IMG/VR virus record: IMGVR_UViG_3300034782_000062
Coordinates: 118,771-182,770 of that record
DNA from: a virus
Length of the DNA: 64,000 nucleotides
Direction: 5' to 3' (one strand)
This document shows positions 1 through 64,000 of the stretch, piece after piece (the stretch's first letter is position 1; every line of letters starts with the position of its first letter). The notes under the pieces are model-generated. The model did not search any database, had not been told where the DNA came from, and saw nothing but the letters and a program-made list of their open reading frames with translations. The position numbers were made by a program, and so were the translations under genes.

Positions 1-744
1 GAAAGATATGCAGCGTACACGGTGCACCAGTTCATGCAAGACGGCACCGATGATAACGACGTTCGGATGGCCCTCGCTGGTCGTCAGCGTATGGACTACT
101 CTGACAGCTTCAGCGGCTACCTGGAGGGCTGTGACGAGGTTGCCCTTCAGGGTAAGACCGAGCAGTGGCTCGACGACAACAACGAGTTCGGAGAGTTTCT
201 CGACGAGACGTCGACAAATCATACAAAGATCGTCGTGTGCGCGCCTCATGGCGGCATCATTGAAAACTACACCGACGAAGAGGCCGAGCGCGTCTACTCG
301 GAGCTTGATGGTCAGGGTAAGGATGTTTCGTCCTGGCGATGCAAAGGATGGCAGGACGCCATTGGCGCCTACGATGCCTGGCACATCACCTCGACAGAAA
401 TCAGCCCTGAGAGCTTCCCGCTTCTTGGGTCGATCCAGAATCGCGGCTTCGATTACGCCGTGTCTTTTCATGGTTACGGCGAGGCGGACATTGCGGTCGG
501 AGGAGGCGCCCCTGTGGCGCTTAAGCAGGAAATCGCCGACGCCATCGCGGCAATTTCGGGGCTCCCCTACGACGTGTCGGTGCTCACCGGTGGCGAGTAT
601 AGCGGAACGAGTCCTGACAACTTCGTCAACTGGCTGACATCCGCTGGAAACGGAATTCAGATCGAGCAGCCCTATGGCGCCCGACGGGACTACTGGCAGC
701 AGATAGCTGACGCTGTCGCTAGCGTCTTCGCGTCGAAGATCTGA
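1..744 (+). CDS. Poly-gamma-glutamate hydrolase-like (DUF867/PghP family) protein, 5'-truncated by window edge
   Basis: Frame is open from base 1. Motifs APHGGIIENYTDEEA, AVSFHG, SPDNFVNWLT and GIQIEQ match the HGGxIE...SxHG...N..N...G.Q.E pattern of this zinc peptidase family. Confidence 0.7.
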   Translation, partial: ERYAAYTVHQFMQDGTDDNDVRMALAGRQRMDYSDSFSGYLEGCDEVALQGKTEQWLDDNNEFGEFLDETSTNHTKIVVCAPHGGIIENYTDEEAERVYSELDGQGKDVSSWRCKGWQDAIGAYDAWHITSTEISPESFPLLGSIQNRGFDYAVSFHGYGEADIAVGGGAPVALKQEIADAIAAISGLPYDVSVLTGGEYSGTSPDNFVNWLTSAGNGIQIEQPYGARRDYWQQIADAVASVFASKI

Positions 745-756
745 TTCGGAGGGTCC

Positions 757-1041
757 ATGGCCGAGGAACGACATGCTCATCAGGAGAATTACCCCTACCA
801 CGAGGAGCATTACGACGGTGGGAAGCTGGCGCACGAGATTTTTGCCGCTGGCTATGAGTCAAGCGCTATCGTTCATCCGTCGTCGCGCGTGGACTACAAC
901 TACCAAGGGAATGTCCTGATCGGTGAGACTGTGACTACGAGGGATGAGGATGGAAACGTCGTTTCGACGGTCGAGTACGAGTGGTACACCGAAAAGGTCG
1001 GCAATAAAGAGACACGACGCAAAGTGAGGGTGCAGCCATGA
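757..1041 (+). CDS. Hypothetical protein (virion module)
   Basis: ATG with GGAGG RBS; the stop overlaps the next start. Confidence 0.65.
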   Translation: MAEERHAHQENYPYHEEHYDGGKLAHEIFAAGYESSAIVHPSSRVDYNYQGNVLIGETVTTRDEDGNVVSTVEYEWYTEKVGNKETRRKVRVQP

Positions 1042-1805
1042 CGGCAGGAATACCAGGAACGAGAGGCATCGTCCTCCCGACGATGACTGATGACGGTCGT
1101 CTGACTGTCGCGGCTCGACCTCACTACAATAACATGGACTGGCCCGATTTCTGGGCAGACCGTGGAGACGATCTCGATGCTGTTGCTCCGGCTCGAAGTG
1201 TTTCGATGGGCCAGGATATGTTCGTCAGCGGGAGTTCCGAAGGTGATCACGATATTGCTTTCAGGTTCAACGAGGCGGTCCAGGTCCGTGGAGGAGAGGC
1301 TTGGCTATTAACTCCGTTTAACAGGCTCGACTTTGCAAGCGTTGAGCTTTTTGCATCGGCGACACCTGTGGTTGAAAACGCTGGATCAGGTAACTGCAAC
1401 CTAATTCCGACTGGAGCTGGGTTCAACGTTATCGTACCGGATGCTGAGGGCGATGGGTCGCACGACGTTGACTTGGAAGCCAAGATTGGGACCTCCGCGG
1501 TGCATCAAGCGTCTATCGTTCCAGCATCTGCTGGCAACGGATTTTTTGACTACGACCTGGACACGAACGTGATCACCCCGAATGAATCGCAGGAAGGTGG
1601 CTACAATCTCTACGATGCTGAGATCCGTCTCCAGCGTTTTTTGAACCACGTTCGGATTCGAGAGGAGCTTACGAGCTTTATGGGGCAAGAAGCGAAGTTG
1701 GTGCTGCCCCATTGGAGCTGGCGCGTCATTCTTCATCATGGTGCAGGAAGTCACAACGTTGAGCTGTGCTTCCGCCTCATGATGTACAGGCAGACTTCGT
1801 ACTAG
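1038..1805 (+). CDS. Hypothetical virion-associated protein
   Basis: 255 aa, beta-rich composition, coupled to neighbours. Confidence 0.65.
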   Translation: MTAGIPGTRGIVLPTMTDDGRLTVAARPHYNNMDWPDFWADRGDDLDAVAPARSVSMGQDMFVSGSSEGDHDIAFRFNEAVQVRGGEAWLLTPFNRLDFASVELFASATPVVENAGSGNCNLIPTGAGFNVIVPDAEGDGSHDVDLEAKIGTSAVHQASIVPASAGNGFFDYDLDTNVITPNESQEGGYNLYDAEIRLQRFLNHVRIREELTSFMGQEAKLVLPHWSWRVILHHGAGSHNVELCFRLMMYRQTSY

Positions 1806-1818
1806 ACAGGTAATATCG

Positions 1819-3786
1819 ATGAGCAACATCTTCATAACAGGAATAAGTGGCAGTGGCATCTACGCGGTTCCGGAAGACGCTGCGGCGCTTCAGTCCGCTG
1901 AGGCCGGGCTCCAGACCCTTCTCTCGGGTGTAATGGGGCTCTCCTTCGATAAGGCGTATTCCTGGGTGAAGACGTCGGATGGGGCTGGTGCATCGAGGAC
2001 GCTCAACTGTCTCCTCGTCAACGCTCAATACATGGGCGTTATGTGCCCAAGCTCTGCTCAGATAGCGGCCATGACCGCAGCCATTCAGACGCAGCTCCTT
2101 GGTGACCCAAACATCGTTTCTGTATCCGTGCAGGACGTCAACCTTGTCATCGATTCAGGGGGCGCCGGTATCTGGCTTCGTAACTCGGCCACCGGCAGGG
2201 TCGAGCTGGTAGACCCTGGTGACTTTGTGTCGCTTGGCGGAATCGGTGATCCATCAAGTCTCTTTGTCGGAGAGGGTTCAAGTGAGGAGCCGTCCGCTCC
2301 GACGTCGTATCTGTACGAGTATGATAGCTCTGCTCCTTCTGGTTCGAGGTTTACACAGATCGATCCTTCAAGCGGATTCCCATGGACACAGCTCGGCGGA
2401 ATCAATGACGCTCTCTACATTGGCGTAGATAGCAAGCACTACGCGTGGATATTCGAGGTGGCGACGGCAAAGGATTCTACGCCTGTAGTAGTGGAGATTT
2501 GGAATGGGGCGAGCTGGGATCCGTTTGACAAAGCAACCTATCCCCAAGGCGTTGATACAAACAGGGGTCCAAATTTCTGGGAGAACATTGAGATCCAAGT
2601 CGTGCAGGTTGACAAATATGTCGAGCAGTCCACCTGGGCGCAGGCAGATAATGTTTTGGATGAGGTTCCCAATACGGGCACCTCACTGTATTGGGTGAGG
2701 TTCCGCAATACAGCAGTTGTCGGTACCTCGGCCGTAATCGCAAGCATCAATCTCCGGGGGAGCGGATTTGAGTACAACGGTGTCGCCGAGGCAATGAGGC
2801 TTTGGGGCACCGCCCGGAAGCGAGTCCGAGAAAGATTCTTTCTTGCAAACATGGTTCTCGGCGAGCCCCCATGGGTGAATTTTTCTGATATCACCGCGGT
2901 GACGTCGTCGATGCCAAACCCGGGAAGCACATCGCGACGAATCCATGTCTTCGGAACCTCGCAGCCGAGCAATCTCAACGCTCAGTGGAAGGGGTATGCG
3001 GTTCACCAATCAGGAAGCTGGACATGGATAGATGGAAATGCTGGACACCGTCGGTGGATGGTACTCTGTTTTATTGCGGGGTCGGGGCCTGGGGCGTGGC
3101 ATATCAATGCTGGTGACAACATAACACTCACGGTTGATGGTAATCCGTTTACCGTTTACCTGCCTGAGCTAGAGATCGTAGAGGGGCAAGAGGTATATCT
3201 CTATGTGGACCAGAACGGTAGCACATACAATGCCGCTGGAATCTACGCTCCCGACTTCTTCTCGCTCGCCTATCAGGCGCCGACTGGCTATTCGCCAGCA
3301 AGGAGGGGGCTCGGTCCAGCCGCTGGTGCCCCTGACGGAGAACTCCAGTCCGGAGGAATGAGCTACGAGAACGATCACAGGATGGGTGTTTCGTTCACCT
3401 ATGTGCTTCCACCGGCACTTGATAACGGCTCGAAGCTGAGAATCTTTCTTGGCCTGGCCCCGGGCGGAACGGGCAACTACGACTGGCACGTCGATGCCAA
3501 GGCACTGAGTTTGGGAGATCAGGTCGGGGCTATTTTTCCGCCTGATATATCGTTTGACACGATTATCACCTACACGCCTGCCGAGTCTGGACGAGTCCAA
3601 TCGACGCTTCTGTCGACCGACTACTCAAGAATGATTTCGGTTGAAGGAATCGATGATCGAGGCGGTGTAGTAATCAGGCTTGCCAGGGACGCAACGATTG
3701 CGAACCCCAATGATACTGGTGGAGATATCGTGATCGTCGAGTTTGGGGTCGAGTACGTTGTACAAGACCTTGGCCGTGCATCATAA
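1819..3786 (+). CDS. Tail/baseplate-associated structural protein
   Basis: 655 aa; N-terminal ~110 aa similar to the N-termini of the next two genes. Confidence 0.65.
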   Translation: MSNIFITGISGSGIYAVPEDAAALQSAEAGLQTLLSGVMGLSFDKAYSWVKTSDGAGASRTLNCLLVNAQYMGVMCPSSAQIAAMTAAIQTQLLGDPNIVSVSVQDVNLVIDSGGAGIWLRNSATGRVELVDPGDFVSLGGIGDPSSLFVGEGSSEEPSAPTSYLYEYDSSAPSGSRFTQIDPSSGFPWTQLGGINDALYIGVDSKHYAWIFEVATAKDSTPVVVEIWNGASWDPFDKATYPQGVDTNRGPNFWENIEIQVVQVDKYVEQSTWAQADNVLDEVPNTGTSLYWVRFRNTAVVGTSAVIASINLRGSGFEYNGVAEAMRLWGTARKRVRERFFLANMVLGEPPWVNFSDITAVTSSMPNPGSTSRRIHVFGTSQPSNLNAQWKGYAVHQSGSWTWIDGNAGHRRWMVLCFIAGSGPGAWHINAGDNITLTVDGNPFTVYLPELEIVEGQEVYLYVDQNGSTYNAAGIYAPDFFSLAYQAPTGYSPARRGLGPAAGAPDGELQSGGMSYENDHRMGVSFTYVLPPALDNGSKLRIFLGLAPGGTGNYDWHVDAKALSLGDQVGAIFPPDISFDTIITYTPAESGRVQSTLLSTDYSRMISVEGIDDRGGVVIRLARDATIANPNDTGGDIVIVEFGVEYVVQDLGRAS

Positions 3787-3807
3787 CGAGGCGTTTGGAG
3801 AGATACG

Positions 3808-6800
3808 ATGAGTAACATTTTCGTCACAGACATCATCGGTACCGGAACCTATGCCGTTCCTACGGACGATACGGAGCTTGCCTCTGCGTCCTCAGGACTT
3901 AACACGTTGCTTGGTGGCGTCGCGAACTTGACCTACGATCGCGTTTTGGCGTGGGTCGAGGACTCCGGTGGTCCAGGTGGCGCTGAAGGCAATCGAACCC
4001 TGAACTGCCTCATCGAAAAATTCACCTATCTAACAGACGAATGTCCGTCTGAGGCCAACGTCGACACGATGATCGCCGCGATTGAGTCGACGCTTGAAGC
4101 CGATGCCAACATCACGTCCGTCGACAGGCAGGATGTACACATCTTCCAGGCGGGCGCCTACTTCTTGTGGAATCGAGACTCCGCCGGTGGGTTCCTCTAT
4201 CCGAACACGGCGACCGACGATGTCGCGGTTGGGCCGTTCGCAAGTCCAAACGGTAAGTGGTTCGACGATGGTGACCTCGTCCTGGGGACGGACGCCATGG
4301 TCGGCGCCGAGCAGCTCTATATCCTCGATGACGATGAGACGGCGAACAACGTTGGTGCGAGGGCTCGTACCGAGAAGGATTCGACCGGAACAAAAGCCGG
4401 ATGGACAGGCTTCGTTTCAGAGGTGCAGCACACAGGAGCAGGCCCCGGAACCCTCTATCTTGGCTTCGCTTCCTCGAACACCTACAACAACGCTGCTGCT
4501 GATATCGATGATGACATCGGATTTGTCTGTAACCCAACCGTCACGGCTGTCAATTCCTTCGATAGGCTGACTGGGTTCTTCTCACAGCCTACGATTGCGG
4601 CCGGGCAGACGGTCACTCGATATAAGGGTGTGTCGATCGATGGCATCAATGGCGCAGGCACGGTAACGACGTCGACAGGGATCGAGGTCAACGACGTCGG
4701 TCTCAACTCGACGACGACCTACGGAATCGAGATTGACGCTCAGACCGGAACGACAGCACGCGGCATCTACTGCGATGACTCCATCGAGCTGACGGGCACC
4801 ATCGTTATCGGAGAGAACGCCGACCATACGGTGGCTCCAGCGGCCGGAACAGGGCTGCTGTGGGTGCGGAGCGATACACCGAACCGGGTTATTTTCACAG
4901 ATGACGCCGGCACTGATCAGGTGCTCCAGTTTGGCTGGACCGAGTCCGAGGTCATCTACGTCGCAAAGTTCGGAAGTGACGCGAACGATGGCCAGTCGCT
5001 CACCGAGCCAAAGTTGACGGTTGGTGCGGCTATTACAGCCGCTGCGGCTCTGACTCCAAGCGCAACGAACCCGATCGTTATCTACGTATACCCAGGTGTC
5101 TACTCCGAGCAGATTGTTCTGTCGAGCGATTATGTATCGCTGTTCGGTGTTGGTGGTCCTGACAGCGTGATCATTGAAGACGATACGGATGCGAGCCAAG
5201 TCCTCAGGATGGGGGCTTGTGACAATATCGAGGTGCGAAACATTCACTTCCGTGGCATCACGAACAACGTTGACGCTATTACCTGTGCTCAATTCACACT
5301 GAACAACATTTTCAGGAATTGCAAGTTTACGTCAAAGGGGACCGGGCGATCGGAGCTTGATGGTGGGTTCGCAAGCAACCGCCTGGTCATGGATTTTTAT
5401 AACTGTGTATTCACACACGCGGACAATGATGGTGTGAACGATCCTGTCGCCATCTTTATGGATGACGCGACCCTCAACTTCAACGACTGCACCTTCGAGG
5501 GTCGAGGCACCGTGAATAACGGTGTCATCAGCGTTTACAAGAGCTGCAAGTTCAGAGCCGCGACAAGTGCAGCGGCGACGCCTATATGGACGTTTACTAG
5601 CGCGGTTACGATGCTGGGGTGTGACGCCGAAAACACCAACGTTGGTAACGTCTTCGAGCTTGATGTAGCTGGATGCCAATTCCTTGGTGGACGACTATGG
5701 GCGGGCAGTGATGCCTCGGCGCGCGAGCTTTCTTCGACATTCACAACAAAATGGAGGGTCGCCTGCTCCGGTGTCGTGATGAACAACGGCATGGCAGGCA
5801 CCATCTACCGGGACGAGCTGATTCACTACGTCGGTGACTCCGGGGACTGCGACTTCCACGTCTCGCTCGAAGCTGCTTGCGACGGCCTGCTCAACACAGG
5901 TGGGACCGTCTACCTCATGCGCGATGTGACGGTTGGCTCGAACATCGACAACCAGCATCAGTCTCTGACCATCGACGGGATGAACAACTACAGCATTGAC
6001 CGTGGAAGCGATGCGCTGTTGTTCGAGCAGAACGGCTTCGACCCCCAGGTCTTCACGCTGAAGAACGTCGAGATTATCCAGGGCCGGATCGAGTGGGACA
6101 GGGTACAGGCCGGAGTGCTTAACCTAGTACAGGTTACTGGTGGAACGCGCATCATTATCGACAACTACGTCGCCGGCAAAGAGGTCAATATCCAGAACTG
6201 CGATATCACCGTCGCGGCGACGGACCAGCCATTTATCGACTTCATCGGGGGCGCTGCCTGCCCGCTGATTATCCGGCAGTCGAGACTGGAGGGTAATGGT
6301 ACGCAGCCGGCGATCGATCTTGATGTCTCCGCGACAGCTCTGGATGTGTCCTACTCGGTGCTGACCGAGGGCTCAACGGCGGGGACACCGATCTCGAATC
6401 CTCCTGGCGCTGTATCGATGATCAGTCATCACAATCTTTACAGCACAAGCCCGTTCGGAGGTAACCTCTCAAACAGTGTTACGAACCCCTACGATTCTCC
6501 GATCGGATCGGCTGGAGCAAGCCCGTGGACGAGTGCCGCTGGCGTCATCTATCCGGCGACGGGTACCGATGATGTCGCAATTGGCTCGACGACGATGGCG
6601 GGAGCTGAGCGTCTCTACATCCTTGATGAGGATGAGACAGGGAATATCGTCGGGGCCAGGGCGCGAGTAGAGAAGGACTCGACGGGAACGAAGGCCCAGT
6701 GGACTGGGTATGTAGCCGAAGTGCAGCACACAGGCACAGGCGCTGGGACTCTGTACATTGGTTTCGCCTCGTCGAACACTTTCAATAATGCCTCGGCCGA

Positions 6801-8661
6801 CATCGACGACGACATCGGGTTCGTTTACAACCCGACGATTACGGCGGTCAACTCCTTCGACCGTGCGGCTGGTCTGCTTGTTCAGCCGACGGTCGCGGCT
6901 GGTCAGACCCTCACGACATACAAGGCTGTTTCTATTGACGGAGTCAATGGTACAGGAACGATCACGACATCGACGGGTGTCGATATCAACGACATCGGGC
7001 TCAATTCGACGACGACCTACGGGATTTATATTGCCGCTCAGACTGGAACGACGACTTGGGGCATTTACCAAGCCGGCACGGGAGAGCAAAACTACTTCGC
7101 GGGTCAGGCGACCTTTGGAACGACGTCTCCTCTGACTACCCGCAGGGTCTATGTCGAGGTGGATGACGGTGAGTCGTACACTCGGGGTGTCGAGGCGAGG
7201 TTTGTCAAGAATGGGGCCTCGGGCGCGCAATCCTTTACCGGCTTTGAAGCATCGGTAAGGCACACAGGTAATCAGGCTGGCTTGTCCTATTTCGGGTATT
7301 CGATGGACATCAACTTCTCGCCGAGCGCTACTCAGAACTTGACGAGGCTTGTTGGTTACGAGTCTGCTCCTGGCTCAGGAAGTAACGCGACGATCTCAGA
7401 AATCGTCGGATTCCGGGCCACCACTGACGAGCTTGATGGCGCCATTACCAACTGGTATGGGCTCGAAGTCGAGCAGCCGAATACCGTCGGAACTGGCATC
7501 ACGAACGCCTACGGTGTCTACATCGAGGATCAGAGTGGAAACACTCTTTCCTACGGGATCTATCAGGAGGCTGCGACGGACAGTAACTACTTTGCTGGAC
7601 ACATCGGCGTGGCGGTTACGCCGAGTGCCAGCTACTACGTCGCAGTTCAGGACAACGAGGACACCGCTATCAGAGCCGGTTTCCGTTCTGAGCTTGTCAA
7701 GGACGGAGCTGGTAACAACAAAGACTTCACCGGCTATCAGGCTTTTTTGACCCATAGCGGAACAGGGAGCATGTCGAATGCGAGAGGTTATGTGTTTAGC
7801 CTCTCGCAGTCGAACACCGGTGATATTTCAAGCTGCATCGCTTTTCAGGCTACGGCGACATCTTCTGCTTCTGGTGGAACCATTACGACCTATCAGGCAT
7901 TTCGGGCTGATGGCTCTGTTACGTCTGGACAGATCGCGACGGCTTATGGTTTTCGTGCCGCAAGCATGGAGGGGAATGCTGGTCAGTCTTGGGGCTTCTA
8001 TCAAGAAGGAGCGAGCGACAGAAACTACTTCGCTGGTGATACTGGACTCGGAGAGTCAAATCCGCAGTACATTCTGGACGTTGATGGAGACGTGAGATTC
8101 CAGGACCATATGAGCATTGGTCCTGTTGTCACGCCGGATAGCGAGAGAGGGATTGATCTTCGAATAGAGGCGGGCTCGGCTCCGGCTTCTACTTACGGCG
8201 TAGATGTTCTTTGCTATAAGAATACCACCGGCACCGCTACCTCGATGTACGGCTTCCGTGCAGATGGTCTTGTGAACGCTGGTACGGCTAATGACTTCCG
8301 TCATTTCGCTGCGGCGGGTGTGGGTGGTTCTGGAACGTACACGGCGGTATATGGCCTCTTCATAGATAGCCAATACTCGACATCGAACCCAACTGCGACA
8401 AACACTTACGGTATCTACCAGATCGGTTCGAATGATAAGAACTTCTTCCAGGGAAGTACTGGCTTCGGAGTTGGTGTGACTTCTCCAAGTTACACAATAG
8501 ACGTGAACGGAGACATCAACGTTCAGAGCGGAAATGTTTATCGTTTCAACGGTTCTGCCGGACTGACTGGAACCTATACGTTTGGCGGTGGGTCGTCAGG
8601 TGACATCGCCTCCATGACATTTGCTGGAGGTATTCTCATAGGTGTAACGACGGTTCCGTAG
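3808..8661 (+). CDS. Tail fibre/spike protein with central beta-helix-like domain
   Basis: 1617 aa, rich in G/T/S/A. VIYVAKFGSDANDG...VIYVYPGVYSE entry motif is typical of pectin-lyase-like beta-helices. Contains repeated beta modules. Confidence 0.75.
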   Translation: MSNIFVTDIIGTGTYAVPTDDTELASASSGLNTLLGGVANLTYDRVLAWVEDSGGPGGAEGNRTLNCLIEKFTYLTDECPSEANVDTMIAAIESTLEADANITSVDRQDVHIFQAGAYFLWNRDSAGGFLYPNTATDDVAVGPFASPNGKWFDDGDLVLGTDAMVGAEQLYILDDDETANNVGARARTEKDSTGTKAGWTGFVSEVQHTGAGPGTLYLGFASSNTYNNAAADIDDDIGFVCNPTVTAVNSFDRLTGFFSQPTIAAGQTVTRYKGVSIDGINGAGTVTTSTGIEVNDVGLNSTTTYGIEIDAQTGTTARGIYCDDSIELTGTIVIGENADHTVAPAAGTGLLWVRSDTPNRVIFTDDAGTDQVLQFGWTESEVIYVAKFGSDANDGQSLTEPKLTVGAAITAAAALTPSATNPIVIYVYPGVYSEQIVLSSDYVSLFGVGGPDSVIIEDDTDASQVLRMGACDNIEVRNIHFRGITNNVDAITCAQFTLNNIFRNCKFTSKGTGRSELDGGFASNRLVMDFYNCVFTHADNDGVNDPVAIFMDDATLNFNDCTFEGRGTVNNGVISVYKSCKFRAATSAAATPIWTFTSAVTMLGCDAENTNVGNVFELDVAGCQFLGGRLWAGSDASARELSSTFTTKWRVACSGVVMNNGMAGTIYRDELIHYVGDSGDCDFHVSLEAACDGLLNTGGTVYLMRDVTVGSNIDNQHQSLTIDGMNNYSIDRGSDALLFEQNGFDPQVFTLKNVEIIQGRIEWDRVQAGVLNLVQVTGGTRIIIDNYVAGKEVNIQNCDITVAATDQPFIDFIGGAACPLIIRQSRLEGNGTQPAIDLDVSATALDVSYSVLTEGSTAGTPISNPPGAVSMISHHNLYSTSPFGGNLSNSVTNPYDSPIGSAGASPWTSAAGVIYPATGTDDVAIGSTTMAGAERLYILDEDETGNIVGARARVEKDSTGTKAQWTGYVAEVQHTGTGAGTLYIGFASSNTFNNASADIDDDIGFVYNPTITAVNSFDRAAGLLVQPTVAAGQTLTTYKAVSIDGVNGTGTITTSTGVDINDIGLNSTTTYGIYIAAQTGTTTWGIYQAGTGEQNYFAGQATFGTTSPLTTRRVYVEVDDGESYTRGVEARFVKNGASGAQSFTGFEASVRHTGNQAGLSYFGYSMDINFSPSATQNLTRLVGYESAPGSGSNATISEIVGFRATTDELDGAITNWYGLEVEQPNTVGTGITNAYGVYIEDQSGNTLSYGIYQEAATDSNYFAGHIGVAVTPSASYYVAVQDNEDTAIRAGFRSELVKDGAGNNKDFTGYQAFLTHSGTGSMSNARGYVFSLSQSNTGDISSCIAFQATATSSASGGTITTYQAFRADGSVTSGQIATAYGFRAASMEGNAGQSWGFYQEGASDRNYFAGDTGLGESNPQYILDVDGDVRFQDHMSIGPVVTPDSERGIDLRIEAGSAPASTYGVDVLCYKNTTGTATSMYGFRADGLVNAGTANDFRHFAAAGVGGSGTYTAVYGLFIDSQYSTSNPTATNTYGIYQIGSNDKNFFQGSTGFGVGVTSPSYTIDVNGDINVQSGNVYRFNGSAGLTGTYTFGGGSSGDIASMTFAGGILIGVTTVP
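7113..7553 (+). repeat. 441-bp direct repeat, copy 1 (in fibre gene 3808-8661)
   Basis: Appears identical to 11980-12420 (offset 4867); identical peptide FGTTSPLTTRR...SGNTLSY. Confidence 0.9.
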
Positions 8662-8719
8662 AGAACAGCATAAACCAATCGTCTTTAGGACGGTATGTTA
8701 GGGCGCGAAGGGGAATAAA

Positions 8720-11700
8720 ATGAGCAACGACTATGTTACCGAAATCGTCGGCACCGGTACTTACGCCATTCCGTCGGATGACACGGAGCTGGCAGCCGCA
8801 ACCTCGGGGCTCGATACCCTGATCAGTGGCGTCGCGAACTTGACCTACGATCGCGTGCTCGCGTGGGTCGAGGACTCAGGTGGTCCTGGTGGCGCCGAAG
8901 GGGTCCGCACTCTCAACTGCGTCATAGAAAAGATTACCTACCTGGCGAACGAGTGCCCATCGGAGACCGAAATTGATACGATGACAGCGGCCATCGAGTC
9001 AGCACTTGAGGCTGACGCGAACATTACTTCGGTCGGCCGACAGAACTTCTCGTGCTTCGCTGCAACCGGTTCGAGCCAGCTCTGGCTCCAGGATCCTGGT
9101 GGGTTCCTCTATCCATCGACAACGACTGATGACGTAGCTGTAGGCGGCGCGATACCGAATGGCAAGTGGTTCGACGATGGCGACCTGGTCCTCGGCGGAA
9201 ACGTCATGTCCGGGACCGAGCGACTTAGGGTTTTTGGCGATGTGCTTGTAGATCAGGACGGCTCTGGCCGTGGAAATATTAATTTGCCAGCGACGGATAC
9301 AGCGCTTACGCGGGGAGTTTACGAGATCAACGGGTCACCCGCGCTAAGGGTTGAGAGTAATGCTCTTTACGTGGGCAATAGCGGGGCGTCGGGCGTATCC
9401 AAGGCAAGAAGTGTAGCTGTTGGCGAAGGCGCCCTGTCGTCAGTAGTTAACGGATCTGAGGAGAATGTTGCGGTTGGTTATCAGGCTCTGCAATCCCTGA
9501 CACTGAATAACGGCGAGTCTATCGCAGTTGGTTATCGGGCAGCACAGTCGGTTGTTCGTGCAGATCAGACTGTTGTCATTGGCTACGATGCCATGCAAAA
9601 CGCATCCATAACTGCAAATGAAAACGTTGTTGTTGGTGCGCGGGCATGTGAGAACAGTTCTCTAACATTCAACTCTAGCGTCATAATAGGCCACAGCGCA
9701 GCATTCACCGGCGGCGGTCCAACCCGTGGTGTATTTATTGGTCATCAGGCTGGTTACAGCATAACGAGTAACCCGACCGAAACCGTTGCTGTTGGATACC
9801 AGTCTCTCTACAACATTATCGGAACGGGCGGTCTTGGGGGCGACTATAATACGTGCGTCGGTTCCGAGTCAGGCCGTTCTCTTACAACTGGATCATATAA
9901 CACGTTTATTGGGTGGGAGTGCGGGCGAAATGCTGCGACGAACACTCAATCCAATGTAGCTGTTGGTTCGGGCGCCTTCCAGACCGTGGCGACGCCGAGT
10001 CGATGGAATATTGCAATCGGAAATAACTCTTTGGGTAATACCGGAGGTTCTGCTGTTGAGGGCAATGTTTCTATTGGGCACTCTGCTGGATCGACAGCAA
10101 CGGCTGGATACTGTGTTTACCTGGGATACAATGCAGGACAGGCAAACGCTACCAACAACCGGCTCTTCATCGAAAACTCAAGCGACCTAAATAACCCGCT
10201 AATCTATGGCGAGTTTGATGGCGGCGGTTATCTACGGGTTGGCGGCGGTATGACCATCGGAAACCCCAAGAGCGCTGCTCCGACCGGCGAGAGCGTGGAT
10301 GCCGTTTATCTCGACGATGGCACCAATACCACTTCGGGTAATCCAGGCTGGCGTTATCTTGTCAGCACTGGCCCCGACGTCTGGGCAGATGTCGGAGGAG
10401 GCGGCGGTGGGTCGAGCCCCTGGACGTCGGCCGCAGGTGTTATTTATCCGGCAACGATAACAGATGACGTAGCGATCGGAAGCAGCACCTTGAGTGGCGC
10501 TGCCAATGAGCACCTTTTTATAAAGGACACTGTAGAATCTGGTCTGTCGACAGGCGCATATATTCTGTTCGAAAAGAATGCAGCCGATGTCAAGGGGGCG
10601 TGGAACGGTGTCTACGTCCAGATCGATCATACTGGCAACTCAGGGCTTGCCACGGGTGGGTATACCAGTTTTTGGTCAGACGTTAACTGGAGCCCAGCCC
10701 AGACACTCAATAGTAATAAGGGATTTCTTAGTCAGCTCGATGTGGCGAACGCGAGCGGGGTGGTTAGTGATCATAAAGCTTTCCAGGCGGCGAGCCCGAC
10801 GGGTAGTGGAACGATCACGACCTCATATGGACTTTTCATCGACTCTATGAATGGGTCGACCAATAGTTATGGTGTCTACCAGAGCGGCACATCGGATCAG
10901 AACGTTTTTCGAGGCGACACCGTAGTTGGCGCTCTGACGATGTCGGGCACAGAACTGCTGAGAGTCGCAGGCAACTTGCGAGTCGATAACGACGCCGTAT
11001 TCGTAGAGCAATCTGACCATTCTACGACGCCCGCTGCGGGTATCGGCCTTCTTTGGGTGCGAAACGACTCGCCAAACGTGCTTGTCTTCACGGATGATGC
11101 TGGGACAGACACTGTTCTTGGTGCTGCAGGATCCTCTCCGTGGACATCTGCTGCAGGTGTGATCTATCCAAGTACTCTGACGGATACTGTTGCTGTCAAT
11201 TCAACCTCGATGTTGAGCAGTGAAAAGGTCTTTGTAAAAGACGATACAGAGGGCGGCTCCTCGGAGGGTCTCATTGTTCAGCTCGAAAAGGATGCAGCGA
11301 CGGCAAAAACGAACTGGACTGGTGTTGAGGTCGACACACTTCTAACGGGATCGTCGACGACCATTGTATCACCCACTTCGTTCCTGTCGGATATTAATCT
11401 CAACGTCGGAACTGCGTCGGTTACAGGTGTTGCGACAGGCTATCGTACTCAGTTGAACGTAGCCGGTTCTGCATCTGTTGCCTCATACATGGCCTTCCGA
11501 TCGGAGAGTCCTACTGTCTTCGGGACTTTGACCAACTCGTATGGGCTCTATATCGAGTCGATGAATGGAGGAACGAATAGTTACGGTGTTTTCCAGCAGG
11601 GATCCGGAGACATAAACTACTTTGCGGGTAATACTGCAATTGGTATTACAACACCAACGTCCTCCGATATTCTATTGGTGAATAATGGCGTTGCGTCAGG

Positions 11701-13102
11701 TATCGGAACGGACACGGCGATTCTTGCGGCCATCACCAAGACTGCTGCGGGTACTGTTGCAGACTGGAGGACTATAGAATCCCAAATCAACGTCACAACA
11801 GGGTCTATTACAAATGCAAGGCACCTGAGGGCATTCTCTCCCGCTGGAGCAGGTTCTATCGGAACGATTTATGGCATCTATGTCGATACCCAGAAGACGG
11901 GGCCTGCTGCGGCGGCAACGTCCTATGGCTTTTATCAGGAGGGAACCGACGACGATAACTACTTCGCTGGTCAGACAAGCTTTGGAACGACGTCTCCTCT
12001 GACTACCCGCAGGGTCTATGTCGAGGTGGATGACGGTGAGTCGTACACTCGGGGTGTCGAGGCGAGGTTTGTCAAGAATGGGGCCTCGGGCGCGCAATCC
12101 TTTACCGGCTTTGAAGCATCGGTAAGGCACACAGGTAATCAGGCTGGCTTGTCCTATTTCGGGTATTCGATGGACATCAACTTCTCGCCGAGCGCTACTC
12201 AGAACTTGACGAGGCTTGTTGGTTACGAGTCTGCTCCTGGCTCAGGAAGTAACGCGACGATCTCAGAAATCGTCGGATTCCGGGCCACCACTGACGAGCT
12301 TGATGGCGCCATTACCAACTGGTATGGGCTCGAAGTCGAGCAGCCGAATACCGTCGGAACTGGCATCACGAACGCCTACGGTGTCTACATCGAGGATCAG
12401 AGTGGAAACACTCTTTCCTATGGCATCTATCAGGCGTCGTCTAATGACGTCAATTATTTTGCCGGCAATGTGGGTATCAACCAAACAGCGCCCCCCACTG
12501 CGAATTATTTGGACATAACCGACACCGATGATTCGGCGCAGAAGCGTGGCGTCAACGTTTATCTTCCGAAGGATGGATCAAGCAATGGAAAGGTGTTCTT
12601 GGGATTCCGATCCAATATCGACCATACCGGAACGGGAAACGCGCTAGGATACTATGGCTTCCGATCGGATCTGCTTCTCAATAATGCGTCGGCGACTATT
12701 ACGTCGATGTATGGTCTCTATGCTCAGCATTTTACGACCGGCGGAACCATTACGAGTAACTACGGCCTCTGGACTGGAGCTACAGCGAGCGGTAGCGGAT
12801 CAATTACCAACTCTTACGGTGTTTATATCGACTCCATGGGGGGGGCGACTCTTAGCTTTGGTGTCTACCAGGCGAGCGCCGCGGACACCAACTACTTTGC
12901 TGGAGACATCGGAATCGGAACAACGTCTCCTGCAACGAGCGCAGGTCTTGAGATTTCATCGACAACGAGAGCGCTTCTTGTCTCCAGAATGAACACGACC
13001 CAGAGGAACGCGCTGACCGCAGCAGCCGGCATGATCATATTCAACACCACGACATCGAAGTTCCAGGGCTACGACGGGTCCGCGTGGCAGGACTTCCACT
13101 AG
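8720..13102 (+). CDS. Tail fibre protein with YadA-head-like repeats
   Basis: 1460 aa; ~14-residue N.AVG..AL repeats at ~9400-10150; C-terminal NTTQRNAL...GMIIFNTTTSKFQGYDGSAW tail typical of fibres. Confidence 0.75.
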   Translation: MSNDYVTEIVGTGTYAIPSDDTELAAATSGLDTLISGVANLTYDRVLAWVEDSGGPGGAEGVRTLNCVIEKITYLANECPSETEIDTMTAAIESALEADANITSVGRQNFSCFAATGSSQLWLQDPGGFLYPSTTTDDVAVGGAIPNGKWFDDGDLVLGGNVMSGTERLRVFGDVLVDQDGSGRGNINLPATDTALTRGVYEINGSPALRVESNALYVGNSGASGVSKARSVAVGEGALSSVVNGSEENVAVGYQALQSLTLNNGESIAVGYRAAQSVVRADQTVVIGYDAMQNASITANENVVVGARACENSSLTFNSSVIIGHSAAFTGGGPTRGVFIGHQAGYSITSNPTETVAVGYQSLYNIIGTGGLGGDYNTCVGSESGRSLTTGSYNTFIGWECGRNAATNTQSNVAVGSGAFQTVATPSRWNIAIGNNSLGNTGGSAVEGNVSIGHSAGSTATAGYCVYLGYNAGQANATNNRLFIENSSDLNNPLIYGEFDGGGYLRVGGGMTIGNPKSAAPTGESVDAVYLDDGTNTTSGNPGWRYLVSTGPDVWADVGGGGGGSSPWTSAAGVIYPATITDDVAIGSSTLSGAANEHLFIKDTVESGLSTGAYILFEKNAADVKGAWNGVYVQIDHTGNSGLATGGYTSFWSDVNWSPAQTLNSNKGFLSQLDVANASGVVSDHKAFQAASPTGSGTITTSYGLFIDSMNGSTNSYGVYQSGTSDQNVFRGDTVVGALTMSGTELLRVAGNLRVDNDAVFVEQSDHSTTPAAGIGLLWVRNDSPNVLVFTDDAGTDTVLGAAGSSPWTSAAGVIYPSTLTDTVAVNSTSMLSSEKVFVKDDTEGGSSEGLIVQLEKDAATAKTNWTGVEVDTLLTGSSTTIVSPTSFLSDINLNVGTASVTGVATGYRTQLNVAGSASVASYMAFRSESPTVFGTLTNSYGLYIESMNGGTNSYGVFQQGSGDINYFAGNTAIGITTPTSSDILLVNNGVASGIGTDTAILAAITKTAAGTVADWRTIESQINVTTGSITNARHLRAFSPAGAGSIGTIYGIYVDTQKTGPAAAATSYGFYQEGTDDDNYFAGQTSFGTTSPLTTRRVYVEVDDGESYTRGVEARFVKNGASGAQSFTGFEASVRHTGNQAGLSYFGYSMDINFSPSATQNLTRLVGYESAPGSGSNATISEIVGFRATTDELDGAITNWYGLEVEQPNTVGTGITNAYGVYIEDQSGNTLSYGIYQASSNDVNYFAGNVGINQTAPPTANYLDITDTDDSAQKRGVNVYLPKDGSSNGKVFLGFRSNIDHTGTGNALGYYGFRSDLLLNNASATITSMYGLYAQHFTTGGTITSNYGLWTGATASGSGSITNSYGVYIDSMGGATLSFGVYQASAADTNYFAGDIGIGTTSPATSAGLEISSTTRALLVSRMNTTQRNALTAAAGMIIFNTTTSKFQGYDGSAWQDFH
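11980..12420 (+). repeat. 441-bp direct repeat, copy 2 (in fibre gene 8720-13102)
   Basis: Appears identical to 7113-7553. Confidence 0.9.
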
Positions 13103-13122
13103 AAACAGGACAGGGGATAAAA

Positions 13123-13347
13123 ATGGCAACGAACGTTTCGATTTGGAGATCGGAGTACTCTGGAAAACAGTTTTCCTCAGAGGAAGAGGCTAACGCCCAT
13201 GACGAACGAGTCCTCGATGTCATGGTCGCGTGGCTGAGAGAGAACATGGAAGCAGGCTGGCTGAACGAAGGTCAGCTCAGGGAAATCGCCGGCAGGTTCG
13301 CCGGCAAGATGACAGAGCTTCGAAAATTGATGTCCAAGGTCGATTAG
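13123..13347 (+). CDS. Hypothetical protein
   Basis: ATG after GGGGA RBS, 74 aa, converges on the leftward operon. Confidence 0.6.
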   Translation: MATNVSIWRSEYSGKQFSSEEEANAHDERVLDVMVAWLRENMEAGWLNEGQLREIAGRFAGKMTELRKLMSKVD

Positions 13348-14666
13348 GGTCGCACATCGTAGTTGTGCCCGGCCGGGGCTTCGCCGAGATGCGCTCCTCG
13401 AATGAATGGCGCTATCCACTTCAGCTTTCGCAAAGAACGTTTCGGGCCGTAGGGCTGGTTTCTCCAGTGCCCGCGGGTGATCGAAGGCCTTGTTAGCTTT
13501 CGTCCTGAGGACGATGGCCTTTCTCCGCTGGGGGCCGCTGGCGCCTCAGGGTTGATGACAATGTTCGTCCCCAGAAGCCAGTGAGGCACATGTTTCAGAT
13601 CCCGTATCGTCTTGAGGATGCGGTTTCGTGCTATTGCTCCGCCCTTCTTCTTCTTACGAGCCCGCTTTTCGAGACCATCGATCTGGTCTTGGTGGATGTG
13701 ACGCTTGTGGGCACCCGATGAGTTGATGTAGAGGATGGTGTTTGTTGCAATCCTCAGGATAGCGCGCTTGAATTCTCGGCCATATATCGTATCGCCAAAG
13801 ATGGTGCCGTAGGCTGTGATTCTTGGATCGTCCTGTGGCGCCTTGCCATCTCGAACCCTTTTGGAACTTCGAGAAAATATTTCAGCGGCTTGATCTCGTG
13901 TCATGGGCATGTGGACGTTGAGTCTGCCGTCTTGGGCCATCTCCCGGCCGATGTCACTCGCGTGCTCGACAAAGTCAATGACCTCGTCGAGCGGCTGGTC
14001 AGGGTTGAACATTGGGAGCCAGACGTCCATGACATGGTCGTCGCCGAGGTTGATGCTCTTCTCATTGGGCTCACAGAAAACGCCGACGAGAAGAGCATCT
14101 TTCCACATGGGCTCGGTGCCTTCAGCGATCGCCATGTAGCGCGCCTCGTGCAAACCTGTGACCTCATCGTTGCAGTAAACGGCCCCCTGGGGAAGCTCGA
14201 TGAAGAACGCAGGAAAGGGCATTTTTATGTGCTCGACGAAGGTGTTCTTGAGGTCGGTGTTGTGGAGCCCCCAGAGCAGCCCCTCAGAAAGCGTGAACCA
14301 CGAAGGGGTTGCTGACTGTTCGATGGTTTTGAGGTGCGTGTAGGATGTCACGCAGGTTGCTCGTGTGGAGTCGTGTTCATTCGCGGCTGGGATCGGTCTG
14401 AAGGGAAGGATGCTGAAGCCGTCATTCTCGAATTCGTCGAAGATGGCTTTGAAGGGCTCAAGGTATTGAAATTCGCTCCACCATCTTAGCTCTTCGAGGG
14501 GCATCCCGACGGTCAGGGCTTGATGAAGAGCGAGCTGCGCATCACATTGTTGCCTGAAGCACTCTTTGCCTTCGATCCGTCGCTGGTCGCCCTCGTTGTA
14601 GCGCCGTTGATGCTCCTCGATGAGCTTCATCCGTAGCTTGTGCTGGTCTCCCGTGAGCCGTCGCAT
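13344..14666 (-). CDS. Hypothetical phage protein with C-terminal RGHWR...WI motif
   Basis: 440 aa with good codon usage; preceded by a sigma70-like promoter. Confidence 0.75.
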   Translation of the reverse strand: MRRLTGDQHKLRMKLIEEHQRRYNEGDQRRIEGKECFRQQCDAQLALHQALTVGMPLEELRWWSEFQYLEPFKAIFDEFENDGFSILPFRPIPAANEHDSTRATCVTSYTHLKTIEQSATPSWFTLSEGLLWGLHNTDLKNTFVEHIKMPFPAFFIELPQGAVYCNDEVTGLHEARYMAIAEGTEPMWKDALLVGVFCEPNEKSINLGDDHVMDVWLPMFNPDQPLDEVIDFVEHASDIGREMAQDGRLNVHMPMTRDQAAEIFSRSSKRVRDGKAPQDDPRITAYGTIFGDTIYGREFKRAILRIATNTILYINSSGAHKRHIHQDQIDGLEKRARKKKKGGAIARNRILKTIRDLKHVPHWLLGTNIVINPEAPAAPSGERPSSSGRKLTRPSITRGHWRNQPYGPKRSLRKLKWIAPFIRGAHLGEAPAGHNYDVRP

Positions 14667-14672
14667 GTAGGT

Positions 14673-14701
14673 AGCATATGCAACGTGTGGATGGTTGTCA
14701 A
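14673..14701 (-). promoter_or_regulatory. sigma70-like promoter TTGACA-17-TATGCT overlapping a palindromic motif
   Basis: Minus strand reads ttgaca-accatccacacgttgca-tatgct directly upstream of the ATG at 14666. Confidence 0.6.
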
Positions 14702-14709
14702 CTGTTCAA

Positions 14710-15168
14710 TCAGGTAAGGCCGCGAGGTCGTGGACGACGACCTCGGGCGCCAGGCCCGGCGCGTTGTAGGCGCTCGCTGTCGTAATAGATTCGGATGCCA
14801 GTGACGGCTTCGACCTTGTGGTCGCAATCCTGCTCGTAGTCGCGTCCACCCTGGTCGACAACTCCAGTTATCGCCTTTTCGTAGTTCTGGAGCAGGTGAC
14901 CGAACTCGTGGTAAAGGATGCCGCGTATTCTGGTGATGGGCTCATCGGCGAGATCCGGGCATAGGTAGATAATCGCCGGCCGAAAACCCTCTTGAGCTGC
15001 GAAGTGACGAGGTTTTGTCGCGAAGAAGCAGGTCATCCTGATCGAGATCGGCGGAAGCGGCAACCCGAGCCCTTCTTGAACCTCCTCGGAGATGACTCGA
15101 AGCTCTCGGCCGAGGATCGGCGGAACCTTGTCTGGGTGAGGAGACTTGAGCCTGACGGGCGGCAACAT
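14710..15168 (-). CDS. Putative zinc metalloprotease-like protein
   Basis: HEFGH (HExxH) motif; start uncertain. Confidence 0.5.
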   Translation of the reverse strand: MLPPVRLKSPHPDKVPPILGRELRVISEEVQEGLGLPLPPISIRMTCFFATKPRHFAAQEGFRPAIIYLCPDLADEPITRIRGILYHEFGHLLQNYEKAITGVVDQGGRDYEQDCDHKVEAVTGIRIYYDSERLQRAGPGARGRRPRPRGLT

Positions 15169-15210
15169 GCGCCCATTTTACAACGTCTTGAGGATGGATG
15201 AAAGCTGGAG

Positions 15211-15582
15211 CTACTCGGTCGCGGGGTTTTCGGTCGTCGTAGTCTCGGTCGTCGTCTCGGTCTCGGTCTTGGTGTCCTTCGGCTTGTTCTTCGAGCCCTT
15301 GGGGCGACCGCGCCTCTTCGCGGGCTCCTGCGTCTTCGACTCGGCCTTGGACGCGGGGCGCCGCTTGCGCTTCTTGGACGCCGGGGGCGAGAGGAGGCTG
15401 CGGTTGTAGCGGACGAGTGCCTTGGCGATCTCCACCCCGTTGCCTTCCTTGGCGTCCTTGGTGATGAGGCCACCGGTCCTCTCTTTGAGCAGTGCGAAGT
15501 CGACATCGGGGTCTTCCGAGAGGAGTCGGACGAGCTGGTCGTTGACTTCGTTGATTCGCTCTTCGGCCGTTTGGGTTGTCAT
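15211..15582 (-). CDS. Small basic DNA-binding protein with AT-hook-like motif
   Basis: KRRGRPKGSKNKPK, lysine-rich; start overlaps the recombinase stop. Confidence 0.55.
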   Translation of the reverse strand: MTTQTAEERINEVNDQLVRLLSEDPDVDFALLKERTGGLITKDAKEGNGVEIAKALVRYNRSLLSPPASKKRKRRPASKAESKTQEPAKRRGRPKGSKNKPKDTKTETETTTETTTTENPATE

Positions 15583-16634
15583 GGTGTGTTCTCCTTCTTT
15601 CGGCCTCCCGGCCAATTGAGTTTTATGGAGCGGCCCGGCGACCTGCCGACCTGCTCGATTGCGCGATAATATCTGTAGGTCGTGTCGGTGCTGGAATGTC
15701 CCATCGAGGTTTGCACCTCTTGAATTGGGACACCGGCGAGTAGTGAGAGCGTCGCATATGTATGTCTGAGACTATGGGGGTGGATGTTTTTGGTTATTCC
15801 AGCTTGCCCGATTCGAGCCTTGATAATGTCGTAGACCCCATCTGGTGTCAAACGGTTTTTGGTGACCTTTTCCCGCCCATTGCGGAATTTTCTGATTCTC
15901 CTGAAGACCGGCCCTTCGGTTATATTCGCATCGACAAGCCACCTGTCAATAACGGCCCAGACCTTGGGTATAAACTCGATGGTGAGGTCTTTTCCTCGCT
16001 TGATGGTCAGTTTTACTGTTGGGGTGCCTTGAACGAAGCGAATCTTGTCGACATCGACCTGGATGACCTCGCTGCGGCGAAGGCCGTTGAAAATCATGAC
16101 GGCGAACAGCGCGAGGTCTCGCTTGCCCATGAACGAGTCGTCCTCGTAGCAAAGGGTGAGCATCGCCTCCGCCTCTTTGTCTTCAAGGCCCTCGGTATCG
16201 CTTCGGCTCGAAGTTCGCATCCTGGCGACAAGGTCTGACGACGCAGGGTTATCGTCAATGAGACCGAGCCGCATCATGCGTTTGAAAAGAGCGTTTAGGG
16301 CGGCAAGGCGCACGTTGATGGTTCGAGGGGCGTATTTCCTCTCTCTCAGTTGCTCTCGATATTCAGAGATGAGTGTGAATTTTACCTGGGGGAGAAGCGG
16401 TGTGGCGATCTTGAGAGTCTCAATATCACCCTCTGGCACTGTGGTTTCGGCTCGTTCGAGGATGTAGCGAGCGAAGTCGACCATCGCGTTTTTATAGGCG
16501 CGCTTGCTGTTGTTGCTGATGACGCCGGTGAGCGCAACATCCCAGACATCTTCGATGCCAGGGGTCGGCACTGTAAGCTTGGTCGCAGGAGTGTTGACGA
16601 CCTCAATGCTCTCATTATCGTCACGCTGGGGCAT
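15579..16634 (-). CDS. Tyrosine recombinase/integrase (XerC/D-like)
   Basis: Catalytic motifs GLRRSE, HPHSLRH, MGH and YY; N-terminal SAM-like domain (YAPRTINVRLAAL). Confidence 0.92.
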   Translation of the reverse strand: MPQRDDNESIEVVNTPATKLTVPTPGIEDVWDVALTGVISNNSKRAYKNAMVDFARYILERAETTVPEGDIETLKIATPLLPQVKFTLISEYREQLRERKYAPRTINVRLAALNALFKRMMRLGLIDDNPASSDLVARMRTSSRSDTEGLEDKEAEAMLTLCYEDDSFMGKRDLALFAVMIFNGLRRSEVIQVDVDKIRFVQGTPTVKLTIKRGKDLTIEFIPKVWAVIDRWLVDANITEGPVFRRIRKFRNGREKVTKNRLTPDGVYDIIKARIGQAGITKNIHPHSLRHTYATLSLLAGVPIQEVQTSMGHSSTDTTYRYYRAIEQVGRSPGRSIKLNWPGGRKKENTP

Positions 16635-17163
16635 CTGCGGTTACTTCAGCCGGCTCGTGGTCCTCTAGGGCTGGGGGTTCGTCCTCTTGCTCTTCCTCGG
16701 GATTATCCTGCGTCGTCTCATAGGGGGGGTCCTGGAGTAAGAATTGAAGGACAGACCCCTTATCCTTGAATGCGGCGTCGCGAATCTGTTCGAGGGTGCG
16801 AACCAGGGTGATTGACTGCTTTTTGGGGTCAGCCTGGTCGTGGGCAATCTTTCCAATTGAATCGAGCGTCTCCAGGATGAATTCACAGACCGAGCGCATG
16901 TGCCGGTTCTCGGTGATGAGCTTGTTGTTCTCGATTGATTTTTCCGTCGCCAGTTCGGCCCATTTCTCTCGCTCGGCCTCGACGGCTTGAAGCCACTCCC
17001 GCCACTGGTTAATAACGTCTGGGTCGACGCTGCTAGTGGTTGAGAGGTCAAATCGAAGTTGTGTGTTGTCTCTTTCGAGACTTTCCATGGCCTGGGCAGC
17101 GCTGATGGCGAACTTCTCCAGCTCGTCGCGCGTCATACCCTTAATGCCTACTTCATATTCCAT
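16621..17163 (-). CDS. Hypothetical coiled-coil protein
   Basis: 180 aa, coupled to neighbours, acidic tail. Confidence 0.65.
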   Translation of the reverse strand: MEYEVGIKGMTRDELEKFAISAAQAMESLERDNTQLRFDLSTTSSVDPDVINQWREWLQAVEAEREKWAELATEKSIENNKLITENRHMRSVCEFILETLDSIGKIAHDQADPKKQSITLVRTLEQIRDAAFKDKGSVLQFLLQDPPYETTQDNPEEEQEDEPPALEDHEPAEVTADAPA

Positions 17164-17975
17164 CCGCGTAGCTCCTTGATCAGGTCGAAGGCTCCGTTGA
17201 TTTCTTTGGCCTTTTTTTCATCGCCTTCGGCTTGGTTGTCTGGGTGATATTTGCGGGCGAGAACCTTGTGAGCGGCCTTGACGACCTCATCTGGTGCGTC
17301 AGGGCTGATGCCGAGTATTTTGTAGGCTTCATGTCCAGGATGCTCCCGAGGTGGATCCGGCTCGTCCTCCTCCTCGTAGCGTTGTCGTTGTTTGGTGTCT
17401 CGCTTTTTTGCTCGTTGTTTGGTGCGTTGTCGAGCTTTTTTTCTTGCGGCGGCTTTTCGCTTCTTTTTCTTCCTTTCCTCTTCTTCAAAACGCTCTTCCT
17501 GCTCTTCATCGTTGGCGATCTGCTCGCACATGCGGATCGCGCGGTCGGTGTAGTGCCTGTCCAGGTGCGGGTAATGTTTAGAAAGAAGAGCTTGAGCATT
17601 CCCGAACCAATAACAGTCGACACGCCAGCAACGATCACTCGGGTCCCAGCGGCGAGCGCTGCGTGGAATCTGGCGTTTTAAATCTTCGATGTAGTCTTCG
17701 TTGAATGGGGACCAGATCTTGAAGTGTGTTCGGTCTGTGCTCAGCTCGATGGCAATCTTACTGATACTCATGTCATCGAGTCCTATGTCTGACAGCCCAG
17801 CCTCGCCTTCGTATCGTCCATAGTTTACGAACTCCTCATCGGGGTGATGCCGAGTGCGAAGCTGGGCCGCTTGCGGCGGCGCGACACCGGGGACGGGCTG
17901 AACAAACGCGTCGGAGAGTGATTCCATGAAACGCGCAATGTTAGCGGCATGCCTGAGGAATTGGAATTTATCCAC
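17148..17975 (-). CDS. J-domain (DnaJ-like) protein with HARP-like N-terminal region
   Basis: C-terminal AYKILG...LARKYHPD...EINGAF J-domain; FNEDYIEDLK..IP..ARRWD...WRV segment. Confidence 0.8.
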   Translation of the reverse strand: MDKFQFLRHAANIARFMESLSDAFVQPVPGVAPPQAAQLRTRHHPDEEFVNYGRYEGEAGLSDIGLDDMSISKIAIELSTDRTHFKIWSPFNEDYIEDLKRQIPRSARRWDPSDRCWRVDCYWFGNAQALLSKHYPHLDRHYTDRAIRMCEQIANDEEQEERFEEEERKKKKRKAAARKKARQRTKQRAKKRDTKQRQRYEEEDEPDPPREHPGHEAYKILGISPDAPDEVVKAAHKVLARKYHPDNQAEGDEKKAKEINGAFDLIKELRGWNMK

Positions 17976-18012
17976 GGTGCACCCCCGAGATTTTTTTGTT
18001 GACCCTCAGAGG

Positions 18013-18024
18013 TAACATATGCTA
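18013..18024. promoter_or_regulatory. Palindromic motif TA(A/G)CATATGC(T/A)A in the divergent promoter region
   Basis: taacatatgcta between the leftward and rightward operons; related copies at 14672, 26348, 33803 and 47080. Confidence 0.55.
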
Positions 18025-18057
18025 CCCATGTTCACCTGGCCCCGGAGAACGAGCGAG

Positions 18058-18351
18058 ATGGGTAAGCGTCGAGGTGGTGGACGGTTGAAAGGTGCGAACG
18101 CAACGTGCTGTTCGTGCGGAAAATGGGCGGACAAAGTGTGCTCGCAGTGCGGGCGTTTGGTTTGTGAATCGTGCGCCAGGCAGTGGCCTGTGTCGCAGCG
18201 GAAAAAGGTCAAAGGTGAATTGAAGATCGTCGGCACGGCAACCATCATAACGTGCCCAGCAAACAAGTGCCAGTCAAGATTGCCGCTTCAGGTTAAGGCG
18301 GATGCCCTCGAACTGTTGAAGGTTCCAGGGGATTTCCAAGACGCCACATAA
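18058..18351 (+). CDS. Cys-rich zinc-finger protein
   Basis: CSC...CSQC...CESC...C. Confidence 0.55.
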   Translation: MGKRRGGGRLKGANATCCSCGKWADKVCSQCGRLVCESCARQWPVSQRKKVKGELKIVGTATIITCPANKCQSRLPLQVKADALELLKVPGDFQDAT

Positions 18352-18872
18352 TGGTTCCCGACGGCGTCAACCAGGTCCGCCTCATGGGTCGAATCTACGA
18401 TCGGCCTATCGCTCGCAAGGCGAAGGGGCAGCAGCTTATCAAGGCTGTCCTCGAAGTGGACGAGCCAAAATTCGAGGACGGCCAGTGGACCAAACGGACT
18501 TCCTATCACACGGTTTCGCTCTTCGGGACAATAGCCAGGGTTTTTGATAAAAAATTAGACCATGGCGTTTTTATTTACGTCGAGGGGCGCCTTCATAATT
18601 TCCCCTATAAGGATGGCGAGGGGAAACAACATCTTCGCACTGAGGTCATGGCCTCACGCATTATCATCACCCCTCATCAGGAGGAGGAGGAGCAGGCTGA
18701 GCCCGAAGAGAGGGTGGAGCCTGCAGCCGAGGCAGAGGCTCAGCCAGTTCAACAGTCTCCAGAGCCTCCAGAAGAGCTGTCTGATGAGGACTTTGAGCAC
18801 ATGAAAAAGGTTGTTCCGCTCTTTCCTGAAAAAGATGAAGAGGTCGAAGACGAAGACCTTTTGCCGTTCTGA
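18351..18872 (+). CDS. ssb: Single-stranded DNA-binding protein
   Basis: NQVRLMGR...YHTV.LFG...G..IYVEGRL OB-fold; acidic tail ending DLLPF. Confidence 0.88.
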   Translation: MVPDGVNQVRLMGRIYDRPIARKAKGQQLIKAVLEVDEPKFEDGQWTKRTSYHTVSLFGTIARVFDKKLDHGVFIYVEGRLHNFPYKDGEGKQHLRTEVMASRIIITPHQEEEEQAEPEERVEPAAEAEAQPVQQSPEPPEELSDEDFEHMKKVVPLFPEKDEEVEDEDLLPF

Positions 18873-18880
18873 GGAGAATC

Positions 18881-19354
18881 ATGTCCAAAAGAAAGAATTC
18901 AGTCGCGCTCCTTTCCGTTGGCACGACCATTTTTAATGGCGAAGGGAACAGGTGGCTGTGCTTCGCGATTGAGGTGAGACCCTCTGGAAAGGATCTTGAA
19001 AACGCGCCGCGGATGCTTCGCGACATGGGCCGCGCCATCAAGACCTTCGAGCTGATAGCGGATCTTGAAGACGAGCACGTATTCGTGCCTGGCTCGAACC
19101 ACTGCTTTGGGCCGTTCGTCTATCCGGATGGCAAGGACTTCTTCGGTTTCGTCGTCTTCCAGACGCAAGAAGAGCTGGGAGACAAGGTCCCGTCCAAGGT
19201 TCGGGCTGGACTCAACGGAGCAATTGGTGTCCTCAAGCAGAGTGAAGTCCGGTGCCGTCAGCGAATCAAGCCAATCGAGCAGCTCATGCTTCCAGGGATG
19301 GAGATGATCCCTACAATGAAGCCCGAATCGGAAGAATCGGAGAGCGAAGAATGA
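18881..19354 (+). CDS. Hypothetical protein
   Basis: GAGGAG RBS, 157 aa. Confidence 0.7.
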   Translation: MSKRKNSVALLSVGTTIFNGEGNRWLCFAIEVRPSGKDLENAPRMLRDMGRAIKTFELIADLEDEHVFVPGSNHCFGPFVYPDGKDFFGFVVFQTQEELGDKVPSKVRAGLNGAIGVLKQSEVRCRQRIKPIEQLMLPGMEMIPTMKPESEESESEE

Positions 19355-19518
19355 TGTACGAATACGAGTGCACGGACCAGAAGTGCGGGCACAGGTTCGA
19401 TTGGATAGTGGATAGTGAAGACGAAAAGGTCTCCTGCGAGAAGTGTGGCGCAGAGGCCAAGCGCGTAAAGATCGCGCTGTCCAAGCACGCCAGGCGGCAA
19501 GACTGGCGTGTGACGTGA
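19351..19518 (+). CDS. FmdB-like zinc-ribbon protein
   Basis: MYEYEC..CGHRFD......CEKCG. Confidence 0.7.
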   Translation: MMYEYECTDQKCGHRFDWIVDSEDEKVSCEKCGAEAKRVKIALSKHARRQDWRVT

Positions 19519-19628
19519 CAACCAACGAGCTGCCAGGGCTCCGGGGGCCGAACCGAGCCCCGTGCTCGGGGTCTGATGAGCGGTTCGTTACAGCATAATC
19601 CGTCCTGGGGACGGATATCGGAGGCAAG

Positions 19629-20222
19629 ATGGCGAAGGCACGCGGATCACCATCCGCCATGCAGGTGGAGGAGTTCGAGGTGACCATCGAGGGGACGTCC
19701 CCTCTCGTGTTGTTACCTTTGGGCTTCTTCAAGGACTGTCCTGACGACGAAGACGGCCAGCTCGAACGCGCGCTCGACCTGTATCGTCGCGAGGATGGCA
19801 ATCCTGGGTTCCCGGCTGGCGGGCTCAAGGACGCGATTCTGGAGGGCTGCAAGAAGCTCGACGCGGACACTCGTTACCGAGTCGCATCCGGTTTTCACAT
19901 CGTCGGGGAGAACGCCACAAATCGAGTCCTCCTCAACGGGGACTCGGAAGGAGTCGACTTCGACTTCAACTTCAAGAGACCGAAACGCACCGTAACCAGG
20001 ACGCTCCCACAACTCGACAAGTGGACTTGTGTCTTTCCGGTGCAGCTCGTGACCGGGAGCCTGGACTCGAAAGAGTTCAATGAGTTCCTCGGGGTGGCCG
20101 GAGAGAAGATCGGCATCGGACATCGCCGACCTGAGATGGGCACCTTCAAGGTCACAAACATCGTTTCCAAGAATGGAATCAACAACCGCTCAAAGCGCAA
20201 AAGCAACAACAACAAGAGGTAA
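19629..20222 (+). CDS. RAMP/Cas7-like protein A
   Basis: VTIEGTSPL beta1; GFPAGGLKDAI (resembles the IPGSSLKG motif); C-terminal glycine loop GIGHRRPEMGTFKV. Confidence 0.6.
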   Translation: MAKARGSPSAMQVEEFEVTIEGTSPLVLLPLGFFKDCPDDEDGQLERALDLYRREDGNPGFPAGGLKDAILEGCKKLDADTRYRVASGFHIVGENATNRVLLNGDSEGVDFDFNFKRPKRTVTRTLPQLDKWTCVFPVQLVTGSLDSKEFNEFLGVAGEKIGIGHRRPEMGTFKVTNIVSKNGINNRSKRKSNNNKR

Positions 20223-20227
20223 TCGAG

Positions 20228-20968
20228 ATGCCCGCGAAGAAGAAGAAAGATGAAAAGATCAAGATTGAGCCGCTGGAGTTCGAGATCGCCGTCCTCCAGA
20301 TCATCGGTACCCGGCCACTGATCGTTCACGCCTGGGACCCCAAGACCCAGGCCGAGATGTTGGCGAAGCAGATGAAGCTGCCTGTCGCCGGGGCCAAGCA
20401 GAAGGTTCGCAACCCAGACGCCGAGTACGAGGCAGCACTCTACCGCATCCCCGAGGACATGGGAGGCGGATACGGGGTGCCCGCGGCGGCGTTCAAGCAG
20501 AGCTTCGTTGACGCCTGCCGTCATGTCGACATCGCAATGACGATGGCCACCGGAGCCTTCCACGTTCGAGGTGTCGAGGTGGACATGCCTCCTGTCATCC
20601 TCAACGACAAGGAGGGCAACCAGATCGAGACGGGCGACAAGTCGATGGAGATGATCCCCATCTACGGCTCGGAGCCTCGTCGCCGGATGGATATGGTTCG
20701 CCTCGAAGGTGGTAGTGCCGATATGCGGTTCAGGCCGCAGTTCGACAAGTGGTACTGCCTGGTGCCCGTCCAGATCGCCAAGGGTACGCTCACGGTTCAG
20801 CAGGTCACCGACCTGGCAAACCGCGCCGGCTTCCACTGCGGCATCTGCGAGTGGCGCCCATTCTCGAAGAAGTCGAAGAACGGCTCCTATGGGATGTTCA
20901 AGGTCGCGACGACCAAGGAGGAGCAGAAGCTCTTCAAGTCGCTGAAGCCACCAACGTTTATCCTCTGA
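20228..20968 (+). CDS. RAMP/Cas7-like protein B (paralog of A)
   Basis: QIIGTRPLIVH, YGVPAAAFKQS, RPQFDKW and glycine loop GICEWRP...GSYGMFKV. Confidence 0.65.
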   Translation: MPAKKKKDEKIKIEPLEFEIAVLQIIGTRPLIVHAWDPKTQAEMLAKQMKLPVAGAKQKVRNPDAEYEAALYRIPEDMGGGYGVPAAAFKQSFVDACRHVDIAMTMATGAFHVRGVEVDMPPVILNDKEGNQIETGDKSMEMIPIYGSEPRRRMDMVRLEGGSADMRFRPQFDKWYCLVPVQIAKGTLTVQQVTDLANRAGFHCGICEWRPFSKKSKNGSYGMFKVATTKEEQKLFKSLKPPTFIL

Positions 20969-21000
20969 TCGAGGAAAACTGACGGGGAAGGGACGCTCTT

Positions 21001-21504
21001 ATGGCCAAAGGAAGAATCTTCAAGTGGAAAAAGGGCTCGACCTTCAAGGTTGATGCCCAGACGGCTGGGACGTTTCTCGAAAATCTGAAGGCGGAGAATG
21101 ACGGAATTCTTCAGCCTGACGACGTCGTCGAGGCAGCGAAGGACCCAGAATCTCCGATTCATGACGAGTTCGAGTGGGACCTTCAGAAGGCCGCAAATAA
21201 TCACTGGAAGGACCGGGCGCGCAATCTTATGAATCACCTCGCGGTGGTTCGTGTGTACGCCGAAGATGCCAGTGAGGGCGTCTCAGCCTTCGTCAATGTC
21301 GAGGTCGCTCAGTCGACACGTGGTTACGTGGCGATGTCTCAGGTCGTCGCAAACGATGACTGGCGTCAGCAGATGGTCGATGACGTGCTCAATCGTCTGA
21401 AAGCTCTTCAGAAGAAGTATGAGCAGCTCGACGAGCTGGATGGCGTTTGGGCCGCGATCAAAAAAGCTGAGACGCGTCGAGCGAAGGGCTCGGCAGCAGC
21501 CTGA
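21001..21504 (+). CDS. Helical hypothetical protein, partner of the RAMP-like genes
   Basis: 167 aa with G.LQPDDVVEAA....SPIHDEFEWD...AA; last gene before the array. Confidence 0.75.
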   Translation: MAKGRIFKWKKGSTFKVDAQTAGTFLENLKAENDGILQPDDVVEAAKDPESPIHDEFEWDLQKAANNHWKDRARNLMNHLAVVRVYAEDASEGVSAFVNVEVAQSTRGYVAMSQVVANDDWRQQMVDDVLNRLKALQKKYEQLDELDGVWAAIKKAETRRAKGSAAA

Positions 21505-21718
21505 CCAGGCTGAAACGATGCTCTTTGACAATCTGGTTTTCTGAAGCAAAAGGCAGCAAGCTCCTGCTTAGGCGGCGAGTGTCTTCCTGTTCTTAGGTGG
21601 GTCGGGTTTTGTCCCGCCAGCCGAGTTGGGCCACGGTTAGCCATGGACCGACTAGCTGGGTCGGGTCGCGTCTCGGCCGGCGGGTCTGTTAAGGATTTGT
21701 CTTGAAAGAGATGGTCTC

Positions 21719-24700
21719 GGCAGTCACGGATAGGAATGGGACGGCCAGGGGGCGGAGCATTGGCAACGATGGCTCCGTCAAGCACCGAATAGGCAGTCAC
21801 GTCGAGGCGAAAGACGTGATACATTACATTTACTCTTGTAGGTGTCGGGTGCCAGTTTTTTTTTGGGCGGCATGGGGTCGTCCGATGTCATCAGTTGCTG
21901 ATGAGGTAGTGGGCACTGGCACCCGCCACCTACTTTTCATTCATCTTGAGGATGGCAGCCAAGCCATGTCGAGCACAGGCGGCGACGGCAACGTTCCGCA
22001 CTGCGAAGGCATGGAGAGCACAGCCCTGGCAGTCATGCTAGGGAGCGCTTTGCTCAGCGTTGGCTTGCTAAGCACCGCCGTTGATCGCAACGTCGCGGCA
22101 GCCGAGTTCTGAAGTGTTGAGTGGTGCCGGGGAGGGGCGGTGCGTGTCTGCGCGCACCTTGCCTTTGTAAGCGGTGACCTGGCAGTCGTGTCGAGGCGAG
22201 AAGCGGCACGTTGGGTCTATCACAGCGTAGGCGAAGCCGGGCAGCCGTGTCGCGGATGTGTAGCCTAGGGGCGGCACGTCAGTGAGGGGATATCCCGGTC
22301 CAGGCAGCTTTGCGTTGCTGTGCATCGTCAGTCGGCGGAAGCCAACGCGATCCCACGGAACGGCAGCGATGGAGAGCAGGAGAGGGTCCACGCGGCGCAA
22401 ACCGGGGTGGGCCAAGGTGCGATTGGAATGGCAGTCGAGGCGAATATCGACTACAGCCATCGCGGCTCGCCTCTACTGGTTGTGGCAAACAATGTTTTGC
22501 GACGGCCATGGTGGGGCAGCCTAGGTGAGCAGAGTGCTGGTGAGCATGGGCCAGTCGCGCTTGAGAACGTCTTGTCGCGGCAGCCGGTCAACGGTATGGG
22601 TAGGAGTGTCATTCACTGTCGCTCCCGTCAATGCCGAGTCGAGGCAGTCGGGTCATGTTGGAGTCGGGATAGCCGGTCATAGCGGGCGCCTGCCCCGTCA
22701 GAGCAGCCGCGGAAATCATAGGATCGCACGGGGTCGGAATTTAGTGGTTCGGCAGCCGTGTCAGGGTCCGCTCTGCTTGGGATCCGAGCGCCAAGCTCAG
22801 GCGCAGATGGCCGAGGCAGCCATGTCGAGTTGGTTATGGTTGTGCAGGTCACGCTGAGTCGTGCAGCACCGAGGCAGTCGGTCAGTGCCCCGTCGATGCC
22901 GGTTACGCGATGCGTAGGTGGTGATGGGACTGCCGAGGCAGCCGAGGACAGGACGGTCCCGCCCTGGACAGTCATAGCCAGGGGTGCTTTGTCAAGACGA
23001 GGCAGCCGAGGATGCATGGGTGCGCTGGGTCAGGTTTCGCCATTCAGGTGAGTGCGCTGTCGTGGCGTTATTACGGCAGCAGTGCCCTGTCGGGATCCGT
23101 CACACCGGGGAACTCAGGGGTAACCAGAGGTTTGCTCTGGCAGTCGGGCAATGTCAGCGTCTGCTCAGCAGCCGCTTGTCCTGCTGATGAGAGCCCAGCC
23201 CTGGCAGTCGGGCCTAGCACGGGACCGTTGAGCAATTCCATGGAGCGTCGTTGCAGGCGTTGCGGGGAGTGGTCGTCCGGTCACTCAACGCGATGGAACG
23301 CTAAGGTGTGCTGAGGCAGCGGTGCCTGGGAGCGTTGAGTCCAGCCATTATGGGCTTGGCCGAGGCAGCGGTGTTGAGGCGAGCTTGGCAGTGGCCCGTC
23401 CGGTCGAATAGATCCTTGTCGATCAGCGGCAGCCCTGCTGGGGAGTGGCCAGTCGCGTTCTGAACGCTATTGCTCGCAAAGCGTGGGTGAGGCAGCGGTG
23501 CCTCGTCGAGGTCAGCAACGCAATGGAAGGCAAAGGCCGAGAATGGACAGGATCGGCAGCGAGGTCGTGGCGATATACGGTCTGGCAGCAGTGTCTAGGT
23601 CGGTCGGGCTAGCTCAGTCATGGCCAACAAGGTCATGGTCGGGAGAGTCGAGGCCGGCATGTTTAGTCCGGCCCTTTGAGGCACAGGATTGGAAAGGTGA
23701 GGCAGTCGAGTCGAGTCGTTGTGGGGCCTTCAGGGGCAAACAACGGTGTGGCAGTCACGCGATGGTAGGTTCAGTCGCGTCCTGCTCAGCAATTCCTAGG
23801 AGAGCCTGGGGATGCAATGGCAGCTTTGCCAAGGGTGGGTGAGCACAGGCCTTCAGCGAAAAGTCGTTTCGCGTCGCGGCAGCCTGGTTGAGTTGAGGTC
23901 TCGCATGACGGTCCTTGGACCGCCGAGTCCCGACGCGGCAGCTATGCCCTGTCGTGTCATTCCCAGTCATTCAATGCAGAGGATTGGAAAGGGTGGCCGA
24001 GGCAGCAAAGCACCGGACGGGAGAGCCGTGTGACGTAAGGGGGAGCACCGCAGGTCAGAGCTAAGGTCCGGTTTGGCGAAATAAACCGACTAAGGCAGCT
24101 TTGCCGGTGTAGGCGATGGTTGTTTTTGGTGAGCTTGGTTGATCAGAGTAAGGGCAGCCGAGCAGAGGAACGTCATCGGATGCCTGGTCGTCCTAAGGAC
24201 GGACGAGTCTAGGCAGCACCGCAGAGCGGGGGACAGCGATGCGGCTCAGAGCATAGCAAGGGCTAGTCGCGGCAGCCTTGCTCTGTCCAGCTCGGGCGAG
24301 TCAACTCTGCGAGAGGACCGCTCGGGCCGGGATAGCGCCGGCAGCCGGGTCACGGCCTGGATCTCCAAGCAATGGATTCGCAGTGTGGGTCCGGTTATGG
24401 CAGCAACGCACAGCGAAGGCAGGCATTGGAATACCATGTCAGTCTTAGGTCCGCCACGATCAGGCAGTAAAGCTGGGGATTGAAGCGTCGCGGAGAATTG
24501 TGTTGCGCAATTGCGAGGCGAAAAAGCATTTGCGTTACGGCAGCGGTGCATAGGCTTGTTCAGCAAGCGCGTGCCAAGCCCGCGGGCGTCGTGGCAGCCG
24601 GGCACTGAAACGTCCAGGATCGGAGCAGCCTGCTTCCGCAGGTGGTGCCGAACCCGGTTGGGTCCTGGCAGCCGGGGATGGTTGTTCTGGGGCCAGGAGC

Positions 24701-25600
24701 CCCTGGTTATTCAGAACAGGGGTTTGGCAGCCGGCGTGAGCTGGGGCCAGGAGCCCCTGGTCGTCGCGAACGTTGGCCCGAAGAGGCAGCAGGGCTGAGG
24801 ATGGGGGAGCTGAGGCCAGACGCCGCATGTCTTGATCTGCATAGTCACGTCCTGGCGATATCAGATGTGACTTTGCTTTGCCGAATGGGGGAGCGTGTTG
24901 GTTTGGCAGCCCTGCGTTGGGTAGGACCGGTTAGTCCGGGACTTCCACGTCGGGCCGCTCATTGGACTGGCCGTCGAGTTGGGCCGGGGCACAATGGACC
25001 GCAGAGTTACGTCTCGTCCCGCCAAGGCAGCCGCGGTTCGTCACCGAACTCCATGCGACAGTTTGGGAGTCCGGGGACGGCAACGGATCGGCAGCCATGT
25101 CGCCGAGGGGCTTGCGATGCAGGGCACTGCAGGGGCATTCAGGTGCGCACCCTGGCAGCGATGCTGCGGAGGGGTGGGTCATTGAATGCTGGGCACTGCC
25201 GCCGCGCTGCGGGCCGTATCCTGGATAGGCAGGCGCCCCCCGGACTGGGGAGCCTTGACCTCCAATGGCGCTCTCAGGAGAGAAACGCCGTGGCAGCCGT
25301 GCTGATCCAAGGAGCGGAGCGCTTCGGAGAGGTGGGTCCGTCATGTCCATGGATTCGCTTAGGGAAGGACCGGCAGCAGCGTCTTGGTGACGAGTGGATT
25401 GTTCTGCTCGGCCCAAGCAAACATTGTCGCGGCAGCCATGTCCAGGTCCGTCACGTTTCGTCTTGCTTCTCAAAGCAATGGGGAGAGCGGGCGGGTCGGC
25501 GCCAGGCAGCAGCGGGTTGGGGTGCACAGCCGCGCCGCTGAGGGGAGTACCTCGGAGATCTACGGATAGGCAGTCACGACCTGGCGATATAGGAGTGGCT
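21719..25600 (+). repeat. Non-coding array of ~55 GGCAG-anchored units on a 5-nt lattice (putative guide-RNA array)
   Basis: GGCAG recurs mostly every 49/54/59/64/69/74 nt (5n+4); internal pentamers mostly end in G and start with a pyrimidine; no credible CDS. Confidence 0.85.
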
Positions 25601-25629
25601 TGAAAACATCTTGAGGATGGAGGGTTTTT

Positions 25630-25851
25630 GTGGGTAGAGGAACAACGAAAAAGGCTCTCAAACAGATCGAGAGCTTCAACAAGAAAAATCCGGTCGGAAC
25701 GCCGGTGCGCTACTGGCCTGGTGTCAAGCAGGGCGCCGGTGTCGAGTCCAAGACGAGGTCCGAGGCATGGGACCTCTGCGGTAGCCCGTCGGTCATGGTC
25801 GAGGGCTACAGCGGTGGCATCGCTTTGACGCATGTCGAAGTTATGCAGTAA
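25630..25851 (+). CDS. Hypothetical phage protein
   Basis: GTG start after GGAGG; FN...PVGTPVRYWPG motif. Confidence 0.65.
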   Translation: MGRGTTKKALKQIESFNKKNPVGTPVRYWPGVKQGAGVESKTRSEAWDLCGSPSVMVEGYSGGIALTHVEVMQ

Positions 25852-25860
25852 GACAACGAT

Positions 25861-26328
25861 ATGCCTCGAAAAAAGAAGCCAGCGATCTATCTCTCTAACT
25901 GGTCGAGCCACAGGACCAAGGGACACCACGGTCCCGGCCGAAAATTCAGCATCATGGTCCGGACATCGAGGTTTGCGAAGCCCGATGGAAAAGTTCCGGT
26001 TCTCGTCCCATTGTCGAAAGACCTGTGGGAGCTGAAAGGCGAAACCATTACGGTCGATGAGTATCGAGAGCGATACTTCAAGCACGTTCTTCAAAAAAAG
26101 GATGAGCTGGCGCCCGGAAAGCTGCTCTGGAATCCCTTTAACTTCTTTAAGGAGAAGGATCGCAAGCCTGTCGAGGACGGCGACACGCTCTGCTGCGTCT
26201 GCTCTCGCGAGCAGGCGGCAAGGGGAGAGTGTCACCGGGTCTGGGTGGCCGTAATGCTTCAGGAAGCCGGATGGAAAGTCATCCTGGACGGAAAAGAAAT
26301 TCCACCTCCAAGACCAGATTCTGGTTGA
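25861..26328 (+). CDS. DUF488-like hypothetical protein
   Basis: YRERY...TLCCVCS...ECHRVWVA pattern. Confidence 0.5.
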   Translation: MPRKKKPAIYLSNWSSHRTKGHHGPGRKFSIMVRTSRFAKPDGKVPVLVPLSKDLWELKGETITVDEYRERYFKHVLQKKDELAPGKLLWNPFNFFKEKDRKPVEDGDTLCCVCSREQAARGECHRVWVAVMLQEAGWKVILDGKEIPPPRPDSG

Positions 26329-26361
26329 CCTGCCCCCTCCCAAAAAGTAACATATGCAACC

Positions 26362-26640
26362 ATGCCGAAGAACCCGCACAACTCGTTGGTTGCTCTCGAT
26401 CCACCAAGAAAACATCCACCTCGCAGGTGGCGGTGTCGATATTGCGGCATCGAGGGAACCTATGACGAGGTCGAAGCCATCGAGTGCAGTTACGAATATC
26501 CACCCTGCGAATTCTGCGGACAGACGCCGACCTGCGCGCTTGACTGTCCAGGCATTGCTTTGGCGCTCTCGGGAGCGTTGACACCCGAGGTCGACCTTCA
26601 CGTCGTTGGCTCGGTCGATCCGGAGGGCGAGACAAACTGA
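26362..26640 (+). CDS. Cys-rich hypothetical protein
   Basis: CRYC and CEFC motifs; follows the palindromic motif at 26348. Confidence 0.55.
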   Translation: MPKNPHNSLVALDPPRKHPPRRWRCRYCGIEGTYDEVEAIECSYEYPPCEFCGQTPTCALDCPGIALALSGALTPEVDLHVVGSVDPEGETN

Positions 26641-26647
26641 GGGGGAG

Positions 26648-28069
26648 ATGTCCAGGAAGAAAAAAAAGAAGAAGCGCGTGACGGGAGTGCCCAAGCGCAC
26701 CAAGAAGCCCGACCACGTCTTCCCGATGAAGCTGGATATTCCCGACGACATTATCGAGGAGCTGGGTCCAGATCGGGAGCTTGGTGTTCACCTGGTTCGT
26801 GAAAAGGGCGAGCTACGAATGAAGCCAAATCCTGAGGATGAAGACATCTGGGAGAAGCTTCTTCGGCACAAAGATTTCGACGTCAGCAGCCTCGTCGTCG
26901 ATGAGAGCCAAATTACCCTTGTTGACAAGGTCACGGGCGAGCCCATCAAGGCTTCTCCCGGCCGAGCGGCTGTCGACTCGTGCATGTTCCTGATGAGCTG
27001 GCTGCGCAAGAATTCGCAGACAGAGATGAGGCACGTCAATCACGACAAGGAGTGGTTCGATCTGCTTGCTCACTGGCGGGCGCTGTGGGCTACCATGCAG
27101 CTCGCTCGTGTCATAGAATTCCCGCTCTCGTCATGGTGGCGTCTTGAGGAGCAGCTCGAAGCCACGCTCTGGACGCCCTTCGTCAAACAGGAAGGTGAAG
27201 ACGCTTTCCATTCCTATCTCCAAACGTTCTATCGGCGCCCAGAGTGCGTGCCACCGGAAAAGGTGCCGTTCAATGTTATGTGGATCGGTATTGAGCGTGG
27301 CGTCGACATGAAACGACACGACTCGACGTGGCTCAAGCGCATCTATCAAGAAAAGGTCTTCCACGACGTCGAAGACGATATCATTCTGCTGGGCTACCAC
27401 GTTCAGTACAACAGCCCCGATAAATATGACGAGAGATCAGCGTCGTTCATTATCCAGGAGCTGTACTACATCGAGAAGAACGGCAAGGTCGCGATCATCC
27501 CGAAGGTATTCATCTACAACTTTGCCGAGAAGCGATGGAACATCACGGAGGACGGTCCAGGGATGCTCATCGTCCAGATGATCATCGACATCATCAATGA
27601 TCACAAGCGCTTTATCGTCGAGAAGGGGAAGGGTAAGAAGTCCCAGAAGGCTCTTCGCAAGGCGAGCAAGAAGGCAGGGAGCATTGGCTACGTGCCGGCA
27701 CCCTACTACGTCGTTCGTCTGAAGGATGAATTGGTCGAGGACATAGCTCGCGACGAGCATGGCTCCCGGCCTCGGTTCCTGAGCCACCGCTACGACCGTC
27801 GTGGTCACGAACGTTGTTACGTTCGTCGCGGGCCACTTCCGCTCGACCCGGAGCTGTACGCGAAGCTTCAGAAGGCCGGATACAAGATCTTCACGACGGC
27901 TGACCCGGACGCCGAGACCTATCGTCGGCTGATGCGCCGGCAGATGAAGCCCAAGTCTCACGATGAATGGCTGGCGATCCTGACGAAGTGGATCGAGGCG
28001 ACGGTCTGCGGCGATGAGTCACTGCCCTACGTGCCAGCGGTGCGAGTACCGACCAAGCTGGCCGGATAG
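26648..28069 (+). CDS. Hypothetical phage protein with C-terminal RRGHER...KWI motif
   Basis: 473 aa with strong codon bias. Confidence 0.75.
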   Translation: MSRKKKKKKRVTGVPKRTKKPDHVFPMKLDIPDDIIEELGPDRELGVHLVREKGELRMKPNPEDEDIWEKLLRHKDFDVSSLVVDESQITLVDKVTGEPIKASPGRAAVDSCMFLMSWLRKNSQTEMRHVNHDKEWFDLLAHWRALWATMQLARVIEFPLSSWWRLEEQLEATLWTPFVKQEGEDAFHSYLQTFYRRPECVPPEKVPFNVMWIGIERGVDMKRHDSTWLKRIYQEKVFHDVEDDIILLGYHVQYNSPDKYDERSASFIIQELYYIEKNGKVAIIPKVFIYNFAEKRWNITEDGPGMLIVQMIIDIINDHKRFIVEKGKGKKSQKALRKASKKAGSIGYVPAPYYVVRLKDELVEDIARDEHGSRPRFLSHRYDRRGHERCYVRRGPLPLDPELYAKLQKAGYKIFTTADPDAETYRRLMRRQMKPKSHDEWLAILTKWIEATVCGDESLPYVPAVRVPTKLAG

Positions 28070-28078
28070 AGAGGTTCG

Positions 28079-28612
28079 ATGCCCGCGTTGTGCTACGGAG
28101 CACCTCCGTTCAATTGTCCCGGCACCAGCGATGACGACCACTGCCCGAAGTGCGGCCAGTGTCGTCATCATGTTCTTGTCGGAGGCGGAGACTCGCTCGT
28201 CAAGGCGTTCATCGACGGGCTGTACATGCGCGATCCCAGCTCGATGGACCCGGAGAACTTCGGGAACCGCGAGTACAAGGGTGCCTGCGAGGAGTGCGGC
28301 CGACCGATCTACTCTGGGTGGATGAAGGTCTACCTCGATGATGAACGCGAGGCACCAGAGGGCTGGTTCAGGGTGCACTGGCCCGAGGAGGCGATTGTTC
28401 TGCTTGAGCGGGGGCTCGTTGCGCACATCAGCCTCGATCATGACTTGGGAGACGACGAACACGGTACCGGGTATGACGTGATCCTCTGGTTGGAGGAGGC
28501 TGTCGCGACCCGCGGTTTCGAGCCTCCAGAGATATCGATTCACACGGCGAATCCGTCGGCTCGAAAGCGTATGGAGGCTGGAGCTGAGAGGATTCGGAGG
28601 TTGGCAGAATGA
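28079..28612 (+). CDS. Cyclic-phosphate-processing receiver-domain protein with Cys-rich N-terminus
   Basis: MKVYLDDER.AP.GW...ISLDHDLG...TGYDV..WLEE...IHTANP. Confidence 0.8.
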   Translation: MPALCYGAPPFNCPGTSDDDHCPKCGQCRHHVLVGGGDSLVKAFIDGLYMRDPSSMDPENFGNREYKGACEECGRPIYSGWMKVYLDDEREAPEGWFRVHWPEEAIVLLERGLVAHISLDHDLGDDEHGTGYDVILWLEEAVATRGFEPPEISIHTANPSARKRMEAGAERIRRLAE

Positions 28613-29259
28613 AGGACTACCCTTCGATTCCATACATAGCCGACGGCCTCCCTTCTGGCGAGTTTTGGTACGTCTTCGATAAGCTCGACGGCTCGAATAT
28701 CCGGGCCGAGTGGAGCCGTAAGAAAAAAGGTGGCAAGGCGACATGGCGCTTCGGTCGTCGCCACGGACTGCTCGACGACACCAACGAGTTTTTACCCGAG
28801 GCTCAGGATCTGATCCGTAAACAGTGCTGCGGCATCCTGGAGAAGCTGTTCTGGGACCGCATGTGGGAGCGCGCCACGGCATTTTTCGAGTTCCGAGGCG
28901 AAAACTCCTTCGCCGGTCATCATCAGAACGAGGAGCATACGGTCACGCTGATCGACGTAGCCGTCTACAAGAAGGGGTTGCTGGAACCCGGCAAGCTCAT
29001 CAAGATGTTCGGTGACCTGCCATTGCCCGGAATACTGTTTCGTGGCCAGCTCGACGAGGACGATGAGCGAGAGCTTATCGAACGCATTCACGCGGACGAA
29101 CTCGAAGGGGTCACCTCCGAGGGCGTCGTCTTCAAGTCGGCCCGCTTCGAGCGCAAGCTGGGCCACCCGCTGATGTTCAAGGTCAAGACTGAGGCGTGGA
29201 AGCAGCGACTCAAAGAGTTCGTCGGTGGCGATGAGTATAAGTTCAAGAAGCTGCTCTGA
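28609..29259 (+). CDS. ATP-dependent RNA ligase-like protein
   Basis: Motif I DKLDGSN, FFEF, EGVVFK and FKVK nucleotidyltransferase motifs. Confidence 0.75.
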   Translation: MKDYPSIPYIADGLPSGEFWYVFDKLDGSNIRAEWSRKKKGGKATWRFGRRHGLLDDTNEFLPEAQDLIRKQCCGILEKLFWDRMWERATAFFEFRGENSFAGHHQNEEHTVTLIDVAVYKKGLLEPGKLIKMFGDLPLPGILFRGQLDEDDERELIERIHADELEGVTSEGVVFKSARFERKLGHPLMFKVKTEAWKQRLKEFVGGDEYKFKKLL

Positions 29260-29266
29260 GGGCGTG

Positions 29267-29665
29267 ATGGAAGAGGAATCCAAAGCAATTGTCGCTGAAT
29301 GTGAAGAGTGTGACATCCTCGGAAGCGAGGTCGAACGACTGACGGCTGAGCTGGAGAGAGTACCCGAGAAACCGAAGTCGAACGGCAGGCCCCGGCCCAT
29401 CAAAAAGCTGTTCGAGTGGTTTTTTGGCCCGCTGGTTTACGACGGTCCTCGGGACTGTGGTCACTGCAAGTTCTGGAAGCCTCCTCGGAAGCTGAGGGAC
29501 TGGTACTGGGATAATGATAATCACAAGAAGGTCTGGTACGACTGCAAAGGCGACTGCAAGCTCATCTTCGGAGAAAAAGACACCACCAAGAGTGACGACT
29601 GTCACCGATTCACACCGAGGCGAAGGTACATGCGCCGCATCATGCCCTGGAAGTCGGAGGCTTAG
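29267..29665 (+). CDS. Hypothetical Cys-containing protein
   Basis: ORF in operon; CGHCKFW motif. Confidence 0.55.
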   Translation: MEEESKAIVAECEECDILGSEVERLTAELERVPEKPKSNGRPRPIKKLFEWFFGPLVYDGPRDCGHCKFWKPPRKLRDWYWDNDNHKKVWYDCKGDCKLIFGEKDTTKSDDCHRFTPRRRYMRRIMPWKSEA

Positions 29666-29667
29666 TA

Positions 29668-30060
29668 ATGAGACACGCAGACCCACAACACTACCCCGAG
29701 GAAATTCGTGAGTGCTGGGCCGTTCATCAGGCGCTCAGGTCACTTGGTTTTTCTCCAGACGATATATACGTTGCTCTCGGCGCTGATGCTCGTAATCCTG
29801 AATTCGCGGCGGCGCTGTTTGTCGTTCTGAAGGCCCAGGGCAAGGAATTCATCGTTACCCTCGCTGGATATGAGAGCGAGGAGCGGGCAGAGGCAATGCT
29901 AGGTAAGTGGACAGAGTTCGTTACGCTATGGAAAGACGAAGTATTCGACGATGATGTGATGGGTAGAATCTACGAGAAGTCGAACGTCATTCAGAACAAG
30001 GTCGAGTTCGTCATCGCCTTGCACAACAAGGGTATCCGACCCACCGAAGAGTGGTCGTGA
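29668..30060 (+). CDS. Hypothetical protein
   Basis: 130 aa, coupled. Confidence 0.65.
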   Translation: MRHADPQHYPEEIRECWAVHQALRSLGFSPDDIYVALGADARNPEFAAALFVVLKAQGKEFIVTLAGYESEERAEAMLGKWTEFVTLWKDEVFDDDVMGRIYEKSNVIQNKVEFVIALHNKGIRPTEEWS

Positions 30061-30323
30061 TGACCAAGAACATCCACGTCGACACCGACGAGAAAGCGCC
30101 AGAGGGTTGGTCAGAGGCGAAGAAGGCCCTCGCCGTCGTCAAATACTGGTTTAGCTGGTCCGAGGCGACGAGAGGGGAGCTGATCCGCACACTGGAGTGC
30201 CAACCGAACTACTGGTGCGATCCTGTTCTCGGCATCAACGTAGCGGTTCTGAAGAGTCTTCAGGATGTCGACTTGGAGAAGCTTGCCGTGGAGCTGGAAC
30301 CGATACTGGAGGAGTCTCCATGA
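30060..30323 (+). CDS. Hypothetical protein
   Basis: Overlapping stop/start with neighbours. Confidence 0.55.
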   Translation: MTKNIHVDTDEKAPEGWSEAKKALAVVKYWFSWSEATRGELIRTLECQPNYWCDPVLGINVAVLKSLQDVDLEKLAVELEPILEESP

Positions 30324-30862
30324 CGGTCTATCATCGCGTCTTCGGCGGGGGCTACCTTTTCTACAAGGATGAGGACCAGCGGTCGGTTCCGCGCCCGGTG
30401 CAACCCGAGATGGATTTTTTCGAGCCTGTCGAAGGCGTTGACGATCCGCGCGTCTGCATGACATCTGCGATCCCAGGAATTCTTGCCGAGGAGAAGCTGC
30501 TCGTTGCCCGTGTTGTTAGGGTCGAAATTCAAGATACGTACAACGTTCTCGGCCCTGATGCCATCAGGCACTTCGACTTCGCTCTGATGCTCGGGAATGA
30601 TGAGCTGTGGCGAGCTGGCACGTACATACTTCACGCGGTGCGTGACGGTAGAACGCTCTGGACGAGAGAAGTCTTCTTTGATGGCTACGAAGCTATCAAC
30701 ATAGGCCCGATAAAGGGAGAGGGGCCACTCAGGATGATCGTTCGTCCTGACGACTTTATGCTCGAAAAGCTACGTAGCCTGGAAACTGAAGCAGATGGGT
30801 CCGGTACAAGGCTCTTTCTGGTCAGTGTTCTGCTGGACTGCGCGACAGATGTGAGGGATTGA
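30320..30862 (+). CDS. Hypothetical protein
   Basis: GGAGGAG RBS, ATGA overlap. Confidence 0.6.
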   Translation: MTVYHRVFGGGYLFYKDEDQRSVPRPVQPEMDFFEPVEGVDDPRVCMTSAIPGILAEEKLLVARVVRVEIQDTYNVLGPDAIRHFDFALMLGNDELWRAGTYILHAVRDGRTLWTREVFFDGYEAINIGPIKGEGPLRMIVRPDDFMLEKLRSLETEADGSGTRLFLVSVLLDCATDVRD

Positions 30863-31071
30863 TGACGAGATTTACAAAAAGAAAGCGTCTCGTCGAGGTC
30901 AAGGTCTTTGCCGTGGATGAAACTCTGCTGGCGCTCCGCGTCTCTAACGGTACAGTGACGAGATGGGTGCCGAAGTCGCTGATCGGCGATACCAGCGAGG
31001 TTAAGCACGTAGGCGACGAGGGGATGCTCCTCATTCCCGAGTTCAAGGCGAAAGACAAGGGCCTCATTTGA
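30862..31071 (+). CDS. Hypothetical small protein
   Basis: WVPKSLI...G.LLIPEF.A motif, coupled. Confidence 0.55.
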   Translation: MTRFTKRKRLVEVKVFAVDETLLALRVSNGTVTRWVPKSLIGDTSEVKHVGDEGMLLIPEFKAKDKGLI

Positions 31072-31097
31072 AACAGGGCAGCGGTGGGGTGGCGGCG

Positions 31098-31919
31098 ATG
31101 ATGTTGGAGCCTGTCTTTGAGACGCAGCTCGGAAAGCTGTTTCGAGCGGACTGCGTTAAGCTGATGCCCTTTTGGGTTGAGGATGGGGAGGAGTTCGACC
31201 TCATCTTCGTCGATCCTCCATTTAACCTGGAGAAGCAGTACGGCAGGCACGTCAACGATGGCGTTCCCGAGCGCGACTATGTGAAGTGGATGCACCTATG
31301 GTTGATGCAGTGTAGCTCGCTGCTCACACCTGGTGGCTCGCTCATGATCTACAATCTTCCTAAGTGGAACATCATGGCCGCGTCGTTCCTAATGGGCAGC
31401 AACGCCGAACTCGATTTCATCGACTGGATCTCGGTGCGAGTCACCCAGGGCTTTCCCCGCGCTAAGGGTCTCTATCGCGCGCACTACGGCATCATCCACT
31501 TCTCGAAGGGCAAGCCGCGCGTGCTCAACAAGGTGCGGATGCCTATCGAGGTGTGCCGCCACTGCAAGAAGGATCTTCGAGACTACGGCGGTCACCGAGG
31601 TAAGATGAAGGAGGGCGTCACGGTCTCCGATATCTGGACCGATGTCCCAACGGTGCGGCATCCCAAGTACAAGGCCGAGGGCTGGAGCGGACCCCAGCTC
31701 AGTACAAAGCTCATTCGCCGGTGTCTTCTTCTGGCGACGAATCCTGGTGACAGGGTCCTCGATCCCATGGCTGGTAGCGGAACGATGCCTGCTGTCTGTG
31801 AATCCGAGGAGCGCCAGTGGTTCGCCATCGAGAAAGGTGACACCGACCTCATAAAGAAACGGCTCGAAAAGCCAATAGCTTTTCATGACAGCAAGGATTG
31901 GGTCGATGAAAAGGGGTAA
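31098..31919 (+). CDS. DNA methyltransferase (N6A/N4C, beta class)
   Basis: Motif IV DPPF precedes motif I DPMAGSGT. Confidence 0.88.
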   Translation: MMLEPVFETQLGKLFRADCVKLMPFWVEDGEEFDLIFVDPPFNLEKQYGRHVNDGVPERDYVKWMHLWLMQCSSLLTPGGSLMIYNLPKWNIMAASFLMGSNAELDFIDWISVRVTQGFPRAKGLYRAHYGIIHFSKGKPRVLNKVRMPIEVCRHCKKDLRDYGGHRGKMKEGVTVSDIWTDVPTVRHPKYKAEGWSGPQLSTKLIRRCLLLATNPGDRVLDPMAGSGTMPAVCESEERQWFAIEKGDTDLIKKRLEKPIAFHDSKDWVDEKG

Positions 31920-32592
31920 GTTCATAGTCCTCGAAGGGATTGACGGATCCGGAACCACAACAGTCGCTCAACGGTTATACGGCTACATGCAGGTATCTGT
32001 CGAAAGTGGAAAATATCCGGGAGTTGCTTCAGAACATCAGCCGACGGAGCGACCATGCGGAAAGCTTATTCGTAAGATTCTGAGAGGGATCATTCCTTGT
32101 GATGGTCAGGGTGGCTGGAAGCCACCGGCTGAGACGATGGCCCTTTTGTTTGTGGCCGATCGAATGGACCATATCGCTCACGTCATCGAGCCTGCTCTGG
32201 CCAAAGGGAAGTGGGTGTTGTGCGATCGCTACATGTATTCGACATTGGCCTACCAGTCGTTGACCTCTGACCACGTCGATAAGGAGTCATTTCTCAAGTG
32301 GCTGATGAAGCTCCACAGTTATGCCATCGAACCCGACCTGGTCCTGGTTCTCAACGTTGATTGTGACGAGGCAGCGAATCGGCGCGAGTGCCGTCATAAG
32401 ATGAAAGAAATCTACGAGCTGGACGAGCTTCAAGTACGGCTCGCCGAGTTCTATCGCCGGCTTCCGAAGATGGGCGGCTCGTCCTATGTCGCGCCTGGCA
32501 AGCACTTTGTTCACATAGATGCAAACCATCCTGAGGATGAGGTGTTTGAGGCGTGCGTCGCCGCCATCGAAGACAACCTTAGATCCTTCTGA
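31906..32592 (+). CDS. tmk: Thymidylate (dTMP) kinase
   Basis: FIVLEGIDGSGTTT P-loop, ADR..H, CDRY..STLAYQ, PDL. Confidence 0.88.
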   Translation: MKRGKFIVLEGIDGSGTTTVAQRLYGYMQVSVESGKYPGVASEHQPTERPCGKLIRKILRGIIPCDGQGGWKPPAETMALLFVADRMDHIAHVIEPALAKGKWVLCDRYMYSTLAYQSLTSDHVDKESFLKWLMKLHSYAIEPDLVLVLNVDCDEAANRRECRHKMKEIYELDELQVRLAEFYRRLPKMGGSSYVAPGKHFVHIDANHPEDEVFEACVAAIEDNLRSF

Positions 32593-33209
32593 TGGGCAAT
32601 AAAAAGCGCAAGCGCAAGCCGCTTACCCCCGCGGCTCTCAAGGACAAGCTGAAGCGGATGCTGGACAGCTACGGTTTTACCCGTGAGGGGCTTTCGGGCT
32701 GCGACGAGCGGCAATTCTCTTGGGTGTTCGCCAGTCTGGAGGAAGCCTTCAATCTCGCGCTCATGGATAAGTGGGACGAGGTCCGCAAGAAGCTGGAATT
32801 CATTGCGAAGTTCTCGAAGGGCGAGGTCGAGTTGGTACTTGATGCCGAGGTCGCAGACTGGGTCAGCGAATACCTACCCAAGATCCTTCCTCCCCACTGG
32901 CAGGTGCTCGATACGAACCTCAACGGCGCCCGGTATCAGTCCGTCAGGGGGCAGCGAGTCATCCTCTCCGGCGATCGCGAGGAGGACGGCCGGCGCTGGA
33001 TGCACCTGTCGACGTCGTTCCAGGATCGTCTTCCCACCTGGGAAGAGCTTCGGGACGTCAAAGAGCTTTTCCTGGGCGATAGAACCGCCCTCCAAGTGCT
33101 TCCAAAGAAAGAAAATTACGTAAACGTTCATCCCTACGTGCTGCATCTTTGGGTCTGCCTCGACGAGGAGGTTATCCCCGACTTTACCCGCGGCGCCGGA
33201 ACAATCTGA
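32592..33209 (+). CDS. Hypothetical phage protein
   Basis: C-terminal HLS.S...LPTWEEL..VK.LF...YVNVHP..LHLW motif seen in phage proteins. Confidence 0.7.
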   Translation: MGNKKRKRKPLTPAALKDKLKRMLDSYGFTREGLSGCDERQFSWVFASLEEAFNLALMDKWDEVRKKLEFIAKFSKGEVELVLDAEVADWVSEYLPKILPPHWQVLDTNLNGARYQSVRGQRVILSGDREEDGRRWMHLSTSFQDRLPTWEELRDVKELFLGDRTALQVLPKKENYVNVHPYVLHLWVCLDEEVIPDFTRGAGTI

Positions 33210-33271
33210 AGAATATATTCTCTGTTCATCCTCGGTGTTAAGAGGTTATTATCGTCCGTTGGGGCGAATTT

Positions 33272-33763
33272 TTGAGCTGGATTGAAAACGACGAGCTGTT
33301 CAAAAAAGAGCTGCTCGAAGGATACCGCTGGCAGCAATATGTCGCTGATTATTTTGGAGCGAATGGTTTTGAGGCGGTGCTTCCTGAGTTGGCGTTTCGA
33401 AATAATATCAGCGAGATAAAGACCTTTGCCAATAGACCGGATCTTCTCTTGTCCGGAAGGTATTTCGAGGTAAAAAGCCGCAGACTTCCATTTACATGTC
33501 CTCAGGATTTTCCTTATAGAAATATTTTGGTGGACACTGTGTCGAGCTGGGAAGTTAAAGATCCAAAGCCTCGCGGCTATATCTGCGTGAGTACCATCAC
33601 CGGTAAAATAATATGCCTGAGCGACAAGACTTATTCGAAGTGGACGACGCGAGAGCAGTACGATCGCGTGAGGTGTATCACTGACACATTCTACCTTGCC
33701 GACCGGGCGCTGTGGGTGCCCGTCACGAGGATGGTGGATTCGATCCGGAAACACGGCATCTGA
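33272..33763 (+). CDS. PD-(D/E)XK nuclease-like protein
   Basis: RPDLLLSGRYFEVKSR; visibly more AT-rich than flanks; TTG start. Confidence 0.5.
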   Translation: MSWIENDELFKKELLEGYRWQQYVADYFGANGFEAVLPELAFRNNISEIKTFANRPDLLLSGRYFEVKSRRLPFTCPQDFPYRNILVDTVSSWEVKDPKPRGYICVSTITGKIICLSDKTYSKWTTREQYDRVRCITDTFYLADRALWVPVTRMVDSIRKHGI

Positions 33764-33802
33764 CCATCCTTTGGGGCCATCAAACTTTTAAGTTGACCAA
33801 GG

Positions 33803-33814
33803 TAGCATATGCTA
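33803..33814. promoter_or_regulatory. Perfect palindrome TAGCATATGCTA upstream of ORF 33819
   Basis: Intergenic, 4 nt before the ATG. Confidence 0.55.
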
Positions 33815-33818
33815 TATT

Positions 33819-34055
33819 ATGACTACCATGACACCTGCACAATTGCGCCTACTATTGGCGGTCGCACAAGGCAAGATCAGTGAGCTTCAGATGGGCATCC
33901 AGTCTATCGATCAAGCGCTCGGCACGAATCTGAGCGAGGAGGAAAAGGCGTTTCTGTCGATGCAACGGGGGCAGCTCGCACACGCTATGAACGATTTGCT
34001 TGAGGCCTACAAGGCAGTGGAGGCGGAATCGCCACAGGTGGTTTCGGGTGGGTAA
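33819..34055 (+). CDS. Hypothetical helical protein
   Basis: 78 aa. Confidence 0.6.
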   Translation: MTTMTPAQLRLLLAVAQGKISELQMGIQSIDQALGTNLSEEEKAFLSMQRGQLAHAMNDLLEAYKAVEAESPQVVSGG

Positions 34056-34183
34056 TGTGGGGCAATGGGTTCGCAAAGCGAGTCGTCTTATACGTCTTTC
34101 TCTGGGTGCTCATCGTGTCGCTTGTTACTTGGGTTCTCTACAGTTGCTTGCCTGAGCCACCGTCTCACGCGTTATGGAGATGA
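34055..34183 (+). CDS. Small membrane protein
   Basis: MWGNGFAKRVVLYVFLWVLIVSLVTWVLYSC..., one hydrophobic helix; TAATG coupling. Confidence 0.45.
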   Translation: MWGNGFAKRVVLYVFLWVLIVSLVTWVLYSCLPEPPSHALWR

Positions 34184-34186
34184 GCG

Positions 34187-34726
34187 ATGGTCACCATTGA
34201 CGACGGAAGGCACCCTCTGCCTGAGATGAGGGTCAGTGTTGCTGATATGGTCTCAGTGTTTAGGGCGTTTGATCGCTATCGTTCAGTCGTGTGCTTCGCC
34301 GACGACGTCTTTGAGGCTCTCTATCTGGCCAAACGCATCGACTATAGCGGCGACCACGTGAAGCTGCCCAAGGTACGTCCGGGTCAGTATGAGTTTGTTC
34401 TCGAAGATGGATTTGAGGGCACCGCCTACATCCGCAAGCCTGGCATCGTCGAGGTATTCCCTGGCGTTGGCCGGGAACGCCTTTTCGACCAGTGCCCCCT
34501 TCCAATCCTTTCTGTCCAGAGGGCGGAGGTAGTGAAGGAGGGACTCGTCCACGAGACATTCCTTCTCCTAAAGGGTAATGCCATCGGAAAAAGCGGGTCG
34601 AACTGGTGCTTTCTGATGCATAAGAACCGTCTTTCTGGGGAAATGGAAGCCTACGCCCCGGAGCATGGCGGTTTGGTGCGGTGGGCAAAGGACAAGCTCT
34701 GGCCCAGGAAGAAGAACGCAGCCTGA
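34187..34726 (+). CDS. Hypothetical protein
   Basis: 179 aa, coupled. Confidence 0.6.
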   Translation: MVTIDDGRHPLPEMRVSVADMVSVFRAFDRYRSVVCFADDVFEALYLAKRIDYSGDHVKLPKVRPGQYEFVLEDGFEGTAYIRKPGIVEVFPGVGRERLFDQCPLPILSVQRAEVVKEGLVHETFLLLKGNAIGKSGSNWCFLMHKNRLSGEMEAYAPEHGGLVRWAKDKLWPRKKNAA

Positions 34727-35829
34727 TGGGCGATCGGACAAAAATAGAATACGTCGACGCGACGCTCAACCCTGTGAAGGGCTGTTCACACGAAGACGAG
34801 GAGGAATTCTACAACAACCTCGGCGGTTGTGATAACTGCTGGGCCGAACGTCAGGCAGCGCGTTTTTCGAAGCCTGGAGAGCACTTTCACGGGCTGACTA
34901 AAGACGGCAATTGGACCGGTCAGGCCAAGCTCTTCGAGAAGGAGCTGGAGAAGCCGAATCGGTGGACCCGCTCTCGCCGCATCGCTATCTGCCTGATGGG
35001 CGACCTGTTCCATCAATCGGTGCCAGACGAGTGGATCGACAAGGTCTTCGAAATGATGTTCGAGGCCGACCATCACGTCTATCTCATCCTGACCAAGCGC
35101 CCCGAGCGCATGGCGAAGTACGTTCAGAAATGGGTCACGCCCTACGAGCCCAAGGGTCCTGTCGAGATCTGTGTTGGGCTCGACGAGATCGAAGAGCGCG
35201 ATGCTCGTGTCAGAAAGGCGTGGCTCCCTCCTCACATCTGGTGCGGCGTCTCCGTCGAAAATCAGGAAGCAGCCGACCTGCGCATCCCCCACCTGCTCAG
35301 GGTGCCGGCTCGAATTCGATTCCTCTCCCTCGAACCGCTGCTCGGGCCGGTCAAGCTACGGATGCCAGGGATCGGCGAGGTAGAAGAGGACGCTACATAC
35401 CCAATCGCCAATCCGGGAGAGTGGGACGACTTCAAGTATTGGGCAGCTCGTGACCGCGGCATCCAGTGGGTGATCGTGGGCGGAGAGAGTGGCCCTGGTG
35501 CTCGTCCCATGCACCCCCGGTGGGTCCACGACATCAAAGAGCAGTGCGAGAAGTCGCACGTCAGTTTTTTCTTCAAACAGTGGGGTGCCTGGATCGCCGG
35601 CTCCGAGTACGGCCACATTGTCAAGTCTCGTGGTTTTTATGGGCCGGACATCGTCACGTCTCGGTTCGGTTCATTGACATCAGATGGCCAGTGGGAACCT
35701 GATGTTTATCCTGGGCGCAAGAACGGAAAGGGTCCCCATCTCGAAGAGATGTATCTTCTTGGTAAGAAAAAAACCGGGAAGATGCTGGGAGGGGAGTTTT
35801 ATAATGCCATCCCAGAAGTCCCTAGCTAG
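34726..35829 (+). CDS. Phage Gp37/Gp68 (DUF5131) family protein
   Basis: TKIEY.D.T.NPV.GC...GCDNCWAE, MGDLFH, LTKRPER, FLSLEPLLG, WVIVGGESG.GARPM, FFFKQWG. Confidence 0.9.
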   Translation: MGDRTKIEYVDATLNPVKGCSHEDEEEFYNNLGGCDNCWAERQAARFSKPGEHFHGLTKDGNWTGQAKLFEKELEKPNRWTRSRRIAICLMGDLFHQSVPDEWIDKVFEMMFEADHHVYLILTKRPERMAKYVQKWVTPYEPKGPVEICVGLDEIEERDARVRKAWLPPHIWCGVSVENQEAADLRIPHLLRVPARIRFLSLEPLLGPVKLRMPGIGEVEEDATYPIANPGEWDDFKYWAARDRGIQWVIVGGESGPGARPMHPRWVHDIKEQCEKSHVSFFFKQWGAWIAGSEYGHIVKSRGFYGPDIVTSRFGSLTSDGQWEPDVYPGRKNGKGPHLEEMYLLGKKKTGKMLGGEFYNAIPEVPS

Positions 35830-36232
35830 TAAGCCACTCAATAAAAAAATTGTCTCCAAGACGACCAAGGCGGCAGCAAGAATGCTGAACCCACGGATCG
35901 GGACCTCGATCCGTCTCATCCCCGGCCTGCGCCTTTACGTCTCATGGGGTGCGAGTGGGTTTCATTTCAACATGGGCGGCAACCCGGCGACGATTGCCAG
36001 GGGGATCAGGAAGAAGCTCGCGGACAGCAGCTCTCGCAAGGCGGTGGACGCCGAGGCCGAGATGCTCGACGCGATGCTAGACGAGGAGAGATATGAGCAC
36101 GATGGAGACCCCGGAGTCGATGCGCGAAGAGATCATGAAGATCCGTGTTTGGAGGCGTCTGAAGGACGCGATGCTGAACAACGCGGTCTCGACGGAGAGG
36201 GAGCTGACGCTCGCCTCGGGGCGAAAAAGTAA
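35804..36232 (+). CDS. Hypothetical basic protein
   Basis: SIRLIPGLRLYVS..G pattern; 3' part overlaps pyrE. Confidence 0.4.
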   Translation: MPSQKSLASKPLNKKIVSKTTKAAARMLNPRIGTSIRLIPGLRLYVSWGASGFHFNMGGNPATIARGIRKKLADSSSRKAVDAEAEMLDAMLDEERYEHDGDPGVDARRDHEDPCLEASEGRDAEQRGLDGEGADARLGAKK

Positions 36233-36728
36233 GTTCTACGTCGACTGCCGTCTGGCTGCCTGCCACCCCTCGGTGGGTGAGCACCTCGGGGGCGCTCTCC
36301 ACTTCGGCCTGGACTGCGTCACACCGTCGGGGGTGAACTGGGCGCTCGCTCCTGTGCCGCTGGGAGGTCTCCTGCTCGTTGCGCGACTGATGGGCGTCGG
36401 CGGACCCTTCGCGAAGAAGATCCCATGGCTCATACCTCGTCTGGACAAGAAGGGCCACGGGCGCAAGCAGTCTGTCGAGGGTCTCTACGATCTCGACGGA
36501 GAGCGGATGGTCTCGAACGATTGCCGCGTCCTTGCCATCGAGGACGTCGTCACGTCCGGTGGCTCGTCGCTCAAGGCGGTCGAGACGCTTCGCGAGGAGA
36601 ATCTCAACGTCGTGGGCGTCCTCGCCGTCGTCGACCGTCAGGAAGGCGGAGAGGAGCTGCTCCGTGAGAACGGGCTGCAGCTCTGGTCCATCTTCAGAAA
36701 AGAGGATTTTTTACCCGGAGAAGAATGA
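36093..36728 (+). CDS. pyrE: Orotate phosphoribosyltransferase
   Basis: TLASGRKSKFYVDCR, R...KGHG, PRPP-binding IEDVVTSGGS, VDRQEGG. Confidence 0.9.
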   Translation: MSTMETPESMREEIMKIRVWRRLKDAMLNNAVSTERELTLASGRKSKFYVDCRLAACHPSVGEHLGGALHFGLDCVTPSGVNWALAPVPLGGLLLVARLMGVGGPFAKKIPWLIPRLDKKGHGRKQSVEGLYDLDGERMVSNDCRVLAIEDVVTSGGSSLKAVETLREENLNVVGVLAVVDRQEGGEELLRENGLQLWSIFRKEDFLPGEE

Positions 36729-37768
36729 TGTCCGAAGAAGAACTACCGGAGGGCTGGGGGGTCCACATTACACACTGCTGCCCCGTCCACGGCTGCAAAT
36801 ATGAATCGATAGAAGTGACCAAGGAAACGTCTGAATGCCCTGTTTTTAAGGGGCTAGTCGAGCGAGAAAAGAATTCCGGTTGGTGTCAAGAGCCGCATCT
36901 TGTCGATGACCCAGAGGCTTGTCGAAAGCCTGGCGAGCACATGCCTGCCACGAAAGAGCAACTGGCCCAGTGGGACCGCGACTACGAGGCCGAGAAGCAG
37001 CGACAGAAGGAAGAGATCGACGCTCTCTTGAAGCATGAAGAAGAAGGTGATGACGCCCCGCTGGATGTAGGCTTCATGGAGCGGCTCGGCGGTGACTATC
37101 CTGCGTCGCCTCCGTTTAGCGATCCAGTGCCCGACTCAATCTCCGTCGAGGAGACGGTGGAGCTGATGGGCGCGGATCCAGAACGTGTCTATCCAGTGGG
37201 CGATCGAAATGTTTTAGTAGGTGCTCCTGACAAGACGCTGGAGATGTTCAGGCGCCGACATGAAAAGCGTGAGCCCGTCGAGCACGAGTTGAAGACGTGG
37301 CCAGCCGAATTCCGCGCAATGAAGTCGGGTGAGAAGACCTTCGACGTTCGCAAGAACGATCGTGACTTCGAGAAGGGCGACATTCTCGTTCTGAAGGAGT
37401 GGAACCCAGGGACGACAGGTGCCGGTGTAACGGCTGACGAGACCTACTTTGGTCCTCCTGACCAGGGATACACTGGGAACGTCCTGAGGATGAAGGTTGC
37501 CTACATCCTTCGTGGCCCGATCTACAGCATTCCCAAAGATGTGGTCGTCATGTCCGTCGTGCCCGAGAAGAAAAAAATGTTCGATGTGTTTGATGCCGTC
37601 CAAGCCGTTGACGAGCTGGAATTTGAGGCCAATAAAGTGCTCGGCAGTATCGATGACAAGGACAACTGGCCAAAGACGACAAGGGATCGCGTTAGGAAAA
37701 TATTCCAGGGCGTTGATGGGCTGCTCCAAAAGATCCGTTCGCTCCAGTTCGAGATGAGGCGTCTATAG
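36725..37768 (+). CDS. ASCH/DUF3850-domain protein
   Basis: HELKTWP..F.A..SG.KTFDVRKNDRDFE.GD.L.LKEW. Confidence 0.75.
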   Translation: MMSEEELPEGWGVHITHCCPVHGCKYESIEVTKETSECPVFKGLVEREKNSGWCQEPHLVDDPEACRKPGEHMPATKEQLAQWDRDYEAEKQRQKEEIDALLKHEEEGDDAPLDVGFMERLGGDYPASPPFSDPVPDSISVEETVELMGADPERVYPVGDRNVLVGAPDKTLEMFRRRHEKREPVEHELKTWPAEFRAMKSGEKTFDVRKNDRDFEKGDILVLKEWNPGTTGAGVTADETYFGPPDQGYTGNVLRMKVAYILRGPIYSIPKDVVVMSVVPEKKKMFDVFDAVQAVDELEFEANKVLGSIDDKDNWPKTTRDRVRKIFQGVDGLLQKIRSLQFEMRRL

Positions 37769-38167
37769 ATGCCGAAGTGTAGAGCATGTGGCGCTGAGAA
37801 CGTCGAGGTCGGGGGTTGCTTCGAGTGCATGGTCGAGGGCTGCGAGAAGTGCATTCACGAGAAGAAGTGGGTCAACCCCAGACTCATGACCTGTAGGGGC
37901 TGTGGCGACGTCAGAAAGCTACATGGCCTGAAGGGTATGGTCGGTATGCAGTGCGCCCTCTGTCGCGCGACGGCCGCAGAGCGCTCGTGGGTGCTGTGGC
38001 ATGGTTACATCGACTGGGCTGACGACGGGGACATGCTCTACAAGTACGAGCCCATCTGCGACGAGTGCCTCATGCGGCGTCACGAAATCTCGAAAGAGCG
38101 TTTTAAGGAGGTTCATGGTCACCCCATGGGTTACTACCTGGACCGGGAGAAGAGAAATGGGTGTTGA
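37769..38167 (+). CDS. Cys-rich hypothetical protein
   Basis: Multiple CxxC pairs. Confidence 0.6.
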   Translation: MPKCRACGAENVEVGGCFECMVEGCEKCIHEKKWVNPRLMTCRGCGDVRKLHGLKGMVGMQCALCRATAAERSWVLWHGYIDWADDGDMLYKYEPICDECLMRRHEISKERFKEVHGHPMGYYLDREKRNGC

Positions 38168-38576
38168 TAAAAACGGACAGCCGCACATCTACTGGCGAGT
38201 GTGGAAGAAGGGGATGTCCAATCTATTTTTCCCAGCCGGACGTTACGAGAAAGCTGAGGCGCGCAAGCAGTATCGCGATCGTCACAAGCTCAAGAACATG
38301 CGCGGCGTAGAGGCAATCCCGTGTACCTGCGATGTCGACGGCTGCTGGAACTTCGCGACGTCTGTGTTCAATCAGGAAGTCGAGGGGGTGCAGCCAGGAT
38401 TCGTCGATGAGAACAGCATAATCGTTGACGGCGGGAAGTTTACCGCTCTCTGCGTGAAGCACACCGAGCGCTTCGCCAAAAGCTTGGCGGCGAGGGTGAC
38501 GGAGCTGGAGGATCGCGTCGATGACATGCAGAAGCAGCTCGACGAGCTGTCGTGTCAGGTGGCAGGGTTGGATTGA
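38157..38576 (+). CDS. Hypothetical protein
   Basis: Coupled ORF with C-terminal coiled coil. Confidence 0.55.
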   Translation: MGVDKNGQPHIYWRVWKKGMSNLFFPAGRYEKAEARKQYRDRHKLKNMRGVEAIPCTCDVDGCWNFATSVFNQEVEGVQPGFVDENSIIVDGGKFTALCVKHTERFAKSLAARVTELEDRVDDMQKQLDELSCQVAGLD

Positions 38577-38989
38577 TGAAACAGGAAGACGTCGATTTCT
38601 GGGCAGAGCTGGAGAAGGTGAAGGCGTCGCTACGACAGGGGGCTGTCGGGCGCGCTTTGGAAATAATCGAGCAGATGGAAGAGATCCAGAAGCACATGCC
38701 GCAAGCGATTGACCCCTTGGTGGTCAACGCAAACGGGACCGGTCCCGACAGCGGCCTTGAACTTCAATTTGACCACACTGCCGATGACATCCCGGAGTTC
38801 TACTTCGAGGGGGACGAGCTGTGCGTCAACGATGAGGGCTGGGACATCGACCCTGAATTCATCGATGAGATAACCACCGCGGCCATGACAAACACTGTGC
38901 TGGGGGTGAGCCAGATCGATCTGGGAAAGCATGTAGAAGGGCTTTTTCGGTCAGCGATCAAGCAAGGAAGGGTTCGGAGGGAAAAGTAA
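38576..38989 (+). CDS. Hypothetical acidic protein
   Basis: TGATG coupling. Confidence 0.6.
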   Translation: MKQEDVDFWAELEKVKASLRQGAVGRALEIIEQMEEIQKHMPQAIDPLVVNANGTGPDSGLELQFDHTADDIPEFYFEGDELCVNDEGWDIDPEFIDEITTAAMTNTVLGVSQIDLGKHVEGLFRSAIKQGRVRREK

Positions 38990-39321
38990 TGCCGAAGAGG
39001 TTCAGTGGGGAGGTTCGTCTGACGGTGACGGGGGGGCACGCGGGATTGGTCGACGAGTACGATGTCCGGATTAAAGCACCGGGGTGCTCGCCGCATGAAG
39101 GGGTGGCCGCATTACAGAATGGCTACACGGGATTGAATGGCGCTGACGCGGCTATTGATGAAGCGGCGCGTCAGTACATGAGGTTACTCGAAAAAGACCC
39201 AGAACTCGCTCAGTTTGTGAAGCACGCCGCGAAGGATGGCGAGAGCTTTCACGTCGGACGAGGGAAGGCCGACCGATGGCCTGGTGGCAAGTCGAATACA
39301 AAGACTAAGAAGGGTCGTTGA
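38989..39321 (+). CDS. Hypothetical protein
   Basis: TAATG coupling. Confidence 0.6.
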   Translation: MPKRFSGEVRLTVTGGHAGLVDEYDVRIKAPGCSPHEGVAALQNGYTGLNGADAAIDEAARQYMRLLEKDPELAQFVKHAAKDGESFHVGRGKADRWPGGKSNTKTKKGR

Positions 39322-39327
39322 TGGCTT

Positions 39328-40146
39328 ATGGTCATCATGCTCACATATCGGTGCTCCCTCGATTGTGATCACTGCCTGGTGTCGAAGACCGGTCCCGGTG
39401 CCGAGCACATGAGCAAGGAGACGCTCGAAGAAACGCTTCGCGTCTTCAAAAAGATCGGCTCGAACGACCTGGGCATAGCTGGTGGCGAGCCGCTCGAACA
39501 TCCGCTTTTTTGGGAAGTCGTGAAGACCCTTCGTGACGCTGCGCTGGAGCATGGTTTTATCGTGAGGGTCGGGACGAGTGGCGCCCTGCTCAGAGGGCGC
39601 CTCGCAGAGATCAAGTCCTTGGCGCCTGTCGCATTCCAGGTGACCGCTGACTTTCGGTTCTATCCGCAGCTCGACTTCGTTGATGAGCTGCGAGCGTTGA
39701 AGAACGTGAAGGTTATCAGCTATCTAAGTTCAATATACGTCGGAGAGAAGGCGAAAAGGCGCGGCTGGAAACCTCCTCCTGGAACGAAAATCAGAGAAAA
39801 GAATCGCTACTGCGTGCACGCGAACAGACTATTGAAGCGCGGAGCAGGCGATGCAAACTTCCGGTCGTTCGTTCGCATGTGGGAAGCGTTGGACGGAACG
39901 TGCAGCATTCACGTGCATCCCGGGGGAGAGGTCCGAATGGGGCCGCTTGATTGCTGCATGAAGGTGACGACGATCGATGAGCTGCGCGCCGACTGGAAAT
40001 CGGCGTCAAGGGCGGCGATGGAGAGAATACGAACAATACTCCCCTGCGGAAAGTGCGGGTTGAAGGATGTTGAAAAAAGTCATATCAGGCGGTCAGACAG
40101 GGGTCGATCGAGGTGGTCTCGATGCGGCGCTGAAGCTGGGCATTGA
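39328..40146 (+). CDS. Radical SAM protein (paralog 1)
   Basis: CSLDCDHC, AGGEPLEHP, C-terminal CGKC. Confidence 0.85.
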   Translation: MVIMLTYRCSLDCDHCLVSKTGPGAEHMSKETLEETLRVFKKIGSNDLGIAGGEPLEHPLFWEVVKTLRDAALEHGFIVRVGTSGALLRGRLAEIKSLAPVAFQVTADFRFYPQLDFVDELRALKNVKVISYLSSIYVGEKAKRRGWKPPPGTKIREKNRYCVHANRLLKRGAGDANFRSFVRMWEALDGTCSIHVHPGGEVRMGPLDCCMKVTTIDELRADWKSASRAAMERIRTILPCGKCGLKDVEKSHIRRSDRGRSRWSRCGAEAGH

Positions 40147-40543
40147 GATAGGGGGCTGGTGTCCCCTGGGACGTCGAGCTGAGGACGGCAAGATCCCCCA
40201 GAAATACCGCAGGCTCCAGGAGGCGCCGACGTCGAACTATCCTCAGCGCACGGAGTGGAACGTCCGGGACTCGGACGCGACTCTCATCCTCTGTCCCAGC
40301 ATCCCTGATTCGACGGGAACAGCTCTCACGGTGCGCTTGTGCCGCAAACTGGAAAAGCCCTGGTTCGACATCATCAACGAGCTGCACATGTTTCCCAACG
40401 AGAGCGATGGCTACGACCACCTTGCCTCGCTGCTAACCAACTTTGAGGTCATCAACGTCGCCGGCCCCCGTGAGAGTGGATTTCCAGGTGCTCAGGAGAC
40501 AGCAAAGTTCCGGTGCATGGAAATCTTCAAGAGGCTGAGATGA
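40067..40543 (+). CDS. Putative molybdenum-carrier / SLOG-fold protein
   Basis: KVISGGQTGVDRGGLDAA...GGWCP.GRRAEDG...RTEWNVRDSDAT...INVAGPRES. Confidence 0.85.
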   Translation: MLKKVISGGQTGVDRGGLDAALKLGIEIGGWCPLGRRAEDGKIPQKYRRLQEAPTSNYPQRTEWNVRDSDATLILCPSIPDSTGTALTVRLCRKLEKPWFDIINELHMFPNESDGYDHLASLLTNFEVINVAGPRESGFPGAQETAKFRCMEIFKRLR

Positions 40544-41085
40544 TTGTCGTTGGATTCAGCAGGTCGAACAACTTTCTCGGTTGGCTCATTCGCAAGGCGA
40601 CGGGAGGTAACTGGAACCACGCCTGGGTGGGTTACACGGATCCGGTGTGGGGAGGCCAGTGGGTCACCCATGCTATTTCCGACGGCGTCATTCCCCAGCG
40701 AGTCGAGCTTCTCAAAAAAAACTACGACGACTGGATGTGCTTCGAGGTCGTCGGACTGGATATCGAGGAGGGGATGCGAAAGGCGCGTAACTACGTTAAC
40801 AAGAAATACGATTTCAAGGCCGTCATCCTGAACGGCATCCTCCTTGCGCTCTACAAGGTGACGGGAGTCGAGTGGTTCAACCCCATCATCAATCACAACA
40901 AGGTCTCCTGTTCTGAGTTTGTGGCCCTGATCCTTCAGGGCTGCAACTTCGAGCCCGTCATGGGCAAGGACGCCGAGATGTTTCCGCCCGATGGACCCAT
41001 GGGTCTTTTTCCCATCTTTAAGAAGAGCGGTCACATGCGAGAGGTCGACTTCGAACGGTGGGCACAGGGAGGCGCAAGTGGGTGA
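40540..41085 (+). CDS. Permuted papain-like (NlpC/P60, YiiX-type) amidase
   Basis: WNHAWV (His) N-terminal to KYDF and CSEFVA (Cys). Confidence 0.7.
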   Translation: MIVVGFSRSNNFLGWLIRKATGGNWNHAWVGYTDPVWGGQWVTHAISDGVIPQRVELLKKNYDDWMCFEVVGLDIEEGMRKARNYVNKKYDFKAVILNGILLALYKVTGVEWFNPIINHNKVSCSEFVALILQGCNFEPVMGKDAEMFPPDGPMGLFPIFKKSGHMREVDFERWAQGGASG

Positions 41086-41545
41086 CGCTCTCGTCGTTGC
41101 TGTGATTCCCGAGGAATACATGATGCCAGGCTTTTTGCGTATTCGGCGAGGCGGAAAGATTCGTCCTCTTCTTGAGGTCTACAAAGAAGAACATCCTGAG
41201 GACGACAAAGAGTGGGGACCTCCAACGCACAAGCTGTTGGAAATGTACCCCGACGCTTTCTTCAGTCTGGCCTTCCGTCCAGACGAGAACGTTTGGCAGC
41301 TCCCTGGCCACGAGCCTGACCCCGGCTGGTGGCAAGATAAAGAAGAGGTGGCTCGCTACTCCCAGGAGGATGTCGGCGGATCACTGAAGGAATTTCTCAA
41401 CAAGAAGCTGGACGCGCTGAGGCACATGATTCGGATGCCAGGACGATGGCTGCTCGGCTCGATCCAGGTCACAGAGGTCACCTGTGAGGCCGCTGGCGAT
41501 GACGTGGGTGTCCTGAAAGGTTTTTCTCTCAAGCGGGGTGAATGA
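41078..41545 (+). CDS. Hypothetical protein
   Basis: GTG start after GGAGG. Confidence 0.55.
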   Translation: MGDALVVAVIPEEYMMPGFLRIRRGGKIRPLLEVYKEEHPEDDKEWGPPTHKLLEMYPDAFFSLAFRPDENVWQLPGHEPDPGWWQDKEEVARYSQEDVGGSLKEFLNKKLDALRHMIRMPGRWLLGSIQVTEVTCEAAGDDVGVLKGFSLKRGE

Positions 41546-42843
41546 TGTCCGACGAACCCAAAATCAGAAACTTGATCGCAGAGATGAAGGAGGCCGCTGA
41601 GGAGCTTGGAAGGGTGCGAAAGAAGTATCTTCGTTCTACCGAGGGCAGTGTCTCGGACATCGTCAACGCTGCGAAAGAGGTGGCTCGCGTCGAAGAGAAT
41701 TCTCGCATCCTCATGATGGTCGCCAAGCTCATCTCGGGCTGGTCGCTGAACGTCCAGATGACAAAGAACGAAGAAATGGGGGAGGAGGCGACATGGGTCG
41801 CTGAAGAAGCATTTCGCCTGACCTGCGATCTTCGCGACGCAATCGTTAACGAAGACAAGAAGTTCGAGCAGCCCGACATGCACATGCGGCCGTTCCAGAA
41901 ACCTGAACAGAAGCCCGAGCCGGATAATGATGTGGCCGCGATCGGTGAGGATGAGAATTGCTGCCACTCGTCTAATGACGGCGAAAACGAGCCAGAGCTG
42001 TCCGTCAATATTCCGGAGGCTACGTGGCCTCCGATTGCCGTCAACATCGTCAAGCTCATGGTCAAGGCAGGGACCAAGAAGGACGGCATGAGCGCGGTTT
42101 GGTCCGCGGAGGAGATCGAGCACGGGCTCAAAGAGGTACACCCAGAGATCGATATCGAACTCGTCGAGCAGCAGCTTGAGGCTCTTATGTCTGTTGAAGT
42201 AGTCGTCAAGAGCCGTCTCGGAAACACCTCTGACCACGTCTACTGCGTGGCAGACAACGGATTGGAAGAAATGGACATCGAGGTGGGGGGTCCCGAGGAG
42301 AAGGAGCCAGGCAAAAAGGAGGCTCTCGCCAAGACGATCGGCGAGCTGCTCCTCACGAACAAAGACGAAGAAGGAAAGCTCCTTCCCTGGACGCTCAACC
42401 AGCTCCTGTTCGCGGCACGTGACAGTCACAGGATGATATCGATGACGGATGAGGATATCCGGGAGGCAGCAGACGAGTGCCCGGTCTGCGTCGAAATCAA
42501 CAACTGTCAGTACCCAACCTTTATTCACAGGGACGCCACCTTCGAACAGCAGCCGCTTACCCCCCTCATGAAAGAGTTGCACGGCCTCATGCTCAGGGAT
42601 TTGGGCGGAAAGCGCATGTGGCGCGACTACGACATCTACTCGATCCTCAACCGGATAGGCTCACTGCCCGACGATCACAACGAGGCCGTAAAGTACATGA
42701 ACGGCATTCTTCAAAGGCTTATCGATGCAGGCCTGGTGCGTTACATCCCTTACGCCACCGATCATCGATTCAAGGAAGACCGCTGGAAAGCGCTACTACC
42801 TCCTGAAGAAGAGGAGCCTACTGAGGGGGTCGAGCAATGCTGA
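41542..42843 (+). CDS. Hypothetical acidic multidomain protein
   Basis: 433 aa, coupled. Confidence 0.7.
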   Translation: MMSDEPKIRNLIAEMKEAAEELGRVRKKYLRSTEGSVSDIVNAAKEVARVEENSRILMMVAKLISGWSLNVQMTKNEEMGEEATWVAEEAFRLTCDLRDAIVNEDKKFEQPDMHMRPFQKPEQKPEPDNDVAAIGEDENCCHSSNDGENEPELSVNIPEATWPPIAVNIVKLMVKAGTKKDGMSAVWSAEEIEHGLKEVHPEIDIELVEQQLEALMSVEVVVKSRLGNTSDHVYCVADNGLEEMDIEVGGPEEKEPGKKEALAKTIGELLLTNKDEEGKLLPWTLNQLLFAARDSHRMISMTDEDIREAADECPVCVEINNCQYPTFIHRDATFEQQPLTPLMKELHGLMLRDLGGKRMWRDYDIYSILNRIGSLPDDHNEAVKYMNGILQRLIDAGLVRYIPYATDHRFKEDRWKALLPPEEEEPTEGVEQC

Positions 42844-43625
42844 TCCGTGTCACGAATTGCTGCACCATGGGGTGCAAGCACTGCATGGTCGATTCCTCAG
42901 GTCCAGATGGCGAGCACATGACTATGGAGACGTTTAAGGCCGCTGTCGATTTTGCTCAGAGTGTCGCCGCCAAGGTCATTCTACTCACCGGAGGAGAGCC
43001 CTTCGAGCATCCGAAGCTCGAAGAGATGGCAGGCCATTTGAGGCGACTCGACAAGTTTCACGTCTATCACCAGGCCACGCTCATCACAACGAACGGCTCA
43101 TGGATCGATGATCCGGAGAAAGTGAAGCTCGCTCGCGAGTTGGAGCTGCCCATCCAGGTGACGAACGATCCGCGCTACTATCCGAAGATCCTCGCCAGGG
43201 AAAAGTTTCGACGTATCCCTGGAGTCAGCTTCGAGTCGAACCTCCGCGTTATTTTTCCCTGTCGCAGGACGAAAGAGAATCGTATCAAGCCCACCCGTAT
43301 CAGTCCTACGTGCTTCAATCTGAGAAGCGCGACGAGGAGCACTGGTGGCCTTGCTGGTGGCATCAGGGCGATCGAGCAGATGGGGAAACATTGCAGCCCG
43401 GCTGTCAACGTCGACGGCACCATCGTTACTGGCGAGGCCGACACCTGCCACTCAATCGGGACTGTCCACGATGACGTCCTGACCATTGAGCGCAATCTCA
43501 AAACCATGAAGTGCAACCGTTGTGGGCTCAACTCGAACCTGAGCCCCCTTCATCTCAAAGCAATCGGAGAGAAAGATGCCCAAGAAGAGGAAGTATGCCG
43601 AGAACACGGTAGTCCCGCCAGGTGA
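42837..43625 (+). CDS. Radical SAM protein (paralog 2)
   Basis: CTMGCKHC, LTGGEPFEHP, TTNG, C-terminal CNRC. Confidence 0.88.
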   Translation: MLIRVTNCCTMGCKHCMVDSSGPDGEHMTMETFKAAVDFAQSVAAKVILLTGGEPFEHPKLEEMAGHLRRLDKFHVYHQATLITTNGSWIDDPEKVKLARELELPIQVTNDPRYYPKILAREKFRRIPGVSFESNLRVIFPCRRTKENRIKPTRISPTCFNLRSATRSTGGLAGGIRAIEQMGKHCSPAVNVDGTIVTGEADTCHSIGTVHDDVLTIERNLKTMKCNRCGLNSNLSPLHLKAIGEKDAQEEEVCREHGSPAR

Positions 43626-44085
43626 GTCCAGGGAGGAAATCACCGACCTGCTCCGTTTGTGGGGCGTAACCGGGATTCGGTGGTCGGAAAATTTCGAGAA
43701 CTACAGGGTTATGCTGGAGTTCGTCTGGCAGCATGAAGGTGTCAGCTACCACGCGCGCATGAACGTCGCCCTACCTGATGACGAAAAGCTCAAGGAGGAG
43801 GCCAAGCACAAGCGGCACGGGACCTTGCTCCCGGACAAGTTCAAGCGTCTCAAGGCGTCCCGAGGATGGCGAGAGCACCGCGTGCTGAGCATTTTTCTCA
43901 AGGGCGCCTTCGAGGCCATCGAGAACGGCATCATCACGCCCGAGCAGCTCTTCCTGCCATGGCTCGTCGGTAGCGATGGACGTACCGTCGCCGAGGCCAT
44001 CGGTCCTCGACTCCCGGAGATCCTGAACAACAGCGCGACGGCTCTTCTTCCTCCTGCTCCTCAGGTGATCGAGCAGGAGGATTAG
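43576..44085 (+). CDS. Hypothetical phage protein
   Basis: KYAENTVVP..S..EI..LL..WG...FLPWLVGSDGRTVAE. Confidence 0.7.
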   Translation: MPKKRKYAENTVVPPGESREEITDLLRLWGVTGIRWSENFENYRVMLEFVWQHEGVSYHARMNVALPDDEKLKEEAKHKRHGTLLPDKFKRLKASRGWREHRVLSIFLKGAFEAIENGIITPEQLFLPWLVGSDGRTVAEAIGPRLPEILNNSATALLPPAPQVIEQED

Positions 44086-44727
44086 ATGCCGAAAGTTGTC
44101 CGAATATTGGAGCGTTGCCTTGGGTGTGGTTTGCAGCGAGATTGCGAAAAAGAGCCTCCTTGGGAGAGAGTCACTGTCGTCTATGCGGATCATGAGAGGC
44201 CTATCGGTTTCTGCGCTGATTGTTTTCAAAAGCTCAGTGAAAGAAGCATGTCCTATCGCTTGGTTGGTGAGTTGGACCTTGCGCTGGGGCAGCATTGTTG
44301 GTTGCATAAACAGCTCGCAAAGCTTGCCCCGCTCTCCACAGATGTAATGACCATCGAGGAGGCTCACAGGCTCCACTCTCACACACTCTTCGCGACAAAC
44401 CTAGTCGTGGATCGTCGGGCCTGGGAGATGATCGCGGACCTCATTAAAAACGGCATTCTCGACAGCCCATGTCCTGTCTGTGGCGACGCAATGGGTGGAA
44501 ACGACGACAACCCGAGATTCTCTGGAAACATTACGTTCGCCCGTCTAAAGGACGACAACTTCGAGGGTGACGACCGTGACCAGCTCCGGATCGTCTGTGG
44601 TTGCTGTGCTTCGTGGATACCGATCGTCCGAGTTGGCGATGGAGTGGCGATTGCGTCTCCTGACGACCTGTCGGAGTACGATCTGGTGATGAAGCTCAGC
44701 GAAGGAAACATTGTTTCTGAAGCATGA
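44086..44727 (+). CDS. Cys-rich hypothetical protein
   Basis: CLGC, CADC, CPVC and CGCC. Confidence 0.6.
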   Translation: MPKVVRILERCLGCGLQRDCEKEPPWERVTVVYADHERPIGFCADCFQKLSERSMSYRLVGELDLALGQHCWLHKQLAKLAPLSTDVMTIEEAHRLHSHTLFATNLVVDRRAWEMIADLIKNGILDSPCPVCGDAMGGNDDNPRFSGNITFARLKDDNFEGDDRDQLRIVCGCCASWIPIVRVGDGVAIASPDDLSEYDLVMKLSEGNIVSEA

Positions 44728-44945
44728 GGCGCTTCGACGGGATCGTTGAAGCTGTGTATGGGCACCTCACCAAGGTGCATGGGATAAAGGACGTCCGAGT
44801 GGCTTACGGCGGCAAGAAGGTTTTTGTATGGATAGGTAATCCTCAGGACGTTTATTTTGTTCGACAAATGCTTGAAGGTGGCTGGCGTGGGTTGTACATC
44901 GACGTGATGCCACTCGCTGGGGTAGGACCCCAGGAGAAAAGTTGA
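44724..44945 (+). CDS. Hypothetical small protein
   Basis: ATGA overlap. Confidence 0.5.
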   Translation: MRRFDGIVEAVYGHLTKVHGIKDVRVAYGGKKVFVWIGNPQDVYFVRQMLEGGWRGLYIDVMPLAGVGPQEKS

Positions 44946-45646
44946 TGTCCTTGAAGCCAATTCACATCAAAGCCAGGGACCTGCCCGATGCCTGGTTTCA
45001 AACCGTCGATGCAGTTCTTACCCATGGGCGACAGTGGGTCGTTGATCATGGTTCCTATGAGGGCCAGAAGCGCTGGGAGCTTGACTGGGTGGAGATACGG
45101 GTCACCCACCCAGGCGTGCGCCCCCTCGTTCCTGAGATGCCTCAGCACCTCTCACACGTGCCTCCTCCAACGACCATGGAATATATAGAGGAGTACCTTC
45201 CCTATTTAATGACAGACCAGCCTCTCAAGGAAAATGAGCTGTACACCTATGGCGAGCGAGTGGCTCCCCAGATGGAGGCCATCATCAACCGCTACCGCAG
45301 AAACGGTTTCGGCTCCAACCAGGAGTGCATTGCTGTCGCCCGTCCTGAAGACATAACGCTGGATGACCCGCCCTGTCTGCGACAAATTGACACCAGAATT
45401 TTCTCCCCATCAGGGCTCCGAGAGGGAGAAGAGCCCGAGTTGCACTTCTTCGTCTACATCAGGTCGAATGACCTCTGGAACGGCTTCCCGGCGAATATCG
45501 CCGCTGTGAGGCTCATGCAGGAGTATATGGCCGAGTGCATCAGTACTGATGACGTTACCGTCACGGCCGGTGAAATCATCTGGAGTTGCAAGGGGATGCA
45601 CATTTACGACCACGCTTGGGGTGTGGCAAAGCTGAGAGTTGGCTAA
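44945..45646 (+). CDS. thyA: Thymidylate synthase-like protein (short type)
   Basis: YTYGER, DPPCLRQID, YIRSNDLWNGFPANI, MHIYD. Confidence 0.75.
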   Translation: MSLKPIHIKARDLPDAWFQTVDAVLTHGRQWVVDHGSYEGQKRWELDWVEIRVTHPGVRPLVPEMPQHLSHVPPPTTMEYIEEYLPYLMTDQPLKENELYTYGERVAPQMEAIINRYRRNGFGSNQECIAVARPEDITLDDPPCLRQIDTRIFSPSGLREGEEPELHFFVYIRSNDLWNGFPANIAAVRLMQEYMAECISTDDVTVTAGEIIWSCKGMHIYDHAWGVAKLRVG

Positions 45647-45875
45647 ACGCAGCGAACATGACTTCTGCAGGATGAACGTGCTAAACACGAGCATCATGCA
45701 ACAGAGAAAGAAGGAGGGTGCTTTGGAGTTGGTCCGGAGCGCTACTCTGGGATTTTTACTGTGGCTAGCAGTGATCATTTTTACCTGGATGGTGATGGTC
45801 TTTGTGGCGAGGGTGGTATGTACCGGGGCAGAGGTGGAGGGGGTGAGGGACGATTGGGGTCTATCCTCGCGGTGA
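45639..45875 (+). CDS. Small membrane protein
   Basis: One long hydrophobic stretch; start uncertain. Confidence 0.4.
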   Translation: MAKRSEHDFCRMNVLNTSIMQQRKKEGALELVRSATLGFLLWLAVIIFTWMVMVFVARVVCTGAEVEGVRDDWGLSSR

Positions 45876-45947
45876 TTATTGGGATTTTGGTAAGTCTTGT
45901 CATTTGGCAGGCACTAACCGCGTTGGGTTGCTGAGGGGTTTGAGTTA

Positions 45948-46640
45948 ATGACTAAGCCGACGAGCGATAAGTGGTGGCGTACAAAAGAAATCCACGGCTG
46001 TGAAACCTGGGAGGATGGAGAGCTTCTATTTGAATTTGCCAAAGCTCATGGTCTTGTTCCTTCCCACTACATGCTTGAGGTGGGCTGTGGGGCACTGCGG
46101 GCTGGACGTTTTTTCATCGACTACTTGGAGCCTGGACACTATTTTGGCCTTGATCACAACGAACACGTCCTGTCTGCAGCTCGCGAAGAGATCGTCCTTC
46201 AGGGCCTGGTTGATAAGAAAGCTACTCTTTTTCAGTCGACGGATTTTGATCTTTCTTTGTTGCCCGAGGGGATTCGGTTTGACTTCGCCTGGTCTCACTC
46301 GGTCATGACGCATATGACGCCCTCTCAGGTTGAAGCATGCCTGGGCGCTGTGTTTGGTCGTATGGCTGAAAATGGAGTTTACTTCTCTACTTACAACGAG
46401 TCGTTGAACGGTGAGCACACAACCAGTGGAATGCATCCCTGGAGAGACGGGGAACTCAACGGGGCAAGGTTCCCCGCGGGGTTTTTCGTGTCGCTGGCAA
46501 GGAAGCTTGGCTTGGCAGTTGAATTTGTATGCTCGACATACCTGAAAGCGTACACCAGGCAGCCAATCGATAAAGCCGGATTGCAGTTTGTTGTGAGATT
46601 TAGGAAGCAGAGTCGAGAGGCAATGGAAACGGGGTTCTGA
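45948..46640 (+). CDS. Class I SAM-dependent methyltransferase
   Basis: LEVGCGALRAG, FDFAWSHSVMTH. Confidence 0.82.
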   Translation: MTKPTSDKWWRTKEIHGCETWEDGELLFEFAKAHGLVPSHYMLEVGCGALRAGRFFIDYLEPGHYFGLDHNEHVLSAAREEIVLQGLVDKKATLFQSTDFDLSLLPEGIRFDFAWSHSVMTHMTPSQVEACLGAVFGRMAENGVYFSTYNESLNGEHTTSGMHPWRDGELNGARFPAGFFVSLARKLGLAVEFVCSTYLKAYTRQPIDKAGLQFVVRFRKQSREAMETGF

Positions 46641-46641
46641 T

Positions 46642-47031
46642 ATGTACGAGCTTGGAATGTCATTCAGAAGGCTCTTCGGCTTGACTGTCTACGACGGGCG
46701 TCGAGAGTACACGGAGCCTGAGTCGGTTCCGCTGGAAAATCGCAACTATCGGCAGGAGCCGATGGTTTTTGAAGAGCTGCCCTGGTCCTGGTACGTCTCC
46801 AGGAAAACGGGAGAGTCGGTGCGCGCCTTTAAGATGGATATCCCTTTAAGACTCCTGGGTGTCCCAGAGGGTGACGGCTGCGCTGCTCATGATGTCCCCG
46901 AGGGGGGGTATCTCTTGCATGATATGGAGATCGCTTGGGTTCTTAGTCCTGAGGACTTCGAGAGAGAGTACGTTGCGACTGTTGAGCTGCTGAACAGTCA
47001 GAAAAAACCCTCAAAGAAAACGGCCGCATAG
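46642..47031 (+). CDS. Hypothetical protein
   Basis: G.YL......W.L.PE.FE..Y motif. Confidence 0.6.
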   Translation: MYELGMSFRRLFGLTVYDGRREYTEPESVPLENRNYRQEPMVFEELPWSWYVSRKTGESVRAFKMDIPLRLLGVPEGDGCAAHDVPEGGYLLHDMEIAWVLSPEDFEREYVATVELLNSQKKPSKKTAA

Positions 47032-47062
47032 GAAAAAGTTTGGGCTGTCAAGCATTTTCTTG

Positions 47063-47091
47063 TTGACACGCTCTGTGGATAGCATATGCTA
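47063..47091 (+). promoter_or_regulatory. sigma70-like promoter TTGACA-16-TATGCT with embedded palindrome TAGCATATGCTA, upstream of the RNA island
   Basis: Seen directly in the intergenic region. Confidence 0.6.
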
Positions 47092-47317
47092 CTTTACATG
47101 GGCTAGAGAAAGGCCCGGAGAGTATCGAAACAGAAACCAGGATCATGGAAAAAGGCGGCAAAAGCTATCTGACAACAAGGGAGCTGCTCAAGCGTAGCGG
47201 GTGGTCGTTGAATCACCCGTCATGCTTGGAACGGCCCTCCTGTACGCCATTTGCCATTGATACCAACGTCGCGCTTCAGGAGGGTCCCCCGGGGTAGGCT
47301 GAAGCGCATATGACGCG

Positions 47318-47352
47318 AAAAAAGCCGCCCCGGGTCAACCGAGGCGGCTTTT
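47318..47352. terminator. Bidirectional intrinsic terminator-like hairpin
   Basis: AAAAGCCGCC(C)CGG-gtcaa-CCGAGGCGGCTTTT. Confidence 0.6.
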
Positions 47353-47374
47353 GACGTTTTTGGAGGAGAAAGCA

Positions 47375-47448
47375 GGGTCCATGAGCGTAAGGGTAGCGCT
47401 CCTGACTTTTAATCAGGCGGTCTGAGTTCGAATCTCAGTGGACCCACA
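47375..47448 (+). tRNA. tRNA-Lys(TTT)
   Basis: Cloverleaf; CCTGA-cTTTTaa-TCAGG; TTCGAAT T-loop. Confidence 0.85.
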
Positions 47449-47460
47449 AAATAACGTTTT

Positions 47461-47535
47461 CGGGGCGTAACTCAGTCTGGCTAGAGTGGGTGACTCTTAA
47501 TCACTTGGTCGGAGGTTCGAATCCTCTCGCCCCGG
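47461..47535 (+). tRNA. tRNA-Lys(CTT)
   Basis: GGTGA-ctCTTaa-TCACT. Confidence 0.85.
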
Positions 47536-47631
47536 CTAAATTGGACAACGTCGGTCCAGTGGTGACGGCCACGTTGATCTTTGACAATCAGGCATCAATT
47601 ACCGGCGCCCCCTTGCTGGGGCGCCGGATCG

Positions 47632-47707
47632 TGGGTCAGTAGCTGATACTGGTTTTAGCGCCAGGCTGTTAACCTGGAGATGGGGGTTCAATTCCCTCCT
47701 GGCCCGC
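47632..47707 (+). tRNA. tRNA-Asn(GTT)
   Basis: CCAGG-ctGTTaa-CCTGG. Confidence 0.8.
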
Positions 47708-47713
47708 TACCCT

Positions 47714-47789
47714 TGGGGTGTAGCTCAGTTGGAAGAGCACCTGGTTCTGGCCCAGGTTGTCGGGAGTTCGAGCCTCTCCACCCCAGCCA
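47714..47789 (+). tRNA. tRNA-Gln(CTG)
   Basis: CCTGG-ttCTGgc-CCAGG; CCA end. Confidence 0.8.
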
Positions 47790-48043
47790 CCTCAGCTCCG
47801 TTTCGGCAACCTGGAGTAGGTCGATTGAGATCAACGACTGCAGTCGTCTCTGGGAAACGCCCGATCGGCTCACCGAGGATACGGAGCAGTTGCCGCTCGA
47901 CACAAGACGCACACCAGTCGTGTGAGATTCGGGGAAGGTACCGCCCCGACCTGCGTTGAATTCAGGCGCTTGGTGGCCATCTTGCGTCTGGAGGAGCAGG
48001 TGGTCCAAACGGCGTCGATCGGGAGAGTGAGCTGGGGTGGAAT

Positions 48044-48118
48044 ACCGGTATCGTCCAATCGGTAGGACAACGGCCTTTGAAGCCGTGAATACAGGTTCAA
48101 GTCCTGTTGCCGGTGCCA
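48044..48118 (+). tRNA. tRNA-Gln(TTG)
   Basis: ACGGC-ctTTGaa-GCCGT; CCA end. Confidence 0.88.
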
Positions 48119-48152
48119 GTATGGTCGCCAGCCATGCTGACCCCCTTTTTGT

Positions 48153-48204
48153 GGGGTGGTGAGTTGCCCCAGGTCCGGAAGGAAGCAAGGTGATTCACCA
48201 CTCT
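48153..48204 (+). ncRNA. ffs: Minimal SRP (4.5S)-like RNA
   Basis: Hairpin GTGGTGAGTTGCC/GGTGATTCACCAC closing CAGGTCCGGAAGGAAGCA, the conserved SRP domain IV (helix 8) motif with GGAA tetraloop. Confidence 0.7.
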
Positions 48205-48207
48205 TTT

Positions 48208-48282
48208 GGGTCAGTACTCAATTGGTAAGAGCCCGCACTGAAAATGCGGCAGATATCGGTTCGATTCCGATCTGGCCCACCA
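48208..48282 (+). tRNA. tRNA-Phe(GAA)
   Basis: CCGCA-ctGAAaa-TGCGG; CCA end. Confidence 0.88.
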
Positions 48283-48293
48283 GGGGGAATGAC

Positions 48294-48719
48294 ATGGCTT
48301 TGGAAGACCTGGACTTCGGCTACGTCATCATTCGTCAGATGTACAGGCCGGAGCACAACGCGGCGGCACCCGTCGGTGTCGTCATCTTTGACCGTGACGA
48401 AGAGCGCTGGGCGATTCGCGTCCTCAGGACGGAAGAGTCGATTCCGTTCGGAGTGGTTCCAAACCACGCCTTCATCAGCATCGTCTCGGGTCAGATTCGG
48501 ACCTACGCAGCGGGGCATCGTGTCCCCTATCTGGACGAGGATGTTCCTCCATGGGAGGCAGTCTTCTGGATGCAGCTCGCGAAGCTCTACACCTGTGCGA
48601 TCCGAATCGACTCACCCAAGGCGATGGCTCGTCCCAAAGACGGCGTCAACCTCGACGTCGCGATCGAAAAGCTTTTTCAGTCGGTGGTCGAGCCGGTTGG
48701 AAAAGGCTATGTTCACTAG
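48294..48719 (+). CDS. Hypothetical protein (DUF3037-like)
   Basis: GGGGGA RBS; Y.IIR..Y.PE.....PVGVVI pattern. Confidence 0.6.
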   Translation: MALEDLDFGYVIIRQMYRPEHNAAAPVGVVIFDRDEERWAIRVLRTEESIPFGVVPNHAFISIVSGQIRTYAAGHRVPYLDEDVPPWEAVFWMQLAKLYTCAIRIDSPKAMARPKDGVNLDVAIEKLFQSVVEPVGKGYVH

Positions 48720-48790
48720 GTACCGAGGTCCAACGGTAGGACACCTGGCTGTCGACCAGGAGAAAGCGGGTTCGACTCCCGTCGGTACCG
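48719..48790 (+). tRNA. tRNA-Asp(GTC)
   Basis: CCTGG-ctGTCga-CCAGG. Confidence 0.85.
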
Positions 48791-48793
48791 CAT

Positions 48794-48877
48794 GGAGGGT
48801 GAGCGGCAGTGGTGCCGGCGCGGTTTTGAACACCGATGACCCTTGACGGGGCGCGTTCGACTCGTACACCCTCCGCC
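48794..48877 (+). tRNA. tRNA-Ser(TGA)
   Basis: CGGT-ttTGAac-ACCG; long variable arm; G73. Confidence 0.75.
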
Positions 48878-49039
48878 CTATCCCCCCGGAAGCTTCGGCA
48901 ACCGGGTGCAGGGGACCGAATTTCGGCCCCTAGCTTCATCCCCCACGGCAAGCCGTGGGCCTTGGGCAGCATGTTCCTGTCCTGTCGCTGGTAACGGTGG
49001 CGAAAGTCCCTCCTCTGAGCGCTCATTGGAGGGGCGCCT

Positions 49040-49124
49040 GGAAGCTGAAATGGCCAGGGTGCCATGCCCGCTTGGAAAGCGGTGCGCTCTCAAAAGGGGT
49101 GGGGTTCAAGTCCCTCGGCTTCCG
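49040..49124 (+). tRNA. tRNA-Ser(GGA)
   Basis: CCCGC-ttGGAaa-GCGGT; long variable arm. Confidence 0.75.
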
Positions 49125-49129
49125 CTGTT

Positions 49130-49219
49130 GGAAGGGGAATCGTCCAGGGTTGACGAGCCTGTTTCGAAAACAGTGCGCTCGCTGAAGAGGCGGGTGGGGT
49201 TCAAGTCCTCCTCCTTCCG
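49130..49219 (+). tRNA. tRNA-Ser(CGA)
   Basis: CTGT-ttCGAaa-ACAG; long variable arm. Confidence 0.78.
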
Positions 49220-49220
49220 T

Positions 49221-49307
49221 GGCAGAGAGAAGCGGGTATGGACCCGTCGCCGACTGCTAATCGGATGGTCCTGTAAAAGGGATGGAGTTCGATTCTCCCC
49301 TCTGCCG
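49221..49307 (+). tRNA. tRNA-Ser(GCT)
   Basis: CCGA-ctGCTaa-TCGG; long variable arm. Confidence 0.8.
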
Positions 49308-49356
49308 TAGGGCTCCCAGCTATCCTTCGCAAGGAGGACGCAGGGGTGGCCCGCAT

Positions 49357-49721
49357 GGGCCTGATTTGGTTTCGACAGGTACATGAAGTACGTAGGAGCG
49401 TGCCGGAGATGTCTCCTTGCCCGTCAAAACGGGAGGCAAAAAATCAGTTGTCAACACCGATAACTACCATGAAGCACCGCTCGCGAGGGCGGCGTAAGCT
49501 TCCGTTCCACCTGAGGTGCCGCGACTCGGGATGGGACGTCATTTAGTGGCTGGTCAGCTTTCAAGTCTCCGCTCGCTCGGGGCTGACGAGATAGAGAGTG
49601 GACATCTTCCGGGTACGACCTGCCTTGCTGGTCTACCGGTCGTATTGAAGCAGGGCTACGCACGTAGAGCCTACGAATGGACTGTGCGTGGACGCGGGTT
49701 CGATTCCCGCCAGGTCCACCC
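49357..49721 (+). ncRNA. ssrA: tmRNA; tag frame 49450-49497 encodes (A)VNTDNYHEAPLARAA*
   Basis: 5' GGGCCTGATTTGGTTTCGAC; 3' GCGGGTTCGATTCCCGCCAGGTCCACCA with a G-U pair at position 3; tag ends in AA-stop. Confidence 0.92.
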
Positions 49722-49782
49722 ATGGGTTGGCAGCTTGTGGAAAAAGTGTTCGGGGACGGCACTCAATAATCATCCCCAAACA

Positions 49783-49859
49783 CGGGCTGAGGGCTTGATG
49801 GTAAGCCGCCGCGTTCGGGACGCGGAGTAGTGTGGGTTCGACTCCCACCAGCCCGACCA
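49783..49859 (+). tRNA. tRNA-Pro(CGG)
   Basis: CCGCG-ttCGGga-CGCGG; CCA end. Confidence 0.85.
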
Positions 49860-49860
49860 T

Positions 49861-49935
49861 CGGGGTGTTGCGCAAGTGGTAGCGCGCCAGCTTTGGGAGC
49901 TGGAGGTTGCTGGTTCAAGTCCAGTCACTCCGACC
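49861..49935 (+). tRNA. tRNA-Pro(TGG)
   Basis: CCAGC-ttTGGga-GCTGG. Confidence 0.88.
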
Positions 49936-49941
49936 GATTCG

Positions 49942-50145
49942 ATCCGAATGCCAGAGGGATTACATCAACTAACGGTCCTAAGGTAGCGATGTTGCTTGCT
50001 GTAAAAAGACGCTGGCAGGCACTCAGCGACAGCGGTCACAACGAAAGCGGTGGCTGCGTTCCCAGTGCCGTAACCCTCTTCGGAGGAGCGGTGTACGGAG
50101 GCCGAAACGGGGCGCCGTGTGCTATCTCTTGCCCATTTGTCGGAT
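49942..50145 (+). ncRNA. Y-RNA-like element 1 (carries a 20-nt 23S rRNA match)
   Basis: 5' TCCGAATGC..GGGATTACAT / 3' ATCTCTT..TTTGTCGGA frame. Confidence 0.6.
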
Positions 50146-50174
50146 GGAATCATTTTTTCAAAAGGGGTGTAACT

Positions 50175-50729
50175 GTGTCTTCAGGTTATCGTTCAAAAAG
50201 AGCCCGTGCAGTATGTGCTGCGTTTGCTCGTGGTTATCGGGTTAGCGAGGATGGCGCACTGATTTCTCCTTCTGGGTTTGAGCTGTCGGATTCTTATAAA
50301 AACCAGAAGGGGTACAGGATGTTCAATATGCGCCTCCCGGGGGAGGCTGGAAATACAAGCGTTCCTGTTCATCAGCTCGCCGCCTTCCAAAAGTACGGCG
50401 ACAAAGCCATAGAAGAGGGGGTCGAGGTAAGGCATCTTGACGATAATAAAGAGAATAACTCTCCGAAAAATTTACTCATAGGAACGCGCTCCCAGAATAT
50501 GATGGATCGCTCTGAGGAGGTTCGGAGGCGATGCGCAAGAAAAGCCGCAAGGGCGAGAAGGAGACTAACGAATAAACAAGCTCAGCAGCTCATCGAAGAT
50601 AGAGCCGCCGGGAGCACATATCTGGGATTGGTTGAAAAATATGGCATAGCGAAAAGCACTATATCTTACATAGTTAATGGTCACATGTATCCAGAGTTGG
50701 ATAGGTCGTGTTTAGATATCCCGAAGTAG
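50175..50729 (+). CDS. HNH homing-endonuclease-like protein
   Basis: VHQLAAF..YG...EVRHLDDNKENN...NL..GTRSQN..D; C-terminal HTH-like segment; GTG start. Confidence 0.82.
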   Translation: MSSGYRSKRARAVCAAFARGYRVSEDGALISPSGFELSDSYKNQKGYRMFNMRLPGEAGNTSVPVHQLAAFQKYGDKAIEEGVEVRHLDDNKENNSPKNLLIGTRSQNMMDRSEEVRRRCARKAARARRRLTNKQAQQLIEDRAAGSTYLGLVEKYGIAKSTISYIVNGHMYPELDRSCLDIPK

Positions 50730-50809
50730 ACCACTATGGATGTGGGGTAGGCTGTAAACCTATCGTCGCCGCAAGGGGCCGTGAAAGTTCGATTCTTTCC
50801 TTCGGGACC
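50720..50809 (+). tRNA. tRNA-Tyr(GTA)
   Basis: TAGG-ctGTAaa-CCTA; long variable arm; acceptor CCCGAAG/CTTCGGG. Confidence 0.72.
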
Positions 50810-50956
50810 GGGAGAGTCTTTGTGGAGCCCTTCCACCGGGCCTGGTCGTAAGCCAGGTCGTTATAGGGGCGCCATAGTGCGCCTGGCGTGGAGCCATGGG
50901 AACCCACGAAACGGTGGTGGTAGACAAGGAGGTTCAAATCCTCCGGGCTCCCCCGT

Positions 50957-51055
50957 GCCCAAATGCTTGTGGGATTACATTGCGGCGATTGCAGCTAACG
51001 GGTTCGACTCCCGTTTGATAGCCCCGGTGGGCTTTTCTCGCACCTTTTGTTGGGC
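50957..51055 (+). ncRNA. Y-RNA-like element 2 (with T-arm)
   Basis: GCCCAAATGC..GGGATTACAT...ACGGGTTCGACTCCCGT...TTTGTTGGGC. Confidence 0.6.
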
Positions 51056-51059
51056 ATTT

Positions 51060-51136
51060 GCCACCGATGCCAAAGTGGTCGCGGCGCCAGGTTGTGGACC
51101 TGGTTTTAGGAGGTTCGAGTCCTCCCGGTGGTACCA
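51060..51136 (+). tRNA. tRNA-His(GTG)
   Basis: CCAGG-ttGTGga-CCTGG; CCA end. Confidence 0.8.
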
Positions 51137-51169
51137 ATGTGGTAGTATTCCCCCGTTCGGAGGGAAACC

Positions 51170-51751
51170 TTGGCCATCATTGACAAAAGAACGCCGAAGA
51201 CGGCGAACTCAGGAAATGCTCTTGCACGGTTTTTGTTCAACAAAGGGCTGATAAAGCCTGGTGAGAAGGTTCTCGACTTCGGCTCGGGATCGGGTCGCGT
51301 CGCGGTGCCGCTCTCGAAGCAGTGCACGGTGAAGGTGATCGAGGGCAACGAGGGGTGCCTGGCGAACCTGCTCGACTGTGGCTTCGAGAGGCCAGAGCCT
51401 GGCGAGAAGTTCGACGTCGCCATGGCCTTCTTCGTCTTTCAGCACAACACGCTGGAGAAGGTCAGGGCGATCACCCACTCCTTGTCGTACATGGCCAGGC
51501 GGCTAGTCTTCACCTACCCGACTCATGAGCTGCTCGCGCTTCGGCCGGGCAACAAGCTCAAGTGGGTGCCCGCGGCCGAGCTGAAGGAGCAGCCGATTCC
51601 GGACTGCAATCATCTCAGCGGCGTGCTTCACGAGGCTGAGCTTCCCACCCTGTTCGAGACCTCCGAGTTCGACGTCAGCACCCTTCGCTTTGTCGTGGCG
51701 CAGGCCATGGGCAAAGAACGCGTTCGCGAAATCAAGAGCAAGGTCCCGTAG
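51170..51751 (+). CDS. Class I SAM-dependent methyltransferase
   Basis: VLDFGSGSGR, FDVAMAFFVFQH; TTG start. Confidence 0.78.
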   Translation: MAIIDKRTPKTANSGNALARFLFNKGLIKPGEKVLDFGSGSGRVAVPLSKQCTVKVIEGNEGCLANLLDCGFERPEPGEKFDVAMAFFVFQHNTLEKVRAITHSLSYMARRLVFTYPTHELLALRPGNKLKWVPAAELKEQPIPDCNHLSGVLHEAELPTLFETSEFDVSTLRFVVAQAMGKERVREIKSKVP

Positions 51752-51814
51752 CTCAGGTGGAAGAGCGTTGGATTCCTAATCCAAAGGCCGTGAGTTCGAG
51801 CCTCACCGGGATCG
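51742..51814 (+). tRNA. tRNA-Arg(CCT)
   Basis: TTGGA-ttCCTaa-TCCAA. Confidence 0.88.
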
Positions 51815-51882
51815 CCTCACCAGGGGAAAACCGCGAGCTGGCAGATAAGCGTGTACACCGCTTTCGGTCACTTCCCCGCCAT

Positions 51883-51958
51883 AGGGCAGTAGCTTTAATG
51901 GGAAAGCACCGGATTCCAAATCCGGCGATTGGGGGTTCGAGTCCCTCCTGCCCTGCCA
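51883..51958 (+). tRNA. tRNA-Trp(CCA)
   Basis: CCGGA-ttCCAaa-TCCGG; CCA end. Confidence 0.9.
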
Positions 51959-51959
51959 T

Positions 51960-52035
51960 CCCTCGTGGGTCCGCTGGGTGGACTCCTGACTGTCTATCAG
52001 GGTAGAGGCGAGTTCGATTCTCGCACGGGGGGCCA
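51960..52035 (+). tRNA. tRNA-Asp(GTC), second copy
   Basis: CCTGA-ctGTCta-TCAGG; CCA end. Confidence 0.8.
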
Positions 52036-52041
52036 ACGTTC

Positions 52042-52116
52042 GCTCGGTTCGTCTATCGGTTAGGACACTGGCCTTTCACGCCAGTAAGAGGAGTTCGATT
52101 CTCCTACCGAGCACCA
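52042..52116 (+). tRNA. tRNA-Glu(TTC)
   Basis: CTGGC-ctTTCac-GCCAG; CCA end. Confidence 0.9.
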
Positions 52117-52117
52117 T

Positions 52118-52194
52118 GCCCCGGTGGTCTAGTTGGTTTAGGACACTCGCCTGATAAGCGAGAGGTGGTCGGTTCAAGTCCGACCCGGGGTACC
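52118..52194 (+). tRNA. tRNA-Ile(GAT)
   Basis: CTCGC-ctGATaa-GCGAG. Confidence 0.88.
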
Positions 52195-52204
52195 GGAGGT
52201 TGTC

Positions 52205-52576
52205 ATGAGACGGTACAAACAGATTGGCACCCTGACGTCGTTTACGACTGAGGTCGTGCTGAAAGAGCCCGTCCTGGTGACGGATCTCAAAAAGGCTTTT
52301 CAGGATGCCCAGTGGCTTCAGACCTGGGAGGAAGTCTTCTCCAACGGCGTCATCCGATGCGACTACACCAGCCTGAAATCTGGAAATGTTATTGACGTGG
52401 ACATGGTTCCGTTGGCCGATTCCGAGCTGATCGGGGGCCTGCGGATGCTCGCCCGAGAAGAAGGCGTCCTGGAGACGGTCGATGAAGTCATCGGAGAGAC
52501 GAAGGAGCCGATGAAAGTGCACAAGGCAGAGATTGGCGTGATTCAGCGAAACGATCGCGCTGCCCCGCTAGCATAA
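52205..52576 (+). CDS. Hypothetical protein
   Basis: GGAGG RBS, 123 aa; ends inside tRNA-Ile(TAT). Confidence 0.65.
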   Translation: MRRYKQIGTLTSFTTEVVLKEPVLVTDLKKAFQDAQWLQTWEEVFSNGVIRCDYTSLKSGNVIDVDMVPLADSELIGGLRMLAREEGVLETVDEVIGETKEPMKVHKAEIGVIQRNDRAAPLA

Positions 52577-52634
52577 CGGTGAATGCACCGGTCTTATAAA
52601 CCGGCGATTCCGGGTTCAAATCCCGGGTGGGGCA
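52562..52634 (+). tRNA. tRNA-Ile(TAT)
   Basis: CCGGT-ctTATaa-ACCGG; A73. Confidence 0.8.
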
Positions 52635-52894
52635 CTGAGAGGGAGGAAGTCGTCGCGCGAAGGAGCAGCACCTGGCATTCCTGTAGTGTCAGGCGCCCTC
52701 GCATAGGCCTAGCGAGGAAAAGTCGTTCCATGCATATCGCGTAAAGTGCGGCTCAAACGAAGGAACTTGCTGAACTGATAACTAGGCGTTTGAGACAGGG
52801 ATTCGAGACGCTCCGTGCATGAGTGTCTTGCAGGCGGTTTGCGCAAATCGGCTGCCCTGGGGTACAGGCAGCTCGTCCTCACGACCCTCTCTTT

Positions 52895-52969
52895 GCTCGG
52901 TTAGTTCAGTCGGAAGAACGCCTGCTCGACGCGCAGGAGGCCGTTGGTTCAAATCCAACACCGAGCACC
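52895..52969 (+). tRNA. tRNA-Val(GAC)
   Basis: CCTGC-tcGACgc-GCAGG (C33 atypical). Confidence 0.78.
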
Positions 52970-53113
52970 GACGAAGCTCCAGAAGCATTTCTGGGTCCCA
53001 CCGCCCAAGACTTGCGCGGTTAGAGGAGGCAACAGGTGGAGTTGTCAGTTAGAGTGGCGCCACTTATTTTCTGGCAGCAGCTATCCCTCACGCGCTCTGG
53101 AACTTCGTCGTTT

Positions 53114-53188
53114 GGTCCCGTAGCTCAACTGGAAGAGCGTTGGTATCACACGCCAGAGGCCCCCGGTTCAACTCCGGGCGGGACCACC
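53114..53188 (+). tRNA. tRNA-Val(CAC)
   Basis: TTGGT-atCACac-GCCAG. Confidence 0.75.
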
Positions 53189-53195
53189 CTTTTTT

Positions 53196-53270
53196 GGGTC
53201 CATAGCTCAGTTGGGAGAGCGCCGCGTTCGCAATGCGGAGGCCGAGGGTTCAAGTCCCTCTGGATCCACC
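53196..53270 (+). tRNA. tRNA-Ala(CGC)
   Basis: CCGCG-ttCGCaa-TGCGG; G3:U70. Confidence 0.88.
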
Positions 53271-53345
53271 TGGAAAAGTCGGGAGGCACCACCCTCAAAG
53301 GGAGCCAGTGCCAGGTGAACGGAGAGGGTGCCCGACCCAGAGTTT

Positions 53346-53422
53346 GGGGCCATAGCTCAGTCATGGGAGAGCGCTACACTGGCAGTGTAGAGGTCGAGGG
53401 TTCGATCCCCTCTGGTTCCACC
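53346..53422 (+). tRNA. tRNA-Ala(GGC)
   Basis: CTACA-ctGGCag-TGTAG; G3:U70. Confidence 0.88.
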
Positions 53423-53642
53423 CAAGCCTTGCAACGTCATGATGCGCGCTGTGGGCGTATGGTAAGAGGTCTCGTCACATGCTGACGGGGCGTGGGGCCG
53501 CGACCAGGGCTAGGTCTGGGGAGAGAGAGGGCTCCAATCATCGGGTTAGCCGAGCGCAGGGTTCCCACCACAGGGGCCTGCGTGTGGGAGCTGGGTGGGG
53601 AATCCAGCCATGGCGTCGTTGGGGCTTGGAACCAAGAAGACA

Positions 53643-53921
53643 ATGCATATTTCAGATAGGACAAAAGAGGCACCAGAGATCGACGCGAAGATGCTCTGGT
53701 ATGAGAACTGGTACGACGGTCCAACGGACGGCGTCTGCGAGTTCGAGGGAGAGAAATTCTGGTTTGTGTGGACCGATGGTGATGATGATCACACTCGTAT
53801 CTACGCCGTCACCAGGATTGATCCGGAGGTGTTGGCCGAGATGGTTCGGCGGCACGAGATCTACCGCGACATCTGCGGCCCGCACACTGATTACGGAATC
53901 AAGTGCGAAGGCGGCGGATGA
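53643..53921 (+). CDS. Hypothetical protein, possibly extending through TGA to 54041
   Basis: WYDGP..GVC...G..FWF...HTDY; the frame stays open for 39 codons after the TGA. Confidence 0.6.
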   Translation: MHISDRTKEAPEIDAKMLWYENWYDGPTDGVCEFEGEKFWFVWTDGDDDHTRIYAVTRIDPEVLAEMVRRHEIYRDICGPHTDYGIKCEGGG

Positions 53922-54045
53922 GCCTTCCCGACCGACGAGCAGTTGGCTCGTTTTGAAGAGGTCTCGAAGGATTGGCCGGAACTTGAGCCTCTCCCTGACC
54001 CTGAGAAAGACGGAGAAGTGATCGGAAAAATCAAGTGGTAAAATC

Positions 54046-54118
54046 AGCCCTGTAGCTCAACTGGAGGAGCGCCAGTCTTACAAACTGGAGGTCGTCGGTT
54101 CGACTCCGACCGGGGCTA
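54046..54118 (+). tRNA. tRNA-Val(TAC)
   Basis: CCAGT-ctTACaa-ACTGG. Confidence 0.88.
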
Positions 54119-54128
54119 CTGAGCACAT

Positions 54129-54201
54129 GGGCTCATAGCTCAACTGGGAGAGCACCTGCCTTGCACGCAGGAGGCTGCCGGTTCGATCCCGGCTGGGTCC
54201 A
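54129..54201 (+). tRNA. tRNA-Ala(TGC)
   Basis: CCTGC-ctTGCac-GCAGG; G3:U70. Confidence 0.9.
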
Positions 54202-54293
54202 CAGAAACCGATAGAAGACAGAAGCGCTGTGACGGGGGGAGCACCGGCTCTTCGATGATGGTCGTGCTCGCCACGCGAGGAGCCGCCCCCCGA

Positions 54294-54575
54294 TCAGCCA
54301 AGCTTCTCTTGGAGCTGACTCCTGATCGCAGACTCTACCGCCTGCGAAAAATTGGCGAGAAATCCGCCAAGCGTGAGAGCAACTTCGACGCTGCCGCTGA
54401 GGATTTGGATGTGCCCTTCCACGCCTGGTCCTGAAAGACTAAAAAGCGTTTCGGAGTTCCATTCGCCTACGAGGTTGTAACGCGGACCTAGCTCCTCGTA
54501 GACCTTATTTATGGCGTCGATGGCTTCTGCTCTACCGATACTCATCGGTTGCGAGATTGAAAGAGTCTTTGACAT
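54294..54575 (-). CDS. Polyhydroxyalkanoic-acid-system-like small protein
   Basis: 93 aa; W....F...G.GV.G.I.I....VEV.L.LG..L...VE..IR..L.EKL pattern; only antisense gene in the RNA island. Confidence 0.55.
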   Translation of the reverse strand: MSKTLSISQPMSIGRAEAIDAINKVYEELGPRYNLVGEWNSETLFSLSGPGVEGHIQILSGSVEVALTLGGFLANFSQAVESAIRSQLQEKLG

Positions 54576-54620
54576 ACCGGAATCATAGCACAATGTGCAA
54601 ATGCGTCCCCAGGACGAAAT

Positions 54621-54695
54621 GCTACCGTGGCACAGTTGGAAGCGCACCTCCTTGGTAAGGAGGAGGTCCCCGGTTCGATCCCGGGCGGTAGCTCC
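54621..54695 (+). tRNA. tRNA-Thr(GGT)
   Basis: CCTCC-ttGGTaa-GGAGG. Confidence 0.9.
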
Positions 54696-54717
54696 GCAAA
54701 ACAAAAAGGGGTTTTCA

Positions 54718-55821
54718 ATGGGTAGCACAGACGCAACCTGCGCCTTGTCCAACTTGCCGATCGGCTACAAGGATGAGGTAATGTGGTTGATGCTCGTCAG
54801 GGGAGTCAACGTCACGGAGACGAACTTGGCGGGTCTTCACCATCAACCGTGGGACCTATGGTTCGTGCGGAACCTTCCTGTTCGAGCCACTTACGACACC
54901 TACACGAGGATCGAGGATTGGGAGGAGGGGTTGATCCTCGACACGACGCTTCAGATGCTTCGCGAGGATCTACTCCCCTTCGAGTTCAAGAAGAGTGAAA
55001 GGTTTTCCTACGAGGATTTGCATGGATGTCCAGCCCCATGCGTGGAGAACCTAAAGATGGAGAACCTGGTCCGCTGGCTCCCGGCTGGTGACGTCAGGGT
55101 CGATCGTCGCCATGACGAGCGACAGAGTGCGGCTCGAATGATCGAGTTGGGTCACCTTTCAGACAAAGAGCGCGACGCGTATCGCAAGCGCATGGACCTT
55201 CCTCCCGAGCCGCACTACGTGACCCAGGCCCTTGTTAGACGAGACGTCTGGGAAGCTCTGTGCGAGATGAAGTGGGATAACCAGGTCGGTCGCATGATCG
55301 GACTCGAAGACATGATGAAAGGGGTCGACGAGCTGATCGCCGTGGCCAAACGGATTCGCAGCGTGCCGAAGAGATACCAAGACCTGGAAGTGCACCTGAT
55401 GTACAGCGGCCAGTGTGAGTACGCGAGCTACATCGCGTCGACGGGAGGCTGCTCTCCCTACGGCGTCGCGGTGGCTCACACCATGCGTTGGCTGGTCAGG
55501 CGGTGTGCTGAAGGAAAAATCGAAGCCCTCGAAGACCTCCGTCCCGCCTTAGGGAGAGGTGCTCAGGTCGCGCACATCGAAAGAATGATGCGGTCGCTCA
55601 GGCTCATGTGGCATCCGCAGCTCTACCAGCAGCGTGCCGACTTCGACACCTGTATGGAGTTTCACCTTCGCTGCGCTCGCATCGCGTTCGACGTCGAGTC
55701 TGACAACATCGAGAAGGCGCAGGAAGAGTTCGACCCGGCCGACGAGGACGACCGCGAAGAGATCGAACACCAGCAGAAACGCTATTCCGATCTTCAACGA
55801 TTGCGGCAGTTTGGGCCGTAG
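54718..55821 (+). CDS. Hypothetical protein
   Basis: 367 aa; MGS.DATC.LS.LPI..D.V start. Confidence 0.7.
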   Translation: MGSTDATCALSNLPIGYKDEVMWLMLVRGVNVTETNLAGLHHQPWDLWFVRNLPVRATYDTYTRIEDWEEGLILDTTLQMLREDLLPFEFKKSERFSYEDLHGCPAPCVENLKMENLVRWLPAGDVRVDRRHDERQSAARMIELGHLSDKERDAYRKRMDLPPEPHYVTQALVRRDVWEALCEMKWDNQVGRMIGLEDMMKGVDELIAVAKRIRSVPKRYQDLEVHLMYSGQCEYASYIASTGGCSPYGVAVAHTMRWLVRRCAEGKIEALEDLRPALGRGAQVAHIERMMRSLRLMWHPQLYQQRADFDTCMEFHLRCARIAFDVESDNIEKAQEEFDPADEDDREEIEHQQKRYSDLQRLRQFGP

Positions 55822-55946
55822 TCGAAAAAAATCCGAAAAAATCGCAGAACAACTGTCAGAAAGGGCGCCCTTGGTGCGTCCTGGTAGACAGGTAGGCACA
55901 AACGACCTTCACTTTTTGGCCCGAGAGGGCATGCAAGGAGGCTCCG

Positions 55947-57533
55947 ATGGCAAACCGAGCACTGTTCAAGAACAAGACTCCGGGACGCATGGTCCCGGAA
56001 ACCACCACCAAGAACGAGGCAGGCGGAAAGGCCTACGCGTTCAGCGACGAGCACGCGCTCGCGCAGTACGCGGCCACCGGTTGCATCAACGGCACCTACT
56101 ACGCGTCGGCGCAGGACCAGCTCGATACGGTCCTTGGCATGGCGAAGAAGTGCTCTTCGGAGTTCATCGCCAAGACGGCGCTGTGGGTCAGGACCCAGGG
56201 GTTCATGAAGGACATGCCGGCGCTCCTGTGCTGCGTTCTCGCAGCACGGAAGGACGAAGAGTCCAGGGCGCTCCTGACCGCCGTCTTTCCCAGGGTCATC
56301 GACAACGGAAAGATGCTCATGAACTTCGTTCAGATCATGCGCTCTGGCGCGGTCGGACGAAAGAGCATGGGATCTCTCCCGAGGCGCCTGGTCCGTAACT
56401 GGCTCAACGAGCACGACGGCAACTGGCTGTTCCGCAACTCGGTCGGTCAGAAGCCCTCGATGGGTGACATCGTGAAGATGGTCCACCCGAAGGCGAAGGA
56501 CGCGGAGCACGATGCACTCTTCGGCTATTTCATCAAGAAGGATCTCGACGGGAAGGCCGAGGCTCTCCCGCCGCTGGTCAAGGAGTTCGAGGCGTGGAAG
56601 CTCGACCGCGATCTCCCGCTGCCGAAGGTGCCCTTCCAGCTCCTGACCAACGAGCAGCTTTCTGACGAGCAGTGGGCGACCATCATCGAGAACGGCAACT
56701 GGCACTTCACCAGGATGAACCTGAACACGGCCGCGAGGCACAACGTGTTCACGATTCGTCCGGAGCTGGTAGAGGTCGTGGCCAAGAGGCTCGCTGACCC
56801 AGCGATAATCCAGAAGGTGAAGGTCTTCCCGTACCAGATCCTGATGACCTACAAGGCGGCGAGCGAGAGCGCTCCTCGCCCGGTCATCAACGCGCTGCAC
56901 GACGCACTCGAAGAGTCGGTGAAGAACATCCCGGCCATCGAGGGTGACGTTGTGGTCTTTCCCGACGTGTCGGCGTCGATGAGCAGCCCGGTAACGGGTG
57001 GCGGCGGGTGGAGCACCCCTTCGACGAAGGTGAGCTGCATCGACGTCGCGGCGCTCTTCTCGGCAGCCATCCTCCGGATGAACCCGAACGCGACGATCGT
57101 CCCGATCGACACGAAAGTTCATCCGACCTTCAAGATGGAGCCGAGAGACTCCGTCATGACCAACGCCAAGAACCTCGGCGCGTTCCGCGGCGGCGGAACC
57201 TCTCTCGGAAGCGCAATCCAGTGGATGAACGGCAAGAAGATGGACGCGGACGTGATCATCTTCGTCAGCGACAACCAGAGCTGGGCGGATCCGTGGGGGG
57301 ACGGACGTGGAACCCTCATGCTGAGCGAGTTCCGCAAGGTCCAGAAGCGCAGGCCGAACGCGAAGCTCATCTGCATCGACGTCCAGCCTTACGGGAACAC
57401 CCAGGCTGGCGACGAGAAGCACGCTGTGCTCAACGTCGGTGGGTGGAGCGACCGGGTCTTCACGGTGATCGACTCCTTCCTGAAGGGCGACCCGAAGGGG
57501 TGGGTTGACACCATCAAGGCCGTCGAGGTATAA
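55947..57533 (+). CDS. rsr: Ro60/TROVE-domain RNA-binding protein with vWA domain
   Basis: NEAGGKAY, GTYYAS, GFMKDMPA, RNL-like RMNL, VFPYQ, vWA MIDAS DVSASMS, SDNQ, LICIDV.PY, VGGWSD. Confidence 0.93.
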   Translation: MANRALFKNKTPGRMVPETTTKNEAGGKAYAFSDEHALAQYAATGCINGTYYASAQDQLDTVLGMAKKCSSEFIAKTALWVRTQGFMKDMPALLCCVLAARKDEESRALLTAVFPRVIDNGKMLMNFVQIMRSGAVGRKSMGSLPRRLVRNWLNEHDGNWLFRNSVGQKPSMGDIVKMVHPKAKDAEHDALFGYFIKKDLDGKAEALPPLVKEFEAWKLDRDLPLPKVPFQLLTNEQLSDEQWATIIENGNWHFTRMNLNTAARHNVFTIRPELVEVVAKRLADPAIIQKVKVFPYQILMTYKAASESAPRPVINALHDALEESVKNIPAIEGDVVVFPDVSASMSSPVTGGGGWSTPSTKVSCIDVAALFSAAILRMNPNATIVPIDTKVHPTFKMEPRDSVMTNAKNLGAFRGGGTSLGSAIQWMNGKKMDADVIIFVSDNQSWADPWGDGRGTLMLSEFRKVQKRRPNAKLICIDVQPYGNTQAGDEKHAVLNVGGWSDRVFTVIDSFLKGDPKGWVDTIKAVEV

Positions 57534-57546
57534 CAGATGCAACATC

Positions 57547-57604
57547 GCCCAAATGCCTCCGTGACTACATCTCGTACATGACGTCACGGGAAAACTTGTT
57601 GGGT
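57547..57604 (+). ncRNA. Y-RNA-like element 3 (minimal; 14 nt after the rsr stop)
   Basis: GCCCAAATGC.TCCGTGA-CTACAT...TCACGGGA..CTTGTTGGGT. Confidence 0.65.
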
Positions 57605-57891
57605 GTTGTTCTTTGAGAACATTATGCCAACGGAAGGCTACAATGATAGGCTGGGGGCGTTGAAAGGCGCCCCCAGCCGAATGTGGGGCCGAACAGCAGG
57701 CAACAACGGGTAAGGAAGAGAGCTGTCTAGTACTGCCCGTGGCCCAACCATTTCGTAGTAGCAAAGCCGGTTAGCTGTGCTGGCAAAAGCAGCCTGCGGA
57801 GGCGCTGAGAGCGTCCGATGATGCAGGAAGCAGGATTTCGTAAGTGCCTGCGCCACAGCGCCCAGTACTGTGCGTCAGACGCGGACCCGTG

Positions 57892-57992
57892 GTCCGAATG
57901 CCCGTGGGACTACATTACAATCAAAGCGTAAAAACACATGCTACTGCATGCCGTCTCGCACCCCTTGTCGCCCACACTGTCTGTTGTCTGAC
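57892..57992 (+). ncRNA. Y-RNA-like element 4
   Basis: GTCCGAATGC..TGGGACTACAT...TCTCGCA...TTGTC. Confidence 0.55.
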
Positions 57993-58098
57993 ATGGCTGT
58001 TGGTTCCCTTTCGGGGCCTTCAGCCACCACGCCTCCGAGAGACGCGAGAGAGTGCCTCGTGCCATGGATACGCCCTGGCCGGAGACGTTCCCTTTGAG

Positions 58099-58178
58099 TG
58101 CCAAATGCCGTGGTGACTACATCGACTGGTACTCGATTGGGCCTGGATAGGCCTAATGTCACTGCACTCTTGTTGGTG
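58099..58178 (+). ncRNA. Y-RNA-like element 5
   Basis: TGCCAAATGC.GTGGTGACTACAT...GTCACTGCAC.CTTGTTGGTG. Confidence 0.6.
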
Positions 58179-58211
58179 CTCACACTTAGCTTTTTCCTCA
58201 CGAGGCCCCCA

Positions 58212-58658
58212 ATGACATATGAGATGCAGAATGAGCCAGGGAAGGGCCGCTGCGAACGCTGCGGACTTTTTCTGGATACGGTGGAGAGCGCCTTCGATTC
58301 GAGGCAGACGGGCGAACGCATTTGCGAGCGCTGCGCCTGGATGGAGCACGTCAAGACAGGTCAGGCTCCGATTGGAAAGAAGGTTGCGAGTGCTTGCGCG
58401 GACCCAACACATCTGTGTTATGGGTTTGTTTTTGAGGACGAGCACCCGCCGCTCACGGACTGCGTCAAACGTGGTGACGAGGCTGAGCTGCTCGAAGTCT
58501 TCAGGGCTCAGGTTCATCAGGATTGGGACGTCCGGGCGCTCATCGAGATGAAGCGAGCGATCCGTGACAAGGCCGAGGAAGGAAACGACCCCCTGTGGCA
58601 GCAGAAGCTGGAGGTCATCGATCAAGAGCTGGCTGGCCGCGGAGTTTTTGTGGGATAG
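58212..58658 (+). CDS. Hypothetical protein with N-terminal zinc finger
   Basis: CERC...CERC. Confidence 0.55.
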   Translation: MTYEMQNEPGKGRCERCGLFLDTVESAFDSRQTGERICERCAWMEHVKTGQAPIGKKVASACADPTHLCYGFVFEDEHPPLTDCVKRGDEAELLEVFRAQVHQDWDVRALIEMKRAIRDKAEEGNDPLWQQKLEVIDQELAGRGVFVG

Positions 58659-58664
58659 AAAACA

Positions 58665-58769
58665 AGCCGAATGCTTTGCGGGATTACATTTTGGTTCGAC
58701 TCCAAGTGGCGGCTTTTTATGCCGCCAGGCGCGTTGGGCGCTTCAAGATCTCGCGCCCACTTGTCGGCT
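58665..58769 (+). ncRNA. Y-RNA-like element 6 (T-arm-like insert)
   Basis: AGCCGAATGC..GCGGGATTACAT.TTGGTTCGACTCCAA...TCTCGC..CTTGTCGGCT. Confidence 0.65.
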
Positions 58770-59180
58770 TAAATTTTTCCTCAGCCCTTTGCGAGGTGAG
58801 GGTTGAATCACCGAGGCCCCGCTGGTGGCGATCCAGACCTTTTGCGAGGTGTAGGCAACACCAAGTCCGTGCCGGTGGATTAAAGGCTTTGGCCGTCATG
58901 CCGAGAAATCTGTCTGCCTTCGGCCTCGGTGGCATCGAATACGAGGTGGCGGAGCCTGGTCGTGCTCATGTCGTCCTAGGGACACGCATGAGAGAGGAAG
59001 GGCAGCGAGGCCCCCCAGGTATCGTATGGGTGTGACGGATGAAACACTCTTTCGCATCCGCCAGGGGATCAACCCAGTACCGCCTTATTTTTTAGGAGGT
59101 TCCTGGAAACGGGACGAGGCGACTGAGCGATGCGTAGTGTCGCTACGGCCGAGGAGAAAGGTTCGATTCCCTCTCATTTA

Positions 59181-59286
59181 TGCCGAATGCAGGCGGGACT
59201 ACATTGACTCCAACATTGTCAAGCCAGGGTTCGACTCCCTGTCGTATAGGGGCACGGCTGCCCATTTCTCGTCAAACTTGTCGGCA
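59181..59286 (+). ncRNA. Y-RNA-like element 7 (T-arm)
   Basis: TGCCGAATGC.GGCGGGACTACAT...CAGGGTTCGACTCCCTG...TCTCGTC..CTTGTCGGCA. Confidence 0.65.
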
Positions 59287-59290
59287 TTTT

Positions 59291-59366
59291 GCCTGTGAGA
59301 CCGAAGTGGCCGAGGTGCCAGCCTTCCAAGCTGGTTGAAGTGGGTTCGAGTCCCATCGCAGGCTCC
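59291..59366 (+). tRNA. tRNA-Gly(TCC)
   Basis: CCAGC-ctTCCaa-GCTGG. Confidence 0.82.
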
Positions 59367-59505
59367 GGCTGAATGCCTAGTAGGGATTACATTGGACTAT
59401 GGATCCCGTAGTTGCAGGTTCGAATCCTGCCCACGCCGCTCTTATGGCGTGGTAGCCCAATTGGTAGAGGCGCGTAAACTGTTTCTCTACGCCTTTTTGT
59501 CAGCC
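59367..59505 (+). ncRNA. Y-RNA-like element 8 (YrlA-type, circularly permuted tRNA domain)
   Basis: T-arm GCAGGTTCGAATCCTGC, loop-closed acceptor CCACGCC/GGCGTGG, then D-arm, inside the GGCTGAATGC/TTGTCAGCC frame. Confidence 0.75.
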
Positions 59506-59509
59506 GATT

Positions 59510-59584
59510 GCCGGTGAAGCCAAAGTGGTGCGGCGCCACGTTGCCAACGTGGAGAAGTGGGTTCAACTCCCATCACCGGCTCCA
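59510..59584 (+). tRNA. tRNA-Gly(GCC)
   Basis: CCACG-ttGCCaa-CGTGG; CCA end. Confidence 0.88.
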
Positions 59585-59646
59585 GCCCGAATGCTTGTCG
59601 TGAGTACATTAGGGTATGTATACCTCACGGCGTTTCCTTGTCGGGC
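59585..59646 (+). ncRNA. Y-RNA-like element 9 (minimal)
   Basis: GCCCGAATGC..TCGTGAGTACAT...CTCACGG..CCTTGTCGGGC. Confidence 0.62.
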
Positions 59647-59656
59647 AAAAATTCAT

Positions 59657-59980
59657 AGGCTGAATGCCCAGTGGGGAGTACATCGCATGCCAAGCGCGAG
59701 GCCCAGGTTCGATCCCTGGTCCCGTCTCAACGCCGGTCTCAGTGGAATGACCTCTGTAGGGCGGAAACGTGGTGGAAGGCGATGACTGATTTGATGGAAG
59801 TGCGATCGGCTTCTTTCTCATATCGATCGTTCGGAAGCTCCGTGATGAGCCCTTCACCGGGTTCAAGTCCCGGCGGCGTCGAATTTTCACTCGGTTCGAA
59901 ACCGAGCGCCGTGACTTTAGACGGGATGGTGTAGTGGTAGCACACGAAAACGTTCCTCTCTACGCCTTTCTTGTCAGCCT
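59657..59980 (+). ncRNA. Y-RNA-like element 10 (permuted tRNA domain with ~200-nt insert)
   Basis: AGGCTGAATGC...CAGGTTCGATCCCTG-GTCCCGTCT...AGACGGGAT-GGTGTAGTGGTAGCAC...CTTGTCAGCCT. Confidence 0.65.
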
Positions 59981-59984
59981 ATTT

Positions 59985-60062
59985 GGCCCTGTCGTCTAGT
60001 CAGGTTTAGGACGCCGGCCTCTCACGCCGGAAACGTGGGGTTCAAATCCCCCCAGGGTCACC
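59985..60062 (+). tRNA. tRNA-Glu(CTC)
   Basis: CCGGC-ctCTCac-GCCGG. Confidence 0.88.
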
Positions 60063-60088
60063 GCCCACCGGGGGCACTCGTGAAAAAT

Positions 60089-60230
60089 ACGAATGCCGCT
60101 CGGGTTTACATCTGCGTAACTCACGTAGAGACAGGCTCCGTGAAAGCCGTAAGGCATAAGCGGTAGTCGGGCATCGGGCGCCGCGCGGCGCATGCGCTTC
60201 GCGGTGTGGTAACTCGCGCACCTTTGTCGT
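60089..60230 (+). ncRNA. Y-RNA-like element 11
   Basis: ACGAATGC.GCTCGGGTTTACAT...AACTCGCGC..TTTGTCGT. Confidence 0.55.
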
Positions 60231-60297
60231 CAAACCTTAGGCGCGCGTGTCTCCGGTGGGTATCAATTCGTTCACAAAATCAAAAAGGGGAATTGTC

Positions 60298-60876
60298 ATG
60301 GACCGCATCATCTGTGGGAAGAAGACGCACAAGGTCGGTGTGGCGCCGACGATCGTTCTCGTGCGTCCCAAGTACCCGCACAACATCGGCGCCGCGGTTC
60401 GAGCGGCTTCATGCTTTGGAGTCGAGCAGGTCTGGTTCACTGGCGATCGAATCAAACTGGAGGCCGAGAAGCGCATCCCTCGCGAGGAGCGCATGAAGGG
60501 CTACGCTGGGGTGGACATCATCCAGCATGACCTTCCTATCGAGCGCTTCGAGCAGGTGACGCCGGTCGCGATCGAGGTGCGGCCGAATTCCGAGCTGCTC
60601 ACTGAGTTTGAGCATCCTGAGGACGCGATGTATATCTTTGGTCCTGAGGACGGATCGATCCCAAAGCAGCTTCTCACCATGTGCCATCGTTTTGTGATGA
60701 TTCCGACAAAGCACTGCACCAACCTGTCAGCGGCTGTCTACCTGGTGCTCTATGATCGCTTGCTCAAACGTCAATGGAGCGGGCTCGAAGAGGCCAAGCC
60801 ACCGTCACAATGTCTCGATGAAGACCGGGGCTGGTGGAGCTATGATGACGTCGACGGAGAGATGCCGTTTCAGTAG
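60298..60876 (+). CDS. SpoU/TrmH-family (SPOUT) RNA methyltransferase
   Basis: LVRPKYPHNIGAAVRAASCFG, YIFGPEDG, IP...CTNLSAAVYLVLYDR. Confidence 0.85.
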   Translation: MDRIICGKKTHKVGVAPTIVLVRPKYPHNIGAAVRAASCFGVEQVWFTGDRIKLEAEKRIPREERMKGYAGVDIIQHDLPIERFEQVTPVAIEVRPNSELLTEFEHPEDAMYIFGPEDGSIPKQLLTMCHRFVMIPTKHCTNLSAAVYLVLYDRLLKRQWSGLEEAKPPSQCLDEDRGWWSYDDVDGEMPFQ

Positions 60877-60951
60877 GCTGTCGTGGCTCAATAGGCAGAG
60901 CAGCGCATTCGTAATGCGCAGGTTTCCGGTTCGATTCCGGACGACAGCTCC
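60877..60951 (+). tRNA. tRNA-Thr(CGT)
   Basis: GCGCA-ttCGTaa-TGCGC. Confidence 0.9.
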
Positions 60952-60980
60952 GTTCGAACACAAATCAAAAAGGGGAACAG

Positions 60981-61361
60981 ATGACTGCACAAATGCACAA
61001 TAGAACGCATTCGATCTTCGTGCTCTTGGTTGGTGGCGAGGTCGTCTACACGACGAGCGACTCTAACGACATCATGCGTGAAGCTCGCGAGTCGGTCTTC
61101 CAGTACATATCCGACCACAAACGTCACGACTTGCCGCTCAAAATGACCGACGAAGAGCTTCGATGGATGGATATCGAGGTTCACGAGCTACTCGGTGAGA
61201 GGAGTCAGGTGGCGCTGCCTTATCAGCCATGGGTCGATGACTACTATCGCGAGATGAAAGAGGGCGAGCGCCAGGACGAGGAGCGTGAGTACAAACACTT
61301 CGTCGAGCTGCGCCGGAAGTGGGAAAATCGTTTCCAGTCCGAGCAGAGGGTTAATAAGTAG
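60981..61361 (+). CDS. Hypothetical protein
   Basis: AAAAAGGGGA RBS, 126 aa. Confidence 0.6.
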   Translation: MTAQMHNRTHSIFVLLVGGEVVYTTSDSNDIMREARESVFQYISDHKRHDLPLKMTDEELRWMDIEVHELLGERSQVALPYQPWVDDYYREMKEGERQDEEREYKHFVELRRKWENRFQSEQRVNK

Positions 61362-61366
61362 AACAG

Positions 61367-61441
61367 GCCACCGTAGCTCAACTGGCAGAGCGGCTGATTT
61401 GTAATCAGCAGGCTCCCGGTTCGATTCCGGGCGGTGGCTCC
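61367..61441 (+). tRNA. tRNA-Thr(TGT)
   Basis: GCTGA-ttTGTaa-TCAGC. Confidence 0.92.
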
Positions 61442-61442
61442 T

Positions 61443-61517
61443 GGCCGAATGCTAGAGGGATTACATTGCATTCGTCTCTTAAACGAAAAACGCACAGTCT
61501 CTCAATTCTTGTCGGCC
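61443..61517 (+). ncRNA. Y-RNA-like element 12 (carries a Lys-CUU anticodon arm)
   Basis: GGCCGAATGC.AGAGGGATTACAT..TTCGT-CTCTTAA-ACGAA..GTCTCTC..CTTGTCGGCC. Confidence 0.65.
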
Positions 61518-61543
61518 ACCAATTTTTGTGATTTCTTTACGAC

Positions 61544-62293
61544 GTGACGGAGCCGCTCCAATCCGCAAAGATGGTGCCCAGTGACGTCGGCCCTGAGCAG
61601 GGCTGGCACCTCCGCGAAAGAATCAACATCGGTGGGCTTACCTGTCTCGTCTACGACGTCGAGGACGACTGGCGCCCAAAGGAAGTGACAGGTGTCAAAG
61701 GTATAAAAAAAATCCGAAAGGGTCGCGGCAAAGTCAAGTGGGATGAGCAACCGCTTGGCGCGGTGACGGACAAAGAGATCGCCGAGGAAGTCGGCGTCGT
61801 TCCGTCCGCGGTGCTCAAAGCGCGGCGCAAGCGCGGCGTCAAGAGCAAGCACCCCGCACGGACAAAACTGAAAATCGATTGGGATGAACAGCCGCTCGGC
61901 AAGATGCTCGATCAAGAACTAGCCGAAAGACTCGACGTCGATCCGTCTACAGTGAGCCGCGAACGACGAAAACGGAAGATCCCAAGAAAATTCGTCCGGA
62001 AGACGAAGACACACAATAAGGGCATCGACTGGGATGCTCAACCGCTCGGCGAAGTATCGGATGAGAGCTTGGCCCGAAAGCTCAAGGTCAATCCCAAGTC
62101 CGTCGCGAGTGCTCGTCGAAGGCGAAACATTTCTCCCTGGCAAGAGAAGAAAAAGATTGTTTGGGAGCACCAGCCCCTCGGTGAAATATCCGACGCGGAC
62201 ATCGCGAGGGGGCTCGGAATAGATGCCGGGACTGTGACGGTCGCACGGAACAAGCTCGGCATCCCACCCTACAAGAGACCCAAGAAAAAATAG
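61544..62293 (+). CDS. Repeat HTH-like DNA-binding protein
   Basis: Four ~45-aa repeats WD.QPLG...D...A..L.V....V...R....I. Confidence 0.72.
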   Translation: MTEPLQSAKMVPSDVGPEQGWHLRERINIGGLTCLVYDVEDDWRPKEVTGVKGIKKIRKGRGKVKWDEQPLGAVTDKEIAEEVGVVPSAVLKARRKRGVKSKHPARTKLKIDWDEQPLGKMLDQELAERLDVDPSTVSRERRKRKIPRKFVRKTKTHNKGIDWDAQPLGEVSDESLARKLKVNPKSVASARRRRNISPWQEKKKIVWEHQPLGEISDADIARGLGIDAGTVTVARNKLGIPPYKRPKKK

Positions 62294-62429
62294 GCTGAAT
62301 GCTGAGGGGACTACATCACCCCGGGGGTCGCAGGTTCGAGTCCTGTCGGCGGCGCAAGTCGCTGTAGCTCAGTTGGAAGAGCACCGGGCCACGGGCGAAG
62401 CCCATGCGTCTCGTCGATCTTGTCAGCCT
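62292..62429 (+). ncRNA. Y-RNA-like element 13 (YrlA-type, permuted tRNA domain)
   Basis: GCAGGTTCGAGTCCTGT-CGGCGGC-gcaa-GTCGCTG-TA-GCTCAGTTGGAAGAGC inside the AGGCTGAATGC/CTTGTCAGCCT frame. Confidence 0.78.
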
Positions 62430-62439
62430 TTAGTTCTCG

Positions 62440-62628
62440 TGCCGAATGCGCTCGGGATTACATAGTGCACGCCAGCCGAAAGGCAACCAGGTGGTCGGCT
62501 TTTGGCCACCCGGCGATGACCAGCTTGCGATTCGCCGTGAGCCCCGGCACTTCACCGGGGACACAAACTCCGCGTTTTGAGGGGAGACCCTCTGTGCATG
62601 TCGCGGTATCTCGGGAGAATTGTCGGCA
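62440..62628 (+). ncRNA. Y-RNA-like element 14
   Basis: TGCCGAATGC.CTCGGGATTACAT...TATCTCGGG..TTGTCGGCA. Confidence 0.6.
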
Positions 62629-62690
62629 CATTTGCAAAGTAACAGCTTATGAACATTGAGCTGTTTGTAGTACGCGGTTATCTTTGTTCT

Positions 62691-63119
62691 ATGCGATGTC
62701 GAAAATGTGGAGAGGATAAAGATAAGACCATGTTTCACTGGAAAGTCAAGGGTGAGAGGCGCCATACAACGTGCAAAGAATGCGAATCAGCCTATCACAG
62801 GGACTACTATCTGAAGAACAAGGGCGAGCTGGGAAGGAAGGCTGTCAAGAGGAATAGGGTGAATATTCAAAGGAACAAAAGGCGTGTATTTGAATACCTG
62901 TCTAAGCATCCATGTGTTGACTGTGGAGAGCCAGACCCTGTGGTGTTGGACTTCGATCATGTGCGTGGTGAAAAAAGCTTCAATGTCGCAAGTATGATCT
63001 CAGAGACGTGTTCCTGGGAACGGATAGAAGAAGAGATAAGGAAGTGCGAAGTTCGCTGCGCCAATTGCCATCGTAGAAAAACGGCCAAAGAGCACGGCTG
63101 GTACGACTTCAATGAATAA
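62691..63119 (+). CDS. HNH endonuclease-like protein with zinc fingers
   Basis: CRKC..CKEC; PCVDCG...LDFDHV...KCEVRCANCHRRKT. Confidence 0.8.
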   Translation: MRCRKCGEDKDKTMFHWKVKGERRHTTCKECESAYHRDYYLKNKGELGRKAVKRNRVNIQRNKRRVFEYLSKHPCVDCGEPDPVVLDFDHVRGEKSFNVASMISETCSWERIEEEIRKCEVRCANCHRRKTAKEHGWYDFNE

Positions 63120-63123
63120 TTAT

Positions 63124-63196
63124 GGCGCCTTGGTCAAACGGTAAGACGAGACGCTGCAAACGTCTAGTCGGCGGTTCGACTCCGCCAGGCGCCTCC
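63124..63196 (+). tRNA. tRNA-Cys(GCA)
   Basis: AGACG-ctGCAaa-CGTCT; U73. Confidence 0.9.
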
Positions 63197-63216
63197 GCAA
63201 CGCAAAGGAGAAGAGC

Positions 63217-63729
63217 ATGTTCAAGGTCAATGGATTCAAGCTACAACACCGGATACGTGAGCTGGCGAACATGCGCGAAGTGTACAACCGCCAGTTCACC
63301 GAGGGGCGCTTCCGCTTCCCCGACGAAGAGAAGCGGACGCCGCAAGAGGCGATGGCGCTTCTCGATGAGACGGAGCGCAAGATCGTCGAGCTTCAGCTCG
63401 CTCAGGCGCGGTTCAACACTGAGATCAAAGTCGAGGTCGACGGTCAGTCGCTACCCCTGATGTTCGCCGTCAAGATGGTCGGCGCCCTGGGCCGCATGGA
63501 GAAGATGTGGCGCAACGCTTCGAAGGGGAACGAGAGCCGCTACAGCTACCGCGACTTCGAGACCGAGCGAGACAAAGACAAGGTCTACGCCGTTCCGGCG
63601 ATGACCATGGACGCGTTCGCCGCAAAGGCTCGCGAGGCGGGCGCCAGAGCGGCTCGGTACCGTGAGGCGATCGCCCTCGGTAACGCGACCTCGCTGGAGA
63701 TGGATGTCGATCCAGGGCTCTTCGAGTAA
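63217..63729 (+). CDS. Hypothetical helical protein
   Basis: 170 aa, GGAGAAG RBS, strong codon bias. Confidence 0.7.
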   Translation: MFKVNGFKLQHRIRELANMREVYNRQFTEGRFRFPDEEKRTPQEAMALLDETERKIVELQLAQARFNTEIKVEVDGQSLPLMFAVKMVGALGRMEKMWRNASKGNESRYSYRDFETERDKDKVYAVPAMTMDAFAAKAREAGARAARYREAIALGNATSLEMDVDPGLFE

Positions 63730-63921
63730 TCGATCGGCCCTTTATCGAGTGCATGGGAAGACCAAACCATTTTTCGTTGAGAGACGGAGGTAGCGAATTT
63801 CACGCTGACGGTGGCCCCGCTTTGTCACCCAAAGAGGCCCTACTGCTTGGGGCGTCGTTTCAGTTGCGGGTACCCGCGCGTGAGGAATGCCATCTTAGTG
63901 CTCGTTTTCCCGTGCACATAT

Positions 63922-63994
63922 GCCCCTGTGGTCCAACGGATAGGGCACCGGCCTTCTAAGCCGGGTGGTGGGGGTTCAAATCCCTCCAGGGGTG
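63922..63994 (+). tRNA. tRNA-Arg(TCT)
   Basis: CCGGC-ctTCTaa-GCCGG. Confidence 0.88.
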
Positions 63995-64000
63995 CTATGG

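Follow-up and report, generated by a model that had tools for sequence, protein, structure and literature searches.

VIPR (Viral Interference Programmable Repeat), a CRISPR-related, phage-borne RNA-guided DNA silencer, was first described in 2026 (10.64898/2026.04.26.720920, 10.64898/2026.04.26.720927). In its accessible text the survey reports 670 Viprs in 667 systems of seven types, with guide RNAs (vrRNAs) of 9–16 pentamers, YNNNG/NNNNG variants and arrays that are staggered, adjoining units overlapping by 1 nt; it gives the scaffold of the published VIPR type as GGY and the target gap as 1 nt (NNx) (10.64898/2026.04.26.720920). The discovery is months old and the systems characterised so far are a few small type II loci. 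One of these, the SUSP1 VIPR of an Escherichia phage (PDB 36pp), has four guides of ~100 nt whose 3′ ends each carry a pseudoknot tail, and its scaffold is strictly GGY; its Vipr grips G1, G2 and Y3 with H17, R138, D177, W178 and R179, of which R179 stacks on the third scaffold base, and a helical bundle holds the skipped target base (10.64898/2026.04.26.720927).

We analysed a 64,000-nt stretch of a lytic-looking 183-kb phage (positions 118,771 to 182,770 of IMG/VR record IMGVR_UViG_3300034782_000062; hereafter the window) and found a periodic region that is very probably the vrRNA array of a VIPR system. We assign the locus to VIPR because of the homology of a neighbouring protein to Vipr, the pentamer array itself, the linkage of genes and array, the conservation of the variable dinucleotide (NN) of the pentamers and the resemblance of NN to codons. 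The basic kind of system is thus already published, and the large jumbo-phage form with two Vipr paralogs extends it. The locus is laid out as follows.

19629..20222, + strand: short Vipr paralog, 197 aa, RAMP-like (phrog_4652, E 1.9e-11; aligns with the Vipr family)
20228..20968, + strand: Vipr, 246 aa, guide-binding RAMP/Cas7-like protein (phrog_4652, E 3.3e-17; profile and fold)
21001..21504, + strand: vap, VIPR accessory protein, 167 aa, probably winged-helix-like (phrog_15946, E 1.5e-18)
21556..21811, + strand: mini-array of ~5 units with partly degenerate punctuation, GCCA, GGCC, GGCA, GGGG, GGCA (HMM parse)
21838..21933, + strand: long stem-loop, 19-bp arms 95% complementary, then a T-rich stretch (repeat search, RNA fold)
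21942..21955, + strand: 14-bp direct repeat CATCTTGAGGATGG, first copy (direct reading of the sequence)
21954..25573, + strand: main staggered vrRNA array, ~55 units, GGCA + n x (G-B-H-N-N), n = 9–16 (grammar, HMM parse)
25607..25620, + strand: 14-bp direct repeat CATCTTGAGGATGG, second copy (direct reading of the sequence)

The stem-loop separates the mini-array from the main array; its predicted RNA fold has an energy of −65.1 kcal/mol (z = −3.95), and it could be a terminator, an attenuator or a processing element. The two copies of the direct repeat bracket the main array, the second overlapping the ribosome-binding region of the gene that follows, which starts with GTG at 25630. Among the nine proteins flanking the array, searches of Pfam and PHROG gave no Cas match, the two RAMP paralogs being the only related genes.

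The pentamer array occupied ~3.9 kb of the + strand (about 21556–25573), with G at every fifth base, and consisted of ~60 units of 5n+4 bases (n = 9–16) delimited by GGCA|G; the commonest unit lengths in the main array were 64 (13 units) and 59 (11 units). In 21954–25600 the + strand held 55 copies of GGCAG, compared with 8.8 ± 2.9 after shuffling (maximum 19 in 1000 shuffles) and with three copies of the complement CTGCC. When GGCAG was counted in 2-kb bins, the two bins of the array contained 30 and 24 copies and the other bins of the window 0–7. Spacings between exact GGCAG copies in 21954–25600 equalled 4 mod 5 in 38/54 cases (P = 1.8e-15 at p = 0.2); the remaining 16 were off-register, and several punctuation marks were degenerate. 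A first-pass annotation, made from the sequence alone, had counted 41 of 53 spacings as 5n+4, and this count was reproduced once its edits were applied (merging at 23387 and 24418, splitting at AGCAG 22702; P = 4e-19). The example units that it quoted at 24153 and 24212 were exact, and no two units were identical, as it had said, the highest identity within the array being 0.63. Units 24667 and 24726 have an identical 21-mer in common.

The period-5 check that the annotation had proposed revealed a clear G autocorrelation inside the array (+0.15, +0.13, +0.15, +0.10 and +0.09 at lags 5 to 25) and values of ~0 in the coding flanks; there was no period-3 signal in the array. A lag-5 scan of the entire 182,770-bp genome gave a signal in the array region only (0.12–0.27; mean 0.002, sd 0.039). 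When the sequence was parsed with a pentamer HMM built without knowledge of GGCA, 61 phase slips of −1 were called, 48 of them exactly at GGCA|G, together with two slips of +1 and three of −2, and no second array was called on either strand of the whole genome. Comparison of the array with 50,697 phage records by blastn returned no match, an Rfam search of the window found tRNAs and a tmRNA away from the array and no CRISPR repeat family, and a repeat search found no conserved repeat outside the GGCAG neighbourhood.

The pentamer logo was G(78%)-notA-notG-N-N, or G-B-H-N-N, with position 2 being G in just 32% of cases and position 3 a pyrimidine in 61%. The Y-N-N-N-G pattern proposed earlier was close to this logo, except that its position 1 was C 43 / G 32 / T 21 / A 4. 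We found that five guides of this phage with counterparts in the relative L003 were 90–100% identical at positions 4–5, with no other position pair reaching 0.9. Across seven shared-guide pairs (73 pentamers), mismatch by position was 0.27, 0.51, 0.66, 0.07 and 0.04, compared with 0.37, 0.67, 0.69, 0.73 and 0.74 expected for unrelated units. Selection is confined to the NN positions of the shared guides. Conservation of NN beside a saturated scaffold is purely evolutionary and independent support for a non-contiguous code; it comes from a branch distant from the VIPRs studied by experiment and identifies the informative two of five positions under a degenerate scaffold.

These data bear out the earlier idea that each ~60-nt unit is a guide with a gapped code in the pentamer lattice, which the other evidence for VIPR membership also upholds, but they correct the positions and the gap width. 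The code had been placed in pentamer positions 2–3, whereas the informative pair is positions 3–4 of that xxxxG frame (N4N5 of G-B-H-N-N); in guides shared with relatives, position 2 of that frame mismatches 66% of the time, the level of unrelated units, compared with 4–7% for the informative pair. Because of this shift, the dinucleotide string given for unit 24212 was one base off, the VIPR reading being CC GA GG CA AT GC GA TA AG TA GC. The 3-nt target gap (NN-xxx-NN) likewise departs from the rule of 1 nt (NNx, matching codons) given in the accessible text of the survey (10.64898/2026.04.26.720920), and a target search with NN-xxx-NN, as had been proposed, would probably have failed. The cut that the annotation had proposed near GGCAG would agree with the staggered, 1-nt-overlapping arrays of the survey. 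NN dinucleotide usage fitted sense codon positions 1–2 best (r = 0.81 here and 0.57–0.68 in three other arrays), a correlation that is compositional and to which the second-best model, antisense positions 2–3, comes close (r = 0.71).

The family profile of the 246-aa protein matched PDB 36pp_D, 'SUSP1 Vipr protein', with E 1.7e-12 over 190 residues; sequence identity is low, about 20% with the experimentally characterised VIPRs, which are of a different type (II), and the match was detected by profile alone. The best Foldseek matches of its AF2 model (pLDDT 87) were all Cas7/Csm3/Cmr. HMM alignment placed SUSP1 H17 at H34 in PLIVHAW, R138 at the thumb R of RFRP and D177-W178-R179 at E208-W209-R210 (D to E), so that the homologues have the H / R / [DE]WR residues in common, and the aligned guanine-binding residues were invariant or nearly so across the Vipr family. 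Given how much looser this scaffold is than GGY, the base contacts published for recognition may differ here. Specificity in NN is a further likeness to SUSP1, as would be one protomer per pentamer, a ratio carried over by analogy; the locus differs from SUSP1 in having no tail, GGCA punctuation, a relaxed scaffold and two Vipr paralogs. The vap gene was present in 33 records, compared with 34 phage records with a Vipr homologue (all but one), and at 80/87 fetched vipr loci. Structural matches to its AF2 model (pLDDT 85) were weak and all winged-helix DNA binders, none of them significant (E at least 0.6).

The same three genes, followed by a 2.2–3.2-kb array with the same grammar, were found in all eight close relatives (L003–L007, L089, L090 and L092). 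Among more distant IMG/VR relatives, 75/80 had a + strand period-5 array of 50–1124 nt, mostly ~0.5–1.3 kb downstream of vipr and in a few cases upstream or immediately adjacent; Mycobacterium phage Saal and Gordonia phage Ecliptus likewise carry vipr-linked period-5 arrays, and the related loci include canonical GGC-NN arrays. The relaxed logo and the 5n+4 rule recurred in four or more independent arrays made up of mostly different units.

Among described systems, staggered-array VIPRs, as they appear in the accessible text of the survey, are the closest: they are phage-borne, with a minimal-RAMP Vipr and vap, and have 9–16 pentamers of a fixed trinucleotide and a variable dinucleotide, degenerate motifs, and units that adjoin directly, overlap by 1 nt and lack a tail or ribozyme. 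They differ in scale, ~60 guides filling 3.9 kb here and the arrays of IMG/VR relatives spanning 50–1124 nt, and in the G-B-H scaffold and the second short Vipr found here, the latter not described in that text (10.64898/2026.04.26.720920). Class 1 CRISPR-Cas, with its Cas7/Csm3 filaments on crRNA, resembles this locus in RAMP fold, thumb and G-loop and, by analogy with other VIPRs, would also resemble it in a helical filament along the guide RNA and periodically interrupted guide–target pairing. However, class 1 CRISPR-Cas has period 6 with five pairing bases and VIPR period 5 with two, and CRISPR guides are captured spacers whereas the guides here are hard-wired pentamer lattices. Class 1 CRISPR-Cas was rejected as an identity for the locus, there being no direct repeats of ~23–50 nt and, among the nine flanking proteins, no cas1/cas2 and no Cas5/Cas6/large-subunit or other multi-subunit effector genes. 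TIGR-Tas, whose arrays are dual-spacer with a period of 18 nt and whose Tas protein has a Nop domain, was rejected on the period of 5 and the absence of a Nop-domain match. TRAP-like ring binding (11–12 triplets with 2–3-nt spacers), an ssDNA-annealing/SSB lattice, a centromere and a type III toxin–antitoxin RNA were all dropped because the neighbouring gene is a Vipr homologue and related loci have canonical GGC-NN arrays.

For this locus we infer processing of the RNA, binding to DNA, the 1-nt skip rule and target silencing from published work on other VIPR types. The array would be transcribed from the + strand, downstream of vipr-short, vipr and vap, and would yield one guide per unit (GGCA plus 9–16 pentamers). 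One Vipr protomer is expected to sit on each pentamer, sequestering the scaffold bases (G-B-H here) and presenting the two variable bases, and the resulting dinucleotide string would pair with double-stranded DNA with every third target base skipped, so that a guide would read codon positions 1–2 and ignore the wobble base. The 4-nt GGCA would shift each unit one base out of register, ending one filament and starting the next. The filament is predicted to block transcription of its target, which is most likely a gene of a rival phage, a satellite or another mobile element. The phage commits 2% of its genome to ~60 hard-wired guides, implying a broad silencing programme against rivals or host functions.

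We then compared the two paralogs. The short one lacks the PLIVH histidine and the helical-bundle insertion and has GIGHRRP in place of GICEWRP as its G-loop; in its guanine pocket the R179 equivalent alone is retained, the histidine and E-W being gone. A structure model docked it onto the long paralog with an ipSAE of 0.68, compared with 0.02 for the best control. Its orthologues were restricted to a jumbo-phage clade among the loci examined (this phage, L003–L007 and the loci found with the short paralog), and no relatives were detected in 185,579 species genomes. The short paralog, the ~ten-fold array expansion and the G-B-H scaffold co-occurred in all clade members, and none of the three was found in 82 other loci examined. 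Arrays of about ten times the usual size, the G-B-H scaffold and the second, short Vipr are specific to this clade.

It is possible, although we think it rather less than an even chance, that the clade forms a VIPR subtype of its own, whose effector is heteromeric and has the short paralog as an end cap. This role is suggested because the protein has lost the guanine pockets and the helical bundle and kept the R that stacks on the third scaffold base. Such a cap would complete the pocket that takes up the C of the final GGCA and halt filament growth, replacing the pseudoknot tail of SUSP1-type guides, and might thereby let tail-less guides on a relaxed scaffold be strung into very long arrays. 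A requirement of the short paralog for reading the GGCA punctuation is weakened by the single-Vipr arrays of Saal and Ecliptus, which also use GGCA. A short RAMP modelled as docking on the main one may represent a first step to subunit specialisation like the Cas7/Cas5 split, and a subunit split in VIPR is relevant to the suggestion that CRISPR was preceded by VIPR-like systems; for engineering, tail-less guides and a relaxed scaffold would enlarge the design space.

Other explanations of the array were considered against these results. Solo (orphan) vrRNAs carried by satellites take over a rival's Vipr, according to the accessible text of a later report (10.64898/2026.10.15.759431), and the array could likewise be a decoy or sponge RNA that soaks up or redirects the Vipr proteins of competing phages; the loose scaffold and the empty target searches described below would fit such a role. 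We consider it very unlikely, since in each relative the array and its own vipr genes are arranged like an operon and selection acts on the NN positions of shared guides, which a pure sponge would not need. Even less likely is a decaying relic, in which a former canonical GGY array drifts to randomness out of use. The relaxation of the scaffold (G2 only 32% G), the 16/54 off-register spacings and the partly degenerate punctuation could be taken as signs of decay, yet the same logo and 5n+4 rule hold in at least four independent arrays with mostly different units, the slips are almost all −1 and at GGCA, NN of shared guides is 93–96% identical while adjacent bases are saturated, and the Vipr genes are intact and conserved.

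Centromeres of plasmids and phages can consist of short iterated motif arrays, and vap weakly resembles winged-helix DNA binders, which raises the idea that the array acts at the level of duplex DNA, its 5-bp repeat forming, for instance, a lattice like a centromere or one bound by a nucleoid protein. This appears extremely improbable given the strong strand asymmetry (55 GGCAG versus 3 CTGCC; GC skew about +0.19) and the linkage to an RNA-binding RAMP family with a solved vrRNA complex; moreover, a 5-bp period sets successive sites on opposite faces of the helix, and NN-only conservation is unlike a repeated protein-binding site.

For the vrRNA-array reading, we searched for targets with the 1-nt skip. 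NNx patterns of guides 24340, 22643, 21954, 25431 and 22028 had zero matches in viral contigs. The outcome was likewise zero for guide 24340 in metagenome contigs, for guide 22643 in genome contigs and for the 24539 guide group, which was searched with a degenerate pattern. When 96 guides from four arrays were scanned against the genome of the present phage and three relatives' loci, with control position pairs alongside skips of 0–3, a skip of 1 was not favoured over 0, 2 or 3, and no self-targets were found. A degenerate pattern for unit 23819 and its orthologues, the most conserved guide, returned 13 IMG/VR matches, for which a rough chance estimate is about one independent match. All 13 fell in one 157–175-aa LRAT/PPPDE-like gene, where the pattern covers the catalytic F-N-C-E-H-F-V-N-F-A motif in the sense direction and its skipped base coincides with codon position 3; only the L005 guide variant fits fully, and the contigs bearing the matches were 26–34% GC. 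We regard the gene as no more than a lead to a target of the 23819 guide, as the matches may be due to chance. Genes with the NCEH motif are absent from the present genome and from the relatives' fetched loci.

The stretch at 21954-25600 had been described in the first-pass annotation as an array in which about 41 of 53 successive GGCAG anchor spacings are 5n+4 nt, and this count was reproduced exactly after applying its three edits to the anchor list. Unedited, the + strand carries 55 GGCAG (8.8 ± 2.9 in shuffles; 3 on the complement), with 38 of 54 spacings equal to 4 mod 5 (P = 1.8e-15). Autocorrelation showed that G is correlated at lags 5, 10, 15, 20 and 25 (+0.15 to +0.09) here and nowhere else in the genome, and units aligned on the anchor gave the pentamer G(78%)-notA-notG-N-N, with one 4-nt GGCA per unit. 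A pentamer HMM built without any knowledge of GGCA placed 61 slips of −1, of which 48 coincide precisely with GGCA|G, while other slips were almost nil; when it was run over the whole genome, the sole region called was 21556-25571. Units contain 9 to 16 pentamers, and their dominant lengths are 64 and 59 nt. Two adjacent units share an identical 21-mer (24687-24707 and 24741-24761; repeat family D19), an apparent recent duplication in place that hints at the way in which the array grows.

Most units differ between related phages, and several have counterparts in four close relatives (L003, L005, L090 and L092). Substitutions between counterparts fall nearly all in pentamer positions 1-3 and almost never in positions 4-5 (NN): unit 24340 differs from L003:13864 at 11 sites and unit 22643 from L003:13805 at 17, none of them in NN. 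Mismatch at positions 1-5 over seven pairs was 0.27, 0.51, 0.66, 0.07 and 0.04, against 0.37, 0.67, 0.69, 0.73 and 0.74 expected for unrelated units; as the pairs were selected by similarity, part of the low mismatch in NN comes from that selection, whereas the near-random state of the scaffold does not. Matching our phage to L003 on NN only gave five pairs of at least 0.9, while other position pairs all stayed below 0.9; arrays without shared guides reached a maximum of ~0.65. Judged from these alignments, the conservation of NN is what guides under selection for their target would show. The gapped guide code proposed earlier is thus retained, and its place moves from positions 2-3 to positions 3-4 of xxxxG, since shared guides keep NN while the scaffold is near-random. 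Codon positions 1-2 have a usage similar to that of NN (r = 0.81), a purely compositional likeness that agrees with wobble-skipping.

This grammar has a published counterpart. In two 2026 preprints (bioRxiv 10.64898/2026.04.26.720920,.720927), Vipr is a minimal RAMP that polymerises on vrRNAs of 9-16 YNNGG repeats, sequestering each GGY and exposing NN; NN pairs with dsDNA, skipping every third target base, which shuts off genes in rival phages and satellites. The former preprint also reports 'staggered' arrays, whose 1-nt overlap between successive vrRNAs equals the 5n+4 rule seen here, as well as the degenerate motifs YNNNG and NNNNG. Upstream of the array, the 197-aa and 246-aa genes both matched phrog_4652 and the 167-aa gene matched phrog_15946; no Pfam family was found for any of the three proteins. 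A profile of the 246-aa family matched a single solved structure, that of the 'SUSP1 Vipr protein' (PDB 36pp, E 1.7e-12). This long paralog has the guanine-recognition residues (H34, the arginine of RFRP, and E208-W209-R210) in aligned, conserved positions, and its AF2 model (pLDDT 87) resembles Cas7/Csm3. The locus is a genuine VIPR system. The kind itself is already known from the two preprints; what is new in the jumbo-phage clade is the very large staggered array, the relaxed scaffold and the two Vipr paralogs.

The short paralog was found in our phage, in L003-L007 and in five more metagenome loci, and was absent from 82 other loci and from 185,579 species genomes; it is confined to the jumbo-phage clade. 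All four orthologs examined lack the histidine, the ~20-residue helical-bundle insertion and the E-W of the G-loop (GIGH[R/D]RP), and keep the arginine that follows. Modelled together, the long and short paralogs gave an ipSAE of 0.68, a mark that 58 of 80 solved complexes and 2 of 110 mismatched pairs attain; the best control gave 0.02. At least 70% of contacts agreed between runs, and partner pLDDT was at least 83. The thumb and G-loop of the long paralog are placed against the helix-1 face of the short one. The model supports, rather than proves, binding between the two, and its good score may reflect likeness to solved filaments, because both are RAMPs of a family with such structures and our own alignments were used. 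A role as filament cap is a tentative suggestion. That the short paralog reads GGCA itself is argued against by actinophage arrays with a single Vipr, which share the GGCA punctuation.

Metagenomic phage contigs of up to 290 kb encode close homologs of the 246-aa protein, and on every one the same three genes precede a region of 2.2-3.2 kb with this grammar. Distant homologs (33% identity) adjoin arrays of ~210-260 bp, plainly of GGC-NN pentamers with GGCA punctuation, in two actinophages that are well known and in culture:

L001 5569-5829, upstream of gp51: small canonical VIPR array of Mycobacterium phage Saal
L002 6605-6812, between gp19 and gp20: small canonical VIPR array of Gordonia phage Ecliptus

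Both loci consist of Vipr, vap and array, and existing annotation calls the gene products no more than hypothetical proteins. The Ecliptus module brings HTH genes of its own and sits as an insertion between the genes for the tail chaperone and the tape measure. Both phages would be good test beds because hosts and dense genome collections exist. Among 80 examined of 396 IMG/VR relatives found (35-41% identity), 75 had a + strand array of 50-1124 nt with a near-canonical GGC scaffold, whereas jumbo-clade arrays span 2.2-3.9 kb and their scaffold is much looser. In L005 (13049-13823), and likewise in L006 and L007, the large array is interrupted by ~770 bp with a called 225-aa gene.

The window is the final 64 kb of a single-contig genome of 182,770 bp, and includes a long RNA-gene block:

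47375-63995, all on the + strand: 31 tRNA genes (ARAGORN; 29 scored by Rfam) and a tmRNA with a tag peptide ending ARAA

The source is a jumbo phage, because tRNAs and tmRNA accompany phage-type genes and the cellular core is absent. Between the three-gene cluster (19629-21504) and the next gene (GTG at 25630), ~4 kb lack period-3 signal and show elevated G+C and GC skew. Upstream, 18351-19518 holds an SSB gene, a 157-aa gene without matches and a small zinc-ribbon ORF; the order SSB, zinc-ribbon, vipr-short, vipr, vap recurs in L005-L007, and in L003 from the zinc-ribbon gene onward, with no SSB called there. Downstream, at 28079-29259, a protein with a cREC_REC domain (cyclic-phosphate processing receiver) is followed by an RNA ligase-like protein; the two may form an RNA repair pair.

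The main array is bracketed by a repeat:

21942-21955 and 25607-25620: identical 14-bp direct repeats, CATCTTGAGGATGG

The second of them forms the ribosome-binding region of the gene that follows. Because identical repeats flank the array, insertion or expansion between them is suggested. A short motif, approximately GGCAGTCACG-N-C-NN-GGCGATAT, recurs at 21792-21813, 23555-23577, 24843-24861 and 25569-25591 (repeat families D4, D5 and D8), where runs of regular units end: where the mini-array stops, twice within the main array, and where the main array stops. The motif may terminate sub-arrays or take part in their processing.

Exact NNx searches (one base skipped after each NN) with selected guides found no targets in viral, metagenome and genome contig collections, and a local scan of the phage's own genome found no self-targets. 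For guide 23819, the one with the widest conservation, a pattern admitting all three of its variants matched 13 IMG/VR contigs; these are AT-rich, and ~1 such match is expected by chance. All matches run in the sense direction of a single LRAT/PPPDE-like gene, over its catalytic NCEH motif, and the skipped base is always the third of a codon; the gene is only a lead to a possible target. Contigs L093-L105 (IMG/VR; one labelled giant-virus MAG) have in common a conserved LRAT/PPPDE-like protein of 157-175 aa, with a hydrophobic tail at its C-terminus and a catalytic motif region that fits the NNx reading of guide 23819.

What the first reader, a model, noticed from the sequence alone, without database searches (positions are those of the whole stretch)
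49942..62628. Fourteen Y-RNA-like RNAs with a shared Ro-binding frame around a phage Ro60/TROVE gene
Seen: 14 intergenic elements start at 49942, 50957, 57547, 57892, 58099, 58665, 59181, 59367, 59585, 59657, 60089, 61443, 62292 and 62440. All share 5' (G)CC(G/A)AATGC-N5-7-GA(T/C)TACAT and 3' ..CTC..(C/T)TTGT(C/T)(G/A)GC, which pair with compensatory changes. Their lengths run from 58 to 324 nt, and element 3 begins 14 nt after the TROVE stop. Established: bacterial Ro60 (Rsr) binds Y/Yrl RNAs through a GNCGAAN(0-1)G motif, and they tether it to effectors such as PNPase. Inference: a large, modular Y-RNA repertoire in which one protein carries many different RNA inserts. That is far more than the few Y RNAs I know of per bacterial genome.
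Basis: partly seen in the sequence, partly recalled or inferred. Interest (0 to 1): 0.85.

Follow-up and report, generated by a model that had tools for sequence, protein, structure and literature searches.

The report
Fourteen Y RNAs around phage Ro60
An uncultured 183-kb wetland phage carries a Ro60 RNA-binding ring protein and 14 small RNA genes that share the standard bacterial Y-RNA docking handle but carry different interiors (tRNA look-alikes, one 23S rRNA look-alike, simple hairpins); this is the largest such set I found, although sets of 5-10 turned out to be common next to the same gene in bacteria and phages.

Summary
All 14 elements are present within 0-4 nt of the stated starts, all on the Ro60 strand and nowhere else in the 183-kb phage genome.

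Each has four shared parts:
- a closing stem (NCCGA/UCGGN);
- an AUGC/CUUG internal loop;
- a second stem (NNGGGAY/RUCUCNN);
- an unpaired UACAU.

The interiors vary, giving lengths of 60-328 nt.

This handle is the consensus of Rfam YrlA and YrlB. So these are Yrl-type bacterial Y RNAs, although their scores fall below Rfam's thresholds.

A covariance model built mostly from other phages' elements gave these results:
- It finds 11 of the 14 elements (E <= 0.003; next hit E 2.3).
- It finds 669 further elements in 241 Ro60 loci, every one on the Ro60 strand.
- In three whole bacterial genomes it hits only at the rsr locus.
- Both stems covary strongly.

The claim "far more than known" is true against the papers I could read, which report 1-2 per genome. 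But arrays of 5-10 are common here, for example 10 in Hahella and 7 in Undibacterium.

Yrl1 carries a 20-nt exact copy of the 23S rRNA helix-69 region. The same block recurs in four other lineages.

Expression and Ro60 binding are untested, because no RNA run holds this phage. Earlier reports of this scan noted related Ro60-like RNA arrays on other DNA.

The parts
55947..57533 (+). Ro60/Rsr gene (528 aa; TROVE ring plus vWA/MIDAS domain)
   Evidence: Pfam vWA_Ro60 scores 3e-14, above its cut-off; TROVE scores 0.002, below its cut-off. The protein aligns over its full length with D. radiodurans Rsr 2nvo (1e-26) and Thermus phage phiLo Ro60 9kop/9l5y (9e-17). It is about 50% identical to thousands of bacterial Ro60 proteins, and the DxSxS MIDAS residues D340/S342/S344 are invariant.
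49942..50145 (+). Yrl1, 204 nt. Its complex interior begins with a 23S rRNA-like block at 49970-49998.
   Evidence: Frame, 6-bp closing stem and 7-bp second stem. 20/20 and 26/29 identity to E. coli 23S rRNA, sense strand. It starts 6 nt after tRNA-Pro. R1 does not find it, probably because of its length.
50955..51057 (+). Yrl2, 103 nt, with a T-arm-like hairpin
   Evidence: R1 32.0 bits, E 6e-6. Rfam YrlA matches end to end at 24.7 bits. T arm found. It ends 2 nt before tRNA-His.
57546..57605 (+). Yrl3, 60 nt, minimal hairpin type
   Evidence: R1 58.3 bits; it was part of the model's seed. It starts 12 nt after the Ro60 stop. Apical loop CUCGUAC.
57890..57975 (+). Yrl4, 86 nt, hairpin type, with a weak, interrupted closing stem
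   Evidence: R1 31.7 bits, E 7e-6. Fold. Its 5' strand UGGUCCGAAUG also matches the animal GGUCCGA motif that Chen 2014 cites from Stein 2005 (PMC4201824).
58095..58182 (+). Yrl5, 88 nt, with two small hairpins
   Evidence: R1 31.7 bits. 10-bp closing stem and 8-bp second stem.
58664..58770 (+). Yrl6, 107 nt, with a T-arm-like hairpin and two further hairpins
   Evidence: R1 46.8 bits, E 7e-10. T arm found.
59180..59287 (+). Yrl7, 108 nt, with a T-arm-like hairpin
   Evidence: R1 37.3 bits. Rfam YrlA matches end to end at 27.3 bits. It ends 3 nt before a tRNA.
59366..59506 (+). Yrl8, 141 nt. Complete YrlA architecture: T arm, closed acceptor-like stem and D arm.
   Evidence: Rfam YrlA positions 1-114 matched at 36.0 bits, E 3e-6 in the local search. 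R1 30.1 bits. It lies between two tRNAs with gaps of 1 and 3 nt.
59585..59646 (+). Yrl9, 62 nt, YrlB-like hairpin
   Evidence: Rfam YrlB positions 1-78 matched at 27.3 bits. R1 34.7 bits. It starts directly after tRNA-Gly.
59655..59982 (+). Yrl10, 328 nt. A paralogue of Yrl8 with an insertion of about 190 nt between the T arm and the D-arm-like hairpin; it has three T-arm-like hairpins.
   Evidence: 9-bp closing stem and 8-bp second stem. T arms found. R1 does not find it, probably because of its length. It ends 2 nt before tRNA-Glu.
60089..60230 (+). Yrl11, 142 nt, complex interior, 4-bp closing stem
   Evidence: R1 21.7 bits, E 0.003, the weakest accepted hit. Fold.
61442..61518 (+). Yrl12, 77 nt hairpin with a 7-nt apical loop CUCUUAA
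   Evidence: R1 50.6 bits; it was part of the model's seed. It starts directly after tRNA-Thr. Its loop is identical to the anticodon loop of the phage tRNA-Lys(CUU).
62292..62429 (+). Yrl13, 138 nt. YrlA architecture: T arm, acceptor-like stem and D arm.
   Evidence: R1 35.2 bits. Rfam YrlA partial match at 36.5 bits. T and D arms found. It overlaps the stop codon of ORF 61544-62293.
62439..62629 (+). Yrl14, 191 nt, complex multi-hairpin interior
   Evidence: 7-bp closing stem and 8-bp second stem in register. R1 does not find it, probably because of its length.
47375..63995 (+). The tRNA/tmRNA array that holds the elements: 31 tRNAs and one tmRNA by ARAGORN, plus further tRNA-like hits
   Evidence: All are on the + strand. 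These are the only tRNA genes of the phage genome.

Best explanation
The 14 elements are genes for Yrl-type bacterial Y RNAs, the family that contains YrlA and YrlB.

**Shown by sequence.** Each RNA closes into the conserved Ro60 docking handle: a closing helix that holds the (C/U)(G/A)AAUGC strand opposite CUUGU(C/U)(G/A), an internal loop, a second helix and an unpaired UACAU. Each presents a different interior module:
- tRNA body mimics (Yrl8, 10 and 13, and partly Yrl2, 6 and 7);
- small hairpins (Yrl3, 4, 5, 9, 12);
- larger folds (Yrl1, 11, 14), one of which copies the helix-69 region of 23S rRNA.

**Inferred.**
- They are transcribed with the tRNA array as long + strand precursors. They are released by the enzymes that trim the neighbouring tRNAs, because half of them abut a tRNA by 0-6 nt.
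- The phage Ro60 ring binds the common handle, giving a family of RNPs that differ only in the displayed module.
- By analogy with D. radiodurans Rsr/Y RNA/PNPase and with phiLo Ro60/Yrl/PNPase, each module either tethers Ro60 to a different host RNA-processing protein or controls access to the ring. This would reshape RNA turnover, repair or surveillance during infection.
For: **Handle identity**
- The handle equals the Rfam YrlA and YrlB consensus, with end-to-end alignments for Yrl2, 7, 8 and 9.

**Structure**
- On 18 short elements, 95% of cells are paired.
- 12 of 14 pairs show changes on both sides.
- 0 of 500 shuffles reach the observed score, and slid registers drop to 28-47% paired.
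- Each element's own second-stem partner gives a mean of 7.8 bp, against 4.8 bp when paired with partners from other loci.

**Link to Ro60**
- R1 hits number 191, 207 and 271 in three sets of Ro60 loci, all on the Ro60 strand.
- In whole genomes of 5.7-7 Mb, the hits lie only at the rsr locus.
- In the phage genome they lie only in the Ro60/tRNA region.

**Protein**
- The Ro60 is intact and canonical.

**tRNA-like modules**
- T arms and D arms are present, as defined for YrlA.

**Packing against tRNAs**
- Seven of the 14 elements abut a tRNA by 0-6 nt.
- 59 of 306 elements in tRNA-rich loci lie within 6 nt of a tRNA.

**Published precedent**
- Rsr binds YrlA and YrlB, and YrlA is an RNase P substrate (PMC4201824).
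- Phage phiLo Ro60 binds two Yrl RNAs and host PNPase (PMC12135203).
Against: - There is no evidence on expression. No RNA run holds this phage.
- Ro60 binding is not tested.
- Scores are below the Rfam gathering thresholds: best YrlA 36.5 against 69, and YrlB 27.3 against 97.
- Only 4 of 14 elements fit the strict GNCGAAN0-1G motif.
- Yrl4 and Yrl11 have weak closing stems.
- The three longest elements rest on the motif and stem analysis alone.
- The partners of the modules are unknown, and no PNPase-binding feature was identified.
- Parts of the conservation in my alignments come from the search pattern used to collect the seed elements.
Confidence: 0.8

Rival explanations
1. The RNAs are real Y-type RNAs, but their main role is as decoys. 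The displayed tRNA bodies, anticodon-like loops and 23S helix-69 copy would soak up host RNA-targeting defence nucleases or modification enzymes, or host Rsr. They would not tether the phage Ro60 to effectors.
For: - The modules copy parts of tRNA and rRNA.
- They sit in a phage island of tRNAs and tmRNA, the kind of island that, from my own knowledge, is thought to offset host attack on the translation apparatus.
- The handle is shared with bacterial arrays, so phage RNAs could also bind host Rsr.
Against: - The same module classes and array sizes occur in bacterial chromosomes beside rsr, where a counter-defence role does not apply.
- The anticodon-like stems differ from those of the phage tRNAs.
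- No defence nuclease is known to me that targets helix 69.
- Nothing here separates a decoy from a tether.
Confidence: 0.13
2. The elements are processing and stability signals of the tRNA-array transcript, that is, structured spacers that guide RNase P, Z or E cuts or block exonucleases. Any resemblance to Y RNA would be incidental to function, and they would not be stable Ro60 partners.
For: - Tight packing against tRNAs and gene ends.
- Another report of this scan describes tRNA-like punctuation elsewhere in this genome (e1-5772940).
- No strong + strand terminators lie inside the array.
Against: - In bacteria the same elements form tandem arrays with no tRNA nearby, and only beside rsr.
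- The invariant single-stranded AAUGC, UACAU and CUUG motifs are not needed for a mere spacer, and they match the curated Ro60-partner families.
- Only 19% of elements in tRNA-rich loci abut a tRNA.
Confidence: 0.05
3. They are DNA-level repeats, such as miniature mobile elements with terminal inverted repeats or target sites of the neighbouring homing endonucleases, and not RNA genes.
For: - The closing stems are terminal inverted repeats.
- HNH endonuclease genes lie at 50175-50729 and 62649-63119.
- The 23S-like block includes the I-CeuI recognition sequence, as I recall it from my own knowledge.
Against: - Strand polarity relative to Ro60 is strict: 669 of 669 hits.
- G-U pairs and compensatory changes are seen in two nested helices.
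- No target-site duplications or copies were seen away from rsr.
- The interiors are unrelated to each other, unlike copies of a mobile element.
Confidence: 0.02

Closest known systems
YrlA and YrlB of Salmonella Typhimurium and Mycobacterium smegmatis with Rsr (Rfam RF02553, RF02565; Chen et al. 2014, PMC4201824)
   Same: - The 5' CGAAUGC strand, the GGGAUUACAU segment and the 3' CUUGUCG strand are the same.
- They lie on the same strand as rsr and next to it.
- Yrl8 and Yrl13 have the YrlA order of T arm, closed acceptor-like stem and D arm.
- Yrl9, Yrl3 and Yrl12 have the YrlB hairpin form.
   Different: - There are 14 genes here, not one or two.
- They are spread over 12.7 kb among tRNA genes and protein genes, not in one operon with rtcBA.
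- Scores are below the Rfam thresholds.
- Several interiors are not tRNA-like.
- Half of the elements replace the C-G of CGAA with compensated U-A or A-U pairs.
Thermus phage phiLo Ro60 with Yrl1 and Yrl2 (PMC12135203; PDB 9KOP, 9L5Y)
   Same: A phage-encoded Ro60 with phage-encoded Y-like RNAs next to the gene. For phiLo, binding to Ro60 and to host PNPase was shown in vitro.
   Different: - phiLo has two RNAs just upstream of the gene.
- Its Ro60 is only about 22% identical to this one.
- My handle model finds nothing in the phiLo locus, so the handles have diverged.
YrlA-like RNAs of mycobacteriophages (22 phages in Chen et al. 2014)
   Same: Large phages with Ro60, a tRNA array and tRNA-like Y RNAs.
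   Different: - That paper reports 355 YrlAs across 276 genomes, roughly one or two each.
- The Myrna Ro60 is 24% identical.
- R1 finds nothing in the Myrna locus.
Tandem Yrl arrays beside rsr in bacteria, found here: Hahella sp. NBU794 (10), Undibacterium spp. (6-7), Pyrinomonadaceae MAGs (up to 8)
   Same: They share the handle, the strand rule and the mix of short and tRNA-like members. Undibacterium also has a 23S-like member.
   Different: The bacterial arrays are head-to-tail directly after rsr, with no tRNA genes. I found no paper that describes them, though two reviews I wanted were not held.
D. radiodurans Rsr/Yrn1/PNPase (the RYPER complex), as summarised in PMC4201824 and PMC12135203
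   Same: The working model is the same: a Y RNA handle on Ro60 and a second module that tethers an effector.
   Different: Chen 2014 states that the Yrn1 sequence and module order are unrelated. No PNPase-binding module was identified here.

Membership tests
YrlA (Rfam RF02553) | Score at or above the Rfam gathering threshold (69 bits) | tested here: not met
   The best scores are 36.5 bits (partial, Yrl13), 36.0 (Yrl8, full model), 27.3 (Yrl7) and 24.7 (Yrl2).
YrlA (Chen et al. 2014) | GNCGAAN0-1G motif near the 5' end | tested here: inconclusive
   - Strict motif: Yrl6, 7, 12 and 14.
- CGAAUG without the first G: Yrl1, 4, 9 and 11.
- CAAAUG or UGAAUG with compensating 3' changes: Yrl2, 3, 5, 8, 10 and 13.
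YrlA (Chen et al. 2014) | Encoded on the same strand as Ro60 and within about 4 kb of it | tested here: met
   All 14 are on the same strand. Yrl3 to Yrl12 lie within 4 kb, and Yrl1, 2, 13 and 14 lie 4.8-6 kb away.
YrlA (Chen et al. 2014) | tRNA-like domain: T arm, closed acceptor-like stem and D arm | tested here: met
   This is met for Yrl8 and Yrl13, and for Yrl10 with a large insertion. Yrl2, 6 and 7 have a T arm only. The other eight elements have none.
YrlB (Rfam RF02565) | Score at or above the gathering threshold (97 bits); handle plus a simple hairpin | tested here: not met
   Yrl9 scores 27.3 bits over the whole model. The architecture itself (handle plus hairpin) is present in Yrl3, 4, 5, 9 and 12.
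Y RNA in general | Bound by Ro60 in vivo or in vitro | not testable with these tools
   No tool here models protein-RNA binding. Support is indirect, from co-occurrence only.
Y RNA in general | Accumulates as a discrete small RNA | not testable with these tools
   Only DNA runs from wetland metagenomes hold the sequence.
Animal Y RNA (Rfam RF00019) | Match to the family model | tested here: not met
   No hit at E <= 10 in 47-64 kb.
Ro60/Rsr protein | TROVE ring plus C-terminal vWA domain with MIDAS motif, full length | tested here: met
   - Pfam vWA_Ro60 scores 53.7 bits against a cut-off of 27.7; TROVE scores 17.8 against a cut-off of 23.
- Residues 14-515 align with 20-533 of Rsr 2nvo.
- The DxSxS motif is invariant in A1.
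- The NCBIfam Rsr equivalog cut-off of 900 is not met, at 98 bits.

The most novel reading that the evidence does not exclude
Ro60 acts as a general display platform. This phage, and the many phages and bacteria with 5-10 member arrays, would load one ring protein with a library of RNAs. The interiors of these RNAs imitate defined pieces of the translation apparatus: the tRNA body, anticodon-type loops, and the helix-69/70 segment of 23S rRNA. Each RNP would then be aimed at, or would neutralise, a different tRNA- or rRNA-handling enzyme or nuclease. The 23S-like class would be the first rRNA-mimicking Y RNA; it could steer Ro60 to 50S assembly or repair factors, or shield helix 69.
Probability: 0.2. 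Interest if true: 0.8.

Novelty: new variant of a known kind. Interest (0 to 1): 0.6.

Why it matters
**State of knowledge.** In bacteria, Y RNAs are known as one or two partners of Ro60 whose second domain tethers an effector. Which effectors, and why some Y RNAs imitate tRNA, is still open.

**What this locus adds.** A single phage has 14 different interiors on one handle. The survey made here found 669 further elements, with arrays of 5-10 in cultured Hahella and Undibacterium. Together these suggest that Ro60 normally works with a whole repertoire of adaptor RNAs.

**Why it is testable.**
- The arrays exist in cultured bacteria.
- Myxococcus phage Mx1 carries a related Ro60 gene (43.6% identical) and two such RNAs.
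- The recurrent 23S helix-69-like module points to a specific candidate target on the large ribosomal subunit. This fits the old link, known to me from the literature, between Rsr and 23S rRNA maturation.

Tried and rejected
**Searches for relatives**
- Megablast of 55947-62700 against GenBank phages gave no match.
- The search for related loci with the single protein gave no match; the alignment A1 was needed.
The close relatives P0002-P0015 (59-75% identity) could therefore not be inspected; only one 2.6-kb contig, L087, was reached.

**RNA evidence**
- No RNA holder is listed for this DNA.

**Structure and model**
- RNAalifold on the MAFFT alignment A2 recovered only the closing stem, because the 3' strand of the second stem was misaligned. 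This was solved with a subset (A3) and an explicit structure.
- R1 found nothing in the Myrna, phiLo and NootNoot loci. I read this as divergence of the handle together with the protein, not as absence of Y RNAs there.

**Other scans**
- The promoter and terminator scan was uninformative.
- Pfam, NCBIfam and PHROGs gave no function for ORFs 54766-55821, 58219-58551 and 60981-61361.
- The fold of 58020-58094 is not unusually stable (z -0.9).
- L248 from the composite pattern scan is a chance match in coding DNA.
- BLAST of the interiors of Yrl4, 5, 11 and 14 found no relatives in 246 loci.

**Literature**
- The reviews PMC10870794 and PMC6047535, and the supplementary tables of PMC4201824, are not held. 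I could not check whether larger arrays are mentioned there.

**Rejected reading**
- I considered that the 23S-like block marks a homing-endonuclease site tied to the adjacent HNH gene. I rejected this as the main reading because the four other carriers show no such neighbour.

Full report
**Where the window lies.** The window is the last 64 kb of a 182,770-bp IMG/VR virus record. The DNA is held only by wetland and sediment metagenome runs. From 47.4 kb to the end, the + strand carries 31 tRNA genes, a tmRNA and some further tRNA-like sequences. These are the only tRNA genes of the genome.

Several protein genes lie inside this array:
- a 528-aa Ro60/Rsr gene at 55947-57533;
- a SpoU-type RNA methyltransferase at 60298-60876;
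- two HNH endonucleases at 50175-50729 and 62649-63119;
- a multi-HTH protein at 61544-62293.

The nearest cultured relative of the Ro60 is that of Myxococcus phage Mx1, at 43.6% identity. About 8000 bacterial and metagenomic Ro60 proteins match at 50% identity or so.

**The observation.** The pattern AATG[CT]-N5-13-[TA]ACAT occurs 14 times on the + strand between 49.9 and 62.6 kb. It occurs once elsewhere and never on the - strand. Each copy is followed by TTGT and the complement of its own 5' arm.

Minimum-energy folds give one architecture for all 14:
- a closing stem of 4-10 bp;
- an internal loop, AUGC(N) opposite (N)CUUG;
- a second stem of 7-9 bp ending just before an unpaired (U)UACAU;
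- an interior of about 15 to about 280 nt.

A table of the stems shows that the second stem differs in sequence between copies yet stays complementary.

**What the frame is.** At relaxed thresholds Rfam reports these matches:
- YrlA over its whole length for Yrl8 (36.0 bits), Yrl7 (27.3) and Yrl2 (24.7);
- YrlA partially for Yrl13 (36.5);
- YrlB over its whole length for Yrl9 (27.3).

All are below the gathering scores of 69 and 97. So the shared frame is the known handle of bacterial Y RNAs, which Chen et al. (PMC4201824) proposed as the Rsr binding site.

In Yrl8 and Yrl13 the interior has the YrlA order of T arm, closed acceptor-like stem and D arm. Yrl10 is a paralogue of Yrl8 with about 190 nt inserted. 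Yrl2, 6 and 7 have a T arm only. Yrl3, 4, 5, 9 and 12 are hairpins, like YrlB. Yrl1, 11 and 14 have larger folds that are not tRNA-like.

**Comparative test.** I aligned 20 close Ro60 proteins (A1) and fetched loci from three collections:
- 80 viral contigs;
- 80 metagenome contigs;
- 80 GTDB species genomes.

A simple motif-plus-stem scan of the viral loci found 129 elements on the Ro60 strand and 11 on the other.

The second stem is not part of that scan. For it, an element's own partner gives a mean uninterrupted helix of 7.8 bp, against 4.8 bp with partners from other loci. On an alignment of 18 short elements, 16 from other phages, the two-helix structure has 95% paired cells. Twelve of 14 pairs change on both sides, no shuffle of 500 reaches the observed score, and slid registers fall to 28-47% paired.

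The covariance model R1, built from that alignment, gave these results:
- It finds 11 of the 14 window elements with a clean gap to noise.
- It finds 191, 207 and 271 elements in the three sets of loci plus the Mx1 locus (241 loci in all), every one on the Ro60 strand.
- In the whole genomes of an Undibacterium, a Hahella and a planctomycete, its only hits lie at the rsr locus.
- In the whole phage genome, its hits lie only in this region.
- It finds nothing beside the distant Ro60 genes of Myrna, phiLo and NootNoot. This fits handle and protein diverging together.

**How unusual is 14?** The papers I could read speak of one or two Y RNAs per bacterium or phage. Chen 2014 reports 355 YrlAs in 254 bacteria and 22 phages, and the phiLo paper reports two Yrl (PMC4201824, PMC12135203).

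Measured by one method within 10 kb of Ro60, the window has 13. The next highest loci have 10, 9 and 8. But arrays are the rule in this Ro60 clade. Hahella sp. NBU794 has ten head-to-tail elements in 1.3 kb after rsr, Undibacterium species have six or seven, and many Pyrinomonadaceae MAGs have five to eight.

Two layouts exist. Bacterial loci have tandem arrays and no tRNA genes. Phage-like loci are tRNA-rich, with the elements scattered among the tRNAs: L003 has 35 tRNAs, and L124, L181, L246, L136, L111 and L158 are similar. The window belongs to the second layout and is its largest example. Earlier reports of this scan describe handle-sharing RNA arrays beside more divergent Ro60-like proteins in other phages and giant viruses. 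I did not re-test those.

**Likely maturation.** This part is inferred. Seven of the 14 elements abut a tRNA by 0-6 nt. Yrl3 starts 12 nt after the Ro60 stop, and Yrl13 overlaps a stop codon. In tRNA-rich loci elsewhere, 59 of 306 elements lie within 6 nt of a tRNA. The best promoter-like site lies at 47063, just ahead of the array, and there is no strong + strand terminator inside it. That evidence is weak. Release by the tRNA-trimming enzymes is therefore plausible. Chen et al. showed RNase P cleavage and CCA addition for M. smegmatis YrlA.

**Likely function.** This is by analogy only. Published work shows that a Y RNA can tether Rsr to PNPase, and that phiLo Ro60, Yrl and host PNPase form a ternary complex. 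The simplest reading here is one Ro60 ring with 14 alternative adaptor or gate RNAs. Whether the modules recruit enzymes or act as decoys cannot be decided from sequence.

**A module worth noting.** The interior of Yrl1 starts with 20 nt identical to E. coli 23S rRNA, and 26 of 29 overall, on the sense strand. By my memory of the standard numbering, this is roughly positions 1917-1936: the 3' half of helix 69 and the junction towards helix 70.

The same block sits 4-9 nt after the handle's ACAU in four other carriers:
- the phage contigs L074 and L247, where in L247 the likeness extends over the helix-69 loop (26 of 27);
- a Clostridia MAG (L170);
- Undibacterium sp. TS12 (L185).

About 0.15 chance matches were expected in the DNA searched. 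I found no paper that links Y RNAs to helix 69. Yrl12's apical loop is identical to the anticodon loop of the phage's tRNA-Lys(CUU), and Yrl3 and Yrl5 show Thr-like loops, but their stems differ from those of the tRNAs. These are leads, not findings.

**Verdict.** The elements belong to a known kind, the Yrl Y RNAs with Ro60, and are unusual in three ways: their number, their dispersal through a tRNA array, and their non-tRNA modules. Expression and binding remain to be shown.

Noticed in passing
window 49970-49998; also L074:133-322, L247:1340-1575 (- strand), L170:7836-8013, L185:12627-12758: A block identical or nearly identical to the 23S rRNA helix-69/70 region (core ACGGUCCUAAGGUAGCGA) sits just after the Y-RNA handle in five independent lineages. 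Three are phages, one is a Clostridia MAG and one is a cultured Undibacterium. This looks like a recurrent rRNA-mimicking class of Y RNA.
   Followed up: partly
L199:11630-12932 (Hahella sp. NBU794); L180, L185, L202 about 11630-12970 (Undibacterium spp.): Cultured bacteria carry head-to-tail arrays of 6-10 Yrl genes directly after rsr. In whole-genome searches of three bacteria, including these Hahella and Undibacterium genomes, these are the only hits of the handle model. I found no description of such arrays in the papers I could read.
   Followed up: partly
window 61466-61494 (Yrl12), 57568-57584 (Yrl3), 58122-58136 (Yrl5): The apical 7-nt loops look like anticodon loops. CUCUUAA is identical to the loop of the phage tRNA-Lys(CUU). 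CUCGUAC and CUGGUAC resemble the Thr(CGU) and Thr(GGU) loops. The stems differ from those of the tRNAs.
   Followed up: partly
window 58027-58090: A 64-nt non-coding stretch just upstream of Yrl5 is 86% identical to L003:7528-7590, in a phage whose Ro60 is only 50% identical. It is probably another conserved small RNA, though its fold is not unusually stable.
   Followed up: partly
window 57606-57889 and 58771-59179: Two long stretches (284 and 409 nt) inside the array have no convincing ORF, tRNA or Rfam match. The second ends with a T-arm-like GGTTCGATTCC at about 59161-59177.
   Followed up: no
window 50810-50953 and 49040-49306: tRNA-like sequences that ARAGORN does not call. One is a 145-nt stretch ending in a T arm and acceptor-like 3' strand just before Yrl2. 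The others are three tandem units of 84-89 nt that score 30-41 bits on the tRNA-Sec model, below its threshold. They may be long-arm or interrupted tRNAs.
   Followed up: no
window 59291-59364: A tRNA found by Rfam (49.5 bits) but not by ARAGORN, wedged between Yrl7 and Yrl8 with gaps of 3 and 1 nt.
   Followed up: no
window 48151-48209: A sub-threshold match to bacterial small SRP RNA (28.8 bits against a threshold of 40) lies between two tRNAs. Another first-stage note on this window makes the same suggestion.
   Followed up: no
window 60298-60876: A SpoU/TrmH-family 2'-O-methyltransferase gene lies inside the Y-RNA/tRNA array. Its best, weak, matches are to TrmJ, TrmL and RlmB models. It could modify the phage tRNAs or the tRNA-like Y RNAs.
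   Followed up: partly
window 50175-50729, 61544-62293, 62649-63119: Two HNH endonuclease genes and a protein made of repeated helix-turn-helix units are interspersed with the Y RNA genes. The first HNH gene starts 29 nt after the 23S-like Yrl1.
   Followed up: partly

Follow-up and report, generated by a model that had tools for sequence, protein, structure and literature searches.

We analysed a window of 64 kb, which represents the final 64 kb of a 182,770-bp IMG/VR virus record recovered from wetland metagenomes. The window encodes about 31-32 tRNA genes and one tmRNA, and among these genes lies an RNA of 204 nt on the + strand (49942-50145), here called Y-like element 1, which is composed of a handle and an rRNA-like body. 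A tRNA-Pro(UGG) gene (49861-49935, + strand) ends 6 nt 5' of this RNA, an arrangement that is kept in relatives. On the other side an HNH_3 open reading frame, which in its short form starts at GTG 50175 (50175-50729, + strand), runs into a tRNA-Tyr gene (50720-50807, + strand), the stop codon overlapping the 5' end of the tRNA gene (insertion 50146-50729). A 575-nt HNH insertion separates Y-like element 1 from tRNA-Tyr in the window. The presumed protein partner of the RNA is encoded 5.8 kb further downstream, amid about 14 Y-type handles: it is a Ro60 (TROVE/vWA) protein (55947-57533, + strand; Pfam vWA_Ro60 at 3e-14 and a weak TROVE match) with thousands of Ro60 homologues, the closest of which, at 59-75% identity, are found on metagenome contigs. 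A gene for a SpoU-family RNA methyltransferase and a second SAM methyltransferase gene (60247-60876, 51170-51751) are also located within the array of tRNA and Y RNA genes.

Identity with 23S rRNA and the neighboring HNH gene

The 20-mer TAACGGTCCTAAGGTAGCGA at 49970-49989 on the + strand is identical to positions 1917-1936 of E. coli 23S rRNA (20/20). It is preceded directly by C-AAC, and a TTACAT motif (49960-49965) is located four bases upstream. The matching segment of 23S rRNA, U1917-A1936, starts within the 3' part of the H69 loop (U1917-A1919), takes in the H69 3' strand as well as the C1925-G1929 pair, and then passes along the junction strand GUAGCGA, which leads into H70/H71 according to the E. 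coli 23S sequence and the structure line of the Rfam LSU model. No second match to the 20-mer was found in the window even with 3 mismatches, and it matches in 0 of 100 shuffles. When the 64-kb window was compared with the E. coli rrn operon using blastn, the 20-mer was the sole outlier (E 4.8e-4, against 0.37 for the next match), and together with its flanks it aligns at 26 of 29 positions (49970-49998 with 23S 1917-1945). Apart from it, blastn against E. coli 16S, 23S and 5S rRNA returned no rRNA-like stretch above background, a search by which diverged mimics could be missed. The 20-nt identity that the preliminary description had placed here, after TTACAT and AAC, was borne out and is unique in the window.

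An exact match as short as this one might in principle be a chance match or mark an assembly chimera with an rRNA gene. We set this explanation aside as practically excluded in view of the shuffle and blastn statistics, of independent contigs and of the recurrence of the segment in the same context across collections. A contig assembled independently from a wetland run spans 49879-50682 with zero differences, so that the segment is not an artefact of misassembly, and the same core is found in 122 distinct non-rRNA contexts of other assemblies, as was to be checked according to the preliminary description. A second sample holds a different member of the family. In a wetland metatranscriptome we found one contig of 151 nt that covers only the interior of the RNA (49966-50116) with two C>T differences and might derive from DNA carry-over; it gives a weak hint of a stable small RNA.

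It had also been suggested that the segment might be related to the HNH gene directly downstream, in which case it could be left over from a homing site (the I-CeuI region) that travelled with the endonuclease gene, or else be the 5' leader or N-terminal coding sequence of that gene. The HNH_3 reading frame indeed begins 30 nt downstream of the RNA, the frame is open from 49830 to 50729, and ATG 49989 lies in frame with it. However, we rejected ATG 49989 as the start of a long open reading frame, because the HNH_3 protein is similar to phage homing endonucleases of the free-standing type, and the alignments with these homologues start only at residue ~16-23 of its short form. The upstream stretch, moreover, changes by compensatory base pairs and not by codon. 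In one related phage contig (L010) the gene order is tRNA-Pro(UGG), the RNA, tRNA-Tyr directly 3' of it (10 nt on) and tRNA-His, with no HNH gene, and the relatives L006, L051 and L005 likewise carry no HNH gene at the RNA locus. The HNH genes encoded near cellular members of the family belong to another family and show no similarity to the HNH_3 gene of the window. Given that relatives carry the RNA without an HNH gene, and that no intron model matches, the segment qualifies neither as a homing-endonuclease target nor as an intron remnant. Judging from gene order and homology, the HNH gene is a phage-specific insertion unrelated to the RNA, and we consider a link between the two very improbable. 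In one wetland run, contigs break exactly at both HNH flanks and the flanking contigs have ~2x depth, a weak hint that the insertion is polymorphic. The tRNA array of the related phage contig L010 contains a HEARO RNA (5750-5999; 99 bits, above the Rfam threshold).

A Y-RNA handle and a covarying body in permuted 23S order

The ends of the 204-nt RNA pair into a Y-RNA handle. Its 5' strand (49942-49965, + strand; AUCCGAAUGCC-AGAGGGAUUACAU) contains the CGAA-N-G motif and was delineated by motif recurrence, alignment with YrlA and covariation, while the 3' strand (50119-50145, + strand), which ends in GUGCUAUCUCUUGCCCAUUUGUCGGAU, pairs with 49942-49965 and shows compensatory changes in relatives. 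The handle motif proper (the CGAAUG motif) is CCGAAUGC at 49944-49951, and 13 of 13 pairs of the two outer handle helices show compensatory changes. As part of a 22-nt motif, CCGAAUGC-N5-GGGAyUACAU, it recurs in about 14 copies between 49944 and 62463, all on the + strand. In the neighboring element 2 (50956-51059) it can be aligned with the 5'-terminal part of the Rfam YrlA consensus at 24.7 bits, which is below threshold, and further sub-threshold matches to YrlA/YrlB are located at 59180-59652 and 62322-62386. The handle agrees with the YrlA consensus and with the published CGAA motif (PMC4201824; PMC12135203). Together with the Ro60 open reading frame, the handle supports the earlier proposal that the rRNA-identical segment is carried on a molecule of Y-RNA type near a Ro60 gene.

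The remaining RNAs with Y-type handles (about 14 in total within 49942-62500) are interspersed among tRNA genes on either side of the Ro60 gene. Several of them carry T-arm-like GGUUCGA hairpins along with sub-threshold YrlA/YrlB scores (50956-51059, 59180-59290, 59366-59509, 59579-59652 and 62322-62386), and others consist of a minimal stem (e.g. 57547-57604 and 61443-61517). Three resemblances to 23S are leads only and may be due to chance: in another Y-like element, positions 59634-59645 on the 3' strand of the handle match 23S 1939-1950 exactly over 12 nt (UUCCUUGUCGGG), the handle (CCGAAUGC ... UUGUCGG) resembles H71 and its flanks in permuted order, and the 5' ends of metazoan Y RNAs (GGUCCGAAGGUAGUGA) resemble the 23S core GGUCCUAAGGUAGCGA.

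The body of Y-like element 1 matches the structure of the Rfam LSU model helix by helix. The 20 nt identical to 23S (49970-49989, + strand) contribute CGGUC (49973-49977, + strand), the 3' strand of an H69-like stem, which pairs with the 5' strand GGCCG (50100-50104, + strand) just as C1920-C1924 pairs with G1906-G1910 in 23S rRNA; the AAAC immediately 3' of GGCCG corresponds to the beginning of the H69 loop, as determined from alignment and pairing. Across 61 sequences 95% of the cells in this stem are paired. The changes are confined to the partner strand and leave the stem paired (G-C to G-U, U-G to U-A), and there are zero double compensatory changes, because the 5'-proximal strand is the invariant core. 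The C1925-G1929 pair is also kept and GUAGCGA is unpaired as in 23S, so that the pairing is compatible with the mimicry that had been proposed. Next comes a hairpin at the position of H71 (49991-50022, + strand), whose loop UAAAAAGACGCUG is conserved in the phage subclass and whose stem covaries, with G-C in the window against C-G in three relatives and compensatory changes in 8 of 8 pairs in the 61-sequence alignment. An H67-like stem (50032-50057, + strand; compensatory changes in 9 of 9 pairs) is capped by a C-GAAA-G tetraloop where the remaining 23S would follow, and the sequences on either side of it (AGCGA.. and ..CUGCG-UUCCCAGUGCC) correspond to 23S 1968-75 and 1829-44 in the alignment. 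The H68 base helices (50060-50099, + strand; 13 pairs covary) keep both 23S bulges, while a CCUC-UUCG-GAGG hairpin takes the place of the long H68 arm; the pair 1835-1905 is U-A in the element versus G-C in 23S.

Read from 5' to 3', the RNA thus contains the handle 5' strand, a remnant of the H69 loop, the H69 3' strand, the C1925-G1929 pair, GUAGCGA, the hairpin at the H71 position, UCAGCGA, the GAAA-capped H67 stem, the H68 base with the UUCG hairpin, the H69 5' strand and the handle 3' strand. The H69 stem is re-formed through long-range pairing, and the handle is attached within the H69 loop. Besides the alignment that includes the 20-mer, local alignment with 23S gives 20 of 27 matching positions for 50048-50073 (23S 1822-1848) and 16 of 20 for 50089-50108 (23S 1895-1914); these two 3'-side matches are weak when taken singly, and the three are collinear only after circular permutation of 23S. 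As an unbiased approach, a profile HMM was made from only those columns of the family alignment that lie 3' of the 20-mer and was searched against the whole 5.7-kb rrn operon, where its single match is 23S 1827-1920 (E 8.6e-4). On the evidence of alignment and pairing, the body is a circularly permuted miniature of helices 67-71 of 23S domain IV. The rRNA fragment of the preliminary description therefore stands as a 20-nt identity, but its extent was understated, as a body of ~150 nt copies helices 67-71 in permuted order. Since the body retains neither the H71 loop nor, in the subclass of the window, the H69 tip, it is unable to reproduce bridge B2a and part of B3.

Support for this fold comes entirely from comparative data; in single-sequence folding the free energy cannot be told apart from that of shuffles (z -1.07). 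For the four closest sequences (the window, L051, L006 and L010), 93.1% of pair cells are standard compared to 82.9% in shuffles and 37-46% in slid controls, and 16 pairs are changed on both sides, a number reached by 0 of 500 shuffles. Among 61 distinct family members 94.9% of cells are paired (70.8% in shuffles and 27-36% in slid controls), with compensatory double changes in 46 of 52 pairs, although these pair counts are inflated because the 61-sequence alignment was fitted to the covariance model R1. R1 was built from four sequences including the element of the window, which it matches over the full model length with 208.8 bits, a score that follows by construction. The model matches 70 + 47 loci, mostly full-length, and in the phage genome Y-like element 1 is the one place that passes E 0.001.

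Two pairings suggested by RNAalifold for the four sequences were treated separately. The pairing GGUCC/GGACU was rejected, as it is broken in the window and the change is compensated in the competing hairpin at the H71 position. The pairing UAGCG/CGCUG was kept as a possible pseudoknot: in the phage subclass the loop UAAAAAGACGCUG (50002-50014) holds CGCUG, which is complementary to UAGCG (49984-49988) of the 20-mer, and in L051 UAGUG keeps the pairing via G-U, so a loop-junction pseudoknot may be formed.

Conservation across phyla and linkage to Ro60 genes

Searches of GenBank phage DNA returned no relative of the element or of the surrounding 10-kb stretch, and the exact junction pattern and Ro60 peptide patterns gave no matches in IMG/VR. 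A pattern combining the handle end with the core (TACAT, 0-14 nt, ACGGTCCTAAGGTAG) identified 2 IMG/VR phage contigs, 81 metagenome loci and 70 loci in species-representative genomes; the 270-kb contig that encodes a 66%-identical Ro60 (P0004, on L006) also carries this handle-plus-core. After deduplication, 7 instances proved to be true 23S genes and 122 to be distinct non-rRNA instances, all of which have the Y-type 5' strand followed by (r)ACGGUCCUAAGGUAGCGA in diverged surroundings. The carriers are phages, Planctomycetota, Myxococcota and Cyanobacteria. Named genomes are mostly from Planctomycetota (Pirellulaceae, Gimesia, Stieleria, Aeoliella), and the others include the Myxococcota Polyangiaceae, Labilithrix and Sandaracinus and the cyanobacteria Nostoc, Rivularia, Calothrix and Okeania.

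An 18-nt core is invariant in most instances, with GGUAG followed by GCGA in 89 of 122, whereas flanks and stems diverge. Because the core is invariant while its flanks diverge, the region of the 20-mer is under selection. In other family members up to 29 nt are identical to 23S. Cellular members show additional matches to 23S, namely a GNRA-capped H71-like hairpin, GAAUGGCG (1968-75), an H72-like GUCUC..GAGAC hairpin, UGCCCrCUGC (1834-43) and GGUAAgAGCGGCCGUAA (1896-1913). In 31 of the 122 instances the H69 tip is intact (CGUAACUAUrACG) and the handle is located at the base of H69. There are thus two permutation points, one in the H69 loop and one at the H69 base, and the junction is identical with both, which speaks for selection on the junction itself.

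A Ro60 gene is encoded on the same strand, at a median distance of ~0.9 kb downstream, in 49 of the 102 loci with a length of at least 3 kb. In the chromosome of a planctomycete of the Pirellulaceae, a YrlA-like RNA is located between the 23S-like Y RNA and Ro60. In Nostocales genomes (L121:142-3658, L133, L148 and L155) a second gene for ribosomal protein L7/L12 comes after the 23S-like Y RNA, and the gene after that encodes a divergent Ro60, a vWA protein of 477 aa (phmmer to the Ro60 of phage phiLo, E 4e-4). Three Nostoc genomes have two L12 genes each, with the canonical copy elsewhere, and in L121 the gene next after the divergent Ro60 encodes EF-Ts. At 18 loci of Planctomycetota and Myxococcota the 23S-like Y RNA and Ro60 have a PF01844 HNH gene of ~180-200 aa in their vicinity, located on the same strand (e.g. 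L143:1299-1892 and L135:4571-5101); its product is unrelated to the HNH_3 protein of the window. One of these loci, L135 (8 kb, from a 'Proteobacteria bacterium' MAG), carries ~25 tRNA genes in addition to Ro60, HNH and the Y RNA. It has the appearance of phage or prophage DNA that was assigned to a bacterial MAG during binning, and therefore some of the instances counted as cellular may be viral.

With regard to classification, the RNA has the paired ends and the CGAA(N)G internal loop on the 5' strand that characterize Y RNAs, and it is encoded near a Ro60/TROVE gene, both in the window and in the 49 of 102 related loci mentioned above. The YrlA model (RF02553) does not match 49942-50145 even at E 10, which places the RNA outside YrlA. 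The LSU_rRNA covariance model likewise gives no match at E 10; in view of this result, of the permuted order and of the lack of any other rRNA-like stretch in the window, the element is neither a 23S gene nor a decayed fragment of one. No family of Rfam 15 covers the element in the window or in four related loci, and no rRNA-mimic Y RNA was described in the full-text literature that we searched, although a published mention may exist. We conclude that the 204-nt RNA is very probably a conserved Y RNA with a body that mimics rRNA.

Possible role and comparison with known systems

Y RNAs are partners of Ro60 with bodies that imitate tRNA. Helices 67-71 of 23S rRNA supply the central inter-subunit RNA bridges B2a, B2b, B2c, B3 and B7a. 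In our preferred explanation, the 204-nt RNA would be a Y RNA that serves as the partner of the Ro60 ring protein of the phage. It would probably be excised from the transcript of the tRNA array by tRNA-processing enzymes, and its paired ends would form the handle to which Ro60 is predicted to bind. The body could then act as an effector or targeting module, recognized as rRNA by a binder of 23S H67-H71; candidate partners are the interface of the 30S subunit and a factor or enzyme that binds or modifies H67-H71. In this way the body might tether Ro60, and any nuclease recruited by it, to the partner, or keep the partner off ribosomes, and a tethering body would parallel the tRNA-like body of YrlA Y RNAs. 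We assign a probability of roughly 0.6 to this explanation as a whole, that is, to a Y RNA with a 23S-core body as its effector module. That the partner is specifically the 30S subunit or an interface-binding factor is a tentative suggestion that we consider less likely than not.

The preliminary description interpreted the rRNA segment as a decoy. In such a case the body would soak up an enzyme that attacks or modifies H69-H71 of 23S, for example a ribotoxin of host defence, and thereby shield the ribosomes during infection. The mimicry is real at the level of sequence, the phage is heavily equipped for translation (~31-32 tRNAs, tmRNA and methyltransferases), and toxins that cut in the H69-H71 region do exist, as MazF-mt6 cuts UUCCU at 1939-1943. 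However, the UUCCU site beside the 20-mer is not kept in the element (it reads UUGCU in the window) and is deleted in most members of the family, and a decoy would have no need for a Ro60 handle. The class is, moreover, equally common in bacterial chromosomes, inside their own Ro60 operons; it follows that it did not arise as a phage counter-defence, which makes a decoy the less economical proposal. We regard it as unlikely.

Similarly unlikely, in our estimation, is a scaffold of rRNA ancestry without functional mimicry, in which a captured piece of 23S would simply serve as a stable, nuclease-resistant Y RNA body and be conserved solely for the sake of its own fold. The helices covary freely, as expected of a purely structural role, and the RNA has lost the H68 arm, the H71 loop and often also the H69 tip. 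A scaffold of this kind does not account well for a single-stranded or junction stretch of 18 nt that, despite the drift of paired regions, has stayed identical to rRNA in phages and in three or more bacterial phyla, or for the two permutation points (H69 loop and H69 base) that keep the same junction.

Returning to the targeting module, a more specific and rather improbable version of it would be that a Ro60-Y ribonucleoprotein docks on the interface face of the 30S subunit via the folded 50S bridge core (B2b, B2c, B3 and B7a), which would put the surveillance ring and a nuclease on free small subunits or block subunit joining. In bacteria such a particle might act in ribosome quality control or turnover, in jumbo phages it might reshape the ribosome pool of the host, and in the Nostocales the L7/L12 paralogue might be part of the same particle. 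More generally, a second and widespread class of Y RNAs that copies the subunit-interface core would tie surveillance by Ro60 directly to the ribosome, and jumbo phages would carry a ribosome-directed ribonucleoprotein module beside their sets of tRNA and tmRNA. The conserved 18-nt core and the ~150-nt body provide a defined bait for pull-down of the partner. The class may also supply Y RNAs in cyanobacteria and delta-proteobacteria, where Chen et al. found few YrlA RNAs (PMC4201824).

Among known systems, the closest are YrlA and YrlB, the Y RNAs of bacteria and phages to which Rsr/Ro60 binds (RF02553, RF02565; Chen et al. 2014, PMC4201824). They likewise form a handle from paired ends with a CGAA-N-G internal loop, are encoded near Ro60 and, in phages, often in arrays and among tRNA genes, and are modular, with a handle and a body modelled on another RNA. 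Through Y RNAs, Ro60 is tethered to further components and access to its cavity is gated, and YrlA bodies mimic tRNA and are substrates of tRNA enzymes (PMC4201824). The body of Y-like element 1 differs in that it corresponds to 23S H67-H71, has no T or D arms and is about twice as long. In the second group of systems, Yrn1 with Rsr-PNPase (RYPER) of Deinococcus radiodurans and the Ro60 of Thermus phage phiLo with Yrl1/Yrl2 (PMC12135203), the model is that the body of the Y RNA tethers Ro60 and gates the ring. A phage Ro60 uses the CGAA handle to bind Y-like RNAs of the phage and is able to form an assembly with PNPase of the host (PMC12135203). In these systems PNPase is the partner and is reached via a simple stem-loop or tRNA-like end, whereas the body of element 1 is a copy of an rRNA domain. 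A role of D. radiodurans Rsr in 23S rRNA maturation and in starvation-induced rRNA decay is cited in PMC4201824.

Domain IV of 23S rRNA itself (H67-H71, E. coli 1829-1975) shares with the element the helix order, the bulges of the H68 base, the H69 stem and the C1925-G1929 pair. The element differs in being permuted (closed at H67 and opened at H69), in its truncated H68 and replaced H71 loop, and in being a free-standing 204-nt RNA in a phage without rRNA genes. Finally, the mRNA leaders of ribosomal proteins (L10, L1) and the promoter mimic 6S RNA can be considered. The former are cis-regulatory for their own proteins, whereas the element stands alone with a Ro60 handle and has no ribosomal protein gene 3' of it in the phage, but in all of these cases a small RNA copies a binding site of a large machine.
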